Positions 1 to 64,000 of a stretch of 64,000 bases of DNA are shown in pieces. The notes under the pieces are model-generated. The model was not told the DNA's origin. It saw only the letters and a list, made by a program, of their open reading frames with translations, and did not search any database. The translations under genes were made by a program, and so were the position numbers. How positions within the stretch are numbered: position 1 is the first letter of the stretch; each line of letters starts with the position of its first letter. The stretch covers positions 3,744,001 to 3,808,000 of the forward strand of contig CBDIID010000003.1 in NCBI GenBank assembly GCA_965279515.1, read 5' to 3'. The DNA comes from Turneriella sp. (GTDB lineage Bacteria > Spirochaetota > Leptospiria > Turneriellales > Turneriellaceae).

Positions 1-252
1 AAAGTCAGCGATGGCGAAATTTGGAATTTTGCCCTTCAAAATAACCTGATAATAGTCAGTAAGGATACAGATTTCTCAAACCGAATCTTGGTCTCAAATC
101 CACCGCCTCGCGTAATTCATATGCGGATTGGCAATATGCGTTTTCAAGTATTGGATGAATTTATTACACAAAATTGGAAAAAAATTCTGCAACTGTCTCA
201 AAAACATAAACTCGTGAATGTCTACAGAGATTCGATAGAAGGTATCAACTGA
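1..252 (+). CDS. DUF5615/PIN-like toxin, 3' part (runs off window)
   Basis: Frame 1 translates KVSDGEIWNFALQNNLIIVSKDTDF...PPRVIHMRIGN...*, similar to 1728-2093. Confidence 0.8.
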   Translation, partial: KVSDGEIWNFALQNNLIIVSKDTDFSNRILVSNPPPRVIHMRIGNMRFQVLDEFITQNWKKILQLSQKHKLVNVYRDSIEGIN

Positions 253-315
253 CTTATTTGCCTTAGATGCGCCGCCATGGATGGCGGCGGAGCACTTAGT
301 GCAACTATGTCAGAG

Positions 316-522
316 AACGTGGATTTTACGCTGACGTTTTTTGACGCTTGTGTCATTTATTCAATCTGTAAAGCCGATTTGCGTCAAAAAATGTGGTCGT
401 AGCGGCTCGCGGCGACGCGCGAAAACACACCTCCCGGTGTGCGCGTCGTCCGCGATCTTTGCCGCGGAGACCCGAGCACGCGACCCAACGAAGTGGTCGC
501 GGCGCAGCGCGTAAAATTTGTT
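316..522 (-). repeat. attC-like site 1
   Basis: AACgtggattttacgc...gcgtaaaatttGTT, 207 bp (all attC coordinates run AAC to GTT). Confidence 0.9.
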
Positions 523-541
523 GGCTGAAGTGCCAGGTTCG

Positions 542-1120
542 TTAAGTGTATGGGAACATGAATGAAAGCTCATTCGATTCAATCAATTCTTTGACAATCT
601 CTTCAATCTTAGCATTTTCAAGTTCAGAAAGCTCATTTTGAGGATCTGTTCGGTATAGATTCAAAATAAGGTTCCATATTTCATAAGTAAGAGAGACATA
701 TCTTGCAACTTGGTCATGTGAAATTGCAGCAACTTCCGAATGGGTTTTACCGCCTCTCGTTATGCCGAAATGTCGGCATTGATTATATAGAGCTATCAAT
801 TTGCCAAATTCATTAATCACCCGTTTTTTCTGATTCTTATCAATCGCAGGTATGCGCTGAAAAATGTCACTTAATAGCACATGTAATTCAGGCAAGCTTG
901 ACGCTTCTTTAGAGTAATTCTGACCTAAAAGCTGACTTAGGCTTAAGCCCAAACAGGCAATTACGAAGACATAATATTCGAGTAACGCTGCTTTATCTCT
1001 ATGTCCTTTTCGGAATTCGATCTCTGCAGCCCCCCAGTATTTTATGGCTTGAACTAAAGAAAAAAGTTGAAGATTTGTTTTTCCATGACCAGAGGTCTCT
1101 CTGTGATAAAAGAAGCTCAT
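542..1120 (-). CDS. Hypothetical cassette protein (possibly HEPN-like, YNQCRH)
   Basis: 192 aa ORF filling cassette 520-1168. Confidence 0.7.
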   Translation of the reverse strand: MSFFYHRETSGHGKTNLQLFSLVQAIKYWGAAEIEFRKGHRDKAALLEYYVFVIACLGLSLSQLLGQNYSKEASSLPELHVLLSDIFQRIPAIDKNQKKRVINEFGKLIALYNQCRHFGITRGGKTHSEVAAISHDQVARYVSLTYEIWNLILNLYRTDPQNELSELENAKIEEIVKELIESNELSFMFPYT

Positions 1121-1165
1121 CTCTTTGATATAATCAGAACAACTTAATTCCCTGGCATTTCAGCC

Positions 1166-1377
1166 AACGTGGAAAATACCCGACGTTGATGGTGCGTCAC
1201 ACGGAAAATGCAGGCCTATTTGAAAAGCCGCATACTAAGCACCATCAATGTGCCCGGAGCGCCTCCCTGAGGAGCACCAAACAAACGTCCCGTTTGTGCG
1301 ACGAAGGGATCTTGGGCGCGCAGGGCCGAGCACGCGACCCAACGAAGTGGTCGCGCGCGGAGCGGGTATTTTTTGTT
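1166..1377 (-). repeat. attC-like site 2
   Basis: AACgtggaaaataccc...gggtattttttGTT. Confidence 0.9.
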
Positions 1378-1503
1378 GTCTGAAGTGCCCAATTGGAATA
1401 TAGCCCGCCGAAGACATGGATGTCGGAGGCGCGGGTACTTAAAGGTGTATTTTGAATAGATACTTGACTAACTGACCGAATGGTACTATTTTGAGGCTAA
1501 CTT

Positions 1504-1731
1504 ATGGAAGTCGGCAGGATTACACTCGACCCCGAAATTTGCCACGGAAAACCCTGTGTAAGGGGTATGCGCTGGCCTGTCGAAGTCATATTAGATATGC
1601 TAAGTTCAGGTATGAGCCCAGAGGATATCGTTAAAGATCATTCAGAACTGGAGAAAGACGATATCATAGCCTGCCTCTCTTATGCAGGTTCAGTGGTAAG
1701 TAATTCACGAATGATCCCCGCGGCGTCGTGA
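1504..1731 (+). CDS. DUF433 family antitoxin
   Basis: RITLDPEICHGKPCVRGMRWPV motif; overlaps downstream PIN gene. Confidence 0.9.
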   Translation: MEVGRITLDPEICHGKPCVRGMRWPVEVILDMLSSGMSPEDIVKDHSELEKDDIIACLSYAGSVVSNSRMIPAAS

Positions 1732-2093
1732 TTTTCCTACTCGATGTTCATTTACCCAGGCGCCTCGTCGCCTTCCTCCAAAGCAAAGGACACGAGGCCA
1801 TACATGTGTTAGATGTTTTGAGTGGTGGTCGAACGAAAGATACGGAAATTCGGCAACATGCAGATCATCATCAATATATTGTCATAACCAAAGATAAGGA
1901 TTTCGTAACTAGCCATACATTCCTGAAGTCGCCTAAAAAGCTCATTAAGATAAATCTTGGGAATTTAGGCAATGATGAATTATTAAGTATCTTTGAAAAG
2001 AACTGGAATACCATTTCTGCTCAAGCAAACTCTCCAGAATTCATGATTGAACTTGATAGAGTTGGCGTCGTTTTACACGAGCCGCGAAACTAG
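1728..2093 (+). CDS. DUF5615 PIN-like toxin
   Basis: FLLDVHLP...D.EI...ITKDKDF pattern, paired with DUF433. Confidence 0.88.
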   Translation: MIFLLDVHLPRRLVAFLQSKGHEAIHVLDVLSGGRTKDTEIRQHADHHQYIVITKDKDFVTSHTFLKSPKKLIKINLGNLGNDELLSIFEKNWNTISAQANSPEFMIELDRVGVVLHEPRN

Positions 2094-2159
2094 GAAATAC
2101 CCTTCTACCCAGAGCGCTCGCATGGAGGCGAGCGCCAATTTCTCTTGGGCATTTCAGAC

Positions 2160-2368
2160 AACGCGGAAAATACCCGAATTGCGCCCTCGCGGGTGTAAAG
2201 TGTAAATAATCACGGCTTTATGCGACTTTCGCGGGAGCGCATTTGCCCGTAGCGCCTCGCGAGCCCGCCAATGCAGGCCCAGTGGCCTGCGGGCGTAGCG
2301 ATCTTCGGCGCGTAGGGCAGAGCACGCGACCCAACGTAGTGGTCGCGGCGCAGCGGGTATTTTTTGTT
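2160..2368 (-). repeat. attC-like site 3
   Basis: Family consensus ends. Confidence 0.9.
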
Positions 2369-2559
2369 AGCCGCCGTTACCGGATTCGCGCGGCTGGCGA
2401 GCAACCCGAAGGTCAGCGATATGCTGTAGTTCGATATTATTAGTAACCGAGGAGTTGTCGCCAGGATCAAAGGCGTAAGCAGCGAAATCTGGCTGTACTC
2501 TCTGATAAAAAATCCTCTTTTTCTCCCCTTCGGGCGCGAAGGAGGTAATGGTGGCTAAC
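2366..2559. repeat. ORF-less structured cassette, copy 1
   Basis: 194 bp gttagccgccgttacc...ggtaatggtggctaac; six copies in window. Confidence 0.85.
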
Positions 2560-2772
2560 GCGGAATTTACCCGACGTTGATGGTGCGCCACACAATAAAA
2601 CCGGGCTTATTTGAAAAGCCGCATACTAAGCACCATCAATGTGGTCGGAGCGGCTCGCGGCGGCGCGCAAAAGCAAGCGTCCCGCTTGCGCGCCGTCCGC
2701 GATCTTTGCCGCGCAGACCCGAGCACGCGAGGAGCTACGGCACCGCAGCGAGCGCAGCGGGTAAATTTTGTT
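2557..2772 (-). repeat. attC-like site 4
   Basis: Family consensus ends. Confidence 0.9.
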
Positions 2773-2794
2773 GTCGGCCGTTTGGCATTGGCTG

Positions 2795-4576
2795 TCACCT
2801 TGGGTTAATTAACAGGTGTTGAACCGGCATAAGGCAAAGCCTAAGTGTCAACCACCAAGTAAAGAGACTTGCTGTTGAAAACATCTGCCAATCACTCAGC
2901 AGACCGTGAGCTAACATATTGCGGAGATTACTACCAACCTGCTCGGTGAGGAGACCCTGCATCGTAAATATGATATCTTCATCAAATATGGTGGCTAATT
3001 CAGGTTTATATAGTAATGTGTTGAGGTCATACTCTTTCTGTAGAGAAGTTGATGAAACGGAGGAAGGTATGTTCCCGGCCTGTTCATAAATTTGGCGAAC
3101 GCTATTCTCTAGTTGTGGTATCAGTAAATGTATGCTGGTCATATAATCCCCGTGTAGACCCGCGTTTAGCCCCTTCGCGTAAGCTAAGATTCGCGCCTCG
3201 GGCACAAACGGATTATCGTACAAGAATGGATAAAAATCTCGTTCGGTAAAGCTATGTTCCACATTCGTTTGGTATCTTGCCGGTTCTATGAGTCCCTGCG
3301 TCAGGAGCTGATGCTCCATAATCAAACTCTTAAACATCTCTGCTTTGATCGCTGTTTCCTTTTCTGTGACGTCATCTGTCATGATCGAAGGTTTTTTCGC
3401 GATGACTTTGCCATTTTCATTCAAGACCGCCGAGTTAAATAGGTGAAAGAGAATACTTTGAGACTTTTGGTCTTCAACACGCTTTCTAATGCTACTTACT
3501 TTAGGGATATCGGTTATGAACGCGACGAAAAATAGCACATCCTTTTTCTCTCGCCCACTAATGTGAGAAATTGTTGAGTCTACAAAGCGGGTCAGGTCAA
3601 CGCTAGAGGAGAATTTTCCGAATTCACTCGTCGATCGCTTTTGATACGTAAGGAGCAATGCGTGAACTCTGTCGATATCACTCTTGCGGGCTGGAATTTT
3701 TCTATAAGCGTCTATGGCTCGCAACAGGAAATCAGATGCGGCAAAATAGCTTGGCTTCGCCCGTTTAGTACATTCCTCTGCTTCTAATTCGTACCCCTGA
3801 GCGATGGCCTCGTATGCGTTATTCACCTCTATATCGTTGCCACTTTTCCGAAAGGCTTTAATGGCATGTTCCCAATAAATCCGGGCGGCGTACATATCCT
3901 TGGCGGCTTGGAAGCGTTGAGCGTGCGCCTTTGCCGAATTGGCTAATTGAACCTTGTCAGTTTGGCTCTGGGCGAATAGAATTTCGATAACAGCGGCGGA
4001 TAGAAAAAGCGGATCATTATTCTGATACTTGCTCAGGACGGATTGTGCATATTGAATGATTCTATCGGTGTACGTTAAATCTTTTCCTTTGTATTTTGAC
4101 AATTGCAGGGCACGGCGCAAATTATTGATATACTCCGGCCACTTATTCACATCCTCTATTGATTGGGCCAAGCCAAGATACGCATCTATTGCCTGACCCA
4201 AAAGCTGATGGCGACGACGACCCACCCAAAGCAGATCACACATCCGGGCTACAATAGCCGGGTCCTCGACTTTCTGAGCAATAATCTCAAAATTCGCATA
4301 ATGATTATCATTGAAATCTTCCAAGGCCGCCGTTCTACCATGGACAAACTGAGCAAGCGGAGCAAAGATTTCCGGCTTGTCGCTGTTCATAGAAAGCGAG
4401 CAGGCAGCAGAGAGTAATAACCAAGCCCCTGCCGAAGCGGGATCCTCATTCGATTTATTGCGGAAAAGTGTGCTCAAATCCTGGGCGCTTCTATGGTTTG
4501 TGGTTTTGAGTAGATCATCAATATTTAGTTTTTCAATATCTGCCTCTGAAAATTTCTGTATCTCGCTCAGTTCCAT
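2795..4576 (-). CDS. DUF4209-type protein with C-terminal HEPN-like motif
   Basis: 593 aa from MELSEIQ (the ORF-track start lies inside attC); LLIPQLENSVR and NLRNMLAHGLL (RxxxxH). Confidence 0.8.
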   Translation of the reverse strand: MELSEIQKFSEADIEKLNIDDLLKTTNHRSAQDLSTLFRNKSNEDPASAGAWLLLSAACSLSMNSDKPEIFAPLAQFVHGRTAALEDFNDNHYANFEIIAQKVEDPAIVARMCDLLWVGRRRHQLLGQAIDAYLGLAQSIEDVNKWPEYINNLRRALQLSKYKGKDLTYTDRIIQYAQSVLSKYQNNDPLFLSAAVIEILFAQSQTDKVQLANSAKAHAQRFQAAKDMYAARIYWEHAIKAFRKSGNDIEVNNAYEAIAQGYELEAEECTKRAKPSYFAASDFLLRAIDAYRKIPARKSDIDRVHALLLTYQKRSTSEFGKFSSSVDLTRFVDSTISHISGREKKDVLFFVAFITDIPKVSSIRKRVEDQKSQSILFHLFNSAVLNENGKVIAKKPSIMTDDVTEKETAIKAEMFKSLIMEHQLLTQGLIEPARYQTNVEHSFTERDFYPFLYDNPFVPEARILAYAKGLNAGLHGDYMTSIHLLIPQLENSVRQIYEQAGNIPSSVSSTSLQKEYDLNTLLYKPELATIFDEDIIFTMQGLLTEQVGSNLRNMLAHGLLSDWQMFSTASLFTWWLTLRLCLMPVQHLLINPR

Positions 4577-4600
4577 AATACCTCTTGCCAAATGGCCGAC

Positions 4601-4762
4601 AACGTGGAAAATACCCGAATTGCGCCCTCGCGGGTGTAAAGTGCAAATAAACACGGTTTATGTGACTTTCGCGGGAGCGCATTTGCCCGTAGCGATCTTC
4701 GGCGCGTAGGGCCGAGCACGCGACCCAACGTAGTGGTCGCGGCGCAGCGGGTATTTTTTGTT
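4601..4762 (-). repeat. attC-like site 5 (central hairpin deleted)
   Basis: 162 bp; lacks the segment between two CGTAGCG repeats seen in site 3. Confidence 0.85.
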
Positions 4763-4938
4763 AGCCGCCGTTGCCGGATTCGCGCGGCTGGCGAGCAACC
4801 CGAAGGTCAGCGATATGCTGTAGTTCGATATTATTAGTAACCGAGGAGTTGTCGCCAGGATCAAAGGCGTAAGCAGCAAGAGCCGGCTGTACTCTCTGAC
4901 AACAAATCCTCTTCTTCTCCCCTTCGGGCGCGAAGGAG

Positions 4939-6273
4939 GGTACAATATCAGAACATCGGTAACGAAAAGTCATCACGACATCGGTAACAGTTCTGCCTCA
5001 GGCTTTGCCGTGGTTTCCTCCTGATTTGGTGTAAACAAATAATTGTTCCGATCGATGTAGCCCAATAGCAGGCTACCGAAGTAGACGTCGATGCGCATGT
5101 CGGCGATAAACCGGAGCCCGATCGGGTAGCCGTTAAAAGAATTGCCGATAAATATCCGGTGCTGCTTGTAGTTGGTGTAACCGCGGTCATTTACGATGCG
5201 TACGATGCAATCCTCAGGGTAGGCGGGTAGTACGTCGCCAGTATACGGAATTTCAGATGGTAGGTAGAACTCTGATGGCGTCCTCATGCCCAGGGCTTCA
5301 TGCGGTCGCACATTGTTGAAGTCTTCGCGCCACTGATCAAACGAAATCTGGTGAAGCTTTAGATCACCGCGAATGCGCCCCTGCAGTTCCGTGCGGATGT
5401 CTCTGTGCATACGCTCATGGCCACCATTCTGGGCTGGCTTTCCCGGATCAATGCGGTCCAGAGAAATTCCCAAGGACAGCCACCAGACTGACAATTTTGT
5501 CAGGCCAAAGAGTCCCCACGATGATGCGAAAGGAGTTCCGTTGTCAGAGCGAATAATTTCCGGCAGACCATAGCGTTTGAAGAGTCTGGCAAAGTGTTGT
5601 TTTACATTGGAAATATTGCCCTTTTCCAGTATCTGTATCGACAGGATGTACTTACTGTACTCATCGCGAACTGTCAGAGGTTCGCATTTCTCTGCATGTG
5701 CAGTATACCACCACCCCTTGAAATCAACCGTCCATATGTGATTGGGATGCGTCGCCTTTTCGCGAAGCATCAGCCTCTCTCCGGTTCTGCGGCGCTTCTT
5801 TCCTCTTGGCCTTGTCAGACCAGAGCGCGCCAGAAGGCGATCGACTGTAGGCACTGAAATATCGCCTTTGCGCTCGGGGTAAAGCCTGCAGAAGACCGCA
5901 TAGATCTTCTTGGCTCCCCAGCGAGGCCTGTTATTCTTTATGCGAATAATGTCGCAGATTGTCTCTTCATCAGTGCGGTTCGGATTGCCTCCTGGTTTTC
6001 GTGACAACTCCGCCAATCCAGCTAAGCCTTTTTCCAGAAACCTTGCCTTCCACTTGTACCCTGTCTTGGTGCTGATGCCAAACTCGCGGCACAGCTCTGT
6101 GAAACTCTCTACGCCCTCCAGGGCGCGAAAGACAAAAGATCTTTTCTCTTCCATTTTGGTAACCTCTTTCCACGGCATTTGAGCCCCCTGCCGAAGGCAG
6201 GCAAAAGCTCTTTGCGAAGCAAAGTGTTACCGATGTCTTGATAGAAATGTGTTACCTATGTCGTGATAGTACC
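4939..6273 (-). mobile_element. IS481-like insertion sequence, copy 1 (1335 bp)
   Basis: Ends ggtacaatatcagaacatcggtaac / gttacctatgtcgtgatagtacc; repeated subterminal acatcggtaac motifs; GAG target duplication. Confidence 0.9.
4973..6178 (-). CDS. IS481-family DDE transposase
   Basis: MPWKE N-terminus, HTH, WTVDFKG / IRSDNG / QNGGHERMHR rve core. Confidence 0.92.
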   Translation of the reverse strand: MPWKEVTKMEEKRSFVFRALEGVESFTELCREFGISTKTGYKWKARFLEKGLAGLAELSRKPGGNPNRTDEETICDIIRIKNNRPRWGAKKIYAVFCRLYPERKGDISVPTVDRLLARSGLTRPRGKKRRRTGERLMLREKATHPNHIWTVDFKGWWYTAHAEKCEPLTVRDEYSKYILSIQILEKGNISNVKQHFARLFKRYGLPEIIRSDNGTPFASSWGLFGLTKLSVWWLSLGISLDRIDPGKPAQNGGHERMHRDIRTELQGRIRGDLKLHQISFDQWREDFNNVRPHEALGMRTPSEFYLPSEIPYTGDVLPAYPEDCIVRIVNDRGYTNYKQHRIFIGNSFNGYPIGLRFIADMRIDVYFGSLLLGYIDRNNYLFTPNQEETTAKPEAELLPMS

Positions 6274-6288
6274 GAGGTAATGGTGGCT

Positions 6289-6506
6289 AACGTGGAATTT
6301 ACAAGACGTTGATGGTGCGCCACACAATAATTGCAGGCTTATTTGGAAAGCCGCGTATCAAGCACCATCAATGTGTCGTAGGCGGCTGCGTTGCGCCTGA
6401 CCAAACAAACGCCCCGTTTGTCAGGCGTCAACGCATTTCAGGCCGCCGGAGACCGAGCACGCGAGGAGCTACGGCACCGCAGCGAGCGCAGCTTGTAAAT
6501 TTTGTT
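6289..6506 (-). repeat. attC-like site 6
   Basis: aatttacaag...cttgtaaattt compensatory variant. Confidence 0.9.
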
Positions 6507-6570
6507 GTCTGAAGTAATTGCGCCTGTGAGCCCGGCTAGGAGGGCCGGGCGAACCCTTAGTGCGACTGCT

Positions 6571-6665
6571 CATAACTGGTCATTTTGTCACTTCCAGAAA
6601 CAGGTTTTACACCTGAGAGATTCGGGGTATCTTAGGTCTTAATGGGGAGCAAGTTCTTATATGCT
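6571..6665 (+). repeat. Inner capture repeat, B part (CATAA...)
   Basis: cataactggtcattttgtcac...caggttttacacctgagag...ggagcaagttcttat. Confidence 0.8.
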
Positions 6666-7841
6666 CAAGCCAATTCTCTTGAATAGACTTTCTAATCTTT
6701 CTTCCGCCCATATTTTTAATTCGGGTTCAGTCTCAAAATATCTCTGATACGAATCATGAAATCCGGGAGCCAAATTTTTAATAAATCTCAGAAAATCTTC
6801 TCGAGTCCATTTTTCATGGGGCTTTCGAACAGCCTTGGATATTCGCACTCCATTTAAATCTGCGATGACTCGGGAAATATGCCGGGTAAGTTTGCCGTTA
6901 ACCATACTAACATTTCCAATAAAATCAATGTTTAATGTCGTCACCACACGCCCCTGAGAAAGGAGATATCCACTCAAATAACCAGCAATAGATCTTCGCC
7001 GGCGCCATTCACGACTTTCAAAATCCTGATACTCATCTTGCGCAGTAAGCCGACTGTTCCTGTTTTTGGCTCGTATTTCAAAAATGCGATTACAGCGATT
7101 CTGCCGCAGCATTTTATGAATTTCCGCAGAAGGGCGCTCGTCAGGAAAACCGGAGGCCATCACTGGCAATGCATAAGATCGAGCAAGGAGGAGATAAGAG
7201 ATGTTATCCGCTTCAAAATCCGAAGAATATGTAGCTTGGCCGGAAAAATCATGGTAATTAGCCGAGGTAATTTTTTGGAACTGGGTATGAACGAAGTTAT
7301 GCCAGAAATTCCTAAGCAAGTAGTTTGTTGTCCAATTTTTAAATGCAGCGCGATTGATTGCTGCAACCCCAAGTTTGGCGACAGGTTCGTCTGGAATCAC
7401 TTGGCCATAATAGAGAAAACGAAAAAAGGTTTCAGAAAGAGAATTTTCGATTCTCCGAATTTTATTCCGCAACGGAAAATCAAAAGATCCATAAAAAAAT
7501 CGATCAGCCATCTCGTTTATCCTTAACGTCGGATCGGACTGGATAAGGTTTACAACACAGTATTTATCCCATACATTATTCTCTTGAAAGAAAAGATCAA
7601 TATCCGCGTCAGATTTTGAGAGTAGATTCCTACCGAAGAATTCTGAAATTGAGTTGTTTTCATTCAGAGTAATACTCATCCTCTGCAAAGCCGATAAATA
7701 TGCGTTAACCAGATCCACTGGCCTTAAAATGATATCTTTGCCCAGGGCATCAACTTTGATTTGCTTAACCGTACTTTTAAAATTTATGTCTTGGGCCCAT
7801 CTCTCTAATGCCGCCCGAACCTCGTTAAATGAGCCGTCCAT
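6657..7841 (-). CDS. Hypothetical protein (stop codon lies in the inner repeat)
   Basis: 394 aa ORF with GGAGG upstream. Confidence 0.75.
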   Translation of the reverse strand: MDGSFNEVRAALERWAQDINFKSTVKQIKVDALGKDIILRPVDLVNAYLSALQRMSITLNENNSISEFFGRNLLSKSDADIDLFFQENNVWDKYCVVNLIQSDPTLRINEMADRFFYGSFDFPLRNKIRRIENSLSETFFRFLYYGQVIPDEPVAKLGVAAINRAAFKNWTTNYLLRNFWHNFVHTQFQKITSANYHDFSGQATYSSDFEADNISYLLLARSYALPVMASGFPDERPSAEIHKMLRQNRCNRIFEIRAKNRNSRLTAQDEYQDFESREWRRRRSIAGYLSGYLLSQGRVVTTLNIDFIGNVSMVNGKLTRHISRVIADLNGVRISKAVRKPHEKWTREDFLRFIKNLAPGFHDSYQRYFETEPELKIWAEERLESLFKRIGLSI

Positions 7842-8019
7842 CGCACCCTCCGTTCACAGACCATTTATTGACAAACTGTATGCATAATTGCAAATCCGCT
7901 GTCCAGAAAAACACAACCGGCAACTCCTCTGCTGATGCTGCGAGGTCTCACCTCCGGCCTCTATAAATGATGAAAATGCACTTAACGCGAGAAAGCTAGA
8001 AAACAGCCTTAACGAGTCA

Positions 8020-8051
8020 AATATAGCCCTTTAAGCACTAACTACCCATAA
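8020..8051 (+). repeat. Inner capture repeat, A part only
   Basis: aatatagccctttaagcactaactacccataa. Confidence 0.8.
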
Positions 8052-8126
8052 CTGATTCTTAGGGCGCAACAGATGTGCCGCGCCGACACGAGGTCGGCGA
8101 AGAAGAGAGGCGCAATTATTTCAGAC

Positions 8127-8337
8127 AACGTGGAAAATACCCGAATTGCGCCCCCGCGGGTGTAAAGTGTAAATAATCACGGCTTTATGTGACTTTCGCG
8201 GGAGCGCATTTGCCCGAAGCGCCTCGCGGCAAAGCACAGAACAAGCGTCCCGCTTGTGCTTTGTCCGCGATCTTTGGCGCGCAGGGCCGAGCACGCGAGC
8301 CAACGAAGTGCTCGCGGCGCAGCGGGTATTTTTTGTT
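8127..8337 (-). repeat. attC-like site 7
   Basis: Family consensus ends. Confidence 0.9.
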
Positions 8338-8529
8338 AGCCGCCGTTACCGGATTCGCGCGGCTGGCGAGCAACCCGAAGGTCAGCGAGATACTGTAGTT
8401 CGATATTATTAGTAACCGAGGAGTTGTCGCCAGGATCAAAGGCGTAAGCAGCGAAATCTGGTTGTACTCTCTGATAACAAATCCTCTTTTTCTCCCCTTC
8501 GGGGCGCGAAGGAGGTAATGGTGGCTAAC
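8335..8529. repeat. ORF-less cassette copy 3
   Basis: Near-identical to 2366-2559. Confidence 0.85.
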
Positions 8530-8734
8530 GTGGATTTTACGCTGACGTTTTTTGACGCTTGTGTCATTTATTCAATTTGTAAAGCCGATTTGCGTCAAAA
8601 AATGTGGTCGTAGCGGCTCGCAGTGGCGCGCAAAAGCAAGCGTCCCGCTTGCGCGACATCTGCGATCTTTGCCGCGGAGACCCGAGCACGCGAGGAGCTA
8701 CGGCACCGCAGCGGCGCAGCGCGTAAAATTTGTT
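8527..8734 (-). repeat. attC-like site 8
   Basis: Family consensus ends. Confidence 0.9.
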
Positions 8735-8769
8735 GGGTGCCGTACACGACTCTAAAGCCATCGGCTTCT

Positions 8770-9336
8770 CTAAACGCCCCCCAGATCCATTAGTATAGAG
8801 TCTGTCAAGCAAGTCCAAGTTGCCTGCTTCTTTTGATTACCAGCCTCAGATGAAAGGTTTTCGATAATTTGTGCCTTTTCTTTTGGAGTAAGTTTCTTAT
8901 CTCTCAGAATTAGCTCTATTGCTGCTTCCACTTTTGGAGGTAAACTGGGTTCGTTTCTCGGGGCCCCGTTCTTAGCCTCAGATTTTATTGGCTCCGGGAA
9001 TTTTTTAGAATCTGCTGATCCATTCAGTGAAAACAGAATTTCTAATTCTGTTTTATCAAACCAAACTAAATTACAAGGGCAACAGACGTCTATTTGGAGA
9101 TTTAGGCTGTCATTATAAACCCGGCGTTTGTCCATTGCTGTTTTGCATTTCGGGCATAAAATTGATCTCTCTGGGATAAGAGCCGTGTCAGTTATGGAAA
9201 AGGCTATGGAACCACTTTGGGCTAAAAGTCTTTGCAATGAGCCTATATGGCCAGCACAAGTGAAGCAGGCTAAAGCCGTGCCATAAGGTGTCTTAATGGC
9301 TGCTAATTCGGTATGATCGCATGACGGACAATTCAT
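8770..9336 (-). CDS. zf-TFIIB-like double zinc-ribbon protein
   Basis: MNCPSC...CFTC...CPKC...IDVCCPCNLVWFDKTEL. Confidence 0.75.
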   Translation of the reverse strand: MNCPSCDHTELAAIKTPYGTALACFTCAGHIGSLQRLLAQSGSIAFSITDTALIPERSILCPKCKTAMDKRRVYNDSLNLQIDVCCPCNLVWFDKTELEILFSLNGSADSKKFPEPIKSEAKNGAPRNEPSLPPKVEAAIELILRDKKLTPKEKAQIIENLSSEAGNQKKQATWTCLTDSILMDLGGV

Positions 9337-9353
9337 ATTCGTGTATGGCACCC

Positions 9354-9558
9354 AACGTGGAATTTACCCGAGGTAAAATGACGCTTCGTTCAACTTTGAA
9401 TCTGTAAAGCCATATTGCGTCATTTTATCTGCCGAAGGTCGCCTCGTTGCGTCCGACCAAACAAACGTCCCGTTTGTCGGGCGTCAACGACTCTTGGCGA
9501 CCGAGGCCGAGCACACGACCCAGCGAAGCGGTCGTGCGCGCAGCGGGTAAATTTTGTT
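9354..9558 (-). repeat. attC-like site 9
   Basis: Family consensus ends. Confidence 0.9.
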
Positions 9559-9610
9559 GTCTGAAGTTTGCGCTACGAAACCGCCGAGCCAAGGAGGGCG
9601 AGGCGGAGCA

Positions 9611-10075
9611 TCATTTTACATCTTTCAGCTCAGAGATCATATCTCTAACAAGATCAGCGCAAGTTCCCTCAAATTCGAGAATAGGCGTGGGCTGAACCTT
9701 CATCGTTTCATCATAAGCACGAACCCTGTAGGTTGTGCAACTATCGTCGCACTTGAAAGTTGAAAAAATTGGTACGGGGCTAATTGCATAAGTATTAATT
9801 GTGCCATCGGTTAACCGGAAAGATAGTACGTATGTTGGACTCGCCAATTCTGGACCTCTCCGCCAAAAAATGTCCGAAAAACATTTAAGCGTATTTGTGT
9901 AACTTACAACCTTTGTGGATATGTTGATTTTAATGGGATTTGTCTCAGAAACGGATGAAATGGTTACGCTTTCAACTATCTGATTTCGCTTAATGCCAGG
10001 ACCGCGCACGTAAGCTGGAGTGCACGCCGTCATCGTCAATATGATCCCCAATCCAATCACTCTTATGCGAAGCAT
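9611..10075 (-). CDS. Putative lipoprotein
   Basis: Signal-like MLRIRVIGLGIILTMTAC; start uncertain. Confidence 0.6.
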   Translation of the reverse strand: MLRIRVIGLGIILTMTACTPAYVRGPGIKRNQIVESVTISSVSETNPIKINISTKVVSYTNTLKCFSDIFWRRGPELASPTYVLSFRLTDGTINTYAISPVPIFSTFKCDDSCTTYRVRAYDETMKVQPTPILEFEGTCADLVRDMISELKDVK

Positions 10076-10179
10076 GTAATTTCGTATCCATAACGCTCTC
10101 ATATCTGCTGTCAACTCCGATGTTGCGAGTTCGGGCATGGATGCCCGAAAGTCTGAGCTGACTTGCGCAAATTTCAGAC

Positions 10180-10390
10180 AACGTGGAAAATACCCGAATT
10201 GCGCCCGCGCGGGTGTAAAGTGTAAATAATCACCGCCTTATGCGACTTTCGTGGGAGCGCATTTGCCCGGAGCGCCTCGCGAGCCTGCCAAAACACACCT
10301 CCCGGTGTGGCAGGCGAAGCGATCCTTGGCGCGTAGGGCCGAGGACGCGACCCAACGTAGTGGTCGCGCCCGCAGCGGGTATTTTTTGTT
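10180..10390 (-). repeat. attC-like site 10
   Basis: Family consensus ends. Confidence 0.9.
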
Positions 10391-10465
10391 GTGCGATGAA
10401 TCTGCAAGGCATTACAAATGCCCCCGGCCAAGCATGGAGGCTTGGCCGGAGATTACTACAAATAT

Positions 10466-10494
10466 TTGACCTTGTGTTTCAATTGATATACATT
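10466..10494 (+). promoter_or_regulatory. Sigma70-type promoter of the dinJ-yafQ-like operon (probably leaderless)
   Basis: TTGACC-17 bp-TACATT, ATG 7 nt later. Confidence 0.65.
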
Positions 10495-10500
10495 GTCTCC

Positions 10501-10761
10501 ATGGCCAAAGACGCAATTATAAATGCCCGGGTTGAAAGCCGACTTAAGACTAAAGTCGATCAGATTTTCAATGTTCTGGGATTGTCTCAAACCGAAGCCA
10601 TAACCCTTTTTTACAAACAAGTTGAGCTTAACCAAGGGTTACCCTTTGACGTCAAAGTACCCAATAAGCTCACTAGGAAAACTCTGAAGGATTCGAGAAT
10701 CGGGAAGAATATCAAGAAGTTTAAGTCAAAAGCCGACCTATACGCTGACCTGGGTATTTAA
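10501..10761 (+). CDS. dinJ: RelB/DinJ family antitoxin
   Basis: MAKDAIINARVE...LGLSQTEAITLFYKQV...GLPFDVKVPN. Confidence 0.9.
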   Translation: MAKDAIINARVESRLKTKVDQIFNVLGLSQTEAITLFYKQVELNQGLPFDVKVPNKLTRKTLKDSRIGKNIKKFKSKADLYADLGI

Positions 10762-11030
10762 TGCTCGATATCGAGCGTAGCAATCAATTCAAGAAAGATC
10801 TAAAGCGATCTCTCAAGAGAGGCAAGGATCCAGAAAAATTGAAGGTTCTTATTGAACTGTTAGTTCAACAGAAAGCTTTACCTGCTAAGAATAGAGATCA
10901 CAAACTGACGGGTGACTACATCGATTGCAGAGAATGCCATATCGAGCCAGATTGGCTGCTGATCTATACGGCAAATGAGACAGTGCTGCGCCTAGAGCGG
11001 ACAGGCTCACATGCAGATTTATTTGAATAG
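10761..11030 (+). CDS. yafQ: YafQ family mRNA interferase toxin
   Basis: FKKDLK...DHKLTG...RECHIEPDWLLIY...RTGSHADLF. Confidence 0.93.
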   Translation: MLDIERSNQFKKDLKRSLKRGKDPEKLKVLIELLVQQKALPAKNRDHKLTGDYIDCRECHIEPDWLLIYTANETVLRLERTGSHADLFE

Positions 11031-11089
11031 CGATTTATAGCGCTGACAGGATGTCAGCGAGGCTCAGGTGACTTGCAGATTTTTCGCAC

Positions 11090-11300
11090 AACGTGGAAAA
11101 TACCCGAAGTGCGCCCTCGCGGGTGTAAAGTGTAAATAATCACGGCTTTACCTGACTTCCGTGGGAGCGCATTTGCCCGTAGCGCCTCCCTGAGGAGCAC
11201 CAAACAAACGTCCTGTTTGTGCGACGAAGGGATCTTGGGCGCGTAGGGCCGAGCACGCCCGCTAACGAAGTGCGGGCGAGCGGAGCGGGTATTTTTTGTT
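11090..11300 (-). repeat. attC-like site 11
   Basis: Family consensus ends. Confidence 0.9.
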
Positions 11301-11431
11301 GTCGGCAGTGTTTAGCTTACGTTAGCCGCCGGCGACATGGAGGTCGCCAGCGGACGCTTTGTGGGTAAGTTTCTTTGTCTCTGATTTCAGTTTTTTGTGC
11401 GATTTAACTCATTGTATGTACATTGTACATA

Positions 11432-11722
11432 GTGAAACTAACCTTTGTCTGGGATGAGGTTAAGAATCTCGAAAATATTAAGAAACATGGGGTTTCTTTC
11501 ACTGAAGCCAGTACAATTTTCGGGCGAATACCGTATGAGATTTATAATGACCCGGATCACTCGGAAAAGGAACATCGATACTTGGCTATCGGTTTTAGTG
11601 ATAAGGCTCGTGCACTGTTAGTCAGCCACACTGAAAATGCAACCGGTACGGAGATTAGAATTATATCGGCTCGCAAAGCGACGAAGCAAGAGCGGGACGA
11701 TGCGTTCGGAGGAAACTTATGA
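11432..11722 (+). CDS. brnT: BrnT family toxin
   Basis: FVWDEVKNLENIKKHGVSF...IRIISARKAT; palindrome ATGTACA-T-TGTACAT just upstream. Confidence 0.92.
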   Translation: MKLTFVWDEVKNLENIKKHGVSFTEASTIFGRIPYEIYNDPDHSEKEHRYLAIGFSDKARALLVSHTENATGTEIRIISARKATKQERDDAFGGNL

Positions 11723-11949
11723 GGAAACAATACGATTTGAGTAAATTGACTAAAGCTACACCCAAATACTTGAAACACATTAAGGAACCGGTAACGATTC
11801 GGCTGGAACCACAAATAATTGCATATTTCAAAGGTTTATCTGAAAAAACCGGACTACCGTATCAGTCATTGCTGAATTTTGTCTTAAGAGATTACGCAAA
11901 CGAAAATCGGAAACCAAGTGCTAACTGGGGCAAAGTAGTCTCCAACTGA
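11719..11949 (+). CDS. brnA: BrnA family antitoxin
   Basis: MRKQYDLS...VTIRL...YFK...PYQSLLN. Confidence 0.88.
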   Translation: MRKQYDLSKLTKATPKYLKHIKEPVTIRLEPQIIAYFKGLSEKTGLPYQSLLNFVLRDYANENRKPSANWGKVVSN

Positions 11950-12001
11950 GGCGACCGGCAAGGATGCCGGGCGCTCTTCTCTCTTGCTAAACATTGCCGA
12001 C

Positions 12002-12209
12002 AACGTGGAAAATACCCGAATTGCGCCCTCGCGGCTGTAAAGTGTAAATAATCACGGCTTTATGCGACTTTCGCGGGAGCGCATTTGCCCGTAGCGCCTC
12101 GCGAGCCCGCCAATGCAGGCCCATGGCCTGCGGGCGTAGCGATCTTCGGCGCGTAGGGCCGAGCACGCGACCCAACGTAGTGGTCGCGGCGCAGCGGGTA
12201 TTTTTTGTT
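12002..12209 (-). repeat. attC-like site 12
   Basis: Family consensus ends. Confidence 0.9.
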
Positions 12210-12400
12210 AGCCGCCGTTACCGGATTCGCGCGGCTGGCGAACAACCCGAAGGTCAGCGATATGCTGTAGTTCGATCTTATTAGTCACCGAGGAGTTGTC
12301 GCCAGGATCAAAGGCGTAAGCAGCGAAATCTGGCTGTGCTCTCTGATAACAAATCCTCTTTTTCTCCCCTTCGGGCGCGAAGGAGGTAATGGTGGCTAAC
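12207..12400. repeat. ORF-less cassette copy 4
   Basis: Near-identical to 2366-2559. Confidence 0.85.
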
Positions 12401-12605
12401 GTGGAATTTACCTGACGATTGGTGACACTTGTGTCATTAACTCCATCAGGAAGGCCAAATTGTGTCACCAATTGTGCCCGGAGCGCCTCGCGGCAAAGCA
12501 CAAAACAAGCGTCCCGCTTGTGCTTTGTCCGCGATCTTCTGGCGCGCAGGGCCGAGCACCCGAGGAGCCACGGCACCGCAGGGAGCGCAGCAGGTAAATT
12601 TTGTT
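12398..12605 (-). repeat. attC-like site 13
   Basis: Family consensus ends. Confidence 0.9.
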
Positions 12606-12650
12606 GTCGGCAGTAGGCATTGGTTCGCCACGGACTTCAGGTCATTTCCT

Positions 12651-13052
12651 TCATTTATACCCATAGATGATGAAGCTCTGGTCAACTTCTTCGAATGAAA
12701 TATTTCCATCTGTTAAAATTCTCCGAAAATCTTCAGAAATATCTTCAATCTCTGGATCAATTAGGTTGCCTTTATGATGAGCAAGGCGAGGCGCAACTTT
12801 GAGCCATTCAATAAATTTGTATTCTGGCAACTCTCGCCAATTGCATAAGTACGAAGGATTCTTATCGAATTCTTGCGGATAGGCATCTTTTTCCAGTACC
12901 AGTTTCTCTTGGAATGCCGGACTAAAGGGTAAATCGGCTTCAATCTTCTCAATCAGATATTTCCATTTGGTATTATTTAACAGAGAGACAAGACCTCTTT
13001 GTTCAATGGCTTTTAGAAGCGCCAATTCGGTCTTGGTTCTTGCGGAGATCAT
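12651..13052 (-). CDS. Conserved hypothetical protein (DUF6678-like)
   Basis: SLLNNTKW...YKFIEWL...IYGYK. Confidence 0.65.
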   Translation of the reverse strand: MISARTKTELALLKAIEQRGLVSLLNNTKWKYLIEKIEADLPFSPAFQEKLVLEKDAYPQEFDKNPSYLCNWRELPEYKFIEWLKVAPRLAHHKGNLIDPEIEDISEDFRRILTDGNISFEEVDQSFIIYGYK

Positions 13053-13075
13053 AGTCTATTGGATAGAAGCTCCGA

Positions 13076-13417
13076 TTACCTATACTCTTCTAAGATTTCA
13101 ATAAGTCCAACTATATTATCATTAAGATCTTCCAAATCTTCAGCTGGAATCCACCATTCGGTATGTAGAGCACCACCCACCTTTTCTACCTTGTATTTAT
13201 CCATGAAGTCCTTTTTGACCGCAAATCTCGTGACGCAACCAAAACCACTGTCTTTAATGTTCCATTTAATTGCAATTTCCCGGGCGTATTCTATGTTCGT
13301 TACGGGGTAAAATATAGGTTGGCCAAGTAGCCGAGGTGGCCAGCGTTTATAGCCACTTTCCTTGACCAATGCCAATTCTTCCGGCCCGGTGGGCCGGTAC
13401 AATGTTACTGTTTCCAT
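13076..13417 (-). CDS. Conserved protein resembling the domain associated with ADP-ribosylglycohydrolase/crystallin J1 proteins
   Basis: LYRPTGPEEL...WPPRL.GQPIFYPV...EWWIPAEDL. Confidence 0.7.
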   Translation of the reverse strand: METVTLYRPTGPEELALVKESGYKRWPPRLLGQPIFYPVTNIEYAREIAIKWNIKDSGFGCVTRFAVKKDFMDKYKVEKVGGALHTEWWIPAEDLEDLNDNIVGLIEILEEYR

Positions 13418-13466
13418 AAAAAAGTTCTTTCAGTACAAAAAATATTTCCAGATGCCTATTGCCGAC

Positions 13467-13681
13467 AACGTGGAATTTACCCGAAGTCGATAGTGCGTCG
13501 CACAATAAATGTGGTCTTCATTCGAAAGCCGCGGCTTGATGCACTATCGATTTGCCGAAGGTCGCCTCGTTGCGCCCGACCAAACAAACGTCCCGTTTGT
13601 CGGGCGTCAACGACTCCTGGCGACCGAGGCCGAGCACGCTCGCCAACGAAGTGCGAGCGCGCGCAGCGGGTAAATTTTGTT
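13467..13681 (-). repeat. attC-like site 14
   Basis: Family consensus ends. Confidence 0.9.
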
Positions 13682-13702
13682 GTCTGAAGTCGCGCTTCGG
13701 CT

Positions 13703-14266
13703 TCAAAATTCAGTACCGTCACCTTTGAATCTGTACTTACGACCGTCCCAAGATTCCGCAAATATAACGCCATTCTCAATTTTAAGATTTTCACCGCCAT
13801 TGGGCAGAACAAAAATATCTGAGCCGCTTCTTTGCCAAACGATCTCTCCAGTTTTTCTGATTCGCGTAATTGTGAGCTCACCGTGGATTAAGAAATCGTT
13901 CTCAAAAGGAAAAATGCGGAAACATGTCACATCATCGCACTTTTTCTGCCAGTTAAGCGAAAGTTCTGGAAGTGATAGCGAAACAACGGAGTCACAAATG
14001 CATAATATCAAGCTGCTGTCCATAAGGAGCACTGTGTCCTTATGTATACTTGTGGCACCGCCATAGCCGAAAATTATTGCACTTTTTATGAGTGTATCAC
14101 CAATATAGGAAAAGATACCATATTTGACTGTACTTCGGTATTCCTTGTCCTCGCAAAACACAAGGTCATACCCGTGTATATTATCTGTGGAATTAGTAGA
14201 ATAAGTTGGATCTTCGAAGCAATGAATTGTATTGTCTTCAAATTTCAGTTCGAGTTTTTTGGTCAT
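13703..14266 (-). CDS. Hypothetical beta-rich protein
   Basis: ORF fills cassette; start MTKKLEL. Confidence 0.7.
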   Translation of the reverse strand: MTKKLELKFEDNTIHCFEDPTYSTNSTDNIHGYDLVFCEDKEYRSTVKYGIFSYIGDTLIKSAIIFGYGGATSIHKDTVLLMDSSLILCICDSVVSLSLPELSLNWQKKCDDVTCFRIFPFENDFLIHGELTITRIRKTGEIVWQRSGSDIFVLPNGGENLKIENGVIFAESWDGRKYRFKGDGTEF

Positions 14267-14288
14267 AAGTCTTCGCGCGATTTCAGAC

Positions 14289-14503
14289 AACGCGGAATTT
14301 ACACGAGGTCGATGGTGCGCCGCGCAATAACGACAGACTTATTTAGAAAGCCACGTATCAAGCACCATCGATCTGCCGTAGACCGCTCGTTGCGCCTGAC
14401 CAAACAAACGTCCCGTTTGTCAGGCGTCAACGATCTTTGCGGTCGGAGGCCGAGCACGCGAGGAGCCACGGCACCGCAGCGAGCGCAGCGTGTAAATTTT
14501 GTT
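14289..14503 (-). repeat. attC-like site 15
   Basis: aatttacac...gtgtaaattt variant. Confidence 0.9.
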
Positions 14504-14713
14504 GTCTGAAGTAATTGCGCCTGTGAGCCCTGGCAAGGAGGCCAGGGCGACTAGGATTAAGGTCTCATAATCAGAAAAAATACCGTTTTTCGAGTCAAAA
14601 CTTCGCGTGATGTATCTTTTTGTCATCTAAAAACCCGCTTTACACCTTAGAGATTTGGGATTCTGTAGGTCTTAGTGGGCGAGTGTGCCTGCACATTACT
14701 AAATGTATTAAAA

Positions 14714-15061
14714 ATGATGAACTCTAAAGTTTGGTTTTCAAGTATTATTGAAATAATCGCAGATCTTTCTGATCCGGCATTCCAAAAAAGAGTTTGGGTA
14801 GAAGGTGCGGGGCCAGAGGTGTCATCATGGTCAGAAACATACTGCACACTTTTTGATGATTTTGTTCTTGATAAATTCTTAGACGAGTATTGGCCTCAGC
14901 ATGGGCTTTCTGAAGAATCTCGGAACAACCTGGAAACCATGCGCCAAATGCTTAATGATTATGTGGAAAAGGCAACCGACAAAGAAATTATTTCAGATCC
15001 AGCTTGGCACAAAATCCAGAAGTATTGTGCGTCTATTCTACCCAATTTAAGATGGATTTAG
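14714..15061 (+). CDS. Hypothetical small acidic protein (immunity-protein-like)
   Basis: LSDPAFQKRVW...IISDPAW; sits in a shell cassette. Confidence 0.6.
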   Translation: MMNSKVWFSSIIEIIADLSDPAFQKRVWVEGAGPEVSSWSETYCTLFDDFVLDKFLDEYWPQHGLSEESRNNLETMRQMLNDYVEKATDKEIISDPAWHKIQKYCASILPNLRWI

Positions 15062-15186
15062 CAAATGCGGCAACCCAAGAACATGGAGCGCCTGATGCGT
15101 AAATTGAATTAGGAAGGCAAGATGCCCACCAATTGTGCCGCGTCGCCACGAGGGCGACGAAGTACAAAGGCGCAATTATTTCAGAC

Positions 15187-15401
15187 AACGTTGGATTTAC
15201 GAGAAGTTGATGACGCGCCGCACAATGAATACAGGCTTATTAGGAAAGCCGCATACCAAGCGTCATCAATTTGCCGAGCCCACAGCGTTGCGCCGCACCA
15301 AATGCACATCCCGTGCGTGCGGCGTCAACGCTTCTTTGTGGGCGAGGCCGAGCACCCGAGGAGCCACGGCACCGCAGGGAGCGCAGCTCGTAAATCTTGT
15401 T
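15187..15401 (-). repeat. attC-like site 16
   Basis: gatttacgag...ctcgtaaatc variant. Confidence 0.88.
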
Positions 15402-15592
15402 CTCTGCCGTTGTCGCTGGGATCGCCGAGCCATGGAGGGCGAGGCAGGTACTCCGTCCAAAATCTCTTAAACTTACCAAATTTAGAGAGGGAGACTCAGT
15501 TTGAGCTTAGCTAATTGTATGCTTTGAGGCTTTGCCAAGTAAATAGCTCTTTACCGGGCACAAATGTGGCAAACGTATGCCTTGGGGAATAA

Positions 15593-15883
15593 GTGTCAAA
15601 GACTAAGAACCGCTTACTTTGTGTTCTCGGAGGGGCGGCTCCCTTTGCAATAATGTCGACTTATTTGTATTTTACAAGGACCAAAGCCGGCTCATTTTCT
15701 ACGAGGTCTGACTATGTGGCTTTTGCAATTTCTCTAATTGTTGGGCTTTTGTTAATTGGCCTCACAAAATTTCAAGCTCGCTGGAAGTTCGTAATTTGTA
15801 TCGTATTTGCTGGATTAATGCCACCGGCCCTCTTCGGTTACACTTTCGCTTTTCTCTGTGCTGCATTCCAAGATTGCCTATAA
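15593..15883 (+). CDS. Small membrane protein
   Basis: 96 aa, three hydrophobic segments. Confidence 0.6.
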   Translation: MSKTKNRLLCVLGGAAPFAIMSTYLYFTRTKAGSFSTRSDYVAFAISLIVGLLLIGLTKFQARWKFVICIVFAGLMPPALFGYTFAFLCAAFQDCL

Positions 15884-15995
15884 CTCATCTATCTCAGAGT
15901 GAGAAATTAGTCGGTTATTCTGATGTGAATACCCTGCGGGTAGGCACCGGCACGGAGGCCGGTGAGGTAAAAGCCATCATACGACAATGGCAGAG

Positions 15996-16204
15996 AACGT
16001 GGAAAATACCCGAATTGCGCCCCCGCGGCTGTAAAGTGTAAATAATCGCGGCTTTATGCGACTTTCGCGGGAGCGCATTTGCCCGTAGCGCCTCGCGAGC
16101 CCGCCAATGCAGGCCCACTGGCCTGCGGGCGCAGCGATCTTCGGCGCGTAGGGCCGAGCACGCGACCCAGCGTAGCGGTCGCGGCGCAGCGGGTATTTTT
16201 TGTT
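15996..16204 (-). repeat. attC-like site 17
   Basis: Family consensus ends. Confidence 0.9.
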
Positions 16205-16312
16205 GTCGGCAGTTGTTGGTTGATCGCTTGGGCACGGATGCCCAAGCAGATGCTGGCTTCTCTAAGTCTTTCTTATGGATTTACCTGTCGTTCTGAGAAT
16301 TCAGAATAATCA

Positions 16313-16738
16313 ATGATCGGTAGTTGCCTATGCGGCGAAATTGAGTTCAAATTAGAGAATAAGCAGTATAAGCTATACCAGTGCCATTGCTCACTATGCA
16401 GAAAGCAAAGTGGCGGCCCAGCCAATGCAGCAACTTTGGTGCTTGAGAATAAGTTCTCCTGGCAAAAAGGGAAAGAACACATTCGGTCTTATGTCAAAGC
16501 AACAGGCTTTAGATCTGATTTCTGTTCTAAGTGCGGCTCACCAGTTCCAAATAGGATCGGAAATACCGACTATATGTGGATACCTGCTGGGCTGCTGAAA
16601 ACCTCTGATAAATTTGAAATTGTTGCCCATTTATTTATCGGGTCAAAGGCGGCATGGGACTCGGCGCCCACTCATGGAGAAATCTTTGAGACTGGTCCAG
16701 GAGTTGAAGGTCTATTCAGGTTACTCGAAGGAGTGTAA
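16313..16738 (+). CDS. GFA (CENP-V) family protein
   Basis: GSCLCG...CHCSLCRK...FCSKCGS. Confidence 0.92.
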   Translation: MIGSCLCGEIEFKLENKQYKLYQCHCSLCRKQSGGPANAATLVLENKFSWQKGKEHIRSYVKATGFRSDFCSKCGSPVPNRIGNTDYMWIPAGLLKTSDKFEIVAHLFIGSKAAWDSAPTHGEIFETGPGVEGLFRLLEGV

Positions 16739-16802
16739 TCTGCGATGTATGCACCGCCATGGATGGCGGTGGAGGAACACCTGCTTTCCAACAATTGCCG
16801 AC

Positions 16803-17009
16803 AACGTGGATTTTACGCTGACGTTTTTTGACGCTTGTGTCATTTAATCAATTTGTAAAGCCGATTTGCGTCAAAAAATGTGGTCGTAGCGGCTCGCGGC
16901 GACGCGCGAAAACACACCTCCCGGTGTGCGCGTCGTCCGCGATCTTTGCCGCGGAGACCCGAGCACGCGACCCAACGAAGTGGTCGCGGCGCAGCGCGTA
17001 AAATTTGTT
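16803..17009 (-). repeat. attC-like site 18
   Basis: Family consensus ends. Confidence 0.9.
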
Positions 17010-17119
17010 CTCTGACGTAGTTGTGCCTGTGAGCCCGGGCATGGATGGCCGGGCGAATATGTATCAGACTCCTATAAATTCTTGACAGGCTCAAACAATT
17101 CATCAGTCTCTTGTCCGAT

Positions 17120-17380
17120 ATGAATGCAGAAACGATTCCGGCACATGCATATATTTCAAGTTCCCCAGAGATTTGTGGGGGAGAGCCAGTAATTTCTGGG
17201 ACACGAATGACAGTAAGAGCAGTGGTTCAGTATGTTTTGATTCAAGGTCTTACCCCCGAGGAGCTAGAACGGGAGTTTAAACAACTAAGTCTTTCACAAA
17301 TTTATGATGCTCTGTCTTATTACTATGACCACAAAAGCATAATCGACAAGTTTATAGCCGAGAACTCGGCCAAGAATTGA
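17120..17380 (+). CDS. DUF433 family antitoxin
   Basis: PEICGGEPVISGTRMTV...QIYDALSYYYDH. Confidence 0.9.
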   Translation: MNAETIPAHAYISSSPEICGGEPVISGTRMTVRAVVQYVLIQGLTPEELEREFKQLSLSQIYDALSYYYDHKSIIDKFIAENSAKN

Positions 17381-17718
17381 CCCCAATTAAGCTATATCTA
17401 GATGAAGACGTAAGACCTCTTCTGGCAGAAATTCTTACTGAGCGCGGTTTTGAAGCCACCCACACGCTGTTTCATGGGAATTCTGGGAAAACGGATTTGC
17501 AACAGCTGGAATTCGCTGCTCAAAATCAGCTTACTCTACTTACGCACAATATTCGCGACTTTGCCAATCTACATACTGTCTTTCTTAACGGAGACAAAAA
17601 ACACTTCGGAATTATTTGCGCACCGCAATTGAAATTGCCATTACTAGTCTCGCGCACGTTAGTCTTGCTTTCATCAGTCAATAAAGATTCTGCACGTAAT
17701 AATCTCCTCTGGATTTAG
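17377..17718 (+). CDS. DUF5615 PIN-like toxin
   Basis: LYLDEDV...D..QLEFA...LLTHNIRDF...HFGII. Confidence 0.88.
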   Translation: MTPIKLYLDEDVRPLLAEILTERGFEATHTLFHGNSGKTDLQQLEFAAQNQLTLLTHNIRDFANLHTVFLNGDKKHFGIICAPQLKLPLLVSRTLVLLSSVNKDSARNNLLWI

Positions 17719-17782
17719 GGAGCATCCTGCGAGTTGCGCCGCCATGGAGGGCGGCGGAGTAAAGGGCACAACTATGTCAGAG

Positions 17783-17992
17783 AACGTTGGATTTTACGCT
17801 GACGTTTTTTGACGCCTGTGTCATTTATTCAATTTGTAAAGCCGATTTGCGTCAAAAAATGTGGTCGTAGCGGCTCGCGGCGACGCGCGAAAACACACCT
17901 CCCGGTGTGCGCGTCGTCCGCGATCTTTGCCGCGAAGACCCGAGCACGCGAGGAGCTACGGCACCGCAGCGGCGCAGCGCGTAAAATTTGTT
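17783..17992 (-). repeat. attC-like site 19
   Basis: Family consensus ends. Confidence 0.9.
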
Positions 17993-18057
17993 GTCGGCAG
18001 TAAATCGCTGGATACAATTCTGCTTGACGCTGTACTATTATTTTAGTACGGTCAGCC

Positions 18058-18453
18058 GTGGAGTATATTGCCTATAAAGGCACTGCATTTACGATAGAAT
18101 GGTACTTTGATGAAGGATTGGAAAGCCAAGCCCTGACATATTTTGAGAATTTATCTCCCCAGCAGCAAGATAAATTGCTGTATTTATTCAAGAGAATGGG
18201 AGATTTTGGAAAAATCTCGGACATCACCAAGTTTAGATTTGAGGAAGATAAAATCTATGCTTTTAAACCTCAACCAGATCGATTTCTTTGCTTTTTCTAT
18301 GCTGGTAAGAAGATTATTGTTACAAATGCCTTTTATAAGAAAACTGATAAACTACCGAAGAGCGAGAAATTGGCTGCTCTAAAGCATAAAGATGATTATG
18401 AGTTACGGGTAAAAAAGGGAGAATACTATGAAGAATACTATGAAGAAGACTAG
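18058..18453 (+). CDS. RelE/ParE (HigB/Gp49-like) toxin
   Basis: IYAFKPQPDRFLCFF...IIVTNAFYKKTDKLP; TTGACG at 18024 and operator-like GTACTA-N6-TAGTAC upstream. Confidence 0.85.
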   Translation: MEYIAYKGTAFTIEWYFDEGLESQALTYFENLSPQQQDKLLYLFKRMGDFGKISDITKFRFEEDKIYAFKPQPDRFLCFFYAGKKIIVTNAFYKKTDKLPKSEKLAALKHKDDYELRVKKGEYYEEYYEED

Positions 18454-18724
18454 TACTTTTGATCGAATTATGTCGAATAAAGATCGGAAAAAGCAATTTG
18501 ACAGTGGCTATACTGACTTTTTGCTTTCTGAATTTCTGCATGAGGCTATGGCCGAAAGACATCTGTCAGTGAGGAAGCTTTCGGAAAAAGCTCATGTGTC
18601 ACCAGCCATGATTCAGAATCTGAGATCTGGTAAAACGCAGAATATTAGCCTTAAGAAATTGAGTGCTATTTCCAATGTCTTAGGTTATGAAATAAGGCTT
18701 CAGAAGCTCGCAACGCGAGCATAA
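18428..18724 (+). CDS. XRE-family HTH antitoxin (HigA-like)
   Basis: LSVRKLSEKAHVSPAMIQNLRSG HTH, downstream of toxin. Confidence 0.85.
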   Translation: MKNTMKKTSTFDRIMSNKDRKKQFDSGYTDFLLSEFLHEAMAERHLSVRKLSEKAHVSPAMIQNLRSGKTQNISLKKLSAISNVLGYEIRLQKLATRA

Positions 18725-18745
18725 TCATATCGATTTATTGCCGAC

Positions 18746-18931
18746 AACGCGGGTTTTACCTTGACGTTTTTGCTTGTGGCGTCTTCGTCACAAGCAAAAA
18801 TGTGCCCGGAGCGCCTGCCCGAGCCCGCCAATGCAGGCCCACTGGCCGGCGGGCGCAGGGCATCTTTGGCGCGGAGTGGCCGAGCACGCGACCCAACGGA
18901 GTGGTCGCGCGCGCAGCAGGTAAAACTTGTT
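18746..18931 (-). repeat. attC-like site 20 (short first hairpin)
   Basis: 186 bp variant. Confidence 0.85.
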
Positions 18932-18995
18932 GTCTGAAGTAATTGCGCCTGTGAGCGCGGCCAGGAGGGCCGCGCGAAATCCAATCTCAGCTACC

Positions 18996-19089
18996 CATAA
19001 TTTGTCATTTTGTTGCCTCAAGAACAGGCTTTACGCCTGAGAAATCCGGGGCTCCGGAGGTCTTTGTCGGGAATAGATTCTTATGTAGT
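18996..19089 (+). repeat. Inner capture repeat, B part
   Basis: cataatttgtcattttgtt...caggctttacgcctgagaa...ttcttat. Confidence 0.78.
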
Positions 19090-19174
19090 AAAGGACGCGG
19101 CAGCAGCACAGTTAAGATCGACGAACCTGCCACAATTATGAAAGTATCCACAGATTTCTCACTGGAGGCAATTA

Positions 19175-19597
19175 ATGCAAAAAATATTTCTGATAGGTTT
19201 ATTACAATTGAGCTTTGGAGCCGGATGCGTTCTATTTGCCGTTGAGAAAAAAATAAAAGTGCAGAACGGGGAAATCGAAATTCTTGGAGAAAAAATTCCG
19301 GTATATGGCAAGGCCGAAGAAGTTACAGTGACCTATAACGACGGTGACGGGGCCCGATCTCTACAAGTTGAGTATTACTTTCCAGGAAAGTCGACAGAAA
19401 AGGTTCTCAAGGACGTGGCTGCCTTCTACACCGGCAAAAGTATTTTTGGCACGAAAGTTGGAAAATTCAAGAAGAACAAATCGAACGGCGGGGCATATAA
19501 TTTTGAAAATTGCTCAAATAAGCCTGAGCTGTTGATCGTGATCTACGCCAATGAAACCCCTGGCCATGTGTACATTGGCGACATGTGTTTGCCTTGA
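19175..19597 (+). CDS. Putative lipoprotein / exported protein
   Basis: GGAGG RBS; MQKIFLIGLLQLSFGAGC. Confidence 0.7.
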   Translation: MQKIFLIGLLQLSFGAGCVLFAVEKKIKVQNGEIEILGEKIPVYGKAEEVTVTYNDGDGARSLQVEYYFPGKSTEKVLKDVAAFYTGKSIFGTKVGKFKKNKSNGGAYNFENCSNKPELLIVIYANETPGHVYIGDMCLP

Positions 19598-19599
19598 GG

Positions 19600-19833
19600 T
19601 CAACATAGGTCTGGCACAGCTGATTGTTGCCGGGCGCGGGGGACTATTCTGCGCATCCGTAAGCACCATTCGTACATTCTGGCTTCGCCAGCGCCCTCAG
19701 GTATGATATTGCAAATTCTCAATCCGTTTGAGAGTTGAAATCGTAGCCCTGCGATCTTGCCCCCCGGACCAAATGATACAAAGATACTTTGCACGTTCGA
19801 TGCACCTGTCATTTCGCAGGCCTTTCCCAAGAC
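19600..19833 (-). pseudogene. Possible 5'-truncated gene fragment at cargo edge
   Basis: Open frame runs up into the repeat end at 19834. Confidence 0.35.
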
Positions 19834-19953
19834 AATATAGCCCTTTAATGGGTTAACTGCCCATAAGGCGTCATTGTGTCTCCTGATAACAGGCTCTACA
19901 CCTGAGAGATTATGGGGCCTGTAGGTCCCAGGATAAGTAATTTCTTATTCACT
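19834..19953 (+). repeat. Inner capture repeat, complete A+B
   Basis: aatatagccctttaat...cataa...caggctctacacctgagag...aatttcttat. Confidence 0.8.
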
Positions 19954-20019
19954 TAACTTCAAGCTCGTTGCCGCGCCGACACGAAGTCGGCGCGTAACAA
20001 AGGCGCAATTATTTCAGAC

Positions 20020-20228
20020 AACGTGGATTTTACGCTGACGTTTTTTGACGCTTGTGTCATTTATTCAATCTGTAAAGCCGAATTGCGTCAAAAAATGTGG
20101 TCGTAGCGGCTCGCGGCGACGCGCGAAAACACACCTCCCGGTGTGCGCGTCGTCCGCGATCTTTGCCGCGAAGACCCGAGCACGCGAGGAGCTACGGCAC
20201 CGCAGCGGCGCAGCGCGTAAAATTTGTT
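20020..20228 (-). repeat. attC-like site 21
   Basis: Family consensus ends. Confidence 0.9.
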
Positions 20229-20398
20229 GTCTGAGGTAATTGCGCCTGCGAGCACGGGCAAGGAGGCCCGTGCGACAAGAATCAGATGCTCATAAGTGTA
20301 TTGCCTGCTGGCGAATAAGATTCGCCAAAAAAAATGAAGAAAGTTATTACTCTGGACAGCCTCTCGCCAGAATAAAACTTTAAGGTCGCCAATTTCAG

Positions 20399-20833
20399 AT
20401 GCGCATCGCTTTAAATTTACAGTTAAATAAATATGCTCAAGGGCTTATTGATATATCTGCATTTCTATCAAAGATTAGCGGCTATGGTCCCGCTGAAAAG
20501 AGGGCTTTTATTAACGACTTAGTTGATTTAATAATTCAATCGAAACCCGAAGGTACTAACTTGCGAGAAATTCAAGAGATATTAGCTTTGAAAAAAACTC
20601 CAGCCATGGTCATTCTGCTTCAGGGTATTACGAAAGCAAATCTACAGAAGATTCTTGAATTTAATGATCAGGAGATGCAGGCTTCAATCAATACCTTGTT
20701 GGTTGTTTATAAAGATAGCTATATGCGCCGCTATTTAGCAGAGAAAAATTCCCCCGATAAGTGGTGGTATTGGGATTTAAGGGATGAGAAAAGGGAGGCT
20801 AGTATAAAGCGTCAGTTTTCTGATTATTTATGA
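20399..20833 (+). CDS. Conserved hypothetical protein (DUF5958-like)
   Basis: LNKYAQG...WWYWDL. Confidence 0.65.
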   Translation: MRIALNLQLNKYAQGLIDISAFLSKISGYGPAEKRAFINDLVDLIIQSKPEGTNLREIQEILALKKTPAMVILLQGITKANLQKILEFNDQEMQASINTLLVVYKDSYMRRYLAEKNSPDKWWYWDLRDEKREASIKRQFSDYL

Positions 20834-20958
20834 TGAAGACTTGTATTTAAGGAATCAAATTTTGATTTCAGCCAGCCACAGGCGAGACAGAGATGACGGT
20901 TTGTCTTAAATCTTTATGCAATGCGTCGGCATGGATGCCGACGAAGCACAAAGGCGCA

Positions 20959-22293
20959 GGTTCAATATCAGAACATCGGTAACGAAAAGTCATCACGACA
21001 TCGGTAACAGTTCTGCCTCAGGCTTTGCCGTGGTTTCCTCCTGATTTGGTGTAAACAAATAATTGTTCCGATCGATGTAGCCCAATAGCAGGCTACCGAA
21101 GTAGACGTCGATGCGCATGTCGGCGATAAACCGGAGCCCGATCGGGTAGCCGTTAAAAGAATTGCCGATAAATATCCGGTGCTGCTTGTAGTTGGTGTAA
21201 CCGCGGTCATTTACGATGCGTACGATGCAATCCTCAGGGTAGGCGGGTAGTACGTCGCCAGTATACGGAATTTCAGATGGTAGGTAGAACTCTGATGGCG
21301 TCCTCATGCCCAGGGCTTCATGCGGTCGCACATTGTTGAAGTCTTCGCGCCACTGATCAAACGAAATCTGGTGAAGCTTTAGATCACCGCGAATGCGCCC
21401 CTGCAGTTCCGTGCGGATGTCTCTGTGCATACGCTCATGGCCACCATTCTGGGCTGGCTTTCCCGGATCAATGCGGTCCAGAGAAATTCCCAAGGACAGC
21501 CACCAGACTGACAATTTTGTCAGGCCAAAGAGTCCCCACGATGATGCGAAAGGAGTTCCGTTGTCAGAGCGAATAATTTCCGGCAGACCATAGCGTTTGA
21601 AGAGTCTGGCAAAGTGTTGTTTTACATTGGAAATATTGCCCTTTTCCAGTATCTGTATCGACAGGATGTACTTACTGTACTCATCGCGAACTGTCAGAGG
21701 TTCGCATTTCTCTGCATGTGCAGTATACCACCACCCCTTGAAATCAACCGTCCATATGTGATTGGGATGCGTCGCCTTTTCGCGAAGCATCAGCCTCTCT
21801 CCGGTTCTGCGGCGCTTCTTTCCTCTTGGCCTTGTCAGACCAGAGCGCGCCAGAAGGCGATCGACTGTAGGCACTGAAATATCGCCTTTGCGCTCGGGGT
21901 AAAGCCTGCAGAAGACCGCATAGATCTTCTTGGCTCCCCAGCGAGGCCTGTTATTCTTTATGCGAATAATGTCGCAGATTGTTTCTTCGTCAGTGCGGTT
22001 CGGATTGCCTCCTGGTTTTCGTGACAACTCCGCCAATCCAGCTAAGCCTTTTTCCAGAAACCTTGCCTTCCACTTGTACCCTGTCTTGGTGCTGATACCA
22101 AACTCGCGGCACAGCTCTGTGAAACTCTCTACGCCCTCCAGGGCGCGAAAGACAAAAGATCTTTTCTCTTCCATTTTGGTAACCTCTTTCCACGGCATTT
22201 GAGCCCCCTGCCGAAGGCAGGCAAAAGCTCTTTGCGAAGCAAAGTGTTACCGATGTCTTGATAGAAATGTGTTACCTATGTCGTGATAGTACC
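20959..22293 (-). mobile_element. IS481-like insertion sequence, copy 2 (1335 bp)
   Basis: Near-identical to 4939-6273; CGCA target duplication (20955-20958 / 22294-22297). Confidence 0.9.
20993..22198 (-). CDS. IS481-family DDE transposase
   Basis: Protein identical to 4973-6178. Confidence 0.92.
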   Translation of the reverse strand: MPWKEVTKMEEKRSFVFRALEGVESFTELCREFGISTKTGYKWKARFLEKGLAGLAELSRKPGGNPNRTDEETICDIIRIKNNRPRWGAKKIYAVFCRLYPERKGDISVPTVDRLLARSGLTRPRGKKRRRTGERLMLREKATHPNHIWTVDFKGWWYTAHAEKCEPLTVRDEYSKYILSIQILEKGNISNVKQHFARLFKRYGLPEIIRSDNGTPFASSWGLFGLTKLSVWWLSLGISLDRIDPGKPAQNGGHERMHRDIRTELQGRIRGDLKLHQISFDQWREDFNNVRPHEALGMRTPSEFYLPSEIPYTGDVLPAYPEDCIVRIVNDRGYTNYKQHRIFIGNSFNGYPIGLRFIADMRIDVYFGSLLLGYIDRNNYLFTPNQEETTAKPEAELLPMS

Positions 22294-22309
22294 CGCAATT
22301 ATCTCAGAC

Positions 22310-22516
22310 AACGCGGAATTTACCTGACGTTTGGTGACACATGTGTCATTATTTTAATCAGGAAAGCCGTCTTGTGTCACCAAATGTGCCCGGAGCGCCT
22401 CGCGGCAAAGCACAAAACAAGCGTCCCGCTTGTGCTTTGTCCGCGATCTCCGGCGCGTAGGGCCGAGCACGCGAGGAGCCACGGCACCGCAGCGAGCGCA
22501 GCAGGTAAATTTTGTT
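22310..22516 (-). repeat. attC-like site 22
   Basis: Family consensus ends. Confidence 0.9.
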
Positions 22517-22637
22517 GTCTGAAGTAATTGCGCCTGAGAGCACGGGCATGGAGGCCCGTGCGACAAAGATTAAATTGTCATAACAGCGGAATCTCTACTT
22601 TTCGCGGACAAAGATTTTGCAGGAAATTAGAGGTATT

Positions 22638-25600
22638 CTACGCTTTGGGACTATCTAACGTTACCTTGCAGAGAACAGCAAGCTGAGATACTAATTCAAC
22701 GTTTTCTTCATTTCCTTGCACTTTTGTCAGGAGTGACTGTAGGGGCTTCCTGATTACATCAGGAAAATGCTCCTGAGGCTTGAAAGCGTTATTCGCATCA
22801 GGTGAGAGTAAAAAAATCATCCATTTAATGTGTTCGAAGTCTTCCTTTTTAATGAAATCTTCGATGGCTTCCTGTATGGTTTTTACTTCTTTGAAAAGCT
22901 CCTCTTTGACAAAATAATTCTTATTGATATCAAGAAATGCCGCTGGAACTCTAAATGCGTTATCGCGCAATATATTTGTCATACTGGATGCGTAATGTTT
23001 CTGGAAACTGGAGCCCATGGCGTCTATAATTCCTGTCCAATTACTTTCCGTCCATTTGCCCCACTTGGGAGCTTTGAATACTCCCTGCATGTATTTCGTA
23101 ATTGCATCAAGATAGTTATTTTCAAGGCAAAAATCTGGTTTTTTCTTTTTTACGAGCGTAGGAATGGCGCGCAGATATGACTCTTCCTCAAAAGTCTTAA
23201 GCCATTCGGCTTGAGTAATATTACTCAAATCTCTGGCTATCTTTGCTAGTAGTGTTGGGTTGTTTGTTTGATGTGCTACGTAGTAGAATACCCCAGGAAA
23301 GGCTGAACATGTTCGCGTTTCTATTAGAGCTTGATTTTCTAAGTCACCAAACTCTATGAGTAATGATGCAACTTTCTCGCGCAGATTTTGTGTTGTGACG
23401 GAAAGATAAGACTGGTAACGATCAAATGCATTGTCGATCCGGAAGATTTCTGCTGTTTCCAATTCATTTAGCACCGCTTCGATAATTACGCCAGCCTTTT
23501 TACAAGCCGTTTCGCTTGCTATGTCCCATGGGAGGGACCAGAGTTGGTATCTCTTAATTTCCAAGAGGAGTTTAGTCGTTTCTGTATCATCTTGACTCGA
23601 CCAAATCCCCTTAATATCAGATAATCCCTGGGAACTGAGAGGGAAGTTGCCGGCAGGGTCAGAAATTTGAGTCGTTTGAATTTTCGACTTGAAAACGAAA
23701 GCATAGAAAATCGCGCCATGAACGAGGTCCGCTGCCTTCCGTTGAGTCAGAAGATTATAATAGGCCGGATTTTTCGCAATGGCAATTGCGTCCTCTGAAG
23801 GGCCTTCAGGCCGAATGCACAGCTGATTAATAACCTGAAATACTTGATTCTGCTGTGCTGGATTGCTGGAATTTTGCCAAACAATATAGGACTGGCAGGC
23901 CTTCAAGATTGGTGACCAATCGGCCGCGATGCCAGATTTTTGTACATAAAAGATCACATCCAATACCGGCGGGAATGGCTGACCTTGTTTTATGGCTGCC
24001 GCAAGTTCGGTAAAAAGGGTATTTGATGGCTGGATGAGTTTCGGAAAAACAATCTCCTCTGGAGTAATATGTCTTGTCCATAACAAAAGACCAGCGAGAT
24101 TTAATTCCTGAATTCTTTGCGACTTTGGAACTTTGGATTTCGCCTGTAGTAATTGCAAGTTTTCCTGAAGGCAATCGGCCATGAACGTCAGATTGCCGCC
24201 TTGTTGCGGGTCTAAATTAAAGCGCAAAGTCCTGATCAAGTGCTCATACATTTCGACTAAGAATTTTTCCTCCTGTCCGCAGATACGCAACAGAGCCAAA
24301 TAGGACTCCCTGTTTTCACTTGATAAGGGAGTCAGAGTGACCCGATCCAGAATTAGAGAGCTCACGTTTTTGATAAAAATATTCAATGTAAATTGCTTCT
24401 GTGCTGCAAAAAGCTCTAATGGTTTCGCGGCTGCCAAGGCGTATTCTAGAGATATTTCCGTGTGCTCAAAATGATAGTTCAAGATACCATGGAATGTCGA
24501 ACCGTGAATATTGGACAGTTCTAGGAGTCTTTCTTGGTTGCTATTGTTTAAGGCATCCGAAATCTCGGGTTGAAGAAGCAATTGCTCACCTTTTGCCGGA
24601 GAAACGCCGAAAACCAAGCCGGCAAGATCCTTGAAGTAACCTTCTGACAATGCTAATTGGTGCTTGGGATTTACCAAGCGCCTTTCAACGAGGCTGGCAC
24701 GGATTTTTTGGGTATCCCAAAAATCCAATTCCCGCCAGCAGGCGTAATAAATAATACTGGAAATATGCACCTGATCGCCCCATAGAGATGCTAGAAAACC
24801 AATTTGGTTAATGACGTTTTTAATTTCTCTAGGGGTCGGCATGTCCCCAATGCTATTCCGGGTTGTTCGGATGATCTTTGTTACCAGCTCAATTTCCTCA
24901 TCACTCCAGTTAATCAGGCTGTCTTTTGCAAGTTCTTTGGTGAATTTCTCCCAACCAGAGAAAATTGGTTTTGGCACATCGAGGCGCAGTTGAAAACACT
25001 TATCGAAGAATGACTTTGAAATTTCCTGCTGAACCCTTGATTTCGATCGCTCGTTCCACTGTTTTTCTAAGCCATTTTTGTCGTAGGGAACAATGATCCA
25101 AATCTTATCAAAGAGATCTTTTCTGCGAACGGCATCGCCTCGGACTTGCAGAAATGTTTGGAGGGTGGACCAAACTTTGATAAAGTCTTCCTTATCGATT
25201 CTATCCAGATTATCTACGACAAGAACCATTTTCTTTAGTTCAGGGTTGCTCAGCACGATACTTAAAATTTGCTCGAAATATACTTCAAATTCAACCGATG
25301 ATCTCTCATCGCTCTCAGAAACCTCCTGTGAAACTTTCTGTACAGAGTCATTCTGGAGAAAGCGCCAGTTTCTCTTGTGGAATATTTTTCGTGCTTTTTT
25401 GCCAAGCACGACCTTTCCAAATACCTTAAAAATACCGCGTTGGATAACATGGAACAAGAATTTCAAGGCCAAGATAATGACTGGTCCCGATATTGTGAGC
25501 CAACCCAGAATCGTTAAAATCAGTATATTTCGATCAGAAACGTATTCGTGTTTTGAAAGATATACCATACAAGCAGTCCCGATGGGTATAAAAAACGCGG

Positions 25601-26045
25601 CTGTCGCTACAGCCTTGCCCAACATTGTTGTTCCTTGGAATGTCTTAATGCGAGCGCTTTTCTTCCGATTCCCGACTATTCGGTCCAGACGTTTTAACTG
25701 GAGGGTCTCCTTATCGGATACGTAAGGTTTTACGCTGGCGATAATCGTTTCCAAGAATATCCGTCTTAGGGGATCTCCCTCGTGAGCCCAAGCATCGAAT
25801 TGTATGACAGGGATCTTTAGATTTGCATCCTTGATTTTTTTTGATAGAATAGAAATAACTGTTGATTTTCCAGAGCCCCATGAGCCTTCTAGGCCAATAG
25901 AGATACTTGGCGATTCCGATGTAACCAGCGTAAAAAGCGCAGCGGCCAATTTTTCATGTGTTTTGTCTTCAAAGGCATCGCTTTCTACAGTCCGTTCAGG
26001 CAGAATCTTGAATCGATATTTCGAAGTGGCTGTGAGGCTTTCCAT
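22638..26045 (-). CDS. KAP family P-loop NTPase with long C-terminal extension
   Basis: IGLEGSWGSGKST, FDAWAH, two TM helices, LVVDNLDR, FFDK.F, TPREIK. Confidence 0.9.
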   Translation of the reverse strand: MESLTATSKYRFKILPERTVESDAFEDKTHEKLAAALFTLVTSESPSISIGLEGSWGSGKSTVISILSKKIKDANLKIPVIQFDAWAHEGDPLRRIFLETIIASVKPYVSDKETLQLKRLDRIVGNRKKSARIKTFQGTTMLGKAVATAAFFIPIGTACMVYLSKHEYVSDRNILILTILGWLTISGPVIILALKFLFHVIQRGIFKVFGKVVLGKKARKIFHKRNWRFLQNDSVQKVSQEVSESDERSSVEFEVYFEQILSIVLSNPELKKMVLVVDNLDRIDKEDFIKVWSTLQTFLQVRGDAVRRKDLFDKIWIIVPYDKNGLEKQWNERSKSRVQQEISKSFFDKCFQLRLDVPKPIFSGWEKFTKELAKDSLINWSDEEIELVTKIIRTTRNSIGDMPTPREIKNVINQIGFLASLWGDQVHISSIIYYACWRELDFWDTQKIRASLVERRLVNPKHQLALSEGYFKDLAGLVFGVSPAKGEQLLLQPEISDALNNSNQERLLELSNIHGSTFHGILNYHFEHTEISLEYALAAAKPLELFAAQKQFTLNIFIKNVSSLILDRVTLTPLSSENRESYLALLRICGQEEKFLVEMYEHLIRTLRFNLDPQQGGNLTFMADCLQENLQLLQAKSKVPKSQRIQELNLAGLLLWTRHITPEEIVFPKLIQPSNTLFTELAAAIKQGQPFPPVLDVIFYVQKSGIAADWSPILKACQSYIVWQNSSNPAQQNQVFQVINQLCIRPEGPSEDAIAIAKNPAYYNLLTQRKAADLVHGAIFYAFVFKSKIQTTQISDPAGNFPLSSQGLSDIKGIWSSQDDTETTKLLLEIKRYQLWSLPWDIASETACKKAGVIIEAVLNELETAEIFRIDNAFDRYQSYLSVTTQNLREKVASLLIEFGDLENQALIETRTCSAFPGVFYYVAHQTNNPTLLAKIARDLSNITQAEWLKTFEEESYLRAIPTLVKKKKPDFCLENNYLDAITKYMQGVFKAPKWGKWTESNWTGIIDAMGSSFQKHYASSMTNILRDNAFRVPAAFLDINKNYFVKEELFKEVKTIQEAIEDFIKKEDFEHIKWMIFLLSPDANNAFKPQEHFPDVIRKPLQSLLTKVQGNEENVELVSQLAVLCKVTLDSPKA

Positions 26046-26474
26046 AATGTGCTGATCTATTTCACGTTATGCTGACATTCCGTAGTTATTTTTTTTTAAT
26101 TTGGAAAGCATATAGCTTGCCCTACGCCATGTCAAATAATAGACTTATGCATAAATAAAAGCTATTGGCAAATTCGGGGACTCGCGCTTGCTTGAAGTTT
26201 GCTGATTGCGCCATTGCAGATTGGTTATTACGCGTATAAGACGCCTGGCTGTAAAGCCAGCTTAGCGCACGTTGAAGCTATTAGGACTGGTTTTTTACGC
26301 TCGTGATTTCTTAGGGCTGGCCATTTTATTAGCCTGAGAATTACATTCTGTAGACGTGCGATTAGGGACCAAGCACGCATTTTTCAGGAGCATTATCCTG
26401 CATATCCGGAGTCTCAACTTGGTCAATGCGCCGACACGAGGTCGGCGAATAACAGAGGCGCAATTATTTCAGAC

Positions 26475-26683
26475 AACGTGGATTTTACGCTGACGTTTTT
26501 TGACGCTTGTGTCATTTATTCAATCTGTAAAGCCGATTTGCGTCAAAAAATGTGGTCGTAGCGGCTCGCGGCGACGCGCGAAAACACACCTCCCGGTGTG
26601 CGCGTCGTCCGCGATCTTTGCCGCGGAGACCCGAGCACGCGAGGAGCTACGGCACCGCAGCGGCGCAGCGCGTAAAATTTGTT
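26475..26683 (-). repeat. attC-like site 23
   Basis: Family consensus ends. Confidence 0.9.
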
Positions 26684-26840
26684 CTCTGCCGTAACCGCTT
26701 CGGATAGCCCGGTCATGGATGGCCGGGCGTAAACAGGTCGATTGAGGATCGATCAATTCCATAACGCTTTAAATTAAGGTTAAAAGGATGTTTACGCTAT
26801 TTCGGTAAAGAATCCTTAGGTTACGCGGAGTTAAATTTTC

Positions 26841-27374
26841 ATGGTAAAAATTTGCATTTATTTATTTCCATTTTTGCTGCTCAACTGTACGAGTGCATAC
26901 AAACACGTAAAATCCGCCGATTCGGCAATGGTCCGGTTTATTATACCTGAAACTGAAAAGGATGTTACATCAGTCGGTGTTTATATTAACAGTGACTCAA
27001 GCTGTAGCGGCGCTACCAAGGTTCGACAGCTTGGGGGAGTTCAACTTGGGGGCATGGCTTCAAGTGATGCGGAGATTGGTATGCCAAAAGACCCGAAGCA
27101 AAAGTATTCAGGTAACAGTTATGCCGAAATTTCTGTAGTGCCTGCCCAACCACTCTATTTTACTCTGGCGGGAATGTATTTTGGAAAAAAATGCAAACTC
27201 ACAATGTTTTTTGTCCCCAAATCCAATACTAATTATGAAGTTCGCTACACAACTGAAGGGAGAAGGTGTAACATACTCATCGATGAGATTGAGCTAAAGA
27301 ACGCGCAGCTTATTTATCGAGAAGAGGTTTCTGCGAAGCGCAATCCAAAAACCTGTAGTTTCTATTGGAACTAA
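26841..27374 (+). CDS. Putative lipoprotein
   Basis: FLLLNC spirochete-type lipobox. Confidence 0.72.
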   Translation: MVKICIYLFPFLLLNCTSAYKHVKSADSAMVRFIIPETEKDVTSVGVYINSDSSCSGATKVRQLGGVQLGGMASSDAEIGMPKDPKQKYSGNSYAEISVVPAQPLYFTLAGMYFGKKCKLTMFFVPKSNTNYEVRYTTEGRRCNILIDEIELKNAQLIYREEVSAKRNPKTCSFYWN

Positions 27375-27465
27375 TTTGGGTTTTCTTGGCATAAAGTGCA
27401 ATTAAATGTCTGCGCCCACACGATGTGGGCGAGACCGAATGAGAACTATTGCGGTTATGGCAGAG

Positions 27466-27673
27466 AACGCGGAATTTACCTGACGTTTGGTGACACTTGT
27501 GTCATTAATTCAATCAGAAAAGCCGCCTTGTGTCACCAAATGTGCCCGGAGCGCCTCGCGGCAAAGCACAAAACAAGCGTCCCGCTTGTGCTTTGTCCGC
27601 GATCTTCTGGCGCGTAGGGCCGAGCACGCGAGGAGCCACGGCACCGCAGCGAGCGCAGCAGGTAAATTTTGTT
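27466..27673 (-). repeat. attC-like site 24
   Basis: Family consensus ends. Confidence 0.9.
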
Positions 27674-27838
27674 GTCTGAAGTGATTGCGCCTGTGAGCCC
27701 GGGCAAGGAAGCCCGGGCGACAAGTTTAGGAACTGTGACGTCAGAAATTAGTTGGCTTAGCGACCTATTATTTAACTTTATGATTGCCAATTTATAATTG
27801 CTTTAATACTCTAGTCAAATCGGTATCACAGGTAGGAA

Positions 27839-28558
27839 ATGAAAATTGATAATGCTGGTTTTGTGAATCGGGGACTCGTGACTTTGCGTGGCTTTCTCGA
27901 CCAAAAGAAAGTCGCGGCTGCCCGCGAATCGATTTTCGCAGAGCTGGAAAGATTGAAAATTAAAGTTAATGGAAAAATTGTGTCTTCTAAAGTACAGAAT
28001 TTACCTATCTTCCAACAAACGGTTCGGCTCGGTCAGCTGATAAGGGTTGGCGATCAGATTGGCCGTCTGTTTTCGGAGGATTTATTAAGTGTAGCAGATT
28101 CTTTGGCTGGATCAACATTGCGGGCCGCAACTGCTGAGCCACAGGTTTTGCTTTCGTTGCCTCATAAAGCAGATTGGTCACTGGCCAATTTGAACTGGCA
28201 TTTGGATTTGGCACCATTAAAAATTGATCAAATTCTAGGCATCCAGGCCTTTATCTTGATTAACGACGTGCACCCCCACGGGGGCGCGACCCTCGCTTTA
28301 GCAGGATCTCACAAGCTACATTATATATATTTCAACCACAATGCTCATGCGATTCTCAGAGAACATTCCGACTTCTATGTCAAACCGGAAAAATTTTCGC
28401 AGGCCCAAGTTGTGTGCGGAACCCATGTGCAAATCGTAGAAATGTGCGGACGAGCAGGTGACGTGTTTCTTATGGATCTACGTGTTCTACATTCACCTTC
28501 GATAAACTCGAATCGCGAAATTAGAATGATGGCGACTAATCGTTTTCTAAAATCGTAA
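27839..28558 (+). CDS. Phytanoyl-CoA dioxygenase (PhyH) family protein
   Basis: WHLD, GGATLALAGSH, AGDV...LHS.S.N...RM. Confidence 0.85.
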   Translation: MKIDNAGFVNRGLVTLRGFLDQKKVAAARESIFAELERLKIKVNGKIVSSKVQNLPIFQQTVRLGQLIRVGDQIGRLFSEDLLSVADSLAGSTLRAATAEPQVLLSLPHKADWSLANLNWHLDLAPLKIDQILGIQAFILINDVHPHGGATLALAGSHKLHYIYFNHNAHAILREHSDFYVKPEKFSQAQVVCGTHVQIVEMCGRAGDVFLMDLRVLHSPSINSNREIRMMATNRFLKS

Positions 28559-28706
28559 TGTAGAACTCTGCGGCAGGAAAATGGACTTGCGAAGGAAAAG
28601 AAGCCGCCTCTACTTCTAATACTGAGTGAACAAAGCATTAATATCAAGATATGGAATAGCGCCGACACGGAAGTCGGCGGATGACAAAGGCGCAATCATT
28701 TCAGAC

Positions 28707-28914
28707 AACGTGGAAAATACCCGAATTGCGCCCCCGCGGGTGTAAAGTGCAAATAAACACGGTTTATGCGACTTTCGTGGGAGCGCATTTGCCCGTAGCG
28801 CCTCGCGAGCCCGCCAATGCAGGCCCATTGGCCGGCGGGCGCAGCGATCTTCGGCGCGTAGGGCCGAGCACGCGAGCCAACGAAGTGCTCGCGGCGCAGC
28901 GGGTATTTTTTGTT
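28707..28914 (-). repeat. attC-like site 25
   Basis: Family consensus ends. Confidence 0.9.
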
Positions 28915-29105
28915 AGCCGCCGTTACCGGATTCGCGCGGCTGGCGAACAACCCGAAGGTCAGCTATATACTGTAGTTCGATCTTATTAGTCACCGAGGAG
29001 TTGTCGCCAGGATCAAAGGCGTAAGCAGCGAAATCTGGCTGTACTCTCTGATAACAAATCCTCTTTTTCTCCCCTTCGGGCGCGAAGGAGGTAATGGTGG
29101 CTAAC
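28912..29105. repeat. ORF-less cassette copy 5
   Basis: Near-identical to 2366-2559. Confidence 0.85.
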
Positions 29106-29311
29106 GTGGATTTTACGCTGACGTTTTTTGACGCCTGTGTCATTTATTCAATTTGTAAAGCCGATTTGCGTCAAAAAATGTGGTCGTAGCGGCTCGCGGC
29201 GACGCGCGAAAACACACCTCCCGGTGTGCGCGTCGTCCGCGATCTTTGCCGCGAAGACCCGAGCACGCGAGGAGCTACGGCACCGCAGCGGCGCAGCGCG
29301 TAAAATTTGTT
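29103..29311 (-). repeat. attC-like site 26
   Basis: Family consensus ends. Confidence 0.9.
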
Positions 29312-29322
29312 GTGTGCCGTAA

Positions 29323-30132
29323 TTATGAGCAGGGCCCGGTACCAAAATCATCCGAAGTAGATAATTCTTTTCCGTTAAGGATGAACCGCTCTGGTTCTTT
29401 GGACTCAGGCAAATCTTTACCTTCTAGATTGGACAGCATAATCTTTTGTTTCGGGTTCTTCATATCGCAACCTTGAAAAGAGTATGATTTATCCTTGTGC
29501 CGTGTAATTATACCGTATAATAACTTAATCTTGCCATCTTTTAGCCCGTCAGCCGTCACGGCATGAGTCTGATTTGATAAGTTTATGACAATCGTCTTGA
29601 GTTCGTTTGTTAGAAATGTAACTTTGCCAACCTCGATATCAATTCTTTGCTGCAAAAGCCAACTCATGTGGCTTACGGAATATCTGCCGAATTTAACATC
29701 AAAAATTCGGGATATTGGTATTACCGGAGTTTTTAGTTTGCCGTCTTCATAATAGAGAAGGGCGGCTGCATTCCAAGAGTCACCAATTATTTCTGGCCAG
29801 TCATTAATAAAGAGCACCTTATTTCCTGATTCGTTAATATACCCTTTCATTGTCTGTGTGTAAGGTTGGTGCATATTCTGCAACAATTCAGAGGCAGTGA
29901 CTTTAAGTTCTTTAATTAGGGCCTTAGTATACTGTTCCCCCTCCGAATCATGGAGGTCATAGAGCTTCTTGCCAGTTTTCTGCTCAATTAATCTCCATAG
30001 ATGCTGATTCTTATTATCTCTCACTAAGCAATGAAGCTTCGTGGTATTACAGAAATTAAATGTGTGCCGCGGTTGATCTGAAAATATCTTCCAAAACGGA
30101 ATAAGGCAGATTAGGAATAAAATAAGTCTCAT
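29323..30132 (-). CDS. Hypothetical exported protein
   Basis: ORF fills cassette; hydrophobic N-terminus MRLILFLICLIPF. Confidence 0.7.
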   Translation of the reverse strand: MRLILFLICLIPFWKIFSDQPRHTFNFCNTTKLHCLVRDNKNQHLWRLIEQKTGKKLYDLHDSEGEQYTKALIKELKVTASELLQNMHQPYTQTMKGYINESGNKVLFINDWPEIIGDSWNAAALLYYEDGKLKTPVIPISRIFDVKFGRYSVSHMSWLLQQRIDIEVGKVTFLTNELKTIVINLSNQTHAVTADGLKDGKIKLLYGIITRHKDKSYSFQGCDMKNPKQKIMLSNLEGKDLPESKEPERFILNGKELSTSDDFGTGPCS

Positions 30133-30145
30133 AATTATGGCACAC

Positions 30146-30355
30146 AACGTTGGATTTTACGCTGACGTTTTTTGACGCTTGTGTCATTTAATCAATCTGT
30201 AAAGCCGATTTGCGTCAAAAAATGTGGTCGTAGCGGCTCGCGGCGACGCGCAAAAACACACCTCCCGGTGTGCGCGTCGTCCGCGATCTTTGCCGCGAAG
30301 ACCCGAGCACGCGAGGAGCTACGGCACCGCAGCGGCGCAGCGCGTAAAATTTGTT
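30146..30355 (-). repeat. attC-like site 27
   Basis: Family consensus ends. Confidence 0.9.
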
Positions 30356-30376
30356 GGCTGAAGTTGCCAACTCGGC

Positions 30377-30928
30377 TCAGTTAGCTCCGTGCAATGCTCT
30401 TTGAGCAATCTGGTAGGCTTTTGAACGGCTTATGCCGTTTGCGAAATCTTGATACAGTTCATGATCGACTTCTTTCAATTCTATTCTCGGCCGCTGGCCA
30501 GGAACTTGAAAATGAGCCACCGTTTGAAGATTTATTGTATCTGGGTAATACGGTAATGTATTGCAAAACCAACCAAAACTCTGATAACCTGAATTATCTG
30601 CATTGAAATTATCTACATACCATTCAAAGTTGGTTTTACTTTGCGAAACCCAAACACCCCAAGTAAAAGGTATTGGATAGTCAATAATCGGGATTTCTAA
30701 AATTACACGAATAAAATAATCATCTGGTGAAATTGTGCATAAATCACTATTTAATTGTCCAAGCGAATTCTGGTCCTCTTCGGACAAAGCCGAATAGTAA
30801 GCTGGGGCAGCGTAGCTGAAACTCGGATCACCTTTGTGCTCTTTTCCGCATTCTATGCATTTGAACGTAAATGCATCGAGGCCTTTATTCTCTTCAGAGG
30901 TTTGATGCCTTTTTGAGTCTTCTTTCAT
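30377..30928 (-). CDS. DUF2199 domain protein
   Basis: FKCIECGKEH...DLC...YFIR..LEIP...FTWGVWVSQS...GQRP. Confidence 0.85.
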   Translation of the reverse strand: MKEDSKRHQTSEENKGLDAFTFKCIECGKEHKGDPSFSYAAPAYYSALSEEDQNSLGQLNSDLCTISPDDYFIRVILEIPIIDYPIPFTWGVWVSQSKTNFEWYVDNFNADNSGYQSFGWFCNTLPYYPDTINLQTVAHFQVPGQRPRIELKEVDHELYQDFANGISRSKAYQIAQRALHGAN

Positions 30929-30947
30929 GTTTTTGGCAATTTCAGCC

Positions 30948-31162
30948 AACGTGGAATTTACACGAGGTCGATGGTGCGATGCACAATAAAGGCGGGCTTA
31001 TGTAGAAAGCCGCGTATTAAGCACCATCGATCTGCCGCAGACCGCTCGTTGCGCCTGACCAAACAAACGTCCCGTTTGTCAGGCGTCAACGATCTTTGCG
31101 GTCGGAGGCCGAGCACGCGAGGAGCCACGGCACCGCAGCGAGCGCAGCGTGTAAATTTTGTT
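30948..31162 (-). repeat. attC-like site 28
   Basis: Family consensus ends. Confidence 0.9.
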
Positions 31163-31184
31163 GGCTGAAGTGACGGGTCGTGGC

Positions 31185-31775
31185 CTATTTGTGAACTTTC
31201 TTCTTAACAACAAACCCTCTGTCATCAAGAAATAGGGTGGCCATTTTGTCTTTGTAGGCAAAAAGAATGGCATTAGTTGAACGGTTGATGGTCGCCATTT
31301 TGTTCACTTCATCGCTCAGGATATGTGTCGGAAATATGACATTACCGCTCGGTTCACCGAGGCTTTTTTTAATTTGATTCAGGTGCGTCTTGCCTTCAAT
31401 GATTTTATCTGTTTCTGAAATGTCAAAATCTGTGGTTGAATCTGAAAAACTTGAAAAGAACAGAAAGCCGGTGACAAAGTTACCCACAAACTCAACCCGA
31501 AGTGACTTGAAGCCGCTGCCTGGCTTTTCATTGTCTTTGTAGAGCCATTCAAAAACATCATGCCTTATGCCATTGTAAGTACCCTGAACCTTCAACGTCG
31601 GTTCACCAAACCTGGAAATGGTTTCATTTAGTGTCGTTACGCCAATCTTGAGTTCGCGCCAATTGTCATGTTTAAAATTACGTGCGGTAGTCGCGCATGA
31701 GAAAATAGACAATGCTGAGATGGTAAGAATGATTGCCATCAAAGGAGAGCTAAAATGATTCAATTTGTGTCGCAT
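31185..31775 (-). CDS. Putative lipoprotein with two SmpA/BamE-like repeats
   Basis: IFSC lipobox; GVTT...FGEP and GKT...LGEP; start uncertain. Confidence 0.65.
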   Translation of the reverse strand: MRHKLNHFSSPLMAIILTISALSIFSCATTARNFKHDNWRELKIGVTTLNETISRFGEPTLKVQGTYNGIRHDVFEWLYKDNEKPGSGFKSLRVEFVGNFVTGFLFFSSFSDSTTDFDISETDKIIEGKTHLNQIKKSLGEPSGNVIFPTHILSDEVNKMATINRSTNAILFAYKDKMATLFLDDRGFVVKKKVHK

Positions 31776-31809
31776 AATCATTACAAATGCCTTTCCCGTC
31801 ATTTCAGCC

Positions 31810-32026
31810 AACGTGGAATTTACCTGAGGTCGATAGTGCATCGCACAATAAATACAGTCTTCATTCGGAAGCCGCGGCTTGATGCACTATCGATCTGCCG
31901 TAGGTCGCCTCGTTGCGCCCGACCAAACAAACGTCCCGTTTGTCGGGCGTCAACGACTCTTAGGCGACCGGAGGCCGAGGACGCGAGCCAACGAAGTGCT
32001 CGCGCCCGCAGCAGGTAAATTTTGTT
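31810..32026 (-). repeat. attC-like site 29
   Basis: Family consensus ends. Confidence 0.9.
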
Positions 32027-32224
32027 GTCTGAAGTAGTTGCGCTTGCAAGCCCGGGTAGGAGGCCCGGGCGATCATAACGAATCATTTTTCATGAACTTT
32101 GATGAGATTTCGAAACAGGCTTTACACTTATAGCAAATTCTAAATTTTGAAACCGCATGAGAAATAATTCCCAATATTTGGAGAATAGCGGCCCGTATTT
32201 AGCCTCTTTATTTATATCTGAAAA

Positions 32225-32830
32225 ATGCTGATAGAAATTTTTGCTTCCGCAGTCACATGTATTTTGGGAATTGATTGTGATCTGAGTGCAACTTTAAAAA
32301 GTAAAATAGAGGCGATTCCGAATGTAAAAAGCACTGAGGTGGTGCAAGATTATTCTCTAACTGAACGGTATCATGCGAGGATTACTCTTCGATCTGGAGA
32401 TACTTTTGACCTGATTTACATTGGAAATGAGCATCTTTTAGAAACAGAATACTTCTGGATTAGGCAAATTAATGGCTATCAATATGATTATGTCTACTGC
32501 GAAAAGTCAACAAGTCCCAATCAAGCCGGCAAAATTCGCCACGGTCACTTTTCCTTAGGCTCACGGGGCAGTTTTCAGCATAAATTTCCCTTCTTAATTC
32601 GCAATATCAAAGATCTAGTGCAAAATTTCGAGGCCATCAAGATTGAGTACTTCCGGACATCGGTTGAGCCTAAATTTCTTTACGACAAACTGTCTGATGG
32701 GAATGAAATCTATGCTATGTTGCTCAAAGTCAGAGATAAGAATCCTTTGGGCCCTTATATCTTTCTATTAGGCGAGCCTTATAAAAATGCCTGGAAGTTT
32801 AAGAATGGTGCATGCCGATATGAACATTAA
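32225..32830 (+). CDS. Hypothetical protein
   Basis: 201 aa ORF in shell cassette. Confidence 0.65.
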   Translation: MLIEIFASAVTCILGIDCDLSATLKSKIEAIPNVKSTEVVQDYSLTERYHARITLRSGDTFDLIYIGNEHLLETEYFWIRQINGYQYDYVYCEKSTSPNQAGKIRHGHFSLGSRGSFQHKFPFLIRNIKDLVQNFEAIKIEYFRTSVEPKFLYDKLSDGNEIYAMLLKVRDKNPLGPYIFLLGEPYKNAWKFKNGACRYEH

Positions 32831-32944
32831 GGTCGAAGCCAAGGGGTTAATTGGTCTAGCCACTACGGTCTGAGTTTTATTGCTTATGAAGTGAGCAGCG
32901 CCGACAGGAGGTCGGCGGAAAAGGGAAGCGCAACTATTTCAGAC

Positions 32945-33152
32945 AACGTGGAATTTACCTGACGATTGGTGACACTTGTGTCATTAATTTAATCAGGAAA
33001 GCCGAATTGTGTCACCAATTGTGCCCGAAGCGCCTCGCGGCAAAGCACAAAACAAGCGTCCCGCTTGTGCTTTGTCCGCGATCTTCTGGCGCGTAGGGCC
33101 GAGCACGCGAGGAGCTACGGCACCGCAGCGAGCGCAGCAGGTAAATTTTGTT
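32945..33152 (-). repeat. attC-like site 30
   Basis: Family consensus ends. Confidence 0.9.
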
Positions 33153-33162
33153 GTCAGCCGTT

Positions 33163-33798
33163 TCATTGTTTAGAGTGCATAACTATATAGGGTTTCAGGA
33201 AAGTCTCAAATTCAGTAATTATTTCCTCTAACCGGTGCTTGTATGGATCCTCGTTGGAAATCGGCGATACTATCCGCCAGTTCTTTTCTTCTTCCTCAAT
33301 TTCTTCGGCTGATCGATTAATACGACTTGCCTTGCTTTGTAGACTTCGTAAATGCTCGTTGATAGCGAAACTTAAGTTGGAAATATGTTGATTATACTTT
33401 ACTGTAACATCTTTGAAGGTTTTACCCCAAATGACCTCGGCTTCATAAAAATTTGATTGCAGTTCGGTAGAAACCTTTGAGTACTTTGTCCATCGGGCCT
33501 CATATACATAACCAATATGATTATCAGATTTCCAGAAATCTTTGAGATCTTGTTCCGCATTTTTGCTAAGTTTCTCAATGGCTTCAACGCTTTCTCTGGC
33601 CCAAATAAAGGGTGATCGGACCTGAGCAATAACGTCACGGGATCTATATAATGCTTTTAAGATGCGCTTAGCCAATTCGTATTCATAGTTTCCTTTCAGC
33701 TGGCGCCGCCAGGTAGAGAGACCTTTTATCGCAACTATTGAGCCAATCACTGCAAATATGATTGTTAGTGTGTCTTTCGCAATTGTAAAATATTCCAT
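33163..33798 (-). CDS. Hypothetical protein with N-terminal membrane anchor
   Basis: TM helix then GLSTWRRQLKG..EYELA. Confidence 0.72.
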   Translation of the reverse strand: MEYFTIAKDTLTIIFAVIGSIVAIKGLSTWRRQLKGNYEYELAKRILKALYRSRDVIAQVRSPFIWARESVEAIEKLSKNAEQDLKDFWKSDNHIGYVYEARWTKYSKVSTELQSNFYEAEVIWGKTFKDVTVKYNQHISNLSFAINEHLRSLQSKASRINRSAEEIEEEEKNWRIVSPISNEDPYKHRLEEIITEFETFLKPYIVMHSKQ

Positions 33799-33830
33799 AT
33801 AACTAGTCCTTAAGCAATGAAATGGCTGAC

Positions 33831-34037
33831 AACGTGGAATTTACCTGAGGTTGAGTGACGCATCGTTCAACTTTGTATTTTGTAAAGCCATATTGCGTCA
33901 CTCAATCTGCCCGGAGCGCCTCGCGGCAAAGCACAAAACAAGCGTCCCGCTTGTGCTTTGTCCGCGATCTTCTGGCGCGTAGGGCCGAGCACGCGAGGAG
34001 CCACGGCACCGCAGCGGCGCAGCAGGTAAATTTTGTT
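33831..34037 (-). repeat. attC-like site 31
   Basis: Family consensus ends. Confidence 0.9.
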
Positions 34038-34056
34038 GTGTGCAGTGATCGCTCGG

Positions 34057-35016
34057 TTAAGGGTATTTGCGCCAACCCAAGACTTTAATTAGGTGAGAGT
34101 AGACTTTTTTGACACCCAACTCTATTTTTTTAACATCTGCATCAACATTATTAATCAAATAACCACTTTCGAGGCTAGCTCGATGGATTATCTGGTGTCG
34201 ATGTTGAAATAGCTCTTCCAGGTGCTTATAGAGTGATTTAGTAGATTTTTTGTATCTGGTCTTAAGCACTTTCGCTAAGTCAAATCTCATATCAATGTCC
34301 TTAAAGGATTCAGATATTGATCTCATATTTTGAAATGATATACTCTGCGCCAAGGCTTCAACAGCAGTTGTTCGCCCCATGGCCAGATCATAATTGTGCG
34401 CCTTATGAATTTGTTGCTTCCGGAAGAAGGATTCATTGCCTCGATATCGAATGAGGGCAATAAATGTATCACGAAAATACTTTTCTGTAATTGAAATTAG
34501 GTACGGCAGTGCCATCGCCGCTGGAACGGCTAATGGATGATGTCGGCCCATTATTTCGATCGAAAACTTATTCGAGGGAATACCAGGGGAAACTTTGGAC
34601 CTAAAATTGCGCAAATAGGATCTCATTGCCCCGACTGATTGATGAAAACTTTCAAAGGCTAAAAAGCAACCAGCTTCGTCTTTTTCCCGATTTTCACCAT
34701 TTAATGAAAAATATCGCCCGCGCCCTCTGTCTGTTGAAAATGTACCGCCAAATCTCTCTTTAACCAAGCGGATAATACGATTCTGCATTTTCAAGTCCCA
34801 TTCTGAGCAGAATATCGTGGTCCTTGTACAAATCTTTGTATTGTCTCGCTCTTTATTCAATATATAGATGCCAACGCCTTGATAATACCTGTAATCTTCA
34901 TCTTTATAAAAATAGTAGTACCCAGGCTCACTTTTAGTGGCGCCAATAGTTGTTAGAAATTCTTCAATTTTCTTTTGAGGAGTCTTAGGGATAGTGTTTT
35001 CAGAATCGTGTCCCAT
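34057..35016 (-). CDS. HEPN-domain protein (putative RNase)
   Basis: E.YFRD, SFQN, C-terminal RHQIIH (RxxxxH). Confidence 0.72.
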   Translation of the reverse strand: MGHDSENTIPKTPQKKIEEFLTTIGATKSEPGYYYFYKDEDYRYYQGVGIYILNKERDNTKICTRTTIFCSEWDLKMQNRIIRLVKERFGGTFSTDRGRGRYFSLNGENREKDEAGCFLAFESFHQSVGAMRSYLRNFRSKVSPGIPSNKFSIEIMGRHHPLAVPAAMALPYLISITEKYFRDTFIALIRYRGNESFFRKQQIHKAHNYDLAMGRTTAVEALAQSISFQNMRSISESFKDIDMRFDLAKVLKTRYKKSTKSLYKHLEELFQHRHQIIHRASLESGYLINNVDADVKKIELGVKKVYSHLIKVLGWRKYP

Positions 35017-35051
35017 ATTTAGACTAAGTATTTCTCGCGATCATTGCACAC

Positions 35052-35259
35052 AACGTGGAATTTACCTGAGGTTGAGTGACGCTTTGTTCAACTTTGAAAA
35101 TTGTAAAGCCATATTGCGTCACTCAATCTGCCCGGAGCGCCTCGCGGCAAAGCACAAAACAAGCGTCCCGCTTGTGCTTTGTCCGCGATCTTCTGGCGCG
35201 TAGGGCCGAGCACGCGAGGAGCTACGGCACCGCAGCGAGCGCAGCAGGTAAATTTTGTT
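35052..35259 (-). repeat. attC-like site 32
   Basis: Family consensus ends. Confidence 0.9.
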
Positions 35260-35270
35260 GTCTGCCGTTT

Positions 35271-36413
35271 TCATGTTCGATCGCCACGACTTCTAAGATT
35301 GTAAATGTTATTTTGGATGTTTGCCGCTATTAAGGGAATTAGGAATGTGCTTGGAGCCAGTAAAAGATACAGCACATAAATACCTGAGCCAATTGATTCC
35401 AGTATGGCTTTCTTATGCTCCACTAGCGAAACTAAGCCAAACTGCAAAGCAAAGATCAAGCAAAATGCGAGGGCGCTCGATCCGAAGTTTACGCTGAATA
35501 TGATAGCCGATTTCTTGATACCTCTCAATATGTTCGAGTTATCTTCTATGATCGCAAATGGAACATACCAACAAAAAATGCTCACAACAGTCGCGACAAC
35601 TTGACTTACGGTGGCGACAGGGAGCCACACATCATTCAGCACATCTGTGAAGTTACCGGCATTCATATACGTGCCATACTTGGAAAAAAAGAAAACTAGA
35701 TCTCTAATGGAAATCAGGAGCCCGAGTACGATGTTAAATGAGAATACTCGGGCAAATGGTGATAAATTCTCCGATGAATACAGGGAAGTATCCTTCTTCA
35801 AGAGTAAATTAATAAAATAGATTTGACCTAGAGAAATCACAGCCGTGCCGATCACCTTTAGGTTCAGAAAGAAGAACACCGTTGAGAATGGTGTTAAGCC
35901 TGAAATCGTTGTCCCGTTCCGAAAAATATGTACAATCACGCCGAGAAAAAAGAGGAATAACGGAATTAGGAGAATGAGGCGAAAATTTCGGACAGCATTT
36001 TTTGTAGGCGTCGTTGCTTTTACCTTGAAGACAATTAGTAGTAACCAGGTTGTTACTAGCACGAATAGTGTTTCAATCTGATGAAAACCATTTCCCACAT
36101 TGGCTAGGGTGTTATAGGCTATCTCACCCCATTTGCCAGCCTTGGCAACTTTTGCTTCGGTATCAAGCAGTTCCGTTGAACGAGTAAAAATCCAAAGACC
36201 GTACAAATGCAAGATAATGGTTAGAAGCAAACCGGGTAATGCATAAATGAGAATTCGCCATATTGCATCAATGTCCAAGCGAAGCCATTTTAATTGGCTT
36301 TCGTCCTTAGCTTGTTCAATGTTTGCAGCTTTTTTTTGCCGCAACTTCATTACAATTCCCGTGATGATAATTCCCGCAGCACCGAACCAGAGTATGATGT
36401 CTTCTTTATTCAT
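35271..36413 (-). CDS. Multi-pass membrane protein
   Basis: 380 aa with many hydrophobic segments. Confidence 0.72.
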   Translation of the reverse strand: MNKEDIILWFGAAGIIITGIVMKLRQKKAANIEQAKDESQLKWLRLDIDAIWRILIYALPGLLLTIILHLYGLWIFTRSTELLDTEAKVAKAGKWGEIAYNTLANVGNGFHQIETLFVLVTTWLLLIVFKVKATTPTKNAVRNFRLILLIPLFLFFLGVIVHIFRNGTTISGLTPFSTVFFFLNLKVIGTAVISLGQIYFINLLLKKDTSLYSSENLSPFARVFSFNIVLGLLISIRDLVFFFSKYGTYMNAGNFTDVLNDVWLPVATVSQVVATVVSIFCWYVPFAIIEDNSNILRGIKKSAIIFSVNFGSSALAFCLIFALQFGLVSLVEHKKAILESIGSGIYVLYLLLAPSTFLIPLIAANIQNNIYNLRSRGDRT

Positions 36414-36469
36414 AGGTGTTTTCTTTCTCCAGTAAATTCAATAAAACGTATATCATGAAAATGGCAGAC

Positions 36470-36676
36470 AACGTGGATTTTACGCTGACGTTTTTTGACG
36501 CTTGTGTCATTTAATCAATTTGTAAAGCCGATTTGCGTCAAAAAATGTGGTCGTAGCGGCTCGCGGCGACGCGCGAAAACACACCTCCCGGTGTGCGCGT
36601 CGTCCGCGATCTTTGCCGCGGAGACCCGAGCACGCGACCCAACGAAGTGGTCGCGGCGCAGCGCGTAAAATTTGTT
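36470..36676 (-). repeat. attC-like site 33
   Basis: Matches site 18. Confidence 0.9.
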
Positions 36677-36786
36677 CTCTGACGTAGTTGTGCCTGTGAG
36701 CCCGGGCATGGATGGCCGGGCGAATATGTATCAGACTCCTATAAATTCTTGACAGGCTCAAACAATTCATCAGTCTCTTGTCCGAT

Positions 36787-37047
36787 ATGAATGCAGAAAC
36801 GATTCCGGCACATGCATATATTTCAAGTTCCCCAGAGATTTGTGGGGGAGAGCCAGTAATTTCTGGGACACGAATGACAGTAAGAGCAGTGGTTCAGTAT
36901 GTTTTGATTCAAGGTCTTACCCCCGAGGAGCTAGAACGGGAGTTTAAACAACTAAGTCTTTCACAAATTTATGATGCTCTGTCTTATTACTATGACCACA
37001 AAAGCATAATCGACAAGTTTATAGCCGAGAACTCGGCCAAGAATTGA
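36787..37047 (+). CDS. DUF433 family antitoxin (duplicate)
   Basis: Identical protein to 17120-17380. Confidence 0.9.
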   Translation: MNAETIPAHAYISSSPEICGGEPVISGTRMTVRAVVQYVLIQGLTPEELEREFKQLSLSQIYDALSYYYDHKSIIDKFIAENSAKN

Positions 37048-37385
37048 CCCCAATTAAGCTATATCTAGATGAAGACGTAAGACCTCTTCTGGCAGAAATT
37101 CTTACTGAGCGCGGTTTTGAAGCCACCCACACGCTGTTTCATGGGAATTCTGGGAAAACGGATTTGCAACAGCTGGAATTCGCTGCTCAAAATCAGCTTA
37201 CTCTACTTACGCACAATATTCGCGACTTTGCCAATCTACATACTGTCTTTCTTAACGGAGACAAAAAACACTTCGGAATTATTTGCGCACCGCAATTGAA
37301 ATTGCCATTACTAGTCTCGCGCACGTTAGTCTTGCTTTCATCAGTCAATAAAGATTCTGCACGTAATAATCTCCTCTGGATTTAG
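37044..37385 (+). CDS. DUF5615 PIN-like toxin (duplicate)
   Basis: Identical protein to 17377-17718. Confidence 0.88.
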   Translation: MTPIKLYLDEDVRPLLAEILTERGFEATHTLFHGNSGKTDLQQLEFAAQNQLTLLTHNIRDFANLHTVFLNGDKKHFGIICAPQLKLPLLVSRTLVLLSSVNKDSARNNLLWI

Positions 37386-37449
37386 GGAGCATCCTGCGAG
37401 TTGCGCCGCCATGGAGGGCGGCGGAGTAAAGGGCACAACTATGTCAGAG

Positions 37450-37660
37450 AACGTGGAAAATACCCGAATTGCGCCCTCGCGGCTGTAAAGTGTAAATAAT
37501 CACGGCTTTATGTGACTTTCGCGGGAGCGCATTTGCCCGGAGCGCCTCGCGGCAAAGCACAGAACAAGCGTCCCGCTTGTGCTTTGTCCGCGATCTTTGG
37601 CGCGCAGGGCCGAGCACGCGAGCCAACGAAGTGCTCGCGGCGCAGCGGGTATTTTTTGTT
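37450..37660 (-). repeat. attC-like site 34
   Basis: Family consensus ends. Confidence 0.9.
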
Positions 37661-37851
37661 AGCCGCCGTTACCGGATTCGCGCGGCTGGCGAGCAACCCG
37701 AAGGTCAGCGAGATACTGTATTTCGATCTTATTAGTAACCGAGGAGTTGTCGCCAGGATCAAAGGCGTAAGCAGCGAAATCTGGCTGTGCTCTCTGATAA
37801 CAAATCCTCTTTTTCGCCCCTTCGGGCGCGAAGGAGGTAATGGTGGCTAAC
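37658..37851. repeat. ORF-less cassette copy 6
   Basis: Near-identical to 2366-2559. Confidence 0.85.
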
Positions 37852-38063
37852 GTGGAATTTACACGAGGTCGATGGTGCGCCGCACAATAAGAGCAGGCTT
37901 ATTTGGGAAGCCGCGTATTAAGCACCATCGATCTGCCGTAGACCGCTCGTTGCGCCTGACCAAACAAACGTCCCGTTTGTCAGGCGTCAACGATCTTTGC
38001 GGTCGGAGGCCGAGCACGCGAGGAGCCACGGCACCGCAGCGAGCGCAGCGTGTAAATTTTGTT
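37849..38063 (-). repeat. attC-like site 35
   Basis: Family consensus ends. Confidence 0.9.
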
Positions 38064-38081
38064 GGGCGCCGTTTTGTGGCC

Positions 38082-38399
38082 TCAACCACGATATTGCTTC
38101 TTGTCTACTTGTGTCGGCAAATTCCGAATTTTGGCCCAATATTCTTCTCGAGCATCTTCATCAATCTGTACAACCGCGCCGTAAAGTGTATCAGAGCCAT
38201 TCTTTTTTGGACCAGAAATCCAATAGTGGTCCCCAGTCTCTGCCTCAATACAGTTATACTTGTAGCCTGAACCTATTTTCTGAAAGGTTTTGCCGTCATA
38301 GTGGTATGAGCGCTTAGACTTTGATAGGGTTACCCAGCCAATGCGGCCTGGCCCAGCTAGGCCTTGGCTTTTGTCTTCTATATACATGATCCGTTTCAT
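38082..38399 (-). CDS. Conserved hypothetical protein
   Basis: RIMYIE.K...RIGWV..SK...YWISGPKKNG.D.LY. Confidence 0.75.
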   Translation of the reverse strand: MKRIMYIEDKSQGLAGPGRIGWVTLSKSKRSYHYDGKTFQKIGSGYKYNCIEAETGDHYWISGPKKNGSDTLYGAVVQIDEDAREEYWAKIRNLPTQVDKKQYRG

Positions 38400-38592
38400 A
38401 CTTTTAGCCTCACAGTTTGAGACAAACCGATTCTAGGCGTTTTTGACATATTTTCAATTCTTTTTCGGAATTGAAGATTCCCTATGCGCTTAATTGTGAG
38501 GGGCGCCAAAAATTGCCCAAATAGGGTAAATGAATTCAGTACCGCTCTTTTACCGTATTTCGGTAAATGTGTCTTGCCACAAAATGGCGCCC

Positions 38593-38801
38593 AACGTGGA
38601 TTTTACGCTGACGTTTTTTGACGCCAGTGTCAATTATTCAATTTGTAAAGCCGATTTGCGTCAAAAAATGTGGTCGCAGCGGCTCGCGGCGACGCGCGAA
38701 AACACACCTCCCGGTGTGCGCGTCGTCCGCGATCTTAGCCGCGGAGACCCGAGCACGCGAGGAGCTACGGCACCGCAGCGGCGCAGCGCGTAAAATTTGT
38801 T
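38593..38801 (-). repeat. attC-like site 36
   Basis: Family consensus ends. Confidence 0.9.
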
Positions 38802-38961
38802 GTCTGAAGTAATTGCGCCTGTGAGCCCGGCTAGGAGGGCCGGGCGACGAGGGTGAAAGTCTCGTAACTCGCCTTTTAGTTTCTCTGCATTTCGGGCTTT
38901 ACACCCGAGAGTTCTGCGACATGCCACCTTTGGTGGATCAAAATTCCTTCTATGCTCAATT

Positions 38962-39849
38962 ATGGCCCTACACAGATCAACAGACGCAGAACTTAGGGAG
39001 AATTGCCGGAAGGTCATTGAGGCTCTCGAATTCTGGCTAAGGCGAGTAATTGATATTACGCTAGCCCCCGTATTTGGTGCAGACTACGTAAATGCAAGCC
39101 ATATTAATGGAAATCAGCATATAATTAAGAAATCTGTACGGGATGGTATTAAGGGTCGAGCTGAGGCGAGCCCAAAGCGCTACCCAAGAATGATTGATGC
39201 GGTTCTTCTTGATGAAGAAATCGATATCATCTGTCATCCTGAGTTATATATTAAGTTTTTCAAAGAATATTTTGAGCAATCCTATCCCTTTGGAAATGAT
39301 CATCTTAGGCATTATCTGCGCAAGATTCTGGAGCCCAGAAATAATCTTGCTCATGCTAATCCGATAAGTGTTCGGCAAGCAGAACAAATAATGTGCTATT
39401 CGAATGATGTCATTGACGCCATAAAGAATCGGCTAAAAGAAAAGAATCTGGATAAAGAATACAACGCTCCCACGATAATCAAGATTTCAGATTCGAGGGG
39501 TATTGTGTTTCATGATTCTTAGATTAGAAGGAATAACACCGGTCGCGGAGGCATTGATCTAACGGGGGATCAGGCCGCCTCGCTAAGGTCTGGGGACACA
39601 ATAAGTATAGAAGTAGAAATTGATCCTAGCTTTCCTTCTGAAGAGTACGCGGTCGACTGGGTATTTCCGGAAAACGTAAATGCGGAAAAGTATAATTCTA
39701 ATAACAGAGTGGTTTTGCACCTAACTGATAAAAATGTCCGAGTAGATTTCACCGTGTATTGTAAGGTAATTTCAACTAAAGGTTGGCACAGGTGCGGTGA
39801 CGTTGATGATTGCGTGGGCATTACGTACAAGGTTTTGCCGTCAATTTGA
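38962..39849 (+). pseudogene. Swt1-like HEPN protein interrupted by one in-frame TAG (39520-39522)
   Basis: IEALEFWLRR...PRNNLAHAN; the frame stays open for 108 more codons to TGA at 39849. Confidence 0.75.
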
Positions 39850-39926
39850 AGGATTACCGCAAATGGAATATTAGTGTAAGCGCCGACACGAGGTCGGCGG
39901 ATAACAAAGGCGCAATTATTTCAGAC

Positions 39927-40141
39927 AACGCGGAATTTACACGAGGTCGATGGTGCGTCGCACAATAAAAGCAGGCTTATTTGGAAAGCCGCATATTAAG
40001 CACCATCGATCTGCCGTAGACCGCTCGTTGCGCCTGACCAAACAAACGTCCCGTTTGTCAGGCGTCAACGATCTTTGCGGTCGGAGGCCGAGCACGCGAG
40101 GAGCTACGGCACCGCAGCGAGCGCAGCGTGTAAATTTTGTT
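39927..40141 (-). repeat. attC-like site 37
   Basis: Family consensus ends. Confidence 0.9.
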
Positions 40142-40207
40142 GTCTGACGTAGTTGCCGTTGTGAGCCCAGCCAAGGAGGGCTGGGCGAATTTCCGAATAA
40201 TGTCTCT

Positions 40208-40795
40208 TCAGGGGCTGCTGTCCAGTCTCTTCTTTATGGAGTTTATCAACCCAAAATTGAGCGAATGCTGAAAAGTTAGATTTGGGTCCGGCGAAAAGGC
40301 AAGTAATTTGTCAATATGAAGCTTTCGCAAGTTCGGTGACCCTTTTAGTATCAATTCAAGCAGTTGAGGAAAATCTGAGATTGCGACAGAGATTTCGATT
40401 GATGATTTTCTCGGTTCGTCAAATTCCAGAACAATTTGATATTTGCTCAGGAAAGCCTGCTTTATTTCCTTCAAGCCCGTGAGTCTTATGGTTTTGCTTT
40501 GCGCCAGCAGGTTTATGCAGATCAAATTCTTGCCATCAATAAAAACGTGGATGGCTGTGAATATTGAAACTTTGGCGAAATGGTACAAGCCAAAGAATCC
40601 GAACGCGATAAAACACATAACTAGTAGAGTCATCAACGAGAAATGCCGTAACAAATCGACTAAGAAGAAACCACCGATTACTACCCAGATAAGAAATAGC
40701 GCTGTTATTATCCCAAGAATAATAAATCTATTTCCATAATAGATCTGGAAATGCGGTAGATGTTCATAGGGCGCAATTGTTTTCTGCATACTCAT
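40208..40795 (-). CDS. Hypothetical membrane protein
   Basis: Two N-terminal TM segments. Confidence 0.65.
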   Translation of the reverse strand: MSMQKTIAPYEHLPHFQIYYGNRFIILGIITALFLIWVVIGGFFLVDLLRHFSLMTLLVMCFIAFGFFGLYHFAKVSIFTAIHVFIDGKNLICINLLAQSKTIRLTGLKEIKQAFLSKYQIVLEFDEPRKSSIEISVAISDFPQLLELILKGSPNLRKLHIDKLLAFSPDPNLTFQHSLNFGLINSIKKRLDSSP

Positions 40796-40897
40796 AGGCG
40801 TAATATTCGATGCACATTAAGATAGCCCTTTCCCCGCGTCCAGCCAAGCCGCACCGCCAAGGATGGCGGTGAGAAAAAAAACGCAACTATGTCAGAC

Positions 40898-41085
40898 AAC
40901 GTGGATTTTACCCGACGAAATGGCTGGAGGCGTCTTCGCCGCAAGCCATTTTGTGCCCGGAGCAGCTCGCGGTGGCGCGCAAAAGCAAGCGTCCCGCTTG
41001 CGCGCCGTCCGCGATCTTCGCTGCGGAGTGGCTGAGCACCCGAGGAGCCACGGCACCGCAGGGAGCGCAACGGGTAAAATTTGTT
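40898..41085 (-). repeat. attC-like site 38 (short first hairpin)
   Basis: 188 bp variant. Confidence 0.85.
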
Positions 41086-41147
41086 GTCTGAAGTAATTGC
41101 GCCTGTGAGCACGGGCATGGAGGCCCGGGCGACGACGGACAAGTTCT

Positions 41148-41249
41148 CATAATCAATACTCCGACAGTTTAGCCCAATCTGAAACAGGCTTTACACCTGA
41201 GAGACCATGGGTGCCATAGATCCCAATGGGGAGCAATTTCTTATATATT
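41148..41249 (+). repeat. Inner capture repeat, B part
   Basis: cataatcaatactccgac...caggctttacacctgagag...ggagcaatttcttatatatt. Confidence 0.8.
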
Positions 41250-41539
41250 CAAAGATACTCAATACTCTCGAAAAACAGGGTTTGTTGCGGCGCGAACGCT
41301 CTTCCGAGGACAAGCGGGGCTTTTTTGCGACAACTACCGATTTAGGGAGCGTCGAAGTGCGCAAGGCTTGGATCATCTACAAAAAGGGCATTCACGTATA
41401 TTTTGAGAAAGCTTTGACGACGCAAGAAGTGCAGCAGCTGCTGGTTAACTTGCCTAAGCTCAGGAAAATATTTCAATATAAAGATTCCGCGCCCGTTACG
41501 CATAGGCATTATTGTGGCTTATATTTTGCTATCTCCTAA
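41250..41539 (+). pseudogene. 5'-truncated MarR-family regulator
   Basis: SKILNTLEKQGLLRRERSSEDKRG...T..G wing motif starts right at the repeat end; N-terminal helices missing. Confidence 0.7.
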
Positions 41540-42136
41540 GCCTATATCCGACAATTTTTCTAAAACAATATCTGCCAATCCGTATTCAACCGCAGCTTTG
41601 GCATCGAGATTATAGTCTCTATCGGTGTCTTTTTCAATGCGCGACAATGACTGACCGGTAGTAGCGGCAATTATACGATTCATTTCTGCTCGAGTTTTTT
41701 TAATCTCGTCGGCAAAAATCTTAATGTCAGATGCCGGTGCCGTGACTTCGCCGCTGATCAATGGTTGATGAATTAGAATTTTGGCATGTTCGAATACGTA
41801 CCGGTGACCTTTCTCACCCACCGTCAGAAAAATAGCACCCATGGATGCGGCAATACCCATAGCAATCGTATACACAGGAGAAGAAATCAGTTTCATAACA
41901 TCATACACAGCCATGCCAGCTGTTATCACGCCGCCGGGAGAATTGATAAAAAAATAAATCGGTTTTCCGGGATCTGTCGCTTCAAGAAAAAGCAACCGCT
42001 CAATGAGACTCTCCGCAGATTTGTCTGTTACCGGGCCCCAGAGAAAAATTTGACGTTGGGTTATAAATTTCTGAGCCAAACGCTCCTGCATCGGTGGTGA
42101 CTGGAAAGGTTCCCCGGATTTTTTCTTTGATTGCAT
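41519..42136 (-). CDS. clpP: ATP-dependent Clp protease proteolytic subunit
   Basis: INSPGG, AASMGA, IHQP, DTDRD, EYGLAD. Confidence 0.93.
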   Translation of the reverse strand: MQSKKKSGEPFQSPPMQERLAQKFITQRQIFLWGPVTDKSAESLIERLLFLEATDPGKPIYFFINSPGGVITAGMAVYDVMKLISSPVYTIAMGIAASMGAIFLTVGEKGHRYVFEHAKILIHQPLISGEVTAPASDIKIFADEIKKTRAEMNRIIAATTGQSLSRIEKDTDRDYNLDAKAAVEYGLADIVLEKLSDIGLGDSKI

Positions 42137-42202
42137 GCGTTGCAGTTTACAACAAACATTTCAAATCGGCGATTATTTTTAGGGTAACGAGATGAATAAA
42201 AT

Positions 42203-42583
42203 CTACGATAACCAAACTTGCCCTGCCGTTTCGCCCTGCACAACAATCTCACCCGTATCATTGACGCACTCACAAGACATTGTCAACTTTACGCGCTTGG
42301 CAGTTTTGATCGCGCGCGTGACTATCATGCGACCTAGAATTTCTTCGCCTTCATAGACGGGCTTGATAAATTCCATAGTCATCGTGCGAGCGACATAGTT
42401 CATATCGCCGCCGAGCTTTGTGACAATGCTAGCGACCAGCAAACCTTGCGCAATGACTTTTTTATGCGGATTGGTATGGTGATCGCCATCGTCACCCGTG
42501 AGGCGGGCAAAATCTAAAATATCGTTGCGCGTAAAAATTCGCTTGTATTCATAGCTATCGCCTGCCTTCGGAATGATTTGCAT
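42203..42583 (-). CDS. MaoC-like hot-dog fold dehydratase
   Basis: FARLTGD...H...IAQGLL...FIKPVYEGE. Confidence 0.8.
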   Translation of the reverse strand: MQIIPKAGDSYEYKRIFTRNDILDFARLTGDDGDHHTNPHKKVIAQGLLVASIVTKLGGDMNYVARTMTMEFIKPVYEGEEILGRMIVTRAIKTAKRVKLTMSCECVNDTGEIVVQGETAGQVWLS

Positions 42584-42585
42584 TG

Positions 42586-43059
42586 CTAGTCCTTCGCGAT
42601 TTTGGCGTCCCAGGAAAAAAAACCTGGGCCGACGAGACAAAGAAACAGCGAGCTTAAGAGTTGCGCATACTCCGATCTAATTTCGTGCAGTACCGCCCAC
42701 GCACCGACCTGCGGCGGCGACGCGGGGAGCGGTAAAGGTGAGGTGCCATAATATAGCGCAATTTTTGTACACAACATCGCAACAACCATTTGAAACATAA
42801 ACCCTATGCCCACAATCCGGGTAAACAACCCCAGTAACAGGCATAGCCCACCCACGATCTCAAACCCACCGACGAACGTTGCTGTCATGTCAGGCCATGG
42901 AAACCCTAGTTTCGTAAAACGGCCGACTCCTTGGTTGAGATAGACGAACTTGAGAATTCCCTCCCAAAGAAACACCCCACCAGCCATTAGCCTAATCCAG
43001 AAAATAGCCTTGGGTCCGTCGACGGGTGGATGTATCAACCACGAATAAATATTTTTCAT
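42586..43059 (-). CDS. DoxX family membrane protein
   Basis: IRL..G.VF..EG..K, GFP.P, EIVGG..LLLGL.TR, GPG.FS.D. Confidence 0.88.
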   Translation of the reverse strand: MKNIYSWLIHPPVDGPKAIFWIRLMAGGVFLWEGILKFVYLNQGVGRFTKLGFPWPDMTATFVGGFEIVGGLCLLLGLFTRIVGIGFMFQMVVAMLCTKIALYYGTSPLPLPASPPQVGAWAVLHEIRSEYAQLLSSLFLCLVGPGFFSWDAKIAKD

Positions 43060-43186
43060 TTTAACTCCTATTTTTAACTGTTCTACAAGGTTGACTCAGT
43101 TCAGGTGCACTTTATTCCGCGCAATGGGAATTTTTTTAGCATTAGACTGGTCATATCATTAGAGTGAAGGCGAATGGTGTCAAACC

Positions 43187-43708
43187 GTGATATTCAATAA
43201 ATCCGCACGCTTTGAAGAGCTGATTAGACCGCACGTTGATTCGGCCTATAACCTTGCGCGCTATTTAGCGCATAACGACGCAGATGCTGAAGATATTCTA
43301 CAAGAATCCTTGATCAGAGCGTTTCGCTTCTTCGAGACCACGCAGGATTTACGCCCTTGGTTCTTGAAAATTGCGCGCAATTGTGCCTATAGTTGGCTGA
43401 AAAAGCAAAATCGCTATCAAGAGATGACCGATGACGAGATGAATTCCCTCGTCGACGAACAACCTATTGCTGAGGCGCAGTGGTTAAAAGAGATTACGGT
43501 TTTTGAAGTTCGTGAAAATATTCTGAAACTTAAAGCACAATTTCAAGAAGTTTTGGTCTTGCGCGAACTTGAGCAACTGTCCTACGCGGAGATTTCATTT
43601 ATCACAGGCATAGCGCAAGGGACCGTAATGTCTCGCCTTGCGCGCGCGCGAAAAAAGTTTCGGGAATTTTACGAACAGGCTCAGAGGGAGGTCTCACGTG
43701 ACAAATGA
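43187..43708 (+). CDS. ECF RNA polymerase sigma factor
   Basis: DAEDILQE..IRAFR, W..IARN, LSYAEI...GTVMSRLARAR. Confidence 0.93.
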   Translation: MIFNKSARFEELIRPHVDSAYNLARYLAHNDADAEDILQESLIRAFRFFETTQDLRPWFLKIARNCAYSWLKKQNRYQEMTDDEMNSLVDEQPIAEAQWLKEITVFEVRENILKLKAQFQEVLVLRELEQLSYAEISFITGIAQGTVMSRLARARKKFREFYEQAQREVSRDK

Positions 43709-44318
43709 ACATAAACTAGAAGGCGAATCTGTCTTTGGCGCGAAGCGTAAGTACCTATACTTCAAGCTACCCGATGCACGCCGTGAACGTCTCTTCGCAG
43801 AAATTCGACCCAAATTTGCGGCAAAAACGATTATGGCAATTGCGGCATCGACTCTACTAGCCATGAGCTTTTTTTTCGGGCAAGCCATGTCGACAAAAGA
43901 TGCTCCAGACCAGATCGCCGGTGAAGTTGTGTCTGCACATGTTCACTCGTTGATGGTCGGTCATCTGTCGGATATCGCCTCATCCGACCGACATACCGTA
44001 AAGCCATGGTTTGACGGTAAGTTAGATTTTTCGCCTCAAGTCAAAGATCTGTCCGCCGCAGGATTTCCGCTCGTTGGCGGCCGATTGGATTACATCGGGA
44101 GTCGTTCGGTCGCGGCACTGGTGTACAAGCATCGAAAGCACGTTATCAATTTGATGCAGTGGCCTGTGAGCGAAAGCGACGGAAAACCAACGTTCTCGAC
44201 GCGGCGTGGTTATCAAATGTACACATGGACGGCTTCAGGCATCAAACATTGGTTGATTTCTGATCTGAACGGGGGTGACCTGCAAAAATTTGTAAATTTA
44301 TTGCTGAACAAAAGCTGA
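43698..44318 (+). CDS. Transmembrane anti-sigma factor
   Basis: SSDRHTVKPWF.GKLDFSP...GFPLVGGRLDY. Confidence 0.88.
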   Translation: MTNEHKLEGESVFGAKRKYLYFKLPDARRERLFAEIRPKFAAKTIMAIAASTLLAMSFFFGQAMSTKDAPDQIAGEVVSAHVHSLMVGHLSDIASSDRHTVKPWFDGKLDFSPQVKDLSAAGFPLVGGRLDYIGSRSVAALVYKHRKHVINLMQWPVSESDGKPTFSTRRGYQMYTWTASGIKHWLISDLNGGDLQKFVNLLLNKS

Positions 44319-44347
44319 GATAGTTCGCTTAAAAAACGGTAACGCAT

Positions 44348-44375
44348 TTTAATAGTTGCTGAGGCAACTATTAAA
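44348..44375. promoter_or_regulatory. Palindromic operator (TAGTTGC-N4-GCAACTA), probably MarR
   Basis: tttaatagttgctgaggcaactattaaa; related copies at 46736 and 47245. Confidence 0.65.
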
Positions 44376-44390
44376 TCAAAAGGAGCCCTC

Positions 44391-45488
44391 GTGAAGAATT
44401 TGCTATGGATCTTAGTGTCAGTGAAAATTCTCAGCGTTAGCGAACTTGCTGCGGCTAAGAGAGTGTTGATTCTAGACTTTCACAATACTGACCGCGATGG
44501 AAGCTTAACATATCTCGAAGAATCGCTAACAGCAAGTGTCCGAACTTACCTGCACGAGAAGTACGAATTTTTCGAACCTGATGTTGTGGATGTACGCAAG
44601 CGAGCTGACGCTGATTATTTTATTTTTCCGGACGATTTACACAATAAAAATGTCGCGCTGCATCTGGGGCTTGCCATGGGTCAAGATATCGTTTTGAGCG
44701 GTGCATTTAAACGAAAAATTGAATCTTCGGGGCGAAATCTCATCATCGTAGATATCATGTTATTGAATGTTGAAAAGCGCACACTTGTTAAACAATTTGT
44801 GAGCGAACTCTATATAGATAGCAATATCTTCAAATCTATCGAGCTCGTATCCCGCCGCGTGGTAAAAGAATCGCAAGAGATTTTGCCCAATAAGAGCGAA
44901 TTTGAATTTGATATACATTCTCCTCTATCACAAAATCAATTGGCATTGTTTAGCGGCTATAATCTTAACTCCCTTTTTCCAGCCTTGCAAAAAAATGCGA
45001 CAATCGAAAATAAATCTCGGGTGGTAGTTGCTGATCTCGGTGGGCCATTTCTTTCACTGGAATTCAGGCGGGATCGATTTTTTAAGCTAGCACGATTGAT
45101 AGGTTATGGCCGTCTCGACGGGCAATTCTTTTTGAGTGATTTGGCCATCCAAGATTCAGCAAATCGCGCCAAAATACAGGGCTTAGGCTTTTCTGCCGAA
45201 CTCGGTCTAGGCTACAATTTGTTTCGCTACAAAAAGCTAAATCTCTATTTTCTGGGTGGAGTCGGTTTTGCATACGCAAAAGTCAGCCTGGATCTGCAGG
45301 ATACCGGGCAGCCCGATACTGTGACCGGTTCAATTTTTGGCCCAACGGCCAGCACGGGATTGCGTGCAGCGTTTCAAATTTCACCCTCTACTAGCTTTGA
45401 ATGGGGTGTTAGCTACCAAGCTTTATTCTTACAACAATCGTTGGCGGGTAATTTATTAACTTCCATAGGCGTAGGATTCAGACTATGA
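44391..45488 (+). CDS. Exported protein with C-terminal outer-membrane beta-barrel
   Basis: Signal peptide; alternating beta strands ending GVGFRL. Confidence 0.7.
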   Translation: MKNLLWILVSVKILSVSELAAAKRVLILDFHNTDRDGSLTYLEESLTASVRTYLHEKYEFFEPDVVDVRKRADADYFIFPDDLHNKNVALHLGLAMGQDIVLSGAFKRKIESSGRNLIIVDIMLLNVEKRTLVKQFVSELYIDSNIFKSIELVSRRVVKESQEILPNKSEFEFDIHSPLSQNQLALFSGYNLNSLFPALQKNATIENKSRVVVADLGGPFLSLEFRRDRFFKLARLIGYGRLDGQFFLSDLAIQDSANRAKIQGLGFSAELGLGYNLFRYKKLNLYFLGGVGFAYAKVSLDLQDTGQPDTVTGSIFGPTASTGLRAAFQISPSTSFEWGVSYQALFLQQSLAGNLLTSIGVGFRL

Positions 45489-46726
45489 AAACCAAACCAA
45501 ACTCTCTGTTGCTTCTCTCGATCACTTTATTTTTCAGCTGTAGTGGAGGCCTTGAAATCGACACACAGTTCGGCAAAGTTCTGGTTTCCCCGACTACGGG
45601 CCTGACGACAATTGCTGGCGGTGGGACTACAAACTTCTCTTTGGCTCTCGCTCAAAAACCCAAAGCCGATGTGACTATCCGCCTGAATAGTTCTGCTGAA
45701 TCGCTTGGCTACGTCGATAAAAAACGCCTTGTTTTCTCTGCGCAAAATTGGTCGCAGAAGCAAATTGTCACGATCACGGGTACTGACGAAACAATTAGCG
45801 CCAACATTGCTCAAAAGTATAAGATAGTTTTTGCGCCCCTTGAAAGTATAGATGGCAACTACAGCGCGCTACAGATACCAGAGCTTGCAGTGCTGAATTA
45901 TCCCGCTGTCGCTGGCTTTACTCTGAGCGCCACATCGGGGCTTACGACGACAGAAGCGGGTGGTACAGCCACCTTTACGATGCGATTAAATCGACAACCG
46001 ATGGGGAATGTGACGGTCAATCTTAGCTCGAGTAATATTCTTGAAGGCACTATTTTGCCTGCGAGTTTTATTTTCACTAGTGCAAACTGGAATATCGTTA
46101 AGACGGCGACAATTACAGGCATTCCTGACTTAAAACTTGATGGCAATGTTGATTTTAACATAGTTACCACGGTTGCGCTTGGCAGTGATTCTGAATACCT
46201 ATTGCTGAATCCGACGGATTTCAGTGTTACCAATATCGATGTTGATAGTGGCAAATTTCTTTTTGTCACTACGGCTAGTTTCATGGGTACAGGTGGTTTA
46301 ACTACCATGGATATTCGCTGCAATGCAGTCGATGCCGCGCGGCCGACGGTTGGTGGTACGTATCAAGCTGTCTTGGGCGCACTAGACAGCGCAGGTAACG
46401 TCGTACGCAGCGGGGGGCTTTTAGCCAATCAGAGATACTATCGCGGCGTGGATAGCCTCTATGTCGGCATCACGAATGGCTTGGGTCAACTTCAGTTTCC
46501 ATTGACGAATAGCACTTTGGGCGGCTCAGGTATCTACTGGACAGGACTAACCGCAAGCTTTGGCGTGAGTATCGACACCTGTCGAAATGGAGCGGTTGAT
46601 TCTTGGACCGGTGGGCCGTTCAACGGTACTGTTGGCACTGGCACCGTAACCTCATCCGCAGCTGTGGCCACTGGCACTGGCAGTTGCGGTGCTGGAACTG
46701 CGAGGCTTCTCTGCGCACAGCAATGA
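45485..46726 (+). CDS. Surface lipoprotein with Ig/Calx-beta-like repeats and endostatin-like (DUF1554/Len-type) C-terminus
   Basis: FFSC lipobox; TTEAGGTATF..L..QP...V repeats; YWTGL...C..W...LLCAQQ. Confidence 0.72.
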   Translation: MKTKPNSLLLLSITLFFSCSGGLEIDTQFGKVLVSPTTGLTTIAGGGTTNFSLALAQKPKADVTIRLNSSAESLGYVDKKRLVFSAQNWSQKQIVTITGTDETISANIAQKYKIVFAPLESIDGNYSALQIPELAVLNYPAVAGFTLSATSGLTTTEAGGTATFTMRLNRQPMGNVTVNLSSSNILEGTILPASFIFTSANWNIVKTATITGIPDLKLDGNVDFNIVTTVALGSDSEYLLLNPTDFSVTNIDVDSGKFLFVTTASFMGTGGLTTMDIRCNAVDAARPTVGGTYQAVLGALDSAGNVVRSGGLLANQRYYRGVDSLYVGITNGLGQLQFPLTNSTLGGSGIYWTGLTASFGVSIDTCRNGAVDSWTGGPFNGTVGTGTVTSSAAVATGTGSCGAGTARLLCAQQ

Positions 46727-46735
46727 GAATGCTAA

Positions 46736-46757
46736 ATTGGTTGCCAACGCAACCAAT
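46736..46757. promoter_or_regulatory. Palindromic operator upstream of marR
   Basis: attggttgccaacgcaaccaat. Confidence 0.6.
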
Positions 46758-46773
46758 GACTCGTCTTTGGCTC

Positions 46774-47211
46774 ATGCTTAGCCTAGATAAGGCCTATGGA
46801 TTTCATATCGTACGCATTGCACGACTTTTGCGACTGCATTTTTCTAGGTTCGCCGAAAAAAACGGGTTCGATATTTCGCAAGAGCAATGGCTGATCATGA
46901 ATAAATTAGCGCATAACCCTGGTCAATCCCAACTTGAACTCGGCGATGCATTGATACACGACAAACCCAACATCACACGAATTTTGGCCGGCATGGAAAA
47001 GCGCAAGCTCATTCAACGCCGCGTCGACACCAGCGATCGCCGCATTATGCGCGTGAGCCTCAGCGCGCAAGGTAGAAAATTGCATGAAGAATTTTCAGAG
47101 GTCGTCGCCAACGAGCGGCCGAAAATTTACGCAGGTTTAGCTGAGGCAGATTTCATAAATTTGATGAAAGTTCTGTCGCAGCTCGAAACGAACATTAGCC
47201 GCAACATGTAA
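46774..47211 (+). CDS. MarR family transcriptional regulator
   Basis: EQWLI...SQ.EL...DKPNITRIL..MEK..LI.R..D..DRR. Confidence 0.92.
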   Translation: MLSLDKAYGFHIVRIARLLRLHFSRFAEKNGFDISQEQWLIMNKLAHNPGQSQLELGDALIHDKPNITRILAGMEKRKLIQRRVDTSDRRIMRVSLSAQGRKLHEEFSEVVANERPKIYAGLAEADFINLMKVLSQLETNISRNM

Positions 47212-47244
47212 TGCGAAGCTTAAAAAAAGGCCTCATAACGGCAA

Positions 47245-47264
47245 ATAGTTGCCTAGGCAACTAT
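47245..47264. promoter_or_regulatory. Palindromic operator upstream of downstream operon
   Basis: atagttgcctaggcaactat. Confidence 0.65.
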
Positions 47265-47283
47265 AAGAAATTTGAAGGAGAAA

Positions 47284-47733
47284 ATGATGAAAAAGAAAAC
47301 GAGAAAATCCATGTTGTTCATGGCATTGACACTGATGACGGGTGTATTTGCTGCACCAGAAAGCGCGGGCACGGTCAAAGAGTTGCGCCGAAAAATCGAA
47401 GCGTTCAAAGACGCCGGTGACGCACGCGACGTGGCGGCGATGAATGCAGTGCTGCACAAAGATTTTCGCTTAATGGCGTTTATCGGCGCCGCGACTGAGG
47501 GCATGGCGATGGATAAGGCGGGCTATGTCGGTGCGCTTACCGCTGGCAAAATCGGCGGAACCAAGCGCGCGCACAAGATTCTATCGCTTGAAGTGCGTGG
47601 CAAACACGCCGCGATTCGCATTCAGATGACGTCGAAAGAATTAAAATTCGACACGTACATGCAATGGGTTCAGACCGTCGATGGTTGGCAGCTCGTGAAC
47701 GATTTAACGCTGGCAGTACCTCAGGCAAAATGA
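47284..47733 (+). CDS. Exported NTF2-like (DUF4440-type) protein
   Basis: Signal peptide; D.....VLH.DF ... DGWQLV. Confidence 0.7.
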   Translation: MMKKKTRKSMLFMALTLMTGVFAAPESAGTVKELRRKIEAFKDAGDARDVAAMNAVLHKDFRLMAFIGAATEGMAMDKAGYVGALTAGKIGGTKRAHKILSLEVRGKHAAIRIQMTSKELKFDTYMQWVQTVDGWQLVNDLTLAVPQAK

Positions 47734-47734
47734 C

Positions 47735-48232
47735 ATGCGCCGGGTGGTATGGGCAGTTATTATTTCGGGGTGGTGCTTGAGCTCAGCCACCCCGCGCGCA
47801 AATCTCATTCAGGCGCAGGGTATGGAAGTCACTTGGTCGCTTACAAGCGATGAAGTGATCTTTAAGCTGCGCGCCCCGCATACAGGTTGGGTGGCGATTG
47901 GGATTAATGAGTCAGACAACCTCACTGGAACCAATCTGATAATGGCGACAGTTTCCGGCAATGCAGCAAACCTGTCTGACCGCAGCATTATTGCACCCGG
48001 CGACCATCGTAGCGTTGAGACACTCGGCTGTAAATCGCATGTGCGATTAATTTCGGGTAGCGAACAAGCTGGCGCCACGAACATTCAGTTTGCGCTCAAG
48101 CTGCAAAGCAGCGATCGCTACCATTACTCTCTGAGCGCCGGAAAAAAAATCTGGCTACTCATGGCTTATAGTGAAAGCGACGATTTAATGCACCATTCTT
48201 TGTTTAGAACTTCGAAACAAATTATGTTGTAA
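47735..48232 (+). CDS. DOMON domain protein
   Basis: W......F.L.AP.TGWVAIG ... L.AYS.SDD..HHS. Confidence 0.82.
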   Translation: MRRVVWAVIISGWCLSSATPRANLIQAQGMEVTWSLTSDEVIFKLRAPHTGWVAIGINESDNLTGTNLIMATVSGNAANLSDRSIIAPGDHRSVETLGCKSHVRLISGSEQAGATNIQFALKLQSSDRYHYSLSAGKKIWLLMAYSESDDLMHHSLFRTSKQIML

Positions 48233-48268
48233 TGGAAATGGAAATTTGATTTAGGAAAGGAGAAAAAC

Positions 48269-48646
48269 ATGAAAGTAAAAAAAATAATTTGGGCATTGGT
48301 CGCGTTAGCGACATCAGGTATTTGGGCAGACGTAGTGCCTTATTCAAAGGCAGAATTTCTCAAAGCGCAGGAAGATGGCAAATCTGTTGTCATCGACGTC
48401 GCGGCATGGTGGTGCCCGGTTTGCCGCATTCAGAAATCGCGCATCACCTCGCTGATTGAAGATGAAGTGGAATTCAAGAATACCACTGTCTTTGTTGTCA
48501 GTAACGGCGATTCCGAAACGAAGCAAGAATTTGGCGTGAGCAGCAGGGGGACAGTAATTGCCTTTAAAGGCAAAACCGAAAAATCTAGACTGGTGCTCGA
48601 AACCGACAAAGAAAAGCTGCGAGAGCTTTTGCGCTCAGGACTTTGA
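48269..48646 (+). CDS. Exported thioredoxin family protein
   Basis: AWWCPVC. Confidence 0.88.
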   Translation: MKVKKIIWALVALATSGIWADVVPYSKAEFLKAQEDGKSVVIDVAAWWCPVCRIQKSRITSLIEDEVEFKNTTVFVVSNGDSETKQEFGVSSRGTVIAFKGKTEKSRLVLETDKEKLRELLRSGL

Positions 48647-49356
48647 TGCCGTTTGCTCTAACATTCATGGCTGGTGCCATCGGCACCCTGTCACCGTGTG
48701 TTCTGCCCGTGCTGCCCATCGTTATGGGTAGCACGCGGCAGTCAGGGCCCTTGGGCCCCGTTGTGCTAGCGGCAGGAATGATTTTTTCATTCACCCTTGT
48801 CGGCTTTAGCGTCGCGAGTTTTGGCTATAAAGTTGGCATAACGCAAGAGACGATTAGCTCTGTTGCTGCAGTGATGCTGCTCATTTTTGGCCTAGTGATG
48901 TTTTCGAGTAGCTTGGCGGATTTTTTGACGAAACTGCTGCGTCGTTTCTCTGAGCGGTTTGCCAACGTCTCGGCGAAATCAGACAAAAAAACTTATGCCG
49001 GTCAGTTTTTTACCGGTATCTTACTCGGCGGCATTTGGAGTCCTTGTACGGGCCCGACCCTCGGCGTTGCCATATCACTTGCTGCTTCGCAAAAAGATTT
49101 ACTCCGTTCTTTTTTTCTAATGGCAACGTATGGCGTAGGTTCCGCGCTACCGCTGATGCTGGTTGCATATTTTTCACGCCAGTTTTCGTCCAGACGAGAA
49201 CGCATTGGCAATCTTGCCGCTTCGAGTAAGAAAGTTTTCGCGATCATTCTCATTATTGCCGGATTATTGATGGTGACACATTTAGATAAAGTGCTAGAGG
49301 GCTTCTTGCTGGATATTCTACCCGAATCATTCATGAACTTTCTCACGAAGTACTGA
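48643..49356 (+). CDS. ccdA: Cytochrome c biogenesis CcdA / DsbD transmembrane protein
   Basis: LSPCVLPVLP and WSPCTGPTLG. Confidence 0.9.
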   Translation: MMPFALTFMAGAIGTLSPCVLPVLPIVMGSTRQSGPLGPVVLAAGMIFSFTLVGFSVASFGYKVGITQETISSVAAVMLLIFGLVMFSSSLADFLTKLLRRFSERFANVSAKSDKKTYAGQFFTGILLGGIWSPCTGPTLGVAISLAASQKDLLRSFFLMATYGVGSALPLMLVAYFSRQFSSRRERIGNLAASSKKVFAIILIIAGLLMVTHLDKVLEGFLLDILPESFMNFLTKY

Positions 49357-49841
49357 TGCAAGTTTTTTGGAAATTTTTATTCCTGAGTACGCTTATTCTA
49401 GGCACTTCTTCCTGTAATGCTCCACGGAAAAACTTGAAACAGATAACCATGATTAATCCACCGAATGTCTACGCCACGTATGACCGCGGCTTTTCTCAAG
49501 GCGTGCGCGCTCACGTGAGCGAGATTATTTTTCTTTCAGGTATAGTCGGCTGGCAGGAGAATCGAAAGCTCAAAGATCAGGACGATTTTACATCGCAAAC
49601 GCAACAGGCGTTTAGAAACATAATGAGCATTCTGGCCCATGAAAACTTGTCGGAAAATTCGATACTGCACCTACGTTATTTCGTCGTGAATCTGTCACCT
49701 GAGCGAGTACAACGGGTGGCGCAGGCGATGGCTGCGATCTTTAAGTTCGATTATAAACCTGCCACGACCATCGTCGGCGTATCCGCCTTAGCGCGACCTG
49801 ACCTATTGATAGAGATCGAAGTGACAGCAGTGGCAAAGTAA
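49356..49841 (+). CDS. RidA (YjgF/YER057c) family protein with lipoprotein-like leader
   Basis: FSQGV...IFLSG...PATT.VGV.AL..P..LIEIE. Confidence 0.88.
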   Translation: MQVFWKFLFLSTLILGTSSCNAPRKNLKQITMINPPNVYATYDRGFSQGVRAHVSEIIFLSGIVGWQENRKLKDQDDFTSQTQQAFRNIMSILAHENLSENSILHLRYFVVNLSPERVQRVAQAMAAIFKFDYKPATTIVGVSALARPDLLIEIEVTAVAK

Positions 49842-49843
49842 AA

Positions 49844-49976
49844 AAAATAGTTCTTTAAGGCCATATTTAACTTCTCATAATCAGTATTCCGACCGATGAC
49901 CTCACTCTGAAACGGGCTTTACACCTGAGAGATAATGGGTTCTGTAGGCCAAGTTGGGAGTAATTTCCTGCATGTT
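49844..49976 (+). repeat. Inner capture repeat, complete A+B
   Basis: aaaatagttctttaagg...cataatcagtattccgac...cgggctttacacctgagag...ggagtaatttcc. Confidence 0.8.
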
Positions 49977-50042
49977 TAATGCCGAACACGTTGCATCGCC
50001 GACACGAGGTCGGCGAATAACAAAGGCGCAATTATTTCAGAC

Positions 50043-50250
50043 AACGTGGATTTTACGCTGACGTTTTTTGACGCCAGTGTCATTTATTCAATCTGTAAAG
50101 CCGATTCGCGTCAAAAAATGTGGTCGTAGCGGCTCGCAGTGGCGCGCAAAAGCAAGCGTCCCGCTTGCGCGACATCTGCGATCTTTGCCGCGGAGACCCG
50201 AGCACGCGAGGAGCTACGGCACCGCAGCGGCGCAGCGCGTAAAATTTGTT
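50043..50250 (-). repeat. attC-like site 39
   Basis: Family consensus ends. Confidence 0.9.
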
Positions 50251-50312
50251 GTCTGAAGTAATTGCGCCTGTGAGCCCTGGCAAGGAGGCCAGGGCGACGG
50301 CAGATAAATGCT

Positions 50313-50407
50313 CATAACTTGTCATTTTGTCACCTTCAAAAACAGGCTTTACACCCGAGAGATTCGGGATTCTGTAGGCCTTAGTGGGGAGTAATTTCCT
50401 ACATATT
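50313..50407 (+). repeat. Inner capture repeat, B part
   Basis: 95 bp identical to 55611-55705. Confidence 0.9.
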
Positions 50408-50625
50408 AATATAAATCCCGCGTGGGCAGGCGTAGCGCATTAATGGTCACCTTGACTTGAGACGGGAATATGAATTATCGCACCGAGAAACAGACCCCGC
50501 GATCTGTCACTGCGCACAACAGAATTTAGGATTCTGCACCAGAATACCAGTCGGATTCGAGGATTGCGCTGCGGAAAAATGATTCGTCCGGAGCAGCGTA
50601 ATCGGGCTTTACAGACGCCACGCGC

Positions 50626-52236
50626 TTGTTGAGGTTGTTGACCCCCGTATCTATCATGCTGCTCCGATCAATGAGTATCATATTTCTCCTCGGCGTTGCG
50701 CCGGTTTTTTCCGCAGACTTAAGGCTTGAAATACCGCAACCCTATGATTTGGGTAAATTTTGCGCGTATACGCTCCTACCGAATGCAGCGGCGAACGTTG
50801 AAGAGGTTCTGACACTACCCACAGCGCAGTGGAAGCCAATACATTCCAGCGTGATTTCCCTGGGGGTAAACCCCAGTATCGTATGGCTACGTTGCCGCCT
50901 CGTCAATCAATCCGTTGAGCAAAATTGGTCATTGGTTTCGCAATACAATTTTGGCCGAAGCATCGAAGCATTTTTCGTGACCGGACGGGAAAAAATGCCA
51001 CAGGCGGCGCAACTACAGCCAAATACCAAATCGTTCTGGCAGCGCAACGACGCCTTCGCGCTACCGACCAAAAGCGCGCAGCCAATCGAAATAGTGCTGC
51101 GCTACGAATCTGATTTAGCGAAAGTAATGTATTTTCAGGTGATGCCTGAACGGCTGCTCACCGGACAGGAAAATCAGGAGAGCGCATTTTTTCTTGTCTT
51201 TACCGCCGTTTTAATCTTGTTCATACTGCTGAATCTGTTGCTCGCGGTAAGCCTTAAATCCGTTATTCCGGTATTGTATTCGCTTAGCATGCTGACCTAC
51301 TACCTGTACCAAATTATCCAGCTGGGTTTCGGTCCCGTGCTATTTTATCCTGACCGGCCTGCCATAAACGGAAACATGGTAAGCATTTCAGCGGGCATCT
51401 CCATAATTTTTTATCAATTATTTTTCCAGCGTCTGTTACAGTTCAAGACGCTCGTTCCGCGATTGAATCTTGTGATGAATGTAATAAGCGTCGTTTCTGG
51501 CGTGTATATTTTTGCCACTGCTTTCACGCTTCTGCCTATTGGTATTTTGCAAAAAATCGGCCGGCTTTTGTTTTTCACAGCGGCAATGGTTGTCTTTTCT
51601 GCGGGATGGATTGTTTACCGCAAGCGCTTCAGGCCAGCTATATATTCGATCTACGGTTACGCTGTGATCTTGCTCTGCCAGAGCTTCTATTTTGCTGTGA
51701 TGTCGGGCTTTATCGATTTTGGCGGTTATTTCGTGAAAATAATTCTACCCTTGGGTCAAACGGTCGAGTATCTGTTTTTCTTTACCACGTTGTCTCTGCG
51801 CCTTAGGGACAAGGCGCAAATCAACCGCCTACGCCAAATTACCGAAGACGAAGAAATAACCCGCGATCTGCAAACCGATGAAAAACTAAGGTTATCCGAA
51901 GACAAGGCTGCCAAAGTGAGCGACGAATTACGCGAAATTTTCACGCGGGAAAAAATTTTCTGTGACGAAGACCTTTCGCTCGATCGTCTTTCTGCCATGC
52001 TGCATATTACACGGCATGAATTATCCGATCTATTGAGCAAGCGGTTTGGCACAAATTTCTACGATTTTATCAACCGGTATCGGGTTGAAGAGGCGCAGAG
52101 ACTGTTACGCGAAAATCCAGAAGAAAAAATACTGGATATCGCCATGGCGGTTGGCTTCAACAGTAAGTCGACGTTCAATAAGGAATTCAAAAGAGTCACG
52201 GGAAAAACGCCTAAGGCAACGCGGAATCCGTCCTAA
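50626..52236 (+). CDS. 7TM-DISM sensor fused to AraC-family HTH
   Basis: Extracellular domain, about 7 TM helices, FYDFIN.YRVEEA...IA..VGFNSKSTFN..FK; start uncertain. Confidence 0.88.
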   Translation: MLRLLTPVSIMLLRSMSIIFLLGVAPVFSADLRLEIPQPYDLGKFCAYTLLPNAAANVEEVLTLPTAQWKPIHSSVISLGVNPSIVWLRCRLVNQSVEQNWSLVSQYNFGRSIEAFFVTGREKMPQAAQLQPNTKSFWQRNDAFALPTKSAQPIEIVLRYESDLAKVMYFQVMPERLLTGQENQESAFFLVFTAVLILFILLNLLLAVSLKSVIPVLYSLSMLTYYLYQIIQLGFGPVLFYPDRPAINGNMVSISAGISIIFYQLFFQRLLQFKTLVPRLNLVMNVISVVSGVYIFATAFTLLPIGILQKIGRLLFFTAAMVVFSAGWIVYRKRFRPAIYSIYGYAVILLCQSFYFAVMSGFIDFGGYFVKIILPLGQTVEYLFFFTTLSLRLRDKAQINRLRQITEDEEITRDLQTDEKLRLSEDKAAKVSDELREIFTREKIFCDEDLSLDRLSAMLHITRHELSDLLSKRFGTNFYDFINRYRVEEAQRLLRENPEEKILDIAMAVGFNSKSTFNKEFKRVTGKTPKATRNPS

Positions 52237-52376
52237 GGGCATTCTCTGCCTGCGCTCTGCCCACGGCGGCGGTTTGTGATGAAAAAAAAGAGCCTCCCTA
52301 CGTCCGACTGGAACCAAACGGTCGAAATCCGCCGGATTCTGCTGTATTAGATGAGCACCAAAAAACAGGAGAATCT

Positions 52377-53111
52377 ATGAAAACATACTTTACTTTGCTC
52401 ATCGCGCTCACTCTCGCAGCTTCGCTGCCAGCTGCGCCCAAGAACGCCGCAAAACCAACGAAGCCAGTAGCCACCGAACCGCCGGCAGCCGCAGCCGTAC
52501 CGACGCCTCAGCCGACGCCAAAAACAGAGGGAGGCTTGGTCATGAGCCTGGCATTCTACGGTGCGTATAACATCGCAAGCTCAGACCTCTTCACCTTACC
52601 CGCGGGAAGCACGGCCAGCTGGACCACATCGGGTGGTGGCGTTTTAGGCGCAGGCGCTAATTTTATGATCGGCAGCCAGCTGATCCGCGGTGGGGTAAAT
52701 GTTGCCTATTCTCCCATTGGCGAATACCGGCAAGGCGGTTCGACGGTATTTCTTAGGTACTTACCCATCGAAGGCTTACTGCGTCTTTATCCGATCGCCG
52801 GCCTTTATGTCGGCGGCTTGGCTGGGTACGCGCTTGATCTGAGTTCGGCCGTGGTTTCGGGCAGCGGTTCGCTGACAAAAACCGACGGCATAACGTATGG
52901 CGGCAGTCTCGGCTACCTGATCAAAAATGGGCCCGTCGACTTAGATCTCGGCGTTGATATTCGGATGTTATCGTTGTCAGCAACCGCCCCTACCGGTGGC
53001 AGTAATTTTTCCCTAACCAGTCTTGACGCGACCAGCGTTGCAGCGGGTGTGAGCAAAACCTACACAATTTTGAATATTGTTCCACGCGTCGGCTTTAATT
53101 ACAAATTCTAA
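52377..53111 (+). CDS. Outer-membrane beta-barrel protein
   Basis: AGGAG RBS, signal peptide, Pro-rich linker, C-terminal GFNYKF. Confidence 0.75.
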   Translation: MKTYFTLLIALTLAASLPAAPKNAAKPTKPVATEPPAAAAVPTPQPTPKTEGGLVMSLAFYGAYNIASSDLFTLPAGSTASWTTSGGGVLGAGANFMIGSQLIRGGVNVAYSPIGEYRQGGSTVFLRYLPIEGLLRLYPIAGLYVGGLAGYALDLSSAVVSGSGSLTKTDGITYGGSLGYLIKNGPVDLDLGVDIRMLSLSATAPTGGSNFSLTSLDATSVAAGVSKTYTILNIVPRVGFNYKF

Positions 53112-53168
53112 ATTGTGCACTACAGGTTTGAGTTGACACCATTTTTTCGTAAGGTAATGAAGGAAAAT

Positions 53169-53585
53169 ATGAAATCAGAAGCAACCACGCAAGCAACAGC
53201 AGTTCGCGCCGTTCAGGCCTGGCTGGTAATTTGTAGCGGGATCTTTTTCTGCCACTGCGGTGCTACGGCAGGTCTTAATGCCCGTAACGTCGACCATCCG
53301 GTGATGGTGGGCAATGTTCGCCGCATAGGGGCACGGCCTGCCGGCGAATTGAGAAATAGCCAACCCCTGTCGTTTAAGAACACCCAAAACGGTGACTACA
53401 GCACACTCTCGCCCGGCCGGCTCAGCGGCTACCTGCTGAAGAATCTGGGATACAAAAACAGTGTGGTGCAAATCAACAGCATCGGGTACAAAAATACGGT
53501 CGCGAACTATTTTTTTACCTGGTCGGTACGCGATGAAGCAAGTATCGAGGGTGAAGGCGGTCTGCAATCCGAAGGGGGCAGATAG
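53169..53585 (+). CDS. Putative lipoprotein
   Basis: Hydrophobic segment then Cys; in operon. Confidence 0.6.
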   Translation: MKSEATTQATAVRAVQAWLVICSGIFFCHCGATAGLNARNVDHPVMVGNVRRIGARPAGELRNSQPLSFKNTQNGDYSTLSPGRLSGYLLKNLGYKNSVVQINSIGYKNTVANYFFTWSVRDEASIEGEGGLQSEGGR

Positions 53586-53607
53586 AATGCTCTCGTTGAC
53601 AGGCAAA

Positions 53608-54021
53608 ATGAAATACCTAATGGTCATGTGTATTGTCATCGTGCTAAACTGCGCTGGCAGTCAGGGTGCGGTACGATTTGATCATTTGGATTATCCCGTT
53701 TCTATGAGCGGCTTTTTGTATGGCAAGAATAACGAAATTCTCATGAAAGATCTGCACATGCAAGAAGTCGGAAAATTCTCGCTGACCCGGCGGCAGTGGA
53801 GCATCGGTTACTCACTCATACCGCTGAATGGCAAAGAGGCTTTCGCCGAGGCCATGAACCAGGCTATCATTGCAGCCAAGGGTGACGCGATGGTCAACCT
53901 CGAGATCGAGACGGCTAGTTGCTCATGGAACAGTGTGCCGTACCTTTTTCTGTTGCCCATTTGGCCCGGTTGCGCTGATGTCAAACTGACCGCAGATATT
54001 ATCAGGGAGAAACGACCATGA
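53608..54021 (+). CDS. Putative lipoprotein
   Basis: MKYLMVMCIVIVLNC lipobox; GDAMVNL. Confidence 0.68.
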   Translation: MKYLMVMCIVIVLNCAGSQGAVRFDHLDYPVSMSGFLYGKNNEILMKDLHMQEVGKFSLTRRQWSIGYSLIPLNGKEAFAEAMNQAIIAAKGDAMVNLEIETASCSWNSVPYLFLLPIWPGCADVKLTADIIREKRP

Positions 54022-54431
54022 AATTTGCCAGCACAATTCACCGGACGATAGTGCGCGTTATTTTTTTCTGCCTGCTTTCAGCACTCGCCGCGCAAGTGCC
54101 GCAAGATGTATTGTTGCTTGAAGAAGAACAGGTGAATATTTTTCATTTGCACCGAAATTGTAAATCTCTCGGTGTGATCGAAACGGAAAGGTCATGGCCG
54201 TATAAAAAAACAGAATATGCATCACTCGAAAAATCCAGGATCGCAGAAGAAGCAATTATGCGCGACATGGGCTATCGGGCCGGGGCAAACGCCATGCAGT
54301 TCTTAGGTATGAAATATAGCGTCAGAACGATCGGTCGGAAAATACCGGAATTCAGAATTGACATTAGCACCGATATTCGCTACTGGAAATGTGACCCCAA
54401 AACGCTCGGTATGCTAAAGCGCAGAGAATGA
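54018..54431 (+). CDS. Hypothetical exported protein
   Basis: ATGA overlaps; C..LG ... GAN motif. Confidence 0.62.
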   Translation: MKFASTIHRTIVRVIFFCLLSALAAQVPQDVLLLEEEQVNIFHLHRNCKSLGVIETERSWPYKKTEYASLEKSRIAEEAIMRDMGYRAGANAMQFLGMKYSVRTIGRKIPEFRIDISTDIRYWKCDPKTLGMLKRRE

Positions 54432-55231
54432 TGCTGCGCGTATTTGTCGGCGTCTTTCTGTTCGCATGCCTCGCCGCATGCAATGCGCGCCCGTCGTTCG
54501 ATAAGATGATTGTGCGCCAACCGGGGTCGCGAAAGGCGATTGGGAACAAAGTCTTCGTCGATCAGGCGACCGGCGGCGGCGAAAACGACGCCCTGTCGCC
54601 AACGATCGCCGGCGAAATCAAAATTCCCAACGAAGAATTCACCAAGGCTGTTGAAACGTCGATACGCCAATCCGGTTTTTTCTCAGAGTATGCCGCGCGC
54701 TTTGAAGAAGAGTGGGGGCTGCGGGTGCTCATCGTCAACGTTGAAACGCATATGGACATGCTTGCGGCGACCATGACAGGGCACGTGACGGCGAGATATT
54801 CCGTTTTTTACAAGAATAATCCGGCATACGAATTTGAGTTTCAGACTAAGGGTGCCGCGACCGATTACCTCGGCAGCTATGGCGGTCTGCGCAAAGAGGC
54901 GGTTGAAAAAGCGACGCAGCAAAATATTGCACAATTTTTGCAGCACGTCGTAACCTATGATTTCTCCGATATTACCGAAGCGCCTGTGCAAGAAAAGCTA
55001 CGGCAGAAAAAACAAATTCGCATCGTTGGGCGCATTTTCCAGATTAACGGACGCAAGGTCGATATCATACCCGCCGCTGGGGCGCTCAAAGTGGGAAAAA
55101 TTTACACTATCTTGCGCAAGGACAGGCCAGTCGCAACTGTAAGGGTAGATACCGTCTTCCATACCAAGTGTGCCGGAAAAATCTTGACCGGCGGCGCGGC
55201 GATCGCACCGGATATGTCTGTTGGACAGTGA
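54428..55231 (+). CDS. Putative lipoprotein
   Basis: LAAC lipobox; ATGA overlap. Confidence 0.68.
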   Translation: MMLRVFVGVFLFACLAACNARPSFDKMIVRQPGSRKAIGNKVFVDQATGGGENDALSPTIAGEIKIPNEEFTKAVETSIRQSGFFSEYAARFEEEWGLRVLIVNVETHMDMLAATMTGHVTARYSVFYKNNPAYEFEFQTKGAATDYLGSYGGLRKEAVEKATQQNIAQFLQHVVTYDFSDITEAPVQEKLRQKKQIRIVGRIFQINGRKVDIIPAAGALKVGKIYTILRKDRPVATVRVDTVFHTKCAGKILTGGAAIAPDMSVGQ

Positions 55232-55315
55232 CGGCGTTTCTGCTTTTACTATAACTGTCCGTACCCAAAATTAATTCTGGCTGACGCCCTTACCGATGCG
55301 CCGGTTCATGCATCT

Positions 55316-55597
55316 ATGGCACAAAACATCCACGCATTCACCGCCGCCAACATTTCCGGCAAAGAAACAAGCCTCGCCGATTACAAAGGCAAAGTTGTTT
55401 TGATTGTGAACACCGCCAGCAAATGCGGCTTCACACCGCAGTTCGCGGGTCTCGAATCGCTGTACGAAAAATACAAAGACCGCGGTCTCGTGATTCTTGG
55501 CTTTCCCTGCAACCAATTTGGCGCGCAAGAACCCGGTACATCTGATCAGATTCAGGAATTCTGTCAGCTCAACTACGGGGCAAATATAGCACTTTAA
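55316..55597 (+). pseudogene. Glutathione peroxidase, 3'-truncated by the inner repeat
   Basis: [32 protein letters not shown], then abruptly ANIAL* encoded by the repeat; C-terminal half (WNF motif) absent. Confidence 0.88.
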
Positions 55598-55705
55598 GGC
55601 ACTAACTACCCATAACTTGTCATTTTGTCACCTTCAAAAACAGGCTTTACACCCGAGAGATTCGGGATTCTGTAGGCCTTAGTGGGGAGTAATTTCCTAC
55701 ATATT
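55583..55705 (+). repeat. Inner capture repeat, complete A+B (123 bp)
   Basis: aatatagcactttaaggcactaactacc-cataa-...-ctacatatt. Confidence 0.9.
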
Positions 55706-55775
55706 CAATATCGCTGTTCTCGTCAGAGCGCGCGCACGGATGCGCGCGGATAACCAAGGCGCAATTATTTCAGAC

Positions 55776-55984
55776 AACGTGGATTTTACGCTGACGTTTT
55801 TTGACGCTTGTGTCATTTATTCAATCTGTAAAGCCGATTTGCGTCAAAAAATGTGGTCGTAGCGGCTCGCGGCGACGCGCGAAAACACACCTCCCGGTGT
55901 GCGCGTCGTCCGCGATCTTTGCCGCGGAGACCCGAGCACGCGAGGAGCTACGGCACCGCAGCGGCGCAGCGCGTAAAATTTGTT
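55776..55984 (-). repeat. attC-like site 40
   Basis: Family consensus ends. Confidence 0.9.
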
Positions 55985-56049
55985 GTCTGAAGTAATTGCG
56001 CCTGTGAGCTCGGCCACGGATGGCCGAGCGAATCCTTCGTAGGACTTCT

Positions 56050-56143
56050 CATAACTGGTTGTTTTCCCCCCCTGTCAATCGGGCTTTACAGCCGATAGGT
56101 GAGGTTTAAGTTCCCCTTAGTGAGGAGCAATATCCTATATATT
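56050..56143 (+). repeat. Inner capture repeat, B part
   Basis: cataactggttgtttt...cgggctttacag...ggagcaatatcctatatatt. Confidence 0.8.
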
Positions 56144-56149
56144 AAATGT

Positions 56150-56617
56150 TCAGAGCATCAGCTCCATCGAATAGTTTACCAGAATTTGGCCATTCCGCTC
56201 GATGTGATTTTCGCAAATTTCTCGAAAGCCTTGCTTTGCAAAAAACTTTCGCGCGACAAGCGACGCTTCGACATAGAGTCGCTTTAACCGCATTTCGATT
56301 GCCTGACGTTTCACCTCTTGGTAGAGGGCCGTGCCAACACCCTTGCTTTGAAAATCTGGCCGCACGTATGCGCAGTCAATGTGTCCATCGGCCTCAAGCT
56401 CGATGAAGCCCGCAATCATCGGGCCGACAAGAGCGACATGCGGGCGCTTTTGATTAAGGCGCGTTTGCCATTTTATCATATCGGTTGGAGTTGGCGCCCA
56501 TGCTTCTTTTTGCTTAGCGGTATAAATTCTTTCATCGATGGCATGCACCGCAGTATGAAAAAGATCTGCAATCTCTCCAGCCATTGATTCAGAATAAGGC
56601 GATAATTGCCTGATCAT
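56150..56617 (-). CDS. GNAT acetyltransferase (YafP-like)
   Basis: YT..Q..AWA, GHID..YVRPDFQ.KGVG, EAS..A..FF...GF. Confidence 0.9.
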   Translation of the reverse strand: MIRQLSPYSESMAGEIADLFHTAVHAIDERIYTAKQKEAWAPTPTDMIKWQTRLNQKRPHVALVGPMIAGFIELEADGHIDCAYVRPDFQSKGVGTALYQEVKRQAIEMRLKRLYVEASLVARKFFAKQGFREICENHIERNGQILVNYSMELML

Positions 56618-56624
56618 ACTGAAA

Positions 56625-57227
56625 TCAGCCCGCCTTCAATCCGGCTATAAGCAAGTGAATAACCGCTTCGGCTTCGGCCCTGGCTTTCGTCGAATCTTTA
56701 GCGGTGGCAATAGCTGCGCCCGCTTCCGCAAAAGCTCCGCCCAGAATCCGCGCCGCATCGGGCAAGGGCAGCGGCCGCATGATACCCATTTCTATCCAGC
56801 GGTGCATCAAGCCCGCCACCAGAGGTTCATTGACCGTGGCGTCGGCTTCTTTAAATTTTGCGTGGGCCAAAACGGTAGGTGCCTCACGCAACAGAACCAC
56901 CTGAACAGAGGGGTCCATACAAGCATTCAGGTAAGCGCGAGCTGCTGCCTCGACTTGCGCCCAGCCTGTTTCAGCATCGGCCGCATTCTGAATGGTCGAA
57001 GCCAGTTCGGTGAAAATTTCCGAAACGACGGCGGAGAAAATGTCAATCTTGCCCGCAAAGTGGTGGTAGAGTGCGCCATGAGTCACGCGAGCTGCCCTGC
57101 AGATATCAGCAACGCTGGTTTCTGCATATCCATACTTTGTGAAGACTTGCCGAGCAACACGCAACAAACCTTTCCTTCTAACGGCTTTTTGTTCCACACG
57201 GCTTTTTACGGTTCGTTGCTTAGGCAC
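56625..57227 (-). CDS. TetR/AcrR family regulator
   Basis: F...GY..TSV.DI..AA.VT.GALYHHF..K. Confidence 0.92.
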   Translation of the reverse strand: MPKQRTVKSRVEQKAVRRKGLLRVARQVFTKYGYAETSVADICRAARVTHGALYHHFAGKIDIFSAVVSEIFTELASTIQNAADAETGWAQVEAAARAYLNACMDPSVQVVLLREAPTVLAHAKFKEADATVNEPLVAGLMHRWIEMGIMRPLPLPDAARILGGAFAEAGAAIATAKDSTKARAEAEAVIHLLIAGLKAG

Positions 57228-57244
57228 GAGGAAATCCGATTTTA

Positions 57245-57290
57245 TTTGACATTACGTCGTAATGTTTATACATTATCATATAATGTCAAA
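57245..57290. promoter_or_regulatory. Tandem palindromic operators in the divergent tetR promoter region
   Basis: acattacgtcgtaatgt and acattatcatataatgt, flanked by TTGACA on both strands. Confidence 0.65.
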
Positions 57291-57416
57291 TACAATAACA
57301 ACCGCTGATCTAGGTTTTTATGGGTCACGATTCGCGCCGCACGTCTGTGGCATAGTCTCACAAACGATGTTATTTTTTCTGGGTGGGATGGCAACCATGC
57401 GCGCCCTAAGGTGCAT

Positions 57417-58316
57417 ATGATGAGAAAAGCGAATCTGATCTTCGGTATCGTCTTGTTTCTTGCTTTTCTAGGCACAGGATATTACATGAGCCGCTACTTC
57501 AAGCCCGAGCATCTAACGGATCTGACGATGCGCATGCAAATTCGGGCAAGCCATATCTATCTACTATTCACCGCGCTCTTAAACATCCTGGCATTTACGT
57601 GCGAACTGCGTGGAACCGGCCAGGCAAGAAAATTTTTCGATACGGCTTTTCGTCTATTTCTCGTCGCTGCCGGCACCGTCGCGCTCTGCGCATTCGCTTT
57701 CGAGCATACCGGCGACCTGAAAGAACGCAAGCTGACTTTGTTATCCGTTATATTGGCGTTAGCTTCGGTTGGCTTCATTTTGATCCACGAGATTTTGGCC
57801 GCAAAGCGCCAGCATTTATTTTTGTCTAGCCATGCCTTGACTATGGAAAAACCAATCGCTGTGAACGCTGGAAAAATTGAAGCGCGCCAAAAAAAATCCA
57901 TATACCCGGCTCCTTTTGCAGCAATGATGGCGCTGCGCGAAAAGCGAGTGCTGGGCGATCTTTTTGGCCTGACAAACTTCGGAGTGAACTTGACAACAAT
58001 TAAGCCTGGTGGCATGTCTGCGCTACGGCATGCACATGCAACACAAGATGAGTTTATCTATATTGTTTCGGGAAATCCCGTGCTGGTGACTAATGAAGGT
58101 GAAACGCAACTCAGTCCGGGTATGTGCGCGGGATTTCTTCATGGAAACGGAAACGCACACAACCTAATCAATCGCGAAAACACCGACGCTGTTTATCTCG
58201 AAATAGGCGACCGGAGCGCTGGCGATTCCATCTTATACCCCGATAACGATCTCATGGCAAATTTTGAAGGCCCTGGCAACTGGCGATTTACCCACAAAGA
58301 CGGCTCGCCCTACTAA
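57417..58316 (+). CDS. 4-TM membrane domain fused to a cupin domain
   Basis: TM region, then LGD.FGLTNFGVNL...PGG.SALRHAH..QDEF.Y. Confidence 0.8.
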   Translation: MMRKANLIFGIVLFLAFLGTGYYMSRYFKPEHLTDLTMRMQIRASHIYLLFTALLNILAFTCELRGTGQARKFFDTAFRLFLVAAGTVALCAFAFEHTGDLKERKLTLLSVILALASVGFILIHEILAAKRQHLFLSSHALTMEKPIAVNAGKIEARQKKSIYPAPFAAMMALREKRVLGDLFGLTNFGVNLTTIKPGGMSALRHAHATQDEFIYIVSGNPVLVTNEGETQLSPGMCAGFLHGNGNAHNLINRENTDAVYLEIGDRSAGDSILYPDNDLMANFEGPGNWRFTHKDGSPY

Positions 58317-58334
58317 CCGAACACGTGTCTCAAA

Positions 58335-58409
58335 AATATAGCCCTTTAAGGGCTGACTTTCCATAACTGGTTGTTTTGTCCCCCTGTAAGGAGCAATATT
58401 CGAGATATT
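58335..58409 (+). repeat. Inner capture repeat, A plus internally deleted B
   Basis: aatatagccctttaaggg...cataactggttgtttt...ggagcaatatt. Confidence 0.8.
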
Positions 58410-58475
58410 GAAGCCTGATTACGTTGCCGCGTCGACACGAGGTCGGCGCAGCACAAAGGCGCAATTATTTCAGAC

Positions 58476-58684
58476 AACGTGGATTTTACGCTGACGTTTT
58501 TTGACGCTTGTGTCATTTAATCAATCTGTAAAGCCGATTCGCGTCAAAAAATGTGGTCGTAGCGGCTCGCGGCGACGCGCGAAAACACACCTCCCGGTGT
58601 GCGCGTCGTCCGCGATCTTTGCCGCGAAGACCCGAGCACGCGAGGAGCTACGGCACCGCAGCGGCGCAGCGCGTAAAATTTGTT
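58476..58684 (-). repeat. attC-like site 41
   Basis: Family consensus ends. Confidence 0.9.
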
Positions 58685-58727
58685 GTGCGAAGTCGATGCC
58701 TCATAAGATATTAAAGATCTGTCGGTA

Positions 58728-59156
58728 CTATCGCCCAATGGCGGGTCTTTGCTTTTCTAACGGGCGAACAAAATTGCAATCATACCCTTTTCCTTTGAAG
58801 AAGCTTGAGTTGGTATCAAAATCTCGACTTTTCCATTTCTCGCTTGAATAAGAAAAGCAACCACTTGGAGCTTTTATGTCGTTAAAATTTAGCGTGTAGC
58901 AAATGAGCTGGCCTTCTGAAATAGGGGTTTCAACGCAATAAAAGCCATCTTTGGCTGTATGGTATTGCTTTGTGACCGGTTCGGCGGCCTTAGGGTCTAG
59001 ATTAATCGTTATGCCAATATCCGAACAACCTTTTCCGTTCACGGTAACGTATCCGTACATGCTGCACTTGAATTCATGCGCTTGCGCATGAATTTTCTGA
59101 TTTAGAAAAAATGATGTAGAGGAAAAAAGTAAACAGTAGAAAATATTGCTTTTCAT
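58728..59156 (-). CDS. Hypothetical exported protein
   Basis: AGGAG RBS, signal peptide. Confidence 0.7.
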   Translation of the reverse strand: MKSNIFYCLLFSSTSFFLNQKIHAQAHEFKCSMYGYVTVNGKGCSDIGITINLDPKAAEPVTKQYHTAKDGFYCVETPISEGQLICYTLNFNDIKAPSGCFSYSSEKWKSRDFDTNSSFFKGKGYDCNFVRPLEKQRPAIGR

Positions 59157-59184
59157 AAAAATCTCCTAGGCATCGATTTCGCAC

Positions 59185-59393
59185 AACGTGGATTTTACGC
59201 TGACGTTTTTTGACGCCTGTGTCATTTAATCAAATTGTAAAGCCGATTTGCGTCAAAAAATGTGGTCGTAGCGGCTCGCGGCGACGCGCGAAAACACACC
59301 TCCCGGTGTGCGCGTCGTCCGCGATCTTTGCCGCGGAGACCCGAGCACGCGAGGAGCTACGGCACCGCAGCGGCGCAGCGCGTAAAATTTGTT
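59185..59393 (-). repeat. attC-like site 42
   Basis: Family consensus ends. Confidence 0.9.
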
Positions 59394-59454
59394 GTCTGAA
59401 GTAATTGCGCCTGTGAGCCCGGCTAGTAGGGCCGGGCGAAGAAGAATTAATGCC

Positions 59455-59550
59455 CTTAACCGCTCATTTTGTCATATGAAATCAGGCTTTACACTTGAGG
59501 GATTCGGGATTCTATAGGCCTGATTCGGGAGCAATTTCTTATATAATATT
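59455..59550 (+). repeat. Inner capture repeat, B part
   Basis: cttaaccgctcattttgtca...caggctttacacttgag...ggagcaatttcttatata. Confidence 0.78.
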
Positions 59551-59573
59551 TCTCACCAAAGCGAAGTAACGAT

Positions 59574-60236
59574 ATGAAGCTCAAAATGATTCTATTTGCA
59601 ATGTTGATTCAGAATGGTATGATGTCTGCTCAAGAAGCGAAAAAGCCCGACCAAAAAATTTTGAGGGCCATTGATTCCGGAAACATACAAAAGGTAAATT
59701 CGGCGATAAAAGAAAACCCGTCATATCTCAATCAAGCCATTGAATTCTGGGGCACACCCCTAATTTTTGCAGTGAATAAAGATTTTCTAGCGGCGGTTGA
59801 AAGTTTAGTGAAAAGCGGTGCCGATGTGAACGGACGCGACACAGAAGGACGCACGCCACTAATGTGGTGCCCTATGGATGTGGGGCCGTTCCGTGGCTGT
59901 GGGAGGAACCAGAAGACGCCTCAGAGGAAACGCCAGGAAAGCGAGAGATGTGATACCAAGCTTGCCCGCCTGAAAAAAAACAGAGAGCGTATTCTCATAT
60001 TTCTGCTGAAATCGGGAGTCGATATTGCCGCTGTTGATAACCAAGGACGAACTGCGCTCCACTACGCAGCACGAATGGACGATTTAGACATGGTTAAGTT
60101 TTTGCTGAAAAACGGTGCGAATCCGCACGCACGGGATAAGAGAGGCATGACTCCCGCGAGCGAGACGGCGCCTGAGGGTACCGCGTCGGGCTATGACGCG
60201 GGGAGAATTAAAAAAATCCTGAAGCATAGTCTATAG
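59574..60236 (+). CDS. Ankyrin repeat protein (exported)
   Basis: GTPLIFAV, GADVN.RD.EGRTPL, GRTALHYAA. Confidence 0.92.
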   Translation: MKLKMILFAMLIQNGMMSAQEAKKPDQKILRAIDSGNIQKVNSAIKENPSYLNQAIEFWGTPLIFAVNKDFLAAVESLVKSGADVNGRDTEGRTPLMWCPMDVGPFRGCGRNQKTPQRKRQESERCDTKLARLKKNRERILIFLLKSGVDIAAVDNQGRTALHYAARMDDLDMVKFLLKNGANPHARDKRGMTPASETAPEGTASGYDAGRIKKILKHSL

Positions 60237-60261
60237 AGCGACATATTATGTATGAAAGAAA

Positions 60262-60294
60262 AAAATAGTCCTTTAATGCTGTAACTAGCCACAA
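60262..60294 (+). repeat. Inner capture repeat, A part only (degenerate)
   Basis: aaaatagtcctttaatgctgtaactagccacaa. Confidence 0.65.
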
Positions 60295-60371
60295 TGAGTT
60301 CATCCTGTCGCAGCAGATTTGCTGCGTCGCCAAGGATGGCGACGAAGTACAAAGGCGCAATTATTTCAGAC

Positions 60372-60588
60372 AACGTTGGATTTACCTGACGTCGATGGTG
60401 CGCCGCACAATAAATGCCGTCTTCTTACGAAAGCCGCTCTTGGCGCGCCATCGATGTGCCGCAGGTGGCTGCGTTGCGCCCGCCAATTAAGCTCGACAGA
60501 GCGCGGGCGTCAACGCATTTCAGGCCACCGGAGGCCGAGCACGCGAGGAGCTACGGCACCGCAGCGAGCGCAGCAGGTAAATCTTGTT
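60372..60588 (-). repeat. attC-like site 43
   Basis: Family consensus ends, diverged middle. Confidence 0.88.
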
Positions 60589-60611
60589 GTGCGATGGCCA
60601 AGGCATACGTG

Positions 60612-61367
60612 TTAGTCATGTTTACTGCCTCTAATTGTCTTAATGGCCTTTTCTATAGTCTTTAGCGATAGCACTTTATGCTTCTCATTGTATTCCTCCG
60701 CAAAAGCGTCCGTTAAAACCTGTTTGCAGAATTCATATAAAGTCCGTTTTGCATCTAAACATGAAATCAATTGAAAGACAAAAAAGGTAGTTAATCCTGC
60801 AAATACTATTATGATTCTAAGATATGAGGTGTATTGCGAATAGAAGCAAAGAAGCCCACCTACAGTCAAAGCAGCAAAAAAGGTGCCGGTGACAATGGCC
60901 GCGGAACTGTTTAGCAGATGGGAAAGACCTTGAGTTCTCTCAACGGCACCTTTTATTTGATCCGAGGATTCAGTTCTCTCAAACCAAAGAGCGCTTATAA
61001 TTATCCATGCATTCTTCTTCCGGAAGTACTTTCTGAGGCACTTGGGGCCACCAGCTCTTCGGATAACTATTTTAGAACGATCAAGATATTTTTTAGTGAT
61101 TAACTCAGAAATGAAATCTGAATAATCGATCAAGAATAGTGCAGGCGCCCGATAGGCCACAGTAAAAAGGTATCCCAAAGCGCCGGCAGTAAAGGTCGCA
61201 CCGATTAGGGCAACGGCGGCATTAAATACTTGGGGCTGCGGATCTCCATTATTTAAAGTCATGGTACCGACCCAATCAGGAAACAATATCCAAGCTGCTA
61301 TCGCAACTTCGAATAGATACAGAACCCCTGGCAGAGTGTATCTAAAGAAACTGTATAAATCATTCAT
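60612..61367 (-). CDS. Hypothetical membrane protein (first cassette of the array)
   Basis: YSFFRY.LPG, four TM segments. Confidence 0.72.
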   Translation of the reverse strand: MNDLYSFFRYTLPGVLYLFEVAIAAWILFPDWVGTMTLNNGDPQPQVFNAAVALIGATFTAGALGYLFTVAYRAPALFLIDYSDFISELITKKYLDRSKIVIRRAGGPKCLRKYFRKKNAWIIISALWFERTESSDQIKGAVERTQGLSHLLNSSAAIVTGTFFAALTVGGLLCFYSQYTSYLRIIIVFAGLTTFFVFQLISCLDAKRTLYEFCKQVLTDAFAEEYNEKHKVLSLKTIEKAIKTIRGSKHD

Positions 61368-61394
61368 AAGTATTTTGTCTTAGCCTTGGCTTTC

Positions 61395-61420
61395 GCACAA
61401 CGTCTATTATCTGCATTGCG
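61395..61420 (-). other. Candidate attI-like primary integration site
   Basis: Minus strand GCAGATAATAGAC-GTTGTGC; first cassette end not preceded by an attC. Confidence 0.55.
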
Positions 61421-61517
61421 CCTTTTTGTGGGGTGTCAATGTTTTCTGGAGGGGAAGTGTTGAAAGATGCCTGAATGCAGCATTTTTCTGGGGGTGTTGT
61501 GCGAATTGCGTGATAAC

Positions 61518-62876
61518 TCAGGTGGGTTGGAAAATGAGAGGCATGCCGCCTTTGGGGCGCAGGGTGATCATCGGGTGGATATCCGCCACGTAGTCTGGGG
61601 TGGCGAGGGTGGGAGAGAATTTTTCGAGGAGGACGGCGAGGATGAGGACGCCTTCCATCCAGGCGAACTGGTCGCCGATGCACTGGCGTACGCCGCCGCC
61701 GAAGGGGAAGTAGGCGAACTTGGGGCGTGCGGCTTCGTTTTCGGGGAGGAAGCGGTCGGGGTTGAAGGTGATGGCGTCGGGCCAGTATTGGGGGTGGCGG
61801 TGCATGACCCACTGGCTCATGACGACGGTGGTACCGGCGGCGACCTTGTAGCCGAGGACTTCGGTATCGACGGAGGCTTCGCGCGAGATGGTCCAGGCGG
61901 GTGGGTAGAGGCGGAGCGATTCGGCGAAGATGTTATAGAGTGTTTTGAGTTGCGGGAAGTGAGCGGCGGTGACGGGATTGCCGCCGGTAACGGTTTGAAT
62001 TTCGGCGCGGGCTTTTTGAATCCAGTCGGGATTTTTCGCGAGCAGGTAGAGTGTCCAGGCGAGGGCGTTGGCGGTGGTTTCGTGGCCGGCGATGAAGAGG
62101 GTGAGGCACTCGTCGCGGATTTGTTTGTCGGTCATACGATAGGGTTGCGGGGAGCCTGCACGGGGCGAAGTCGAAGTGTCGTCCTGAGCATCCATGAAGA
62201 TACTGAGCAGGTCACCGCGGTCGCCGGGTGAGGCGCGGCGATCGGCGATGATGCGGTAGACGATCTTGTCGAGGGTGGCTGTGGCTTCGCGCAGGCGGAG
62301 AGTCGAGGGGAGAGGAAGCATGTTCATGATTTCGGTGAAGGGGTTCAGGAGGCGATCCATATTGTTGAGGATGACTTCGAGTGCCGCGGCGACTTGCGGG
62401 GCGTCGCCGGTGACGTCGGCGTCGAACAGGGTTTTATTAACGATGGCGAGAGTGAGGCGCATCATGAGCTGGTTGGCATCGACGGTTGTCGCGGATGGGT
62501 AGGTGGATACGTGTTCGCGGGTGATACGGACCATTTCATCGCCGTAGCGGCCCATGCGGTTTTTAGCGAAAGCGGGCGAGGCGAGCTTGCGTTGTTGTTT
62601 GTGGAGGTCGCCTTCGCTGGTTAAGAGGCCATCGCCGAGCAGCGCTTTCGCAAGCTGCAGGCCGCGGCTTTTGCGGAAGTTTTTAGGCTGGCCGATCAAA
62701 ACTTCTTTGATGAGTTCGGGTTCGGCGAACAGGAGTGCCTCACGGCCAAAGACTGTGAAACGCGTGACATCCCCATATTCGTGCGCGAGGCGGGCGAAGA
62801 AGCGTGGCGGGTCGCGGCGCAGGTCGAGAATGCTGCCCAAGAGGGGGATTTCTTTCGGACCGGAGACGGCTTTCAT
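61518..62876 (-). CDS. Cytochrome P450
   Basis: AGHETT, ESLR (ExxR), PDRF, FPFGGGVRQCIG heme motif. Confidence 0.96.
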   Translation of the reverse strand: MKAVSGPKEIPLLGSILDLRRDPPRFFARLAHEYGDVTRFTVFGREALLFAEPELIKEVLIGQPKNFRKSRGLQLAKALLGDGLLTSEGDLHKQQRKLASPAFAKNRMGRYGDEMVRITREHVSTYPSATTVDANQLMMRLTLAIVNKTLFDADVTGDAPQVAAALEVILNNMDRLLNPFTEIMNMLPLPSTLRLREATATLDKIVYRIIADRRASPGDRGDLLSIFMDAQDDTSTSPRAGSPQPYRMTDKQIRDECLTLFIAGHETTANALAWTLYLLAKNPDWIQKARAEIQTVTGGNPVTAAHFPQLKTLYNIFAESLRLYPPAWTISREASVDTEVLGYKVAAGTTVVMSQWVMHRHPQYWPDAITFNPDRFLPENEAARPKFAYFPFGGGVRQCIGDQFAWMEGVLILAVLLEKFSPTLATPDYVADIHPMITLRPKGGMPLIFQPT

Positions 62877-62986
62877 ATGCAGTATCTTTTCATGTTGCAG
62901 GACGCAACTGGAGACGGCGGACAGGATGTCCTCTCATTGCCGTCTCGCGGCGGTACTGCATTGTCAATCGTGGGTGAAATAAGACT

Positions 62987-63844
62987 ATGGCGCGGGTGAA
63001 AAAGTTTTTATTGTTAGGATTGTTGCTTGCAGCCGGCTGCCGCATACCGGAGTATAAGGAGATAAAAAATCTCTACCAGGTGACGCGTTATCTTTCGGCG
63101 GCGCGGCTGGATAAGGAATTCCATTATCGCAAGATGTGGGCGATTGGCGGCGTGAACCCAAAGCTGTCTGCGGCGGCGAAAGAGCGCTGGGTGGCTCTGC
63201 AGAATGCGGTCTGGGATTTCACTGCGTTTCACCAGTCATTTTTCGACGTGACGCTCGAGCAGAGTGAGAGTGATATCTGGGAGCAGCCGTTTTTGTTTTT
63301 TGATTCGAAGACGGGTAAGAAGCTCACGCGCTCGGTCGACCTGTATTATGAGCAGGCGCACGTGCTGTGGCGGGATTTTAAGGAAAAGGATATCACGACG
63401 GAGCGCCGGGGTTTGATCACGGAGTTGTATTTTCTCGGTTTTGATTTGGGGTTAGAAGAGGATATCGTGCGGCTAATGAGTCCGTTATTTACCGAGGCAG
63501 AGTACAAGGTCGAGCACGGGCATGCACCCGATGCGGAGGATGAAGATTTTAAGGAGTTGTCGGATAAAAACCTGCGCAAGGCGCTGAGGCGCGTACGCAG
63601 GCTCGAACGCAGCCGTGAAATAGCGGCGCACGATTTCCGCGACATGGCAATCCGCCTGAGCCTGATGACTGACGAAGAGCTGGGTATTGTGCTACGCGAG
63701 CAGGGTAGGCCGGAGAATATCGACATGGGCCGGCTCGAGCGCATTGCCATGGCGGAATCCATGTCGTTTCAGATTGAGGATTTTCTCGCAGAGAAGCCGC
63801 CGGGGAAAACCGGCGGCAGCGGTCCGCAAAATGGAAAGCCTTAA
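62987..63844 (+). CDS. Putative lipoprotein
   Basis: LLLAAGC lipobox; 285 aa. Confidence 0.7.
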   Translation: MARVKKFLLLGLLLAAGCRIPEYKEIKNLYQVTRYLSAARLDKEFHYRKMWAIGGVNPKLSAAAKERWVALQNAVWDFTAFHQSFFDVTLEQSESDIWEQPFLFFDSKTGKKLTRSVDLYYEQAHVLWRDFKEKDITTERRGLITELYFLGFDLGLEEDIVRLMSPLFTEAEYKVEHGHAPDAEDEDFKELSDKNLRKALRRVRRLERSREIAAHDFRDMAIRLSLMTDEELGIVLREQGRPENIDMGRLERIAMAESMSFQIEDFLAEKPPGKTGGSGPQNGKP

Positions 63845-64000
63845 AGAATAAATAGCATCTGTACAAGGCCTACGGCAAAACCGAGCGCCGAGCCGACGAG
63901 GATGAGTATCCATTCATCTTCCTGGAAGGCGGTGCGCAGGAGTTCTTCAAAATCTTCAGGCGGCAATTGGCTGAGGCGTTCGTAGAGCGTTTTCTCGAGG
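63841..64000 (-). CDS. DUF445-family membrane protein, C-terminus (runs off window)
   Basis: ...L..LPPEDFEELLRTAFQEDEWILILVGSALGFAVGLVQ...*. Confidence 0.75.
   Translation of the reverse strand, partial: LEKTLYERLSQLPPEDFEELLRTAFQEDEWILILVGSALGFAVGLVQMLFIL

What the first reader, a model, noticed from the sequence alone, without database searches (positions are those of the whole stretch)
316..60588. Oversized, multi-branched attC sites built from shuffled hairpin modules with strong covariation
Most sites are 205-218 bp, well beyond the ~57-141 bp of classical attC sites and beyond common detection cut-offs. The outer stem covaries (tacgc/gcgta, taccc/gggta, tacct/aggta, tacac/gtgta, tacaa/ttgta, tacga/tcgta). 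Inside are three hairpins, each with several sequence-distinct but pairing-conserved alleles. Hairpin 1: ttttgacgc/gcgtcaaaa, gatggtgc/gcaccatc, ttggtgacac/gtgtcaccaa, gatagtgc/gcactatc, gagtgacgc/gcgtcactc. Hairpin 2: acacacctcccggtgtg, acaagcgtcccgcttgt, acaaacgtcccgtttgt, gcaggcccagtggcctgc. Hairpin 3: two types. These alleles combine freely: sites 3, 7, 10 and 11 share hairpin 1 but differ in hairpin 2. This implies selection on a complex fold and recombination inside attC sites.
Basis: partly seen in the sequence, partly recalled or inferred. Interest (0 to 1): 0.8.

Follow-up and report, generated by a model that had tools for sequence, protein, structure and literature searches.

The report
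Integron-like array with cloverleaf recombination sites
This bacterium stores well over a hundred swappable gene cassettes, each ending in an unusually long cloverleaf-shaped DNA site, and the matching recombinase lacks the protein segment thought essential for integrons, which points to an overlooked second way of building such a gene-capture system.

Summary
Real, and larger than reported. The window holds 43 sites (40 of 205-218 nt); the genome has 126 in two arrays. They delimit cassettes: core flanks match across the spacer in 113 of 124 cases, duplicated cassettes carry their site, and each array starts at an attI-like site (window 61395-61439, minus strand). Sites fold into a four-way junction with strong covariation. 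Correction: modules do not combine freely. They are tightly linked, with occasional whole-arm swaps. No canonical IntI was found in this genome or 24 others tested. Instead a tyrosine recombinase lacking the ~41-residue IntI insertion lies divergently beside the attI motif in 10 of 13 relatives; here it is ~0.9 Mb away and shares an upstream box with lexA and recA. The stem has no classical extrahelical base but has invariant G-T wobbles. The same skeleton with unrelated arms (161-297 nt) recurs across the class. It works like an integron but fails two defining tests. This scan noted insertion-less integrons on other DNA (213 notes), not this site type. Ten literature searches found neither. 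Recombination is untested.

The parts
316..61401 (-). Cassette array (window part of genome array 2, which continues ~10 kb to the left); top strand is the minus strand
   Evidence: 43 sites, AAC..GTT on +: 316-522, 1166-1377, 2160-2368, 2557-2772, 4601-4762, 6289-6506, 8127-8337, 8527-8734, 9354-9558, 10180-10390, 11090-11300, 12002-12209, 12398-12605, 13467-13681, 14289-14503, 15187-15401, 15996-16204, 16803-17009, 17783-17992, 18746-18931, 20020-20228, 22310-22516, 26475-26683, 27466-27673, 28707-28914, 29103-29311, 30146-30355, 30948-31162, 31810-32026, 32945-33152, 33831-34037, 35052-35259, 36470-36676, 37450-37660, 37849-38063, 38593-38801, 39927-40141, 40898-41085, 50043-50250, 55776-55984, 58476-58684, 59185-59393, 60372-60588; orientation
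61395..61439 (-). attI-like site at the array head (TTGACA ... CGCAAT.CAG.TAATAGAC then GTT); inferred crossover between 61401 and 61400
   Evidence: Motif occurs exactly twice in the genome, once at the head of each array; similar motif upstream of the recombinase in 10 of 13 relatives; its 4 flanking bases match those before the first site
60589..61400 (-). First cassette; ORF 60612-61367 starts 31 nt after the attI core
316..333 (+). Site 1 anatomy: core AAC, G-T wobble, asymmetric spacer, left half of the outer stem (pairs with 508-522)
   Evidence: G-T next to the core in 349 of 351 sites
334..394 (+). Site 1 anatomy: arm 1 (40, ~61 or ~69 nt in other sites), A-T closing pair and G-T third pair
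   Evidence: G-T in 328 of 351
395..472 (+).
473..507 (+). Site 1 anatomy: arm 3 (two main types) and junction bases
4601..4762 (+). Site with most of arm 2 deleted between two copies of a short repeat; its twin cassette in array 1 has the full site
2369..2556 (.). ORF-less 188-bp cassette; other copies 8338-8526, 12210-12397, 28915-29102, 37661-37848 and 4763-6288 (IS-interrupted); 13 copies in the genome
4939..6273 (-). IS481-like element inserted about 15 bp from a site core; second copy 20959-22293
   Evidence: rve/rve_3 domains; 7 of 8 genome copies lie next to a core, one inside a degenerate site
1504..2093 (+). Reverse-oriented toxin-antitoxin-type cassette (DUF433 + DUF5615/PIN); others 10761-11030 YafQ, 11423-11722 BrnT, 17111-17718 and its exact duplicate 36778-37385, 18058-18724 Gp49 + HTH
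2795..4654 (-). Cassette gene matching candidate defence model PDC-S39; 22638-26045 is a KAP NTPase cassette
41086..50042 (.). 9.0-kb multi-gene cassette with conserved 'wrapper' ends and a ~100-bp direct repeat near both ends; similar 50251-55775 (5.5 kb)
   Evidence: flanks match across the spacer

Best explanation
A sedentary chromosomal, integron-like gene-cassette system of a non-canonical class. Each cassette reads (minus strand) TT-core, gene, long site, G. The + strand of the site folds as single-stranded DNA into a stem carrying the AAC/GTT core, an asymmetric spacer with G-T wobbles, an 8-bp stem and a four-way junction with three arms. A tyrosine recombinase that is related to IntI but lacks the IntI insertion (genome C3:2926093-2927193) excises cassettes and inserts them at the attI-like site, under LexA control, acting in trans in this genome because it has been separated from both arrays. 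Wobbles, spacer asymmetry and possibly the junction stand in for extrahelical bases as strand markers; the arms are self-folding spacers that bring the two stem halves together and are occasionally replaced wholesale by gene conversion or template switching between sites. Shown: cassette structure, orientation, attI, pairing and covariation, genomic linkage to the recombinase in relatives, missing insertion, shared lexA/recA box, arm swaps. Inferred: that this enzyme does the recombination, that the substrate is folded single-stranded + strand, what the enzyme reads, LexA binding.
For: Flank 4-mers match across the spacer in 113 of 124 cases vs 17 of 124 within a site and 13% shuffled; 98 of 103 in relative G007 after removing mis-delimited sites and long spacers (108 of 160 before). 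Duplicated cassettes keep the left site (identity >=0.95 in 11 of 14 pairs vs 2 of 14 >=0.9 for the right site; 8 pairs come from one cassette family). One attI-like motif per array; motif upstream of the recombinase in 10 of 13 relatives and its flank matches the first site in 6 of 6 relatives where that site was located. Within the family, sites were found in 15 of 20 genomes and the recombinase in 13 of 20 plus a split copy in G014; the 5 genomes of four other genera have neither. TIGR02249 cut-off reached in 0 of 20 and 0 of 5 further genomes. Alignment to IntI4 (2a3v) skips ~41 residues; motif spacing 60 vs ~100 in IntI-type proteins; catalytic R, K, H, R, H, Y invariant in 12 orthologs; best fold match is 2a3v, then XerA. 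A 15-mer occurs only four times (<=1 mismatch): before the recombinase, a lexA-like gene, recA and a PA0069 radical SAM gene. + strand more stable in 123 of 126 sites, 3.3 vs 1.1 G-T pairs per site (63 sites). Outer stem halves disagree in only 3 of 346 sites although two random sites share the allele 29% of the time. Cargo is typical of sedentary integrons: reverse-oriented toxin-antitoxin pairs, ORF-less cassettes, defence-like genes.
Against: No recombination was observed or assayed. In this genome and its closest relative by recombinase sequence (G009) the gene has no attI or array beside it. Across the wider class clear sites lay beside the gene in only 4 of 16 loci examined (a fifth by BLAST), none in the rest. 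Cury et al. [quoted passage not shown] 2021 (PMC8138268, passage) call the insertion essential. The SOS-like box was absent in 6 of 16 loci and the lexA-like gene scores under the family cut-off. No sigma-70-type promoter was called at the attI. The top strand also folds with paired cores (median probability 0.97 vs 0.98), so strand choice is inferred from small differences.
Confidence: 0.8

Rival explanations
1. Same cassette system, but the arms and their covariation are largely neutral or serve RNA-level roles: template switching repairs inverted repeats and creates apparent compensatory changes, and the arms act as transcript stabilisers, terminators or processing signals rather than as part of the recombination substrate.
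For: Arm lengths vary freely across the class (arm 1 40-85 nt, arm 2 about 16-160 nt); a site lacking most of arm 2 exists; G-T pairs would also be G-U pairs in RNA; long terminal structures of classical attC are variable (PMC5371416, passage).
Against: Template switching would erase wobbles and bulges, yet G-T pairs stay at fixed places (349 and 328 of 351 sites) and junction bases persist between families with unrelated arms; no Rfam match; the arm-2 deletion occurs once and is not shown to be mobile.
Confidence: 0.35
2. The arrays are ordinary integron arrays (CALINs) left by a canonical IntI that was lost or acts from passing mobile elements; the neighbouring recombinase is an unrelated Xer-like gene.
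For: CALINs are common and recombinases without the insertion near attC were judged not to be IntI (PMC4889954); here the recombinase is ~0.9 Mb from the nearest array.
Against: No canonical IntI in 25 genomes tested; the gene is divergent from a conserved attI and array in several relatives at 39-54% protein identity; XerC and XerD are separate genes; recent duplicates (100% identical cassettes at two places) imply recent activity; no extrahelical G for IntI to read.
Confidence: 0.06
3. The repeats are MITE- or REP-like elements that insert between genes independently of them.
For: Long inverted-repeat elements; Leptospirales are reported rich in candidate MITEs (PMC11602168, passage); 24 partial or isolated hits lie outside the arrays.
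Against: Flanks match across the spacer, not around the element, so there is no target duplication; all 128 array hits share one orientation; site and gene move as a unit; arrays begin at an attI-like half site.
Confidence: 0.03
4. The second IntI-like recombinase of this genome (C3:2781195-2782130) is the cognate enzyme.
For: It also scores weakly with TIGR02249 and lacks the insertion; degenerate sites lie ~24 kb away.
Against: Found in 7 of 13 genomes of the genus, not found in array-bearing G011 and G013, and far from the arrays in G007 and G016; no SOS-like box.
Confidence: 0.04

Closest known systems
Sedentary chromosomal integrons (Vibrio cholerae superintegron: IntIA/IntI4, attIA, VCR sites; PDB 2a3v)
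   Same: Divergent recombinase gene, attI with G/TT core, long array of single-gene cassettes with homogeneous sites, toxin-antitoxin and ORF-less cassettes, SOS box, branched terminal structure (VCRs are described as 'complex branched', PMC5371416), more stable bottom strand.
   Different: Sites 194-226 bp here (161-297 in the class) vs 57-141 bp; no single extrahelical base in the stem; conserved four-way junction; cores predicted to pair with probability ~0.98 whereas long VCRs often misfold; recombinase lacks the ~41-residue insertion and has an extra N-terminal helical region; here the gene is detached from two attI-headed arrays.
Treponema integrons (PMC3607928)
   Same: Chromosomal cassette arrays in spirochetes.
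   Different: Canonical IntI and 63-132-bp attC with a protruding G; that paper states Treponema is the only spirochete clade with integrons.
'Integron-like' tyrosine recombinase subgroup of Smyshlyaev et al. 2021 (PMC8138268) and the four IntI/Xer-intermediate proteins of Cury et al. 2016 (PMC4889954)
   Same: Proteins close to IntI in which the insertion is not conserved.
   Different: In the passages read neither links them to large arrays, an attI or a distinct site type; Cury et al. found fewer than three attC beside each and rejected them.
CALINs
   Same: In this genome the arrays have no adjacent integrase.
   Different: Both arrays keep an attI-like head and an intact, SOS-boxed candidate enzyme is present elsewhere.

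Membership tests
Integron (canonical) | Tyrosine recombinase with the IntI-specific insertion near patch III | tested here: not met
   ~41 residues absent vs IntI4; motif spacing 60 vs ~100; TIGR02249 cut-off reached in 0 of 25 genomes
Integron (canonical) | Intact tyrosine-recombinase catalytic residues | tested here: met
   R225, K250, H316, R319, H342, Y351 invariant in 12 orthologs
Integron (canonical) | attI site with G/TT core next to the recombinase gene at the array head | tested here: met
   10 of 13 relatives; flank match 6 of 6; in this genome attI-like sites head both arrays but are not next to the gene
Integron (canonical) | Array of cassettes, each gene plus one site, cores complementary in the circular form | tested here: met
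   113 of 124; duplicates carry their site
Integron (canonical) | Pc promoter in or near attI | tested here: inconclusive
   TTGAC/TTGCC conserved at the motif start but no sigma-70 consensus called
Integron (canonical) | LexA control of the integrase (common, not strictly defining) | tested here: met
   Same 15-mer before the recombinase, lexA-like gene, recA and PA0069 and nowhere else; binding not tested
attC (classical) | AAC/GTT core in a folded R box | tested here: met
   Invariant columns; cores paired in 126 of 126
attC (classical) | Extrahelical bases (typically G and T, ~6 bp apart) on the R''-L'' arm | tested here: not met
   In the commonest MFE patterns (every fourth of 351 sites) the unpaired bases are a 2-3-nt bulge on the other arm and 2 nt at the junction
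attC (classical) | Length 57-141 bp | tested here: not met
   120 of 126 exceed 200 bp with cores; range from PMC5371416
attC (classical) | Bottom-strand-specific, single-stranded recombination with replicative resolution | not testable with these tools
   Only indirect: + strand more stable in 123 of 126, more G-T pairs
MITE / REP | Element flanked by its own target duplication, independent of neighbouring genes | tested here: not met
   Same-site flank match 17 of 124, near the shuffled 13%
Known structured RNA family | Rfam match at gathering score | tested here: not met
   0 matches in the window

The most novel reading that the evidence does not exclude
A second class of integron in which a recombinase without the IntI insertion recognises a single-stranded DNA cloverleaf, reading the conserved four-way (Holliday-like) junction and G-T wobbles in place of extrahelical bases, with interchangeable arms; active in trans on two arrays, present across a whole spirochete class said to lack integrons, and with 'wrapper' cassettes that may record how new cassettes are made.
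Probability: 0.4. Interest if true: 0.9.

Novelty: new variant of a known kind. Interest (0 to 1): 0.76.

Why it matters
Integron detection and theory rest on two linked features, the IntI insertion and extrahelical bases in 57-141-bp attC sites. Here both are absent, yet a large, apparently active, SOS-boxed cassette system exists (126 sites in this genome, about 170-200 in G007). If the short recombinase works, a class of gene-capture platforms has been missed by design, the insertion is not required for cassette shuffling, and how structure-specific recombination evolved from Xer-like enzymes becomes directly testable with natural sites that differ by whole arms. The arrays are also an unmined store of defence-like and toxin-antitoxin genes, and the wrapper cassettes give a lead on cassette genesis, which the papers read call unknown.

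Tried and rejected
Rfam scan: nothing. My '162-bp sites lacking arm 1' in G007 were a parsing artefact caused by an internal AAC decoy; the true sites are ~215 bp, so no claim is made that arm 1 is dispensable; 18 such rows and 10 unparsed rows of 379 were dropped before the 351-site counts. The arm-3 type-a pairing count (16%) used a wrong register and is disregarded; the base of arm 3 is covered. MAFFT/RNAalifold missed arm 1. The tree of 94 recombinases is a quick, unfinished search: short-spaced proteins and IntI group together against XerC/D (100) and the orthologs form a clade with same-order proteins (96), but sister vs paraphyletic is unresolved. De novo array detection around 79 distant homologs was weak: only two loci (a Bacillota genome with 269-283-nt sites, a spirochete with a 98-nt site) gave usable sites, so breadth outside the class is not shown here. 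No sites found near the gene in 11 of 16 class-level loci. Sequencing runs: no RNA holder listed; contigs of four runs of one study cover the cassettes but their joints are other cassettes between similar sites and cannot show excision, and they may be the source of the assembly. Atlas search of the N-terminal 95 residues gave nothing above 0.78. The genes behind a second SOS-like box in G007 and G016 were not resolved. GC-skew samples of G007 and G016 were too noisy to orient replication. The 200-bp default size cap of IntegronFinder is recalled; it was not found in the passages read.


Full report
Observation. A pattern scan finds 43 sites between 316 and 60588. Forty measure 205-218 nt from AAC to GTT; three are 162, 186 and 188. 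The window is G000:C3:3744001-3808000 of a 4.9-Mb, 99.99% complete genome. An HMM of the sites gives 152 hits: 75 in an array at 93-170 kb, 53 in the array that contains the window, all on one strand, and 24 partial or isolated hits elsewhere; 126 could be delimited fully and 120 of them exceed 200 bp with their 7-bp cores. The organism looks like a Turneriella-type spirochete; this name is my inference from recall and gene content, not from a call.

The sites delimit cassettes. The four bases after the GTT of one site are complementary to the four before the AAC of the next site in 113 of 124 neighbours, but to those of the same site in only 17; shuffling gives 13%. In relative G007 the figure is 98 of 103 after dropping mis-delimited sites and long spacers (108 of 160 before). 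Where the same cassette occurs twice, the site on its left is kept (identity >=0.95 in 11 of 14 pairs) and the one on its right is not (>=0.9 in 2 of 14; background 15%); 8 of these pairs belong to one ORF-less family. So the top strand is the minus strand and the crossover lies in the invariant left AAC(G). The longest ORF is on the minus strand in 71 spacers, on the plus strand in 45, absent in 5 (IS ORFs included). At the head of each array the last AAC is followed not by a site but by a motif found only at these two places in the genome: an attI-like half site, window 61395-61439. Cargo includes reverse-oriented toxin-antitoxin pairs, a PDC-S39 candidate defence gene, a KAP NTPase, many unknowns and 13 ORF-less cassettes; gene-less cassettes are known from Vibrio arrays (10.1101/2023.11.21.568050, abstract only).

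Fold and covariation. With DNA parameters the cores pair in 126 of 126 MFE structures on both strands; the + strand is more stable in 123 of 126 (mean -62.3 vs -58.6 kcal/mol); z is -5.2 to -11.4 for 8 sites. The first multiloop has three branches in 110 sites and two in 16: a four-way junction. On 42 of the 43 window sites, 24 of 36 consensus pairs show double changes, 97.3% of cells pair (81.2% shuffled, 0 of 500 as high; 32-52% when slid). Relatedness can inflate this control, so I also counted distinct alleles in 351 sites from six genomes: the 11 basal pairs of arm 1 pair in 97% of cells over 27 recurrent alleles vs 59% when halves are re-dealt (max 71%), with two or more Watson-Crick types at 9 of 11 positions. 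G-T pairs are fixed beside the core (349 of 351) and at the third pair of arm 1 (328 of 351); the + strand carries 3.3 G-T pairs per site, the minus strand 1.1 (63 sites). There is no lone extrahelical base on the R''-side arm; unpaired bases are a 2-3-nt bulge on the other arm and two bases at the junction. Classical sites have extrahelical G and T about 6 bp apart (PMC7439510, passages) and measure 57-141 bp, with branched ends in VCRs (PMC5371416, passages).

Shuffling is real but not free. In 125 sites of this genome, modules are strongly linked (normalised mutual information 0.46-0.77 vs 0.06-0.21 shuffled; 28 arm1 x arm2 combinations vs 54.5 if free; no four-gamete violation for arm1 x arm2 here, 30 in the pooled 350 sites; 6 for arm2 x arm3 with at least two sites each). 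The clearest exchange is in the ORF-less family: 4 of 13 copies carry a different arm-2 interior (25 differences) while their spacers differ by as little as 4 of 170 bases and arm 1 by 2, and the incoming arm is the commonest one in other cassettes; this may be a single event plus a second one at arm 3. The two halves of the outer stem disagree in only 3 of 346 sites although random sites share the allele 29% of the time. So exchanges look like patch replacement (gene conversion or template switching; inference) filtered by pairing.

The recombinase. The genome has four tyrosine recombinases, none over the TIGR02249 cut-off; two group with XerC/D. The 366-aa protein at C3:2926093-2927193 has orthologs in 12 of 19 family relatives, plus a split copy in G014. 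In G007, G016, G013, G011, G015, G014 and G010 the sites start just upstream of the gene, divergently; the attI motif lies there in 10 of 13 relatives (two of the three misses have under 400 bp of upstream sequence; G009 has none in 10 kb), and its flank matches the first site in 6 of 6 where that site was located. Five genomes of four other genera have neither gene nor sites (54-100% complete). No genome of 20 + 5 tested has a canonical IntI. Against IntI4 the alignment jumps 271-295 in the query vs 181-246, about 41 residues missing; the catalytic set is invariant; a model (mean pLDDT 79) best matches 2a3v, then XerA, and shows an extra N-terminal helical region. A 15-mer of GTTC-N7-GTTC form occurs with at most one mismatch at four places only: before this gene, a lexA-like gene (93 bits, cut-off 111), recA and a PA0069 radical SAM gene; a similar box lies near the gene in 10 of 16 loci. 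Integrase genes of canonical integrons are LexA-controlled (PMC8946536, passages). The second IntI-like protein is missing from array-bearing G011 and G013 and far from the arrays in G007 and G016.

Breadth. Homologs at E <= 1e-62 occur in 120 of 161 genomes of the class (the threshold may admit non-orthologs). Sites with the same skeleton but unrelated arms were seen in other families of the order (238-244 nt, G031, G032), in another order (287-297 nt beside the gene in G116, G048, G151, G166; 6-71 matches in five genomes) and in G041 (161-164 nt, clustered far from the gene). In 11 of 16 class-level loci no site was found near the gene. The stem, wobble and junction bases persist while arm length changes several-fold.

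Mechanism. Most likely the enzyme binds the folded + strand at the core stem, cuts at the AAC, and exchanges with attI or another site, as in integrons; wobbles, spacer asymmetry and perhaps the junction give strand selectivity; locally folding arms keep the long site in a recombinogenic form (core pairing probability median 0.98 in 42 sites), whereas long VCRs often misfold (PMC5371416). All of this paragraph is inference.

Comparison with print. Cury et al. 2016 (PMC4889954; section 18 and passages) define IntI by the extra domain and conclude that recombinases lacking it near attC are not IntI. Smyshlyaev et al. 2021 (PMC8138268; passages) note an integron-like subgroup where the insertion is not fully conserved but call it essential. 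Wu et al. 2013 (PMC3607928; first quarter and passages) name Treponema as the only spirochete clade with integrons. Passages of PMC9024848, PMC8352920, PMC2426708, PMC3108266, PMC3789691, PMC11602168 and bioRxiv 2022.02.06.479319 did not describe this system; the last treats the domain as defining. Ten searches listed no paper on insertion-less integrons or on such sites; the library lacks most subscription journals, and I did not open supplements (Cury's Figure S1 and Smyshlyaev's Appendix S3 could bear on prior notice). The scan's own notes hold 213 findings on insertion-less integron-like arrays in other genomes (AI notes, not support), and none matched this genome, protein, DNA or the word searches for branched oversize sites.

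Verdict. Works like a sedentary integron; not a member by the IntI-insertion and extrahelical-base tests. New variant of a known kind, interest 0.76.

Noticed in passing
window 41086-50042, 50251-55775, 18932-20019, 55985-58475; about 20 cassettes genome-wide: 'Wrapper' cassettes share both ends (19 of 120 have both, 5 one), which extend the outer stem by ~18 bp and add two hairpins in the circular form; the multi-gene ones carry a direct repeat near both ends (109 bp at 96% in the 5.5-kb one) around housekeeping-type genes (ClpP, ECF sigma, MarR, DsbD, RidA) that are only ~70% like chromosomal paralogs. Possible trace of how cassettes capture DNA.
   Followed up: partly
window 4939-6273, 20959-22293 and six more copies in C3: An IS481-like element sits about 15 bp from a site core, in one orientation, in 7 of 8 copies; the eighth is inside a degenerate site; an IS end also marks the tail of array 2. 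Looks like a site-targeting IS.
   Followed up: partly
G000:C3 whole contig: Cumulative GC skew has its minimum near 2.75 Mb and maximum near 0.3 Mb, which would put the bottom strand of both large arrays on the lagging-strand template, against the trend for large arrays in PMC5371416; but dnaA lies at 4.28 Mb and gene-strand bias is weak, so the origin is uncertain.
   Followed up: partly
G000:C3:2927215, 4316038, 2600652, 4249241: Candidate LexA box of GTTC-N7-GTTC form; it differs from the TTTG-N5-CAAA palindrome used for Leptospira interrogans in PMC3789691.
   Followed up: partly
L030:11436-13280 (G007): Four tandem, slightly diverged ORF-less 274-bp cassettes directly behind attI, with many more in the array; a second ORF-less family has an internal decoy core inside arm 1.
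   Followed up: partly
L099 (Bacillota genome): 269-283-nt branched sites upstream of a distant short-spaced recombinase.
   Followed up: no
L013:5086-5200 (G000:C3:2929086-2929200): A decayed site lies ~1.9 kb upstream of the recombinase gene, perhaps a remnant of the original array.
   Followed up: no

What the first reader, a model, noticed from the sequence alone, without database searches (positions are those of the whole stretch)
6504..60374. Nested gene-capture system: a second ~122 bp repeat brackets captured DNA inside integron cassettes
SEEN: six cassettes (6504-8129, 18929-20022, 41083-50045, 50248-55778, 55982-58478, 59391-60374) share the layout shell-left | CATAA-B(~95 bp)-TATATT | cargo | AATATAG-A(27-32 bp)-CATAA [B or unrelated] | shell-right. 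The intact unit A+B (e.g. 55583-55705) has roughly inverted ends AATAT...ATATT. The left copy always lacks A, and similarity starts at about CATAA. In two cassettes (8020-8051, 60262-60294) the right copy is A only, so the unit is split and permuted around the cargo. Cargo is 0.7-8.6 kb and is cut through genes at the unit ends. INFERENCE: a circle made of the unit plus adjacent DNA (joined at the unit termini) integrated at the CATAA core of an acceptor cassette. That would be a route for turning ordinary DNA into integron cassettes, whose origin is an open question. I know of no description of this arrangement, but cannot search.
Basis: partly seen in the sequence, partly recalled or inferred. 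Interest (0 to 1): 0.95.

Follow-up and report, generated by a model that had tools for sequence, protein, structure and literature searches.

The report
Rolling-circle transposon ends inside gene cassettes
The repeated 122-base unit is the end piece of a rolling-circle (IS91-type) jumping gene that lives inside one family of integron-like gene cassettes and seems to have brought stretches of ordinary chromosome into them: a known kind of gene capture, seen in a new place.

Summary
The layout is real. All six cassettes read shell-left | B | cargo | A(+B) | shell-right, and the same layout turns up in two related species and in two metagenome contigs. The unit is not an unknown recombination site. 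In related genomes the intact A+B unit is the last ~125 bp of a ~1.56 kb IS91-family insertion sequence. It lies downstream of a 382-aa rolling-circle transposase, where IS91 has its oriIS. The base after the B end is followed by NAAN (NTTN on the other strand, the IS91-type target) in 36 of 50 distinct copies. Three of five close IS copies sit directly behind the "shell-left" sequence. Extra units with 0.5-4.6 kb of unrelated DNA between them line up behind the IS. The window's own genome has no such transposase, only orphan units. So a second capture system nested in cassettes is supported. It works like IS91/ISCR one-ended transposition, not like a circle integrating through an unknown recombinase. 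The recurrent CATAA(C) junction is confirmed but what catalyses it is unresolved. No source copy of the cargo, no empty shell cassette and no circle were found. The host array is itself unusual: ~205-nt attC-like sites, cassette-specific 21-nt terminal inverted repeats, and a Xer/IntI-like recombinase.

The parts
6560..6665 (+). Cassette 1 (6504-8129): left copy of the unit, lacking the first ~22 profile positions (the B part plus 11 nt before CATAAC). It sits behind shell-left (IR-L 6504-6524 plus hairpin L).
   Evidence: profile 23-130, E 1.6e-22
8015..8067 (+). Cassette 1: right copy, made of A plus CATAAC plus ~16 nt of B-like sequence, followed by the shell-right spacer and hairpin R.
   Evidence: profile 4-57
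18990..19089 (+). Cassette 2 (18929-20022): left copy (B).
   Evidence: profile 31-129, E 2e-16
19830..19953 (+). Cassette 2: right copy, a full A+B. It is followed by TAAC, 15 nt and hairpin R.
41141..41249 (+). Cassette 3 (41083-50045): left copy (B) of the subtype with extra bases after CATAAT. The same subtype is the end of a transposase-bearing copy in metagenome locus L092.
41250..49838 (.). Cassette 3 cargo, 8.6 kb. It starts with a 5'-truncated MarR gene (41207-41539). It then carries ClpP, DoxX, an ECF sigma factor, DUF1554, MarR, DOMON, thioredoxin, DsbD and RidA genes on both strands.
   Evidence: no second copy in the genome or in 20 genomes of the family
49839..49976 (+). Cassette 3: right copy, a full A+B of the same subtype as its left copy (74% identical; each is the other's nearest). 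It is followed by TAAT, a spacer and hairpin R.
50304..50407 (+). Cassette 4 (50248-55778): left copy (B), 99% identical to the B of the right copy.
55316..55597 (+). Glutathione peroxidase gene cut at the start of A (Pfam GSHPx 1-88 of 108). A paralogue, 83% identical over the last 256 nt, is at C3:1832331-1832585. At the homologous point the paralogue continues with TAAA.
55578..55705 (+). Cassette 4: right copy, an intact A+B unit. It is followed by CAAT, an 18-nt spacer and hairpin R.
55778..55982 (.). One of 42 attC-like sites in the window, from the AAC of the left core to the GTT of the right core, about 205 nt. Together with its 21-nt outer inverted repeats and hairpins R and L it folds into one long stem.
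   Evidence: (z -8.8)
56044..56143 (+). Cassette 5 (55982-58478): left copy (B).
58332..58405 (+). Cassette 5: right copy, A plus the start of B, then an internal deletion, then the tail of B.
59447..59547 (+). Cassette 6 (59391-60374): left copy (B); the core reads CTTAAC.
60259..60312 (+). Cassette 6: right copy, A plus the core (CACAAT) plus ~14 nt of B-like sequence.
14575..14680 (+). Seventh case: a diverged unit including A (profile 5-113), starting 3 nt after the shell-left CTCATAAT of cassette 14501-15189. Here the shell's own CATAA motif and the unit are separate.

Best explanation
The A+B unit is the right-hand, oriIS-type end module of an IS91-family rolling-circle insertion sequence. 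The module is about 125 bp. Its A start looks like a terminator: a palindrome followed by an A/T run. Complete copies have a left end with a subterminal palindrome, a 382-aa HUH/Y2 transposase gene, a ~115-nt spacer and then A+B. They occur in related genomes, mostly inside the same 'shell' cassette family of an integron-like array.

The unit also moves or is copied alone as a mini-element. Behind a resident copy, modules of [foreign DNA + unit] pile up in the same orientation. The window's B | cargo | A(+B) cassettes are such products whose transposase part is gone. The unit beside shell-right is joined 18-22 nt before hairpin R at a YAAY site. The cargo is a stretch of another chromosome that was linked to a unit and moved by one-ended (read-through) rolling-circle transposition. 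Because all this lies between two attC-like sites, the captured DNA has become a cassette.

Shown: the identity of the unit, its position in the IS, the target signature, the arrays behind the IS, the recurrent junctions, and the absence of the transposase from this genome.

Inferred: the direction of transfer (by analogy with IS91), capture by read-through, and the origin of the CATAA(C) junction. My favoured reading of that junction is cleavage after GTTA on the transferred strand, both in the shell (CTCA|TAAC) and in the unit's core (CCCA|TAAC).
For: Transposase identity. The 382-aa protein matches Pfam Y2_Tnp (71.5 bits) and Zn_Tnp_IS91 (54.2 bits). It also matches NCBIfam NF033538, IS91 family transposase, at 151 bits against a cut-off of 125.

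Position of the unit. All 5 close full-length copies read in flank (G011, G013 x2, G005, G091) have an intact unit downstream of the gene. So do the full-length copy in metagenome locus L092 and the cut copy in L088. Homology among four IS copies starts ~170 nt upstream of the gene and stops at the B end.

Unit as the copied entity. G011 has six near-identical units, three in exact tandem and three separated by 0.56, 1.8 and 1.6 kb. G005 has the IS plus three further units 1.6, 4.6 and 2.0 kb apart. L095 has tandem units and L082 has three units.

Target signature. NAAN follows the B end in 36 of 50 distinct flanks, including CAAG x4 and GAAC x3. On the first 32 flanks the count was 25 of 32 against a background of 8.8%, binomial p 7e-21. 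IS91-family targets are 5'-CTTG and 5'-GTTC, lying next to oriIS (PMC13181058, passages read).

Left end. The palindrome AGAAAA-N8-TTTTCT sits at the left tip in four IS copies and in a solo remnant in G000. In L092 the second arm reads TTCTCT.

Link to the shell cassette. The IS lies directly behind shell-left in G013 (both copies; E 2e-56 and 1e-48) and in G091 (3e-60). G011 has a degenerate match (1 of 300 shuffles reach its score) and G005 has none. A unit lies 18-22 nt before hairpin R in 10 distinct places, 8 of them with NAAN.

Cargo. It is truncated at unit ends (gpx, MarR). The G011 cargo genes have no orthologue next to the G000 orthologue of the flanking SSF gene.

Left and right B. 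They are each other's nearest relatives in 3 of 4 cassettes: 99%, 74% and 61% identical.
Against: This genome has no IS91-type transposase, found by protein search, family search and tblastn. Nothing here can be active now, and the family search had no positive control.

No circle or junction read was sought. No source locus for the cargo was found: in the own genome, in 20 genomes of the family, or with one cargo protein in genome contigs and metagenome contigs. No empty shell cassette was found.

The CATAA(C) junction is not a canonical IS91 end. The core is not conserved in all transposase-bearing copies: G013 copy a reads CATATAG.

In metagenome cassette L091 the left and right B belong to different subtypes. 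In cassette 2 they are not nearest relatives. So 'both from one IS' does not always hold.

The four right copies that stop ~13-16 nt into B need an extra deletion or a second cleavage site.

The unit folds only weakly better than shuffles: z -0.65 to -1.8 for the G000 and G011 copies on either strand, and -3.1 for the G005 copy.

Which end is ori and which is ter is taken from IS91 by analogy. The copies counted for NAAN are not all independent.
Confidence: 0.62

Rival explanations
1. A circle made of cargo plus one unit integrates by site-specific recombination at a short core (CATAA, perhaps ~20 nt: CyCATAAC-TnGTCATTTTGTC) of an acceptor cassette. The catalyst would be a tyrosine recombinase, most plausibly the array's own Xer/IntI-like enzyme acting on G|TTATG as a secondary core site.
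For: The junction behind shell-left falls at the same place in units of at least three subtypes and in 13 distinct places. CATAA is native to shell-left even where no B follows. Four right copies read A-core plus ~13 nt and then the shell-right spacer, as a core-to-core insert would. Read on the other strand the core is GTTATG, close to the GTTRRRY type of the array's own sites such as GTTAGCC and GTTGTCT. A 366-aa recombinase flanks the arrays in 5 of 5 relatives.
Against: The unit belongs to a rolling-circle IS, and the copied entity runs from A start to B end, not core to core. The B end has its own target signature. Integration of a circle with one B cannot give two near-identical Bs (cassette 4, 99%) unless the acceptor already held the same B. 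No empty acceptor was found in 190 genomes. The core is absent from one active-looking copy (CATATAG in G013a). In G011 and G005 the unit arrays lie outside shell cassettes.
Confidence: 0.15
2. An attC-carrying transposable module. The true mobile entity is A+B | spacer | hairpin R | attC | hairpin L | core+B, about 570 nt (for example window 49839-50407 and 55578-56143). It is bounded by a terminator-like A start and an origin-like B end. Two such modules inserted into ordinary DNA would make the stretch between them excisable by the recombinase as a new cassette with exactly the observed ends.
For: It explains in one step the conserved ~70-nt cassette ends on both sides, the arbitrary cargo with cut genes at both ends, NAAN at the start of the cargo, and why the inverted repeats at the two ends of a cassette match. 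The module is contiguous wherever two shell cassettes adjoin, and on the short contig L084. Outside the arrays, G000 holds a unit plus shell-right plus attC (C3:2882633-2883070) and an attC plus shell-left plus B (C3:3631439-3631793). The attC and shell-left precede the transposase gene in G013 (x2) and G091.
Against: No complete module was found flanked by ordinary DNA on both sides. The two off-array copies are partial and decayed. In transposase-bearing genomes the units are few and sit behind the IS, not as dispersed modules. IS homology starts only ~170 nt upstream of the gene, not at the attC. The other ~100 cassettes have their own, different inverted repeats, so this cannot be the general way cassettes arise here.
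Confidence: 0.13
3. No capture at all. Mini-elements (units) inserted independently into pre-existing cassettes, and later deletions trimmed them and the neighbouring genes.
For: Solo units exist, for example the stand-alone copy between two genes at C3:3244003-3244121 and copies in G002, G006 and G009. Several right copies show internal deletions. 9 of the 12 cargo ends do not cut a gene.
Against: The missing halves of the gpx and MarR genes are not on the other side of the units. The junction positions relative to hairpins L and R repeat in 13 and 10 places and across unit subtypes. The cassettes with units reach 9.0 and 5.5 kb and carry many genes on both strands, whereas most other cassettes in the window measure 0.6-1.2 kb.
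Confidence: 0.08
4. B is a cis-regulatory leader (RNA or promoter) that belongs in front of cassette genes.
For: The stand-alone copy ends 8 nt before an ATG that opens a lipoprotein-like signal peptide. Many B tails contain GGAG. One stem shows compensatory changes by eye.
Against: There is no Rfam family hit. GGAG is not conserved: it reads GGGCAGC in G011. Cargo genes next to B point either way. The unit is part of an IS.
Confidence: 0.02

Closest known systems
IS91 family (IS91, IS801, IS1294): rolling-circle insertion sequences with one-ended transposition
   Same: An HUH/Y2 transposase with an IS91 zinc-binding domain. Two unlike ends with subterminal palindromes. The origin-type end lies downstream of the gene. 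An NTTN-type tetranucleotide (including CTTG and GTTC) lies next to that end. Adjacent DNA is mobilised when termination fails (PMC13181058, passages read).
   Different: The ~125-bp end module is copied alone and in tandem. Modules of cargo plus unit pile up behind the IS. The IS sits inside a cassette of an integron-like array. A second recurrent junction lies at CATAA(C). The window genome holds orphan ends only.
ISCR elements, especially ISCR1 in complex class 1 integrons
   Same: An IS91-like element tied to an integron that places foreign genes at its origin end with one precise boundary. The association of ISCR1 with the 3'-CS is from the abstract of PMC6218425 seen in the listing. The rest is recalled.
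   Different: The transposase is not of the ISCR type (NF052416: 29.6 bits against a cut-off of 925). ISCR1 sits beside the cassette array, and its captured genes are not cassettes. Here the captured DNA lies between two attC-like sites.
Elements that home to attC sites: IS1111-attC insertion sequences and group IIC-attC introns
   Same: Mobile elements specialised on integron arrays. Group IIC-attC introns have been linked to cassette formation (abstract of PMC3001079 in the listings). IS1111-attC is recalled.
   Different: Those insert into the attC itself. This IS lies 35-61 nt behind a CATAAC or CATGAC motif about 66 nt inside the cassette. It is a rolling-circle element, not a DEDD transposase or a retroelement.
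IS91-family elements found at or mimicking attC sites in other genomes of this scan (AI notes, unchecked)
   Same: Rolling-circle transposase elements placed in register with cassette arrays. One is described as carrying its own attC upstream of the transposase gene.
   Different: Most of those carry a tyrosine recombinase gene as well. This one has the transposase only, and the point here is cargo bracketed by its end modules.
Helitrons (eukaryotic rolling-circle transposons)
   Same: Gene fragments are captured by read-through of an end signal, and end sequences form tandem arrays (recalled).
   Different: A different transposase architecture and host. No sequence relation was tested.

Membership tests
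IS91 family insertion sequence | HUH/Y2 rolling-circle transposase with the IS91 zinc-binding N-terminus | tested here: met
   For the copies in relatives: Pfam PF04986 (positions 1-177 of 183) and PF14319; NCBIfam NF033538 at 151 bits against 125. The catalytic residues were not checked one by one.
IS91 family insertion sequence | A transposase gene present in the genome that holds the window | tested here: not met
   No match by protein search, by family search (which had no positive control) or by tblastn and blastn of the whole IS. Only unit copies and a 42-nt left-end remnant at C3:3028265-3028306 were found.
IS91 family insertion sequence | Two different ends without terminal inverted repeats, each with subterminal palindromes | tested here: met
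   The left tip carries AGAAAA-N8-TTTTCT in four IS copies and a remnant, with a variant second arm in L092. The right module has palindromes in A and in B (CCCGAG-AGA-CTCGGG in G011; GCTCCCCA..TGGGGAGC in G005). Function was not tested.
IS91 family insertion sequence | A specific tetranucleotide (CTTG/GTTC type) next to the origin end, with no target duplication | tested here: met
   NAAN on the plus strand (NTTN on the other strand) in 36 of 50 distinct flanks; 25 of 32 against 8.8% expected. Absence of duplication was judged by eye on a few copies only.
IS91 family insertion sequence | Single-stranded circle intermediate and one-ended transposition | not testable with these tools
   This needs a strain with the transposase. 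The read tools were not used because the window genome lacks the enzyme.
ISCR elements | ISCR-clade transposase | tested here: not met
   NF052416: 29.6 bits against a cut-off of 925.
Integron (host array) | IntI integrase with the integron-specific extra domain | tested here: not met
   TIGR02249 is below its cut-off in G000 and in 40 relatives. The best candidate (366 aa) scores 161 against 265 and matches in two pieces, with ~20 aa where the model has ~60. Its nearest solved relative is an archaeal Xer, followed by VchIntIA.
Integron (host array) | attC sites: imperfect palindromes bounded by inverse cores of the RYYYAAC / GTTRRRY type, one per cassette | tested here: met
   42 sites in the window with ..AAC and GTT.. 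cores about 205 nt apart, for example GGCTAAC/GTTAGCC. They fold strongly as a single strand (z -8.8). The length and the 21-nt outer repeats are atypical.
Integron (host array) | Recombinase gene at one end of the array | tested here: inconclusive
   The Xer/IntI-like gene lies 0.7-14 kb from the array end in 5 of 5 relatives. In G000 it lies at C3:2926126-2927193, far from both arrays.
MITE (classical, DDE-type) | Terminal inverted repeats plus target-site duplication | tested here: not met
   The ends are only roughly inverted (AATATAG / CTAyATAyT). No duplication was seen in the flanks listed.
Known structured RNA family | Match to an Rfam model | tested here: not met
   0 matches at gathering score over the whole window.

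The most novel reading that the evidence does not exclude
The shell cassette is a 'cassette factory'. A rolling-circle IS, or its ~570-nt derivative that has the attC-like site between a terminator-like A start and an origin-like B end, is mobile both as a transposon and as a cassette. By read-through transposition, or by landing on both sides of a stretch of chromosome, it gives ordinary genes the two recombination-site halves they need. New multi-gene cassettes would thus be made de novo. This would be a concrete, testable route for the origin of integron cassettes.
Probability: 0.2. Interest if true: 0.9.

Novelty: new variant of a known kind. Interest (0 to 1): 0.68.

Why it matters
How integron cassettes are made from ordinary genes is still open. 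The idea met in the two listings searched involves group IIC-attC introns.

Here one cassette lineage keeps its ~70-nt ends on both sides while its content is replaced by unrelated pieces of chromosome. There are 28 such cassettes in this genome. The replaced content is bracketed by the end modules of a rolling-circle IS in the six window cassettes, in at least two more in this genome, and in two metagenome cassettes. Rolling-circle ISs of this family are known to carry off neighbouring DNA.

If the link is causal, IS91-type read-through transposition feeds new DNA into cassettes that a recombinase can then shuffle. That would join the two best-known gene-capture systems of bacteria in one unit. 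It can be tested with cloned parts.

The host array matters too. A large cassette system exists in a lineage that is probably a Leptospira-class spirochaete. That placement rests on DUF1554 in the cargo and on recall. The system has ~205-nt sites and a Xer-like recombinase. Standard integron finders would probably miss it (a recalled length limit).

Tried and rejected
- IS200/IS605-type ends (left-end/right-end hairpins, target CATAA). The genome has one IS200-like gene at C3:2616152, but no unit lies near it. Dropped once the IS91 transposase was found.
- IS110 bridge-RNA idea. No DEDD transposase in the genome.
- Riboswitch or leader RNA. No Rfam hit, and the GGAG is not conserved.
- Source of the cargo. 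Not in the own genome. Only paralogue-level matches to the 8.6-kb cargo in 20 genomes of the family. The cargo ORF 54428-55231 has no relative in genome contigs or metagenome contigs.
- Empty shell cassette. None in 95 loci or in 190 genomes of the class (exact motifs with up to 2 mismatches, so diverged ones could be missed).
- Complete attC-carrying module in ordinary DNA. Only two partial, decayed copies.
- Canonical integron integrase. None found.
- Earlier notes on this genome. None.
The list of 28 shell cassettes therefore covers the two arrays, with at most 5 substitutions in each end motif.
- The sequencing-run, read-laying, structure and complex tools were not used.

Full report
SETTING

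The window is G000:C3:3744001-3808000 of a 4.9-Mb genome (53% G+C; the window is 47%).

It is almost wholly an array of short segments separated by a ~205-nt repeat with ..AAC at its left and GTT.. at its right. There are 42 such sites in the window. A profile of the repeat finds two arrays in the genome, C3:85.8-170.7 kb and C3:3734.3-3804.6 kb, plus scattered single copies. That is 152 profile hits in all, some sites giving two. With its flanks the repeat folds as single-stranded DNA into one long stem (-104 kcal/mol, z -8.8).

In every one of the 41 cassettes in the window, the 14 nt outside the 7-nt core at the left end are the reverse complement of those at the right end. The mean is 11.2 of 14 matches. 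Across one repeat, between neighbouring cassettes, the mean is 5.9 of 14. Crossing-over at the core is therefore the way these segments were assembled, as in integrons.

No canonical integron integrase exists in this genome or in 40 relatives. A 366-aa Xer/IntI-like tyrosine recombinase scores 161 bits on TIGR02249 against a cut-off of 265. Its nearest solved relative is an archaeal Xer, followed by VchIntIA. This gene lies 0.7-14 kb from the end of the array in 5 of 5 relatives examined. In G000 it lies at C3:2926126-2927193, far from both arrays.

I therefore call the host an integron-like array. 'Integron cassette' is right in form but not proven in enzyme.

THE OBSERVATION

- Left copies begin 6-14 nt before CATAA(C). 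What lies between hairpin L and that point is not significantly like A.
- Four right copies hold A plus all or most of B (cassettes 2, 3 and 4, and cassette 5 with an internal deletion).
- Two right copies (cassettes 1 and 6) stop about 13-16 nt into B. They are not strictly 'A only'.
- Two of the twelve cargo ends clearly cut genes: a glutathione peroxidase at the A start, and a MarR gene at the B end. A third ORF runs into B. The others end at whole genes.
- More copies exist: a seventh, diverged unit in cassette 14501-15189, copies in the other array, one stand-alone unit, and one beside a solitary repeat.

The 'shell' is a family of at least 28 cassettes in the two arrays. They share ~70 nt at each end (a 21-nt inverted repeat plus a hairpin) but hold unrelated contents.

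WHAT THE UNIT IS

A DNA search of the 13 other genomes of the genus found the unit in 9 of them. In G011 there are six near-identical full units at one locus. Three are in exact head-to-tail tandem, and three more are separated by 0.56, 1.8 and 1.6 kb.

The gene directly upstream encodes a 382-aa protein with the Pfam domains Y2_Tnp and Zn_Tnp_IS91. It passes the NCBIfam model for IS91-family transposases.

Close full-length copies of this gene (85-100% identical) occur in G011, G013 (two), G005 and G091, and on metagenome contig L092. A copy cut by the contig end is on L088. Every one has an intact unit downstream. The distance is about 110-120 nt, except 340 nt in G005, where a piece of the gene's 3' end is duplicated.

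Pairwise comparison of four copies shows homology from ~170 nt upstream of the start codon to the last base of B, and no further. The unit is thus the right-terminal ~125 bp of a ~1.56-kb IS. That is the position of oriIS in IS91 (PMC13181058, passages read).

The left tip carries a palindrome, AGAAAA-N8-TTTTCT, a few bases from the end, with a variant second arm in L092.

G000 has no copy of the gene, nor any remnant of it. It has only units and one 42-nt left-tip remnant.

JUNCTIONS

The four bases after the B end read NAAN in 36 of 50 distinct copies. On the first 32 copies the count was 25, against 8.8% expected. CAAG and GAAC, the complements of IS91's CTTG and GTTC, are among the commonest. 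This marks the B end as a true transposition junction of the IS91 kind.

The A start is also a sharp boundary. Unrelated DNA precedes (A)AAATATAG in all solo copies. On the other strand it reads palindrome-ATATTTT, which resembles a terminator end. That is an inference.

The unit is therefore best seen as a mini-element made of a terminator-like start and the origin end. This explains the solo and tandem copies.

THE SHELL AND THE IS

In G013 (both copies) and in G091, which belongs to another family of the class, the IS lies directly behind a shell repeat and shell-left. It starts 35-61 nt after the motif CATAAC or CATGAC. In G011 the upstream DNA is a decayed shell-left (1 of 300 shuffles reach its score). 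In G005 there is none.

A unit lies 18-22 nt before hairpin R in ten distinct places (G000, G013, four metagenome contigs). In 8 of these the flank is NAAN, mostly TAAT, TAAC or CAAT. On contig L092 this unit is the IS's own.

G013 copy a shows the whole picture: shell-left, IS with its unit, 3.2 kb of cargo, a second near-identical unit, shell-right. The window's cassettes 2-5 are the same picture without the IS body.

Metagenome contigs L091 and L089 are complete cassettes of that kind with ~515-nt cargo. The right end of L091 is almost the same as that of window cassette 4.

Shell-left followed by a unit lacking A occurs in 13 distinct places (G000, G001, G007, two metagenome contigs). In 10 of them the CATAA-type motif is at the join.

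The units in the window belong to at least three subtypes, each known from a different IS variant. The subtype of cassette 3 is that of L092. So the same junctions arose more than once.

Left and right B of one cassette are each other's nearest relatives in 3 of 4 cases: 99%, 74% and 61% identical. This does not hold in cassette 2, nor in L091.

MECHANISM

Shown: the unit is an IS91-family end. It carries that family's target signature. IS copies sit in shell cassettes. Behind the IS, units and unrelated DNA alternate in one orientation. In G011 these intervening genes have no orthologue beside the G000 orthologue of the flanking gene.

Inferred: the transposase nicks at the B end and displaces the strand leftwards. 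When it ends at the A start it gives a unit-sized circle. When it reads through, it carries off the DNA to the left of a unit, as in the one-ended transposition of IS91. That explains the gpx gene cut exactly at an A start, with its other half absent. At the homologous point a paralogue continues with TAAA. Such pieces land next to a resident origin end or at a YAAY site close to hairpin R. The cargo thereby becomes part of a cassette.

For the CATAA(C) junction I favour cleavage after GTTA on the transferred strand, both in shell-left (CTCA|TAAC) and in the unit's core (CCCA|TAAC). This would also account for the TAAC or TAAT that follows the right-hand unit. It is not shown, and G013 copy a lacks the core.

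The array's recombinase acting on G|TTATG is the main alternative. The bolder reading is a ~570-nt module that carries the repeat between an A start and a B end. The evidence does not exclude either.

COMPARISON AND NOVELTY

The system works like IS91/ISCR capture. ISCR1 beside class 1 integrons is the nearest parallel, but the transposase here is not of the ISCR clade.

Four points are new relative to what I could find:
- The IS lives inside a cassette.
- Its end module brackets the cargo, so that the captured DNA is itself a cassette.
- There is a second fixed junction.
- The host array has ~205-nt sites and a Xer-like recombinase, in a lineage where the abstract of PMC3607928 (seen in the listing) knew integrons only from Treponema among the spirochaetes.

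Searches for 'Turneriella' with 'integron' gave 0 papers. Searches for IS91 with attC, gene cassettes and chromosomal integron, and for cassette genesis or formation, listed no paper describing this arrangement. I read only listings and abstract starts, so this is weak evidence of absence. Supplements were not consulted. Earlier AI notes of this scan report IS91-type elements at attC sites in other genomes. They agree in theme and are unchecked.

VERDICT

The novelty class is a new variant of a known kind. Interest is moderate to high because it offers a testable route into cassettes.

Noticed in passing
window 1-60590 (all 41 cassettes): Every cassette has its own ~21-nt terminal inverted repeats extending the 7-nt cores (11.2 of 14 matches within a cassette against 5.9 of 14 across a repeat). 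By eye, position 11 is a recurrent mismatch (G at the left end against A expected). The excised circle would therefore fold better than the site does in the array.
   Followed up: partly
G000:C3:2926126-2927193, and array ends in G002, G005, G007, G011, G013: A 366-aa Xer/IntI-like tyrosine recombinase lacks the integron-specific insertion. It lies 0.7-14 kb from the array end in 5 of 5 relatives. In the three read closely it is downstream of the last site and on the same strand. In G000 it is detached from both arrays. It is a candidate integrase of a non-canonical integron.
   Followed up: partly
window 2366-2559, 8335-8529, 12207-12400, 28912-29105, 37658-37851 (also C3:3735.6 kb and 111.1 kb): A ~190-nt mini-cassette with canonical cores (GTTAGCC...GGCTAAC) recurs at least seven times, nearly unchanged and with no long ORF. 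It may be a small RNA or peptide cassette.
   Followed up: no
window 4973-6178 and 20993-22198 (minus strand): Two copies, identical in their Pfam hits, of a 401-aa IS481-family (rve) transposase gene are inserted in cassettes. A related gene lies near the start of the other array (L009:13396-14676). The second window copy lies in shell cassette 20226-22312, whose right end lacks hairpin R.
   Followed up: partly
window 16793-17785 and 36460-37452: A duplicated block: repeat copies 99% identical, and two 779-nt cassettes with the same variant ends (GTTCTCTGACGTAGTTGTGCC).
   Followed up: no
G000:C3:3028265-3028306 (minus strand): A solo 42-nt remnant of the IS left tip (palindrome AGAAAA..TTTTCT) with nothing else of the IS beside it.
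   Followed up: partly
L038:15715-17508 (G011): One stretch of cargo between two units contains two array repeats in the opposite orientation, so the nesting is reversed there: pieces of cassette array lie inside the unit array.
   Followed up: no
window 22638-26045 (minus strand) and 2795-4654 (minus strand): Large cassette genes: a 1135-aa KAP-family P-loop NTPase and a 619-aa DUF7380/DUF4209 protein. They may be defence-type cargo.
   Followed up: no
L035:1499-1677 and L022:1445-1592 (G002): Two units are interrupted by short insertions, 57 nt after ~10 nt of B and ~20 nt at the core. These are the same two spots where the window's copies break.
   Followed up: no
G000:C3:2616152-2616472: A single IS200-like Y1 transposase gene (134 aa), with no link to the units.
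   Followed up: partly

Follow-up and report, generated by a model that had tools for sequence, protein, structure and literature searches.

The window examined here, a 64,000-nucleotide stretch of the genome of a Turneriella sp. (assembly GCA_965279515.1, contig CBDIID010000003.1, positions 3,744,001 to 3,808,000), holds a cassette that is one of 51 in an integron-like array and in which a cargo of several genes lies between two direct copies of a short sequence (Table 1). The first-pass annotation had described the unit as spanning 50248..55778, with perfect 95-bp repeats at 50313-50407 and 55611-55705. The exact identity of the repeats was confirmed, but they make up only the 3' portion of an element of 125 bp, which is complete on the right and lacks its first 30 bp on the left. 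The bounds become 50249-55982 once the cassette's own attC-like site is counted. In the whole chromosome, the + strand has two occurrences of the 95-mer and the - strand none. As 7,415 exact 95-mers occur more than once genome-wide, the length of the repeat is not telling by itself; rather, its placement at both ends of a cassette is.

Table 1. Features of the cassette and of its two neighbours (window coordinates)
Feature	Position	Strand	Remarks
Sibling subclass-X cassette, 9,165 bp	41084..50248	+	cargo begins within a MarR gene at CAAA; two ends 77% alike
attC-like site of the preceding cassette	50038..50248	+	crossover G|TT at 50248/50249
Whole cassette, 5,734 bp, subclass X (shared frame)	50249..55982	+	
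Left terminal arm	50249..50269	+	pairs with 55758-55778, one G-T wobble
Leader hairpin	50274..50295	+	loop CAAGGAGG
Left 95-bp copy, predicted 5'-truncated oriIS end, IS91/ISCR-type	50313..50407	+	begins at CATAAC
Captured cargo, 5.17 kb	50408..55580	+	GC 0.50
7TM-DISM/AraC regulator	50626..52236	+	PF07695, PF07696, PF12833
244-aa outer-membrane-type protein	52377..53111	+	no Pfam match; label by eye
Four ORFs (138, 144, 137, 267 aa)	53169..55231	+	no Pfam match
Glutathione peroxidase (gpx), 5' part, about 89 of 160 codons	55316..55584	+	runs into the element, stop at 55597
Junction tetramer, common to gpx and element	55581..55584	+	CAAA
Right copy, complete 125-bp element end	55581..55705	+	oriIS tip at 55705, then CAAT
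Trailer	55706..55778	+	GGA-loop hairpin 55730-55748 and right terminal arm 55758-55778
Own attC-like site, about 207 nt	55771..55982	+	bottom strand folds, z = -8.4
Sibling subclass-X cassette, 2,700 bp	55983..58682	+	left partial end; right end internally deleted

The possibility of a false join at the repeats was addressed with short-read contig sets from two runs, which reproduce the repeat structure. Logan contigs of these runs, which belong to one study and are possibly the source samples, cover 50378-55640 and 50313-55640 with zero differences, and in run X1 the depth of the 95-nt node is about double that of its flanks. The contigs of a second study also bridge the gpx junction.

The cassette frame and the integron-like array

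The unit is bounded by G|TT and carries a folded single-stranded attC, as integron gene cassettes do. Its 3' end pairs with its own 5' end at 20 of 21 bases, and across the genome a cassette's own end pairs better than that of the neighbour in 117 of 125 cases and worse in 4. The attC-like site has a folding energy of -74.9 kcal/mol, and none of 200 shuffled sequences was as stable. The long arrays, the G|TT crossover, the self-pairing ends and the folded bottom strand resemble the cassettes of sedentary chromosomal integrons and CALINs. The differences are attC-like sites of about 207 nt, which exceed the range of classical attC sites, and an integrase that lacks the IntI insertion and is not adjacent. 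No match to TIGR02249, the model of IntI with its family-specific insertion, exceeded the cut-off; the best integrase candidate has about 24 residues where VchIntIA has about 65, and no IntI adjoins either array. The strict attC regular expression misses satellite sites near the integrase. The joint of an excised circle was absent from the Logan contigs of two runs, a search that could miss one.

The cassette belongs to a subclass, X, of 17 among the 126 cassettes of the genome, which share one common frame. Element ends occur in 12 of the 17 and in none of the other 109; the end model was partly built from copies in the subclass, which favours the former count and leaves the latter unaffected. 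Element ends are also present outside the arrays in this genome. The same GGA-hairpin leader or trailer recurs in up to 55 of 125 cassettes, and the loop of the leader hairpin, CAAGGAGG, is presumably similar to a CsrA site.

The cargo and its probable source

The regulator at the head of the cargo, first labelled 7TM-DISM/AraC, bears that name out in its Pfam matches, while five cargo ORFs have none. A homolog with 57% identity in the relative G009 is likewise followed by a similar-looking outer-membrane-type ORF. At the other end, the gpx fragment covers positions 1-88 of 108 in the GSHPx profile. The gene was thought to break cleanly where AATATAG starts. This is not so, as about 4 bases (55581-55584) fit gpx and element alike. 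In runs X6 and X8 the junction tetramer is TAAA, giving Y-G-V-K as in gpx homologs, and the cut falls at a tetramer of the IS91 target type. The proposal of a captured genomic segment with an arbitrary endpoint holds in that gene borders are ignored, but the endpoint in sequence is a TAAA/NAAN tetramer and not arbitrary. The left cargo junction, AATA, is a poor fit to NAAN, and no cut ORF was recognised at this end. The same architecture is found in G009, where an enolase gene is cut at GTA AA, and in the neighbouring 9,165-bp cassette, where a MarR gene is cut at CAAA.

A donor-like chromosomal locus with an intact gpx, which the annotation had suggested seeking among relatives, was found in a congener, G008. 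Homologs of the four cargo ORFs, 57-74% identical and syntenic, lie there upstream of an intact gpx of 160 aa, and the surrounding housekeeping genes are those that also flank the host genome's own gpx; the locus has neither the repeat nor an attC core. The view that the cargo is neither an ORF copy nor an mRNA copy is borne out. A plain rearrangement of the host genome is excluded: the cargo has no second copy there, and the gpx fragment shares only 83% identity with the host gene. A donor within the same genome was rejected on similar grounds, only paralogs and that 83%-identical gpx being present. The exact donor was not found among the relatives searched: the best gpx match is 87% and the G008 block 69%, and the araC-omp pair adjoins the lipoprotein-gpx block in none of them. 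Low-depth pieces of the cargo in runs X5 and X6 end before the junction or are too short to show the donor. Judged from these comparisons, the cargo is likely to originate from a related species of the genus. Its capture was also described as recent, which is likely as well, but this stays unproven since the ends of the element recombine with one another.

The repeat and its parent element

In relatives, the sequence that matches the repeat is located 115-240 bp downstream of a transposase of the Y2_Tnp/Zn_Tnp_IS91 type. This protein scores above cut-off for PF04986 and PF14319, and its NPHVH (HUH) motif aligns with those of IS91 and IS801. In each of the four full-length copies found among 20 family genomes, the end follows immediately after the transposase, whereas no IS91-type transposase was found in the host genome, for which a positive control was run. 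Comparison of sequences identifies the repeat as the oriIS end of a rolling-circle element of the IS91/ISCR type, an identity absent from the first-pass annotation. With the IS91 family (IS91, IS801, IS1294) the element shares an HUH transposase with a zinc domain, an oriIS downstream of the gene with a AATTCCTA-like tip, a target tetramer (CAAG/GAAC on this strand) adjoining oriIS, and no target duplication. The tips read AAATTCCTATCGAT|CAAG in IS91, AAATTCCTATGCAT|CAAG or GAAC in IS801-type elements and AATTTCCTACATATT|CAAT here. Against the IS91, IS801-type and IS1294-type records, the tip AAT(T/A)TC(C/T)TA...T contains the family motif and is one base longer. Of 31 anchored copies, 20 have NAA directly after the tip, among them CAAG and GAAC, against a background of 7%; a further 7 copies were skipped in this count and the copies are not independent. 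A target tetramer thus stands next to oriIS, looser than in IS91. The element ends have neither terminal inverted repeats nor a target-site duplication. Upstream of the transposase gene, on the terIS side, a hairpin block starting near TGAG is common to four elements, and beyond it the sequence varies.

Several traits set this element apart from the IS91 family. The Y-x-x-x-Y of IS91 proper (Y2) is absent: KTAQY aligns with YFGSY, so that only the second tyrosine of the catalytic region is kept. ISCR enzymes are likewise single-tyrosine. Furthermore, a single 125-bp end of fixed extent serves repeatedly as a direct repeat, the captured DNA accumulates next to oriIS and not beyond terIS, and the element sits within an attC-bounded cassette. 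Identical ends are also stacked around cargo in free-standing arrays, with 6 copies in G007 and, in G013, 3 identical copies and 1 with a deletion. The G007 array has captured a piece of an attC array.

Other roles for the repeat were considered. Rfam gave 0 matches within the window, and a structured RNA was rejected for weak folding (z -0.5 to -1.9). A consensus scan found no outward promoter inside the repeat (1 site overall, 0.7 expected). An inverted half attC, suggested by the TGTAAAGCC motif common to repeat and attC at similar spacing, was dropped after the transposase link emerged; the shared motif is not explained by that link.

Proposed capture within the cassette, alternatives and known systems

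Cassettes of relatives show the transposase in the same frame. It stands directly behind the same leader in two G011 cassettes and in 4 of 41 metagenome leaders, and the order frame-transposase-end-cargo-end was seen twice. All 7 leaders of the transposase type have CAT(A/G)AC 63-64 nt from their start, as have 8 of the 9 end-only leaders examined at 63-67 nt, and the CATAAC at which the left copy starts corresponds in position to this motif in transposase-bearing relatives. The reading preferred here, with a probability of about 0.7, is that such a transposase captured the 5.2-kb fragment behind its own oriIS end, duplicating this end in the process, and was later deleted, leaving a cassette that the recombinase of the array would move. 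As the host genome lacks the transposase, all catalytic steps are derived from other genomes. The course would start from the end behind the transposase, with its IS91/IS801-like tip, and from cassettes of the order frame-transposase-end-cargo-end-trailer-attC, both of which exist. The transposase would cut single strands at NAAN, sometimes stopping 125 nt from oriIS; the resulting mini-end would be joined to foreign DNA by reading on to another NAAN, and the unit of end and cargo inserted at the resident oriIS junction. A deletion from CAT(A/G)AC in the leader to CATAAC within the first end may then have removed about 1.5 kb and left 95 of 125 bp. That only 95 bp are repeated would follow from such a loss between the two motifs. 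The insertion-less integrase would finally excise and insert the cassette at G|TT. Since relatives keep the element in the same cassette frame, the rolling-circle element is likely to be a loader by which pieces of a chromosome are made into exchangeable cassettes.

The loader reading could be carried further to a factory that takes in arbitrary chromosomal or foreign DNA between attC-like ends already in place, sheds its transposase and trims cargo and ends down to an ordinary one-gene cassette. A series of cassettes with two ends, one partial end, no end and only the GGA hairpin would then be a record of decay, and the route the first based on DNA by which a large part of the array's cassettes arose. 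This extension is tentative and rather doubtful.

The behaviour of the ends bears on the order of the steps. Most cassettes without a transposase have left and right ends that are only about 55-77% alike, and these are not always each other's closest copies (18930, L103, L080). Runs X6 and X8 carry the same cargo followed, past CATAAC, by what appears by eye to be a different end subtype; the first 20 nt of this divergent tail are absent from 115 loci. The ends thus evidently recombine, and the 100% identity may have been reset. The divergence of left and right ends was therefore rejected as a clock, the ends being mosaic. An improbable alternative builds on this: a transposase-less mini-end in the frame would serve as a landing pad for a circle of end and cargo produced by an element elsewhere, with homologous recombination or a CATAAC crossover as the means of entry, and the 95-bp identity would reflect recombination of like with like and not one duplication. 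The mismatched ends of several cassettes, a right end that is chimeric in X6 and X8, and the truncation of right ends near CATAAC suit such entry. TAAC is a NAAN tetramer, and the other strand offers GTTATG, possibly a secondary site for the integrase; two reports describe fragments of IS801 as hot spots of recombination (PMC3189936, PMC6354349). However, in the right end in the window the first and the second part match, both being of the common type, it is the X6/X8 form that looks recombinant, and the ends differ by one base in both complete two-end cassettes that bear the transposase. This alternative keeps the frame as loader and changes only the order of the steps.

Still less probable is capture in a free-standing array of transposase and ends, from which an 'end-cargo-end' slice moved later into a passive recipient cassette. 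Such arrays exist in G007 and G013, the former with its piece of an attC array, and ends lie outside arrays in the host genome. Against this, six cassettes have the transposase at one constant position after the same leader, left copies start at a near-fixed offset that equals the motif of transposase-type leaders, and none of the 109 other cassettes holds an end. Genes flanked by two identical direct repeats also recall a composite transposon, a MITE pair, a tandem duplication or misassembly, an explanation largely refuted and very improbable, given the missing inverted repeats and target duplication, the unequal 5' ends of the copies, the absence of the cargo elsewhere in the genome and the gpx junction bridged by contigs of two studies.

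Among known systems, short right-end fragments of IS801 that start at the tetramer (229, 360 and 679 nt) can move, according to two reports (PMC13181058, PMC3189936), and the short tetramer-started ends here may be likened to these miniature derivatives and their one-ended transposition. The capture preferred here also has a counterpart in ISCR1 of complex class 1 integrons (PMC6218425, PMC8876359), where an IS91-like element is likewise associated with an integron and the foreign DNA next to oriIS varies. The place of ISCR1 is in the 3' conserved segment and not within cassettes, and its repeat is the 3'-CS, whereas here the repeat is the element's own end. Unlike in ISCR1, element and cargo lie between two attC-like sites, so that the cargo itself would become a cassette.

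The route from gene to integron cassette is unsettled, and group IIC-attC introns, a mobile element proposed as cassette maker, are one proposal (PMC7923331). Here the cargo is multi-gene DNA cut mid-gene and the proposed maker a DNA rolling-circle transposase, not a retroelement. No account of an IS91-type element building cassettes from inside was found in titles and abstract openings, in which subscription journals are thinly represented. The coupling of IS91-type end capture with a cassette array is likely to be new, as a probable route of cassette genesis for one subclass. Together with its relatives, the cassette suggests a staged DNA route by which multi-gene chromosome fragments become cassettes, with mid-gene cuts as the fingerprint of the event; an element of 1.7 kb and a single cassette frame would suffice to test it. 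The route may not extend to classical integrons, as it was seen in one subclass (17/126) of a non-canonical integron-like system in one genus.

The free array of the same element in G013 carries a gene for an rRNA adenine dimethylase of the Erm/KsgA family, which indicates that the capture system can pick up genes of this type.

Cassette structure and array setting

Two identical 95-bp stretches (see table) bracket the cargo of the cassette: a 7TM-DISM/AraC regulator gene, five ORFs that match no Pfam family, and a glutathione peroxidase gene (gpx) of which the first ~89 codons are present. The identity of the repeats and, by ORF and Pfam content, the regulator and truncated gpx reported in the first-pass annotation were confirmed. 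The cassette structure is genuine: Logan contigs from the sequencing runs X1 and X2, possibly the samples from which the assembly came, span the region with zero differences, the 95-nt node in X1 has a depth of 6 against ~3 in its flanks, and the gpx junction is also bridged in X6 and X8, runs of another study.

Coordinates of the features (window positions unless a locus is named)
Feature	Position	Remark
Cassette	50249-55982
Leader hairpin	50274-50295	CANGGANG loop
Left copy of end	50313-50407	95 bp
Motif TGTAAAGCC, reversed	50338-50346	in transposon end
Cargo	50408-55580
Right copy of end	55581-55705	125 bp
Stretch identical to left copy	55611-55705	95 bp
Trailer hairpin	55730-55748	CANGGANG loop
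X1 contigs	50378-55640
X2 contigs	50313-55640
Subclass cassette	18930-20226	near-identical copy in metagenome contig L100
Recurrent ~400-bp cassettes	2367, 8336, 12208, 28913, 37659	common start TTAGCCGCCGTTACCGG
Insertion-sequence-like unit	4946-6268, 20966-22288	1.3 kb, 47-nt inverted ends
G013 array cargo	L025:9027-9941	GC 0.39
G013 tandem duplication	L025 16529-16645	transposase 3' end
G007 end array	L024:9718-11509	inverted piece of attC cassette array
G011 cassette	L028:9153-11171	transposase-bearing

The genome holding the window, G000 (4.9 Mb), has two arrays of ~207-nt repeated sites, in which 75 and 51 cassettes were parsed. The 3' end pairs better with its own 5' end than with that of the next cassette in 117/125 scored cassettes, as expected of units circularising at G|TT. 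No integrase in G000 reached the IntI cut-off, and the best candidate is missing ~40 residues present in VchIntIA; being without the IntI insertion, the array is not that of a classical integron.

Seventeen cassettes, this one among them, share their terminal arms and form a subclass that includes the three longest cassettes (9,165, 5,734 and 4,167 bp; longest non-subclass cassette, 2,744). The end is found in 12/17 subclass cassettes against 0/109 others in G000, the end model having been built partly from subclass copies, which favours the 12/17 figure only; several of the 5/17 without a detectable end are of ordinary size and contain a single gene. Of 125 cassettes, 55 have GGA-loop hairpins resembling those of the subclass leader and trailer (38 of them at both ends), compared with 0.6% of random 60-mers, a distribution compatible with descent from the subclass frame that could also reflect convergence. 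The loops, present in many cassettes, resemble CsrA/RsmA sites, judged by consensus. The motif TGTAAAGCC lies in attC loops (the arrays contain 52 of its 65 plus-strand copies) and, in reversed form, within the transposon end at a similar spacing from the tip. The copy in L100 indicates that subclass cassettes occur in more than one sample. The recurrent ~400-bp cassettes are present in the other array too, and the insertion-sequence-like unit directly precedes the right arm in several cassettes; many end in TAGTACC.

Parent element of the repeat

The right end, used as query against 20 family genomes, found stacked direct-orientation copies in the relatives G007 and G013. In G007, a 382-aa ORF is followed by six identical ~125-bp copies, the first three in tandem and the others spaced by 0.56, 1.8 and 1.6 kb of cargo. 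This ORF has Y2_Tnp and Zn_Tnp_IS91 domains; the transposase keeps the HUH motif and has one tyrosine where IS91 has two, which sets the element outside IS91 proper. The repeat lies ~115 bp 3' of the transposase stop in 4/4 full-length copies in the 20 genomes, and its 3' tip is similar to that of oriIS in IS91 and in an IS801-type element. The four bases after the tip fit NAA in 20/31 anchored copies (background 7%; 7 copies were left out of the count, TAAA was read by eye in two mis-anchored rows, and the copies are related to each other). According to the accessible parts of PMC13181058 and PMC3189936, IS91/IS801 insertion adjoins CTTG or GTTC, that is CAAG/GAAC on the window strand, and short right-end fragments of IS801 beginning at such a tetramer are mobile. 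Transposase adjacency, tip likeness, the NAA tetramers and this target rule together identify the repeat as the oriIS end of an IS91/ISCR-type element. A family search of G000 gave no transposase copy, the same search being positive in 3/3 control genomes. The host is likely of the genus Turneriella, as the element's nearest named carriers are Turneriella assemblies. In G013 the 3' end of the transposase is also tandemly duplicated, and in G009 (L052) the transposase has an internal deletion.

Cargo, cut site and donor

No second copy of the cargo exists in G000. In the relative G008, an intact gpx of 160 aa is preceded by homologs of the four downstream ORFs (57-74% identical), on a contig with neither end nor attC core that shares acyl-CoA dehydrogenase and sensor-kinase neighbours with the gpx locus of G000 itself; this is a donor-like locus with intact gpx, of the kind that the first-pass annotation proposed to look for. 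The araC homolog occurs, among the relatives searched, only at a separate locus in G009. The gpx fragment is 83% identical to the host gpx and 86-87% to those of G014, G016 and G018, hence the donor was likely an unsampled congener. The earlier interpretation as capture of a genomic segment with an arbitrary endpoint is upheld by the mid-gene cut, the single G000 copy and the intact gpx of G008. The event is judged a real, gene-blind capture of foreign DNA, made by an IS91/ISCR-type end within an integron-like cassette.

At the cut position, Y-G-V-K is encoded by gpx in 10/12 relatives and the host. Because X6 and X8 carry T at 55581 (TAC GGG GTA AA), the cut falls at a TAAA common to gpx and the element start. 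Likewise, enolase is cut at the same GTA AA junction in a G009 cassette that shares this layout and contains a nitric-oxide-reductase-type operon, and in G000 the 9.2-kb cassette next to that with gpx begins within a MarR gene at CAAA. A stable insertion in a donor's enolase is unlikely, which makes transient or incoming DNA the more probable substrate of capture. In the G007 array lies a piece of purH just 44% identical to G000 purH.

Proposed route of capture

The repeat identity, intact cassette form, cut tetramers and donor-like locus are direct observations. In the proposed mechanism, the transposase would cut single strands at NAAN and stop early, 125 nt from oriIS; the resulting mini-end would be joined to foreign DNA, with read-through up to a second NAAN, and the unit inserted at a resident oriIS junction. 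The transposase would then be lost, and the array's recombinase would move the cassette. Each transposase step has individual precedent in IS91 or IS801, and their combination is proposed here. AATA, at the left cargo junction, is a poor match to the tetramer rule.

Transposase-bearing cassettes are consistent with an origin of the 95-bp length by deletion. Both transposase copies of G011 are inside subclass cassettes, one ordered leader, transposase, end, 3.2 kb cargo, end, trailer and attC; its two ends differ by a single base. The subclass leader is present on 41 metagenome contigs, one of which, L111, contains another complete cassette with two ends, again with one difference. The transposase directly follows this leader in four (the leaders of L082 and L097 are identical, maybe one lineage), and a fifth stops in the element's left end. 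Counted from the cassette start, CAT(A/G)AC lies at 63-64 nt in 7/7 transposase-type leaders and at 63-67 in 8/9 end-only leaders examined; the 95-bp copy begins with CATAAC at offset 64, and the full end carries this hexamer 30 nt in. A deletion between the two hexamers would remove the transposase and keep 95 of 125 bp.

The left and right ends of most transposase-less cassettes are only ~55-77% alike, which counts against the proposed route. They are mutual best matches in the cassette at 41084 and in that 7.7 kb before the window, not in that at 18930; L103 and L080 have unlike ends as well. The right end in X6 and X8 diverges from the window downstream of CATAAC, where it looks by eye like a different end subtype. 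Such mismatches and the switch show that ends recombine with each other, with CATAAC as a hot spot. Hence, the repeat identity noted earlier as a sign of recent capture stands, and is only a soft sign of it. The unlike ends and the X6/X8 subtype also speak for a possible landing-pad version, with circles entering a frame that has no transposase.

As in ISCR1, variable DNA is on the oriIS side (accessible parts of PMC6218425 and PMC8876359), but ISCR1 is outside cassettes and the present element within a cassette frame. Cassette formation has been modelled with group IIC introns (PMC7923331) and cassette genesis mentioned without mechanism (PMC8352920), as far as the accessible parts of both extend. 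The literature searched, with most subscription papers outside reach, yielded no capture element residing within a cassette frame, and this residence appears to be new.

Free-standing end arrays also carry cargo. For example, one in G013 has an rRNA adenine dimethylase (PF00398) beside DUF6943, and another cargo there is an Eco57I-type restriction-modification protein. The dimethylase is taken to be Erm-like. The attC-array piece within the G007 end array indicates traffic both ways. The G011 cassette in L028 has a heavy-metal-type P-type ATPase and one end, with no second end.

Follow-up and report, generated by a model that had tools for sequence, protein, structure and literature searches.

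Which enzyme, if any, acts on the dif-like sequence that recurs in the gene cassettes of this locus, and what is the longer repeat in which it lies? The window, as we call the whole 64,000-nucleotide stretch analysed (C3:3744001-3808000 of genome G000), consists of genes in an array with repeats of about 210 bp between them. A previous sequence-only reading had interpreted the core of another, inner repeat as a XerC/D-like or other tyrosine-recombinase crossover site, and the sequence that it gave, ACTACCCATAA-CTTGTCA-TTTTGTCACCT, sits at 55605-55633, the start proposed (55600) being five bases too early.

55605..55633, + strand: dif-like site with 11-bp left arm, 7-bp spacer and 11-bp right arm; 3 of 22 arm positions mismatched against the host dif

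The variants described for 6565, 19856 and 58356 read letter for letter as they had been given. With up to one mismatch allowed, CATAA-N7-TTTTGTC has seven matches in the window where 0.51 would be expected, a count reached in 0/100 shuffles.

Comparison with the chromosomal dif of the host, which had been suggested as a check, shows that the site is far closer to the dif of this lineage than to that of E. coli. The lineage dif is ACTTCCCATAA-6-TTATGTCACAT, with a right arm of the form TTATGTC(A/T/G)CAT, and ACTTCCCATAA-6-TTATGT was present in 24 of 31 related genomes and in 12/13 of the genus, with at most one match per genome in the control; the label dif is based here on the form of the site, its conservation and a copy number of about one per replicon, chromosomal position forming no part of that basis. 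When the host dif was given a 7-bp spacer, 19 of the 22 arm positions at 55605-55633 were equal (10/11 plus 9/11; 0/100 shuffles), and with a 6-bp spacer it did not match the site. Hence the Xer/dif-like character stands, as do the 7-bp spacer and the weaker right arm. Two 11-bp arms resembling those of the host dif are thus present, while the 6-bp central region of chromosomal dif is replaced by 7 bp; this makes it less probable that the site is a dif, and leaves the probability that it works like an Xer site as it was. A 6-bp spacer does occur in the mimics of distant relatives of the element described below. As for the enzymes, XerD is encoded in G000 above the cut-off, and the best XerC match reached 297.5 bits, below the cut-off of 335. 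A genome search with an E. coli-type dif gave 55 matches vs. 52 in the control, and was useful just for pointing to candidates; four lone ACTNCYCATAA matches elsewhere in the genome were set aside, all of them having no right arm.

As separate observations on dif in this genome, the dif of G000 is interrupted by a 6.4-kb element (C3:298000-304430; L022:8000-14430), which encodes Rep (PF23343) along with some 15 small unnamed ORFs. It looks like a small single-stranded DNA prophage integrated by Xer, and the left arm at its far end is unusual. On the 38-kb contig C1, a dif-like site that is perfect but has a different spacer occurs twice (4774 and 28249), 23.5 kb apart, among housekeeping-like genes not found on C3; C1 could be a second replicon, a contaminant or an assembly repeat.

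The sequence-only reading had further stated that the bases behind CATAA match between the left and right copies of one cassette, and took this as the spacer homology of a crossover. The match was found for 50313/55611 and 56050/58362 and nearly so for 41148/49876, and 18996/19862 is the poor pair that had been described (TTTGTCA vs. GGCGTCA). It extends well beyond the spacer, over about 100 bp (50305-50407 against 55603-55705, 97% identity), and spacers match within a cassette because a whole unit of about 125 bp was duplicated; simple duplication is the very explanation that the reading had named as speaking against itself, and the matching is no sign of crossover homology. To judge from these alignments, the site does not stand alone as a crossover site of cassettes; it is part of the unit 55582-55705, which was compared with the following copies in the window.

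55582..55705, + strand: complete oriIS-end unit of about 125 bp, starting AAATATAG and ending TTCCTACATATT, followed by CAAT (sequence comparison)
50313..50407, + strand: left unit copy, 5'-truncated, starting at CATAA 15 nt behind the left hairpin
56044..56072, + strand: dif-like site, left copy of the next cassette
58332..58384, + strand: right copy of that next cassette (start and dif-like site), internally deleted
41148..41250, + strand: left copy of a variant that lacks a dif-like right arm, with a start-less marR gene directly behind
49842..49980, + strand: right copy of the 41148 variant, which is also found behind tnpA in L093; ends approximate
18990..19085, + strand: left copy of the 18929-20021 cassette; end approximate
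19833..19952, + strand: right copy of the 18929-20021 cassette; ends approximate
6565..6665, + strand: left copy of the 6504-8128 cassette
8019..8054, + strand: right copy of the 6504-8128 cassette, ending 3 nt past CATAA (CTG, common with the left copy)
59449..59547, + strand: left copy of the 59391-60373 cassette, the right copy of which is again the 5' part alone

Sequence comparison with related genomes indicates that the unit is almost certainly the ori end of an IS91-family rolling-circle element, an identity that had been overlooked. Matches to the unit were obtained in 13 of 14 genomes of the genus, many of them covering the cassette end alone, and the copy at 55582..55705 is about 83% identical to units standing behind tnpA in G011. 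There, the 126-bp unit is present in six copies, three empty in tandem and then three behind inserts of about 0.6-1.8 kb, and G005 has four copies. In G011, in G005 and at two places in G013, the transposase gene (PF04986 plus PF14319) ends some 110 bp upstream of the first unit, and the unit stands behind tnpA in every aligned autonomous copy. Directly after ori, NAAN was read at 5/6 junctions in G011, 4/4 in G005 and 4/7 in G129, together 13 of 17 array junctions. Relatives have the Y2_Tnp and zinc-binding transposase domains of the IS91 family, with ori downstream of tnpA and a tetranucleotide target abutting it without target duplication. On the putative terIS side, the homology shared by 12 regions upstream of tnpA starts at TG(A/G)G, followed by a GAAAA..TTTTC hairpin. 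Repeated ori units, in 2 to 7 copies, were also found behind more distant transposases in 7/7 examined loci, taken from the best matches with flanking sequence out of 37 of the 401 genomes of the phylum. The units are either empty or separated by 0.5-11 kb of other DNA, giving arrays of the form tnpA-unit-(insert-unit)n. A transposase query found no tnpA in G000, implying that the copies in the window are non-autonomous, and a search of viral contigs gave no unit start. Elsewhere, a lone unit lies outside any cassette at G000:C3:3244005-3244107 (L076), beside a duplicated 93-bp gene end, and in two ori units of G002 (L078:7585-7640 and 9085-9112) a short palindrome is inserted into the left arm of the mimic.

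Between the two unit copies of the 50313/55611 cassette lies the following DNA.

50408..55581, + strand: captured DNA with an AraC-type regulator, five unnamed ORFs and the 5' portion of a gene for glutathione peroxidase
55316..55581, + strand: the glutathione peroxidase gene (gpx), cut by the unit (Pfam GSHPx, positions 1-88 of 108)

The place at which gpx is cut reads GT|NAAN in 7/7 homologues, and the marR fragment opens with CAAA, which fits a NAAN break; the actual gpx junction is one base away from the prediction, which counts against the model. The captured piece is 83% identical to the gpx of the genome itself and 72-86% identical to that of relatives, and among the captured DNA are genes that were cut and come from another strain of the genus. 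The breaks of the cargo map to the ends of the unit and not to the dif-like site. These data bear on the proposal that the site is a stand-alone Xer or tyrosine-recombinase crossover site which swaps cargo in the manner of dif modules, the matched spacers being the record of the crossover. Such a site would explain the resemblance to dif, and the half copies of the 6504-8128 cassette have exactly 3 nt beside the left arm in common. On the other hand, the repeat is about 100 bp long, ends at an IS91 ori and stands behind tnpA in aligned autonomous copies, the cargo breaks at unit ends, and the spacers differ in 18996/19862 and in G001:C45. We consider this proposal very unlikely and, as the sole mechanism, largely refuted.

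Inserts of other arrays also contain recognisable genes. In G005 (L074:9020-9820), an erm(F)-like methyltransferase gene starts immediately after an ori unit within the array (67% DNA identity over 390 bp), and among the plasmid records searched for a close donor of this insert 0/16 reached 80% coverage. That a relative's element captured an erm(F)-like gene points to a working gene-capture device in environmental spirochaetes. Two IS91-array inserts (L073:9700-11500 and L074:9950-11400) contain fragments of integron cassette arrays along with attC-like repeats, one of which is interrupted in the middle by the unit.

The cassettes that hold the units have ends of their own.

50248..50312, + strand: conserved left shell end (GTTGTCTGAAGTAATTGCGCC, hairpin, 15 nt)
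55728..55778, + strand: conserved right shell end (hairpin, inverted repeat of the left end)
55775..55985, - strand: attC-like repeat of about 210 bp separating cassettes (folding z = -7.24 for 55762-55995)

The two shell ends are common to about 20 cassettes (20 forward plus 17 reverse matches vs. 0 in the control), inside which the repeat of the sequence-only reading lies, and the shell has the attC-like folded repeats and complementary core ends of an integron cassette. In G013, the left shell end, tnpA, unit, 3.2 kb of cargo, a further unit and the right shell end follow each other in this order, and a second copy in the same genome has one unit plus cargo. The left shell end was intact before tnpA in 6/12 upstream regions, two of these rows being apparently identical, and in L093 the right shell end is directly behind the unit. 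By this comparison of gene order, the cassettes of the window are the G013-type structure minus tnpA. The left shell end has CAT(A/G)A 15 nt behind its hairpin, and of the 14 cassettes that have no tnpA but a left unit that can still be recognised, six join exactly at this CATAA of the shell; the remaining 8/14 junctions are inexact, five being displaced by 3-6 nt and three retaining sequence between both CATAA sites. This count omits 32020, 20217, 22505, 27662, C3:3734588, 90838 and 169914, which are too decayed or have no unit.

The integron-like setting raises the question of whether the site is used by IntI, either as a copy of attI or as a secondary site, as CATAAC is GTTATG on the working strand of the array. 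Several copies indeed read CATAAC, and IntI-like genes exist in the genus; two IntI-like proteins are encoded in G000, below the TIGR02249 cut-off, the candidate integrase matching in two pieces. Homologues of the IntI-like gene end the array in G013 and G002, and the gene of G000 is not adjacent to the array. Against a role of IntI, CATAA is followed by C, T or G, with no invariant AAC/GTT, the arms match dif, and the unit has no resemblance to the attI side, the stretch of G013 that separates the intI-like gene from the last cassette being unlike it. IntI, which had also been named as a candidate for binding assays, is consequently an extremely improbable acting enzyme. We know of no settled account of how genes come to be integron cassettes in the first place.

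Several other features of the array are recorded here in their own right. About 45 repeats like that at 55775-55985 are branched, about 210 bp long and have core-to-stem spacers differing by two bases; cassette ends are complementary across up to 20 bp; and a second cassette array is present at C3:90-170 kb. Before the start codon of the IntI-like gene, L003:2570-2592 contains the direct repeat GAAC-N7-GAAC, which we take to resemble an SOS-box type. An rve (integrase-core) insertion sequence with 47-bp inverted ends is present in two copies (4946-6268 and 20966-22288), both near cassette ends, with similar ends at C3:90.7 kb and in G001. A cassette of about 190 bp with no listed ORF occurs in at least five near-identical copies (2357-2555, 8326-8525, 12198-12396, 28903-29101 and 37649-37847), and a cassette of the DUF5615 toxin-antitoxin type occurs twice with about 99% identity (16793-17780 and 36460-37448).

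If the unit is an ori end, is the dif mimic inside it used by host Xer? In the 15 aligned units, the spacer is always 7 bp long (15/15), its letters varying while the arms are conserved, and the left arm, which we take by analogy with E. coli to be the XerC-binding one, equals that of the host dif in 4/15; this alignment left out L093 and the 41148/49876 pair, and its near-identical rows (G005/L099/L095 and L097/L101) make the counts overstate independence. The mimic persists across relatives of the transposase with 43-62% identity: behind 60%-identical transposases it is kept as 11-6-11, and behind 45%-identical ones it is 11-6-11 too, with a GATAA arm in 4/6 readable copies, one further row being illegible at the site. 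In the hosts G357, G327 and G377 dif itself reads CCGATAA, and the arm of the element follows in 2/3; the third, G377, has CACATAA in the element, which counts against tracking of the host. Also speaking against Xer use, the active-looking variant L093 and the 41148/49876 pair of the window have no dif-like right arm, and the shell contributes no more than a weak half-site, whose spacer homology to the unit amounts to 0-1 nt in tnpA-bearing copies. At the loci examined no unit was fused to a chromosomal dif half, and none of 18 listed unit starts coincided with a dif position. The contigs of four runs, three of them spanning the stretch and the metagenome run covering parts of it, gave no excision joint between 50313 and 55611, contigs being prone to drop rare forms; inverted repeats lie where contigs showed joints at cassette ends, and these joints were given no weight. 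A folded single-strand site of the CTX type was set aside, as in three of four copies the folding of the unit was not better than that of shuffled sequences. A 29-bp dif-like site has been described as sufficient for XerC-only integration of phage VGJ (PMC4246890). From the alignments, we conclude that the site is probably kept for binding of XerC/D, while the idea that Xer caused the losses of tnpA is tentative, falling somewhat short of an even chance, with short-homology deletion as its rival.

The reading that we favour, with a probability of roughly 0.6, is that the oriIS end of a Spirochaetota IS91-family element carries a dif mimic, that TnpA would capture DNA and that host XerC/D would carry out resolution or deletion at the mimic. 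The anatomy, the arrays, the junction motifs, the resemblance to dif and the stages with and without tnpA are what was seen in the sequence. By analogy with IS801 and IS91, TnpA would start at ori and likely stop prematurely at the left end of the unit itself; the mini-element so formed may then insert at T|NAAN targets; read-through from the mini-element would collect the upstream flank, and the captured piece together with its unit would join a resident unit. With less confidence, XerC/D could bind the mimic and thereby resolve multimers and cointegrates of rolling-circle transposition, or integrate circles, and a XerC-side exchange with the half-site in the left shell end might remove tnpA in some cassettes, fixing the cargo.

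The same anatomy could also have arisen if the unit is an IS91 ori in which the dif-like stretch is a binding site for TnpA or a host factor, or a dead relic. The arrays would then be formed by TnpA at NAAN or by RecA over the 125 bp, and tnpA would be lost by short-homology deletion. Duplication of the whole unit accounts for the spacer match, the target tetranucleotide lies behind ori, the arrays need no Xer, one variant has no right arm, and the inexact joints prevail among the 14 junctions. IS801 is described as producing right-end miniatures and as taking flanking DNA along by one-ended transposition (PMC3189936). Such a relic or TnpA site is difficult to reconcile with the agreement of most arm positions with the host dif, with conserved arms around a free spacer of fixed length, with the 11-6-11 form kept at 45% transposase identity and with the C-to-G change of the host dif being followed in two of three hosts. 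We regard this alternative as unlikely, though it retains appreciable weight.

A more far-reaching version of the favoured reading is a two-enzyme cassette factory, in which an IS91-type element, itself an integron cassette, uses its unit to bring kilobase-sized foreign pieces into a repeat-insert array and host XerC/D, acting at the dif mimic, docks or resolves these pieces and in the end excises tnpA; this we find doubtful. If it were true, a finished cassette would decay to an ordinary-looking one, and the approximately 20 cassettes of the genome would represent stages of this process. From sequence, the structures can be lined up as a shell that holds tnpA and the unit; a shell in which cargo between two units follows tnpA; a tnpA-less shell; and shells where remnants are fading, a series that provides a testable route for one cassette subfamily. 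The dif mimic in the end of a rolling-circle element inside cassettes suggests one way in which new cassettes may form, and if an insertion sequence does borrow host XerC/D through a dif mimic, two mobile-DNA chemistries would be linked.

In a literature search that took in few subscription papers, we found neither a dif site in an IS91 end nor arrays of this kind, and in the available text of PMC9771954 ISCR and dif modules are treated separately. IS91 is described as inserting next to CTTG or GTTC, both of them in the reading of the other strand, and as often overrunning terIS (PMC13181058). Like IS91, IS801 and IS1294, as far as the accessible accounts describe them, the element has a Y2_Tnp/Zn_Tnp_IS91 transposase, a downstream ori and a tetranucleotide target without target duplication. 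IS801 gives right-end miniatures (229, 360 and 679 nt) and carries upstream DNA (PMC3189936), and the element here likewise has right-end miniatures and would take its upstream flank along. Unlike the IS91 family as portrayed in those accounts, the element has one fixed miniature of about 125 bp with a conserved left end, each copy bearing a dif mimic, and its copies accumulate in repeat-insert arrays downstream of the parent. In ISCR28, two oriIS surround a gene, and this sandwich resembles our element both in gene capture between two ori ends and in the association with attC (PMC12772301); unlike ISCR, up to seven ori units stand downstream of tnpA, the element is a cassette with shell ends, and a dif-like site is present.

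Sedentary integrons and attC clusters without an adjacent integrase are similar in having structured repeats and mostly co-oriented genes, and a further likeness to sedentary integrons is that in G013 and G002 an intI-like gene stands where the array ends; unlike these, the repeats here are about 210 bp long, and the integrase scores below TIGR02249 with a two-piece match and is not adjacent in G000. The site pairs of pdif modules are inverted. In the Acinetobacter pdif modules, dif-like sites flank exchangeable genes, as they do here (PMC9771954). Unlike pdif, the sites of our cassettes are direct repeats within a longer transposon end, have a 7-bp spacer and enclose cargo whose ends are set by the transposon. 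The attP sites of the IMEX VGJ, TLC and CTX are alike in their host-dif-like arms, 29-bp length and weaker right arm, and a XerC-only exchange with a replication-resolved junction is a model taken from these sites (PMC4246890). Unlike an IMEX, the mimic lies in an insertion-sequence end and not in a phage, its spacer differs from that of dif, and no copy was seen at a chromosomal dif. By the features compared, the element is thus a member of the IS91 family, and its site is at best like an IMEX or plasmid Xer site and not dif itself.
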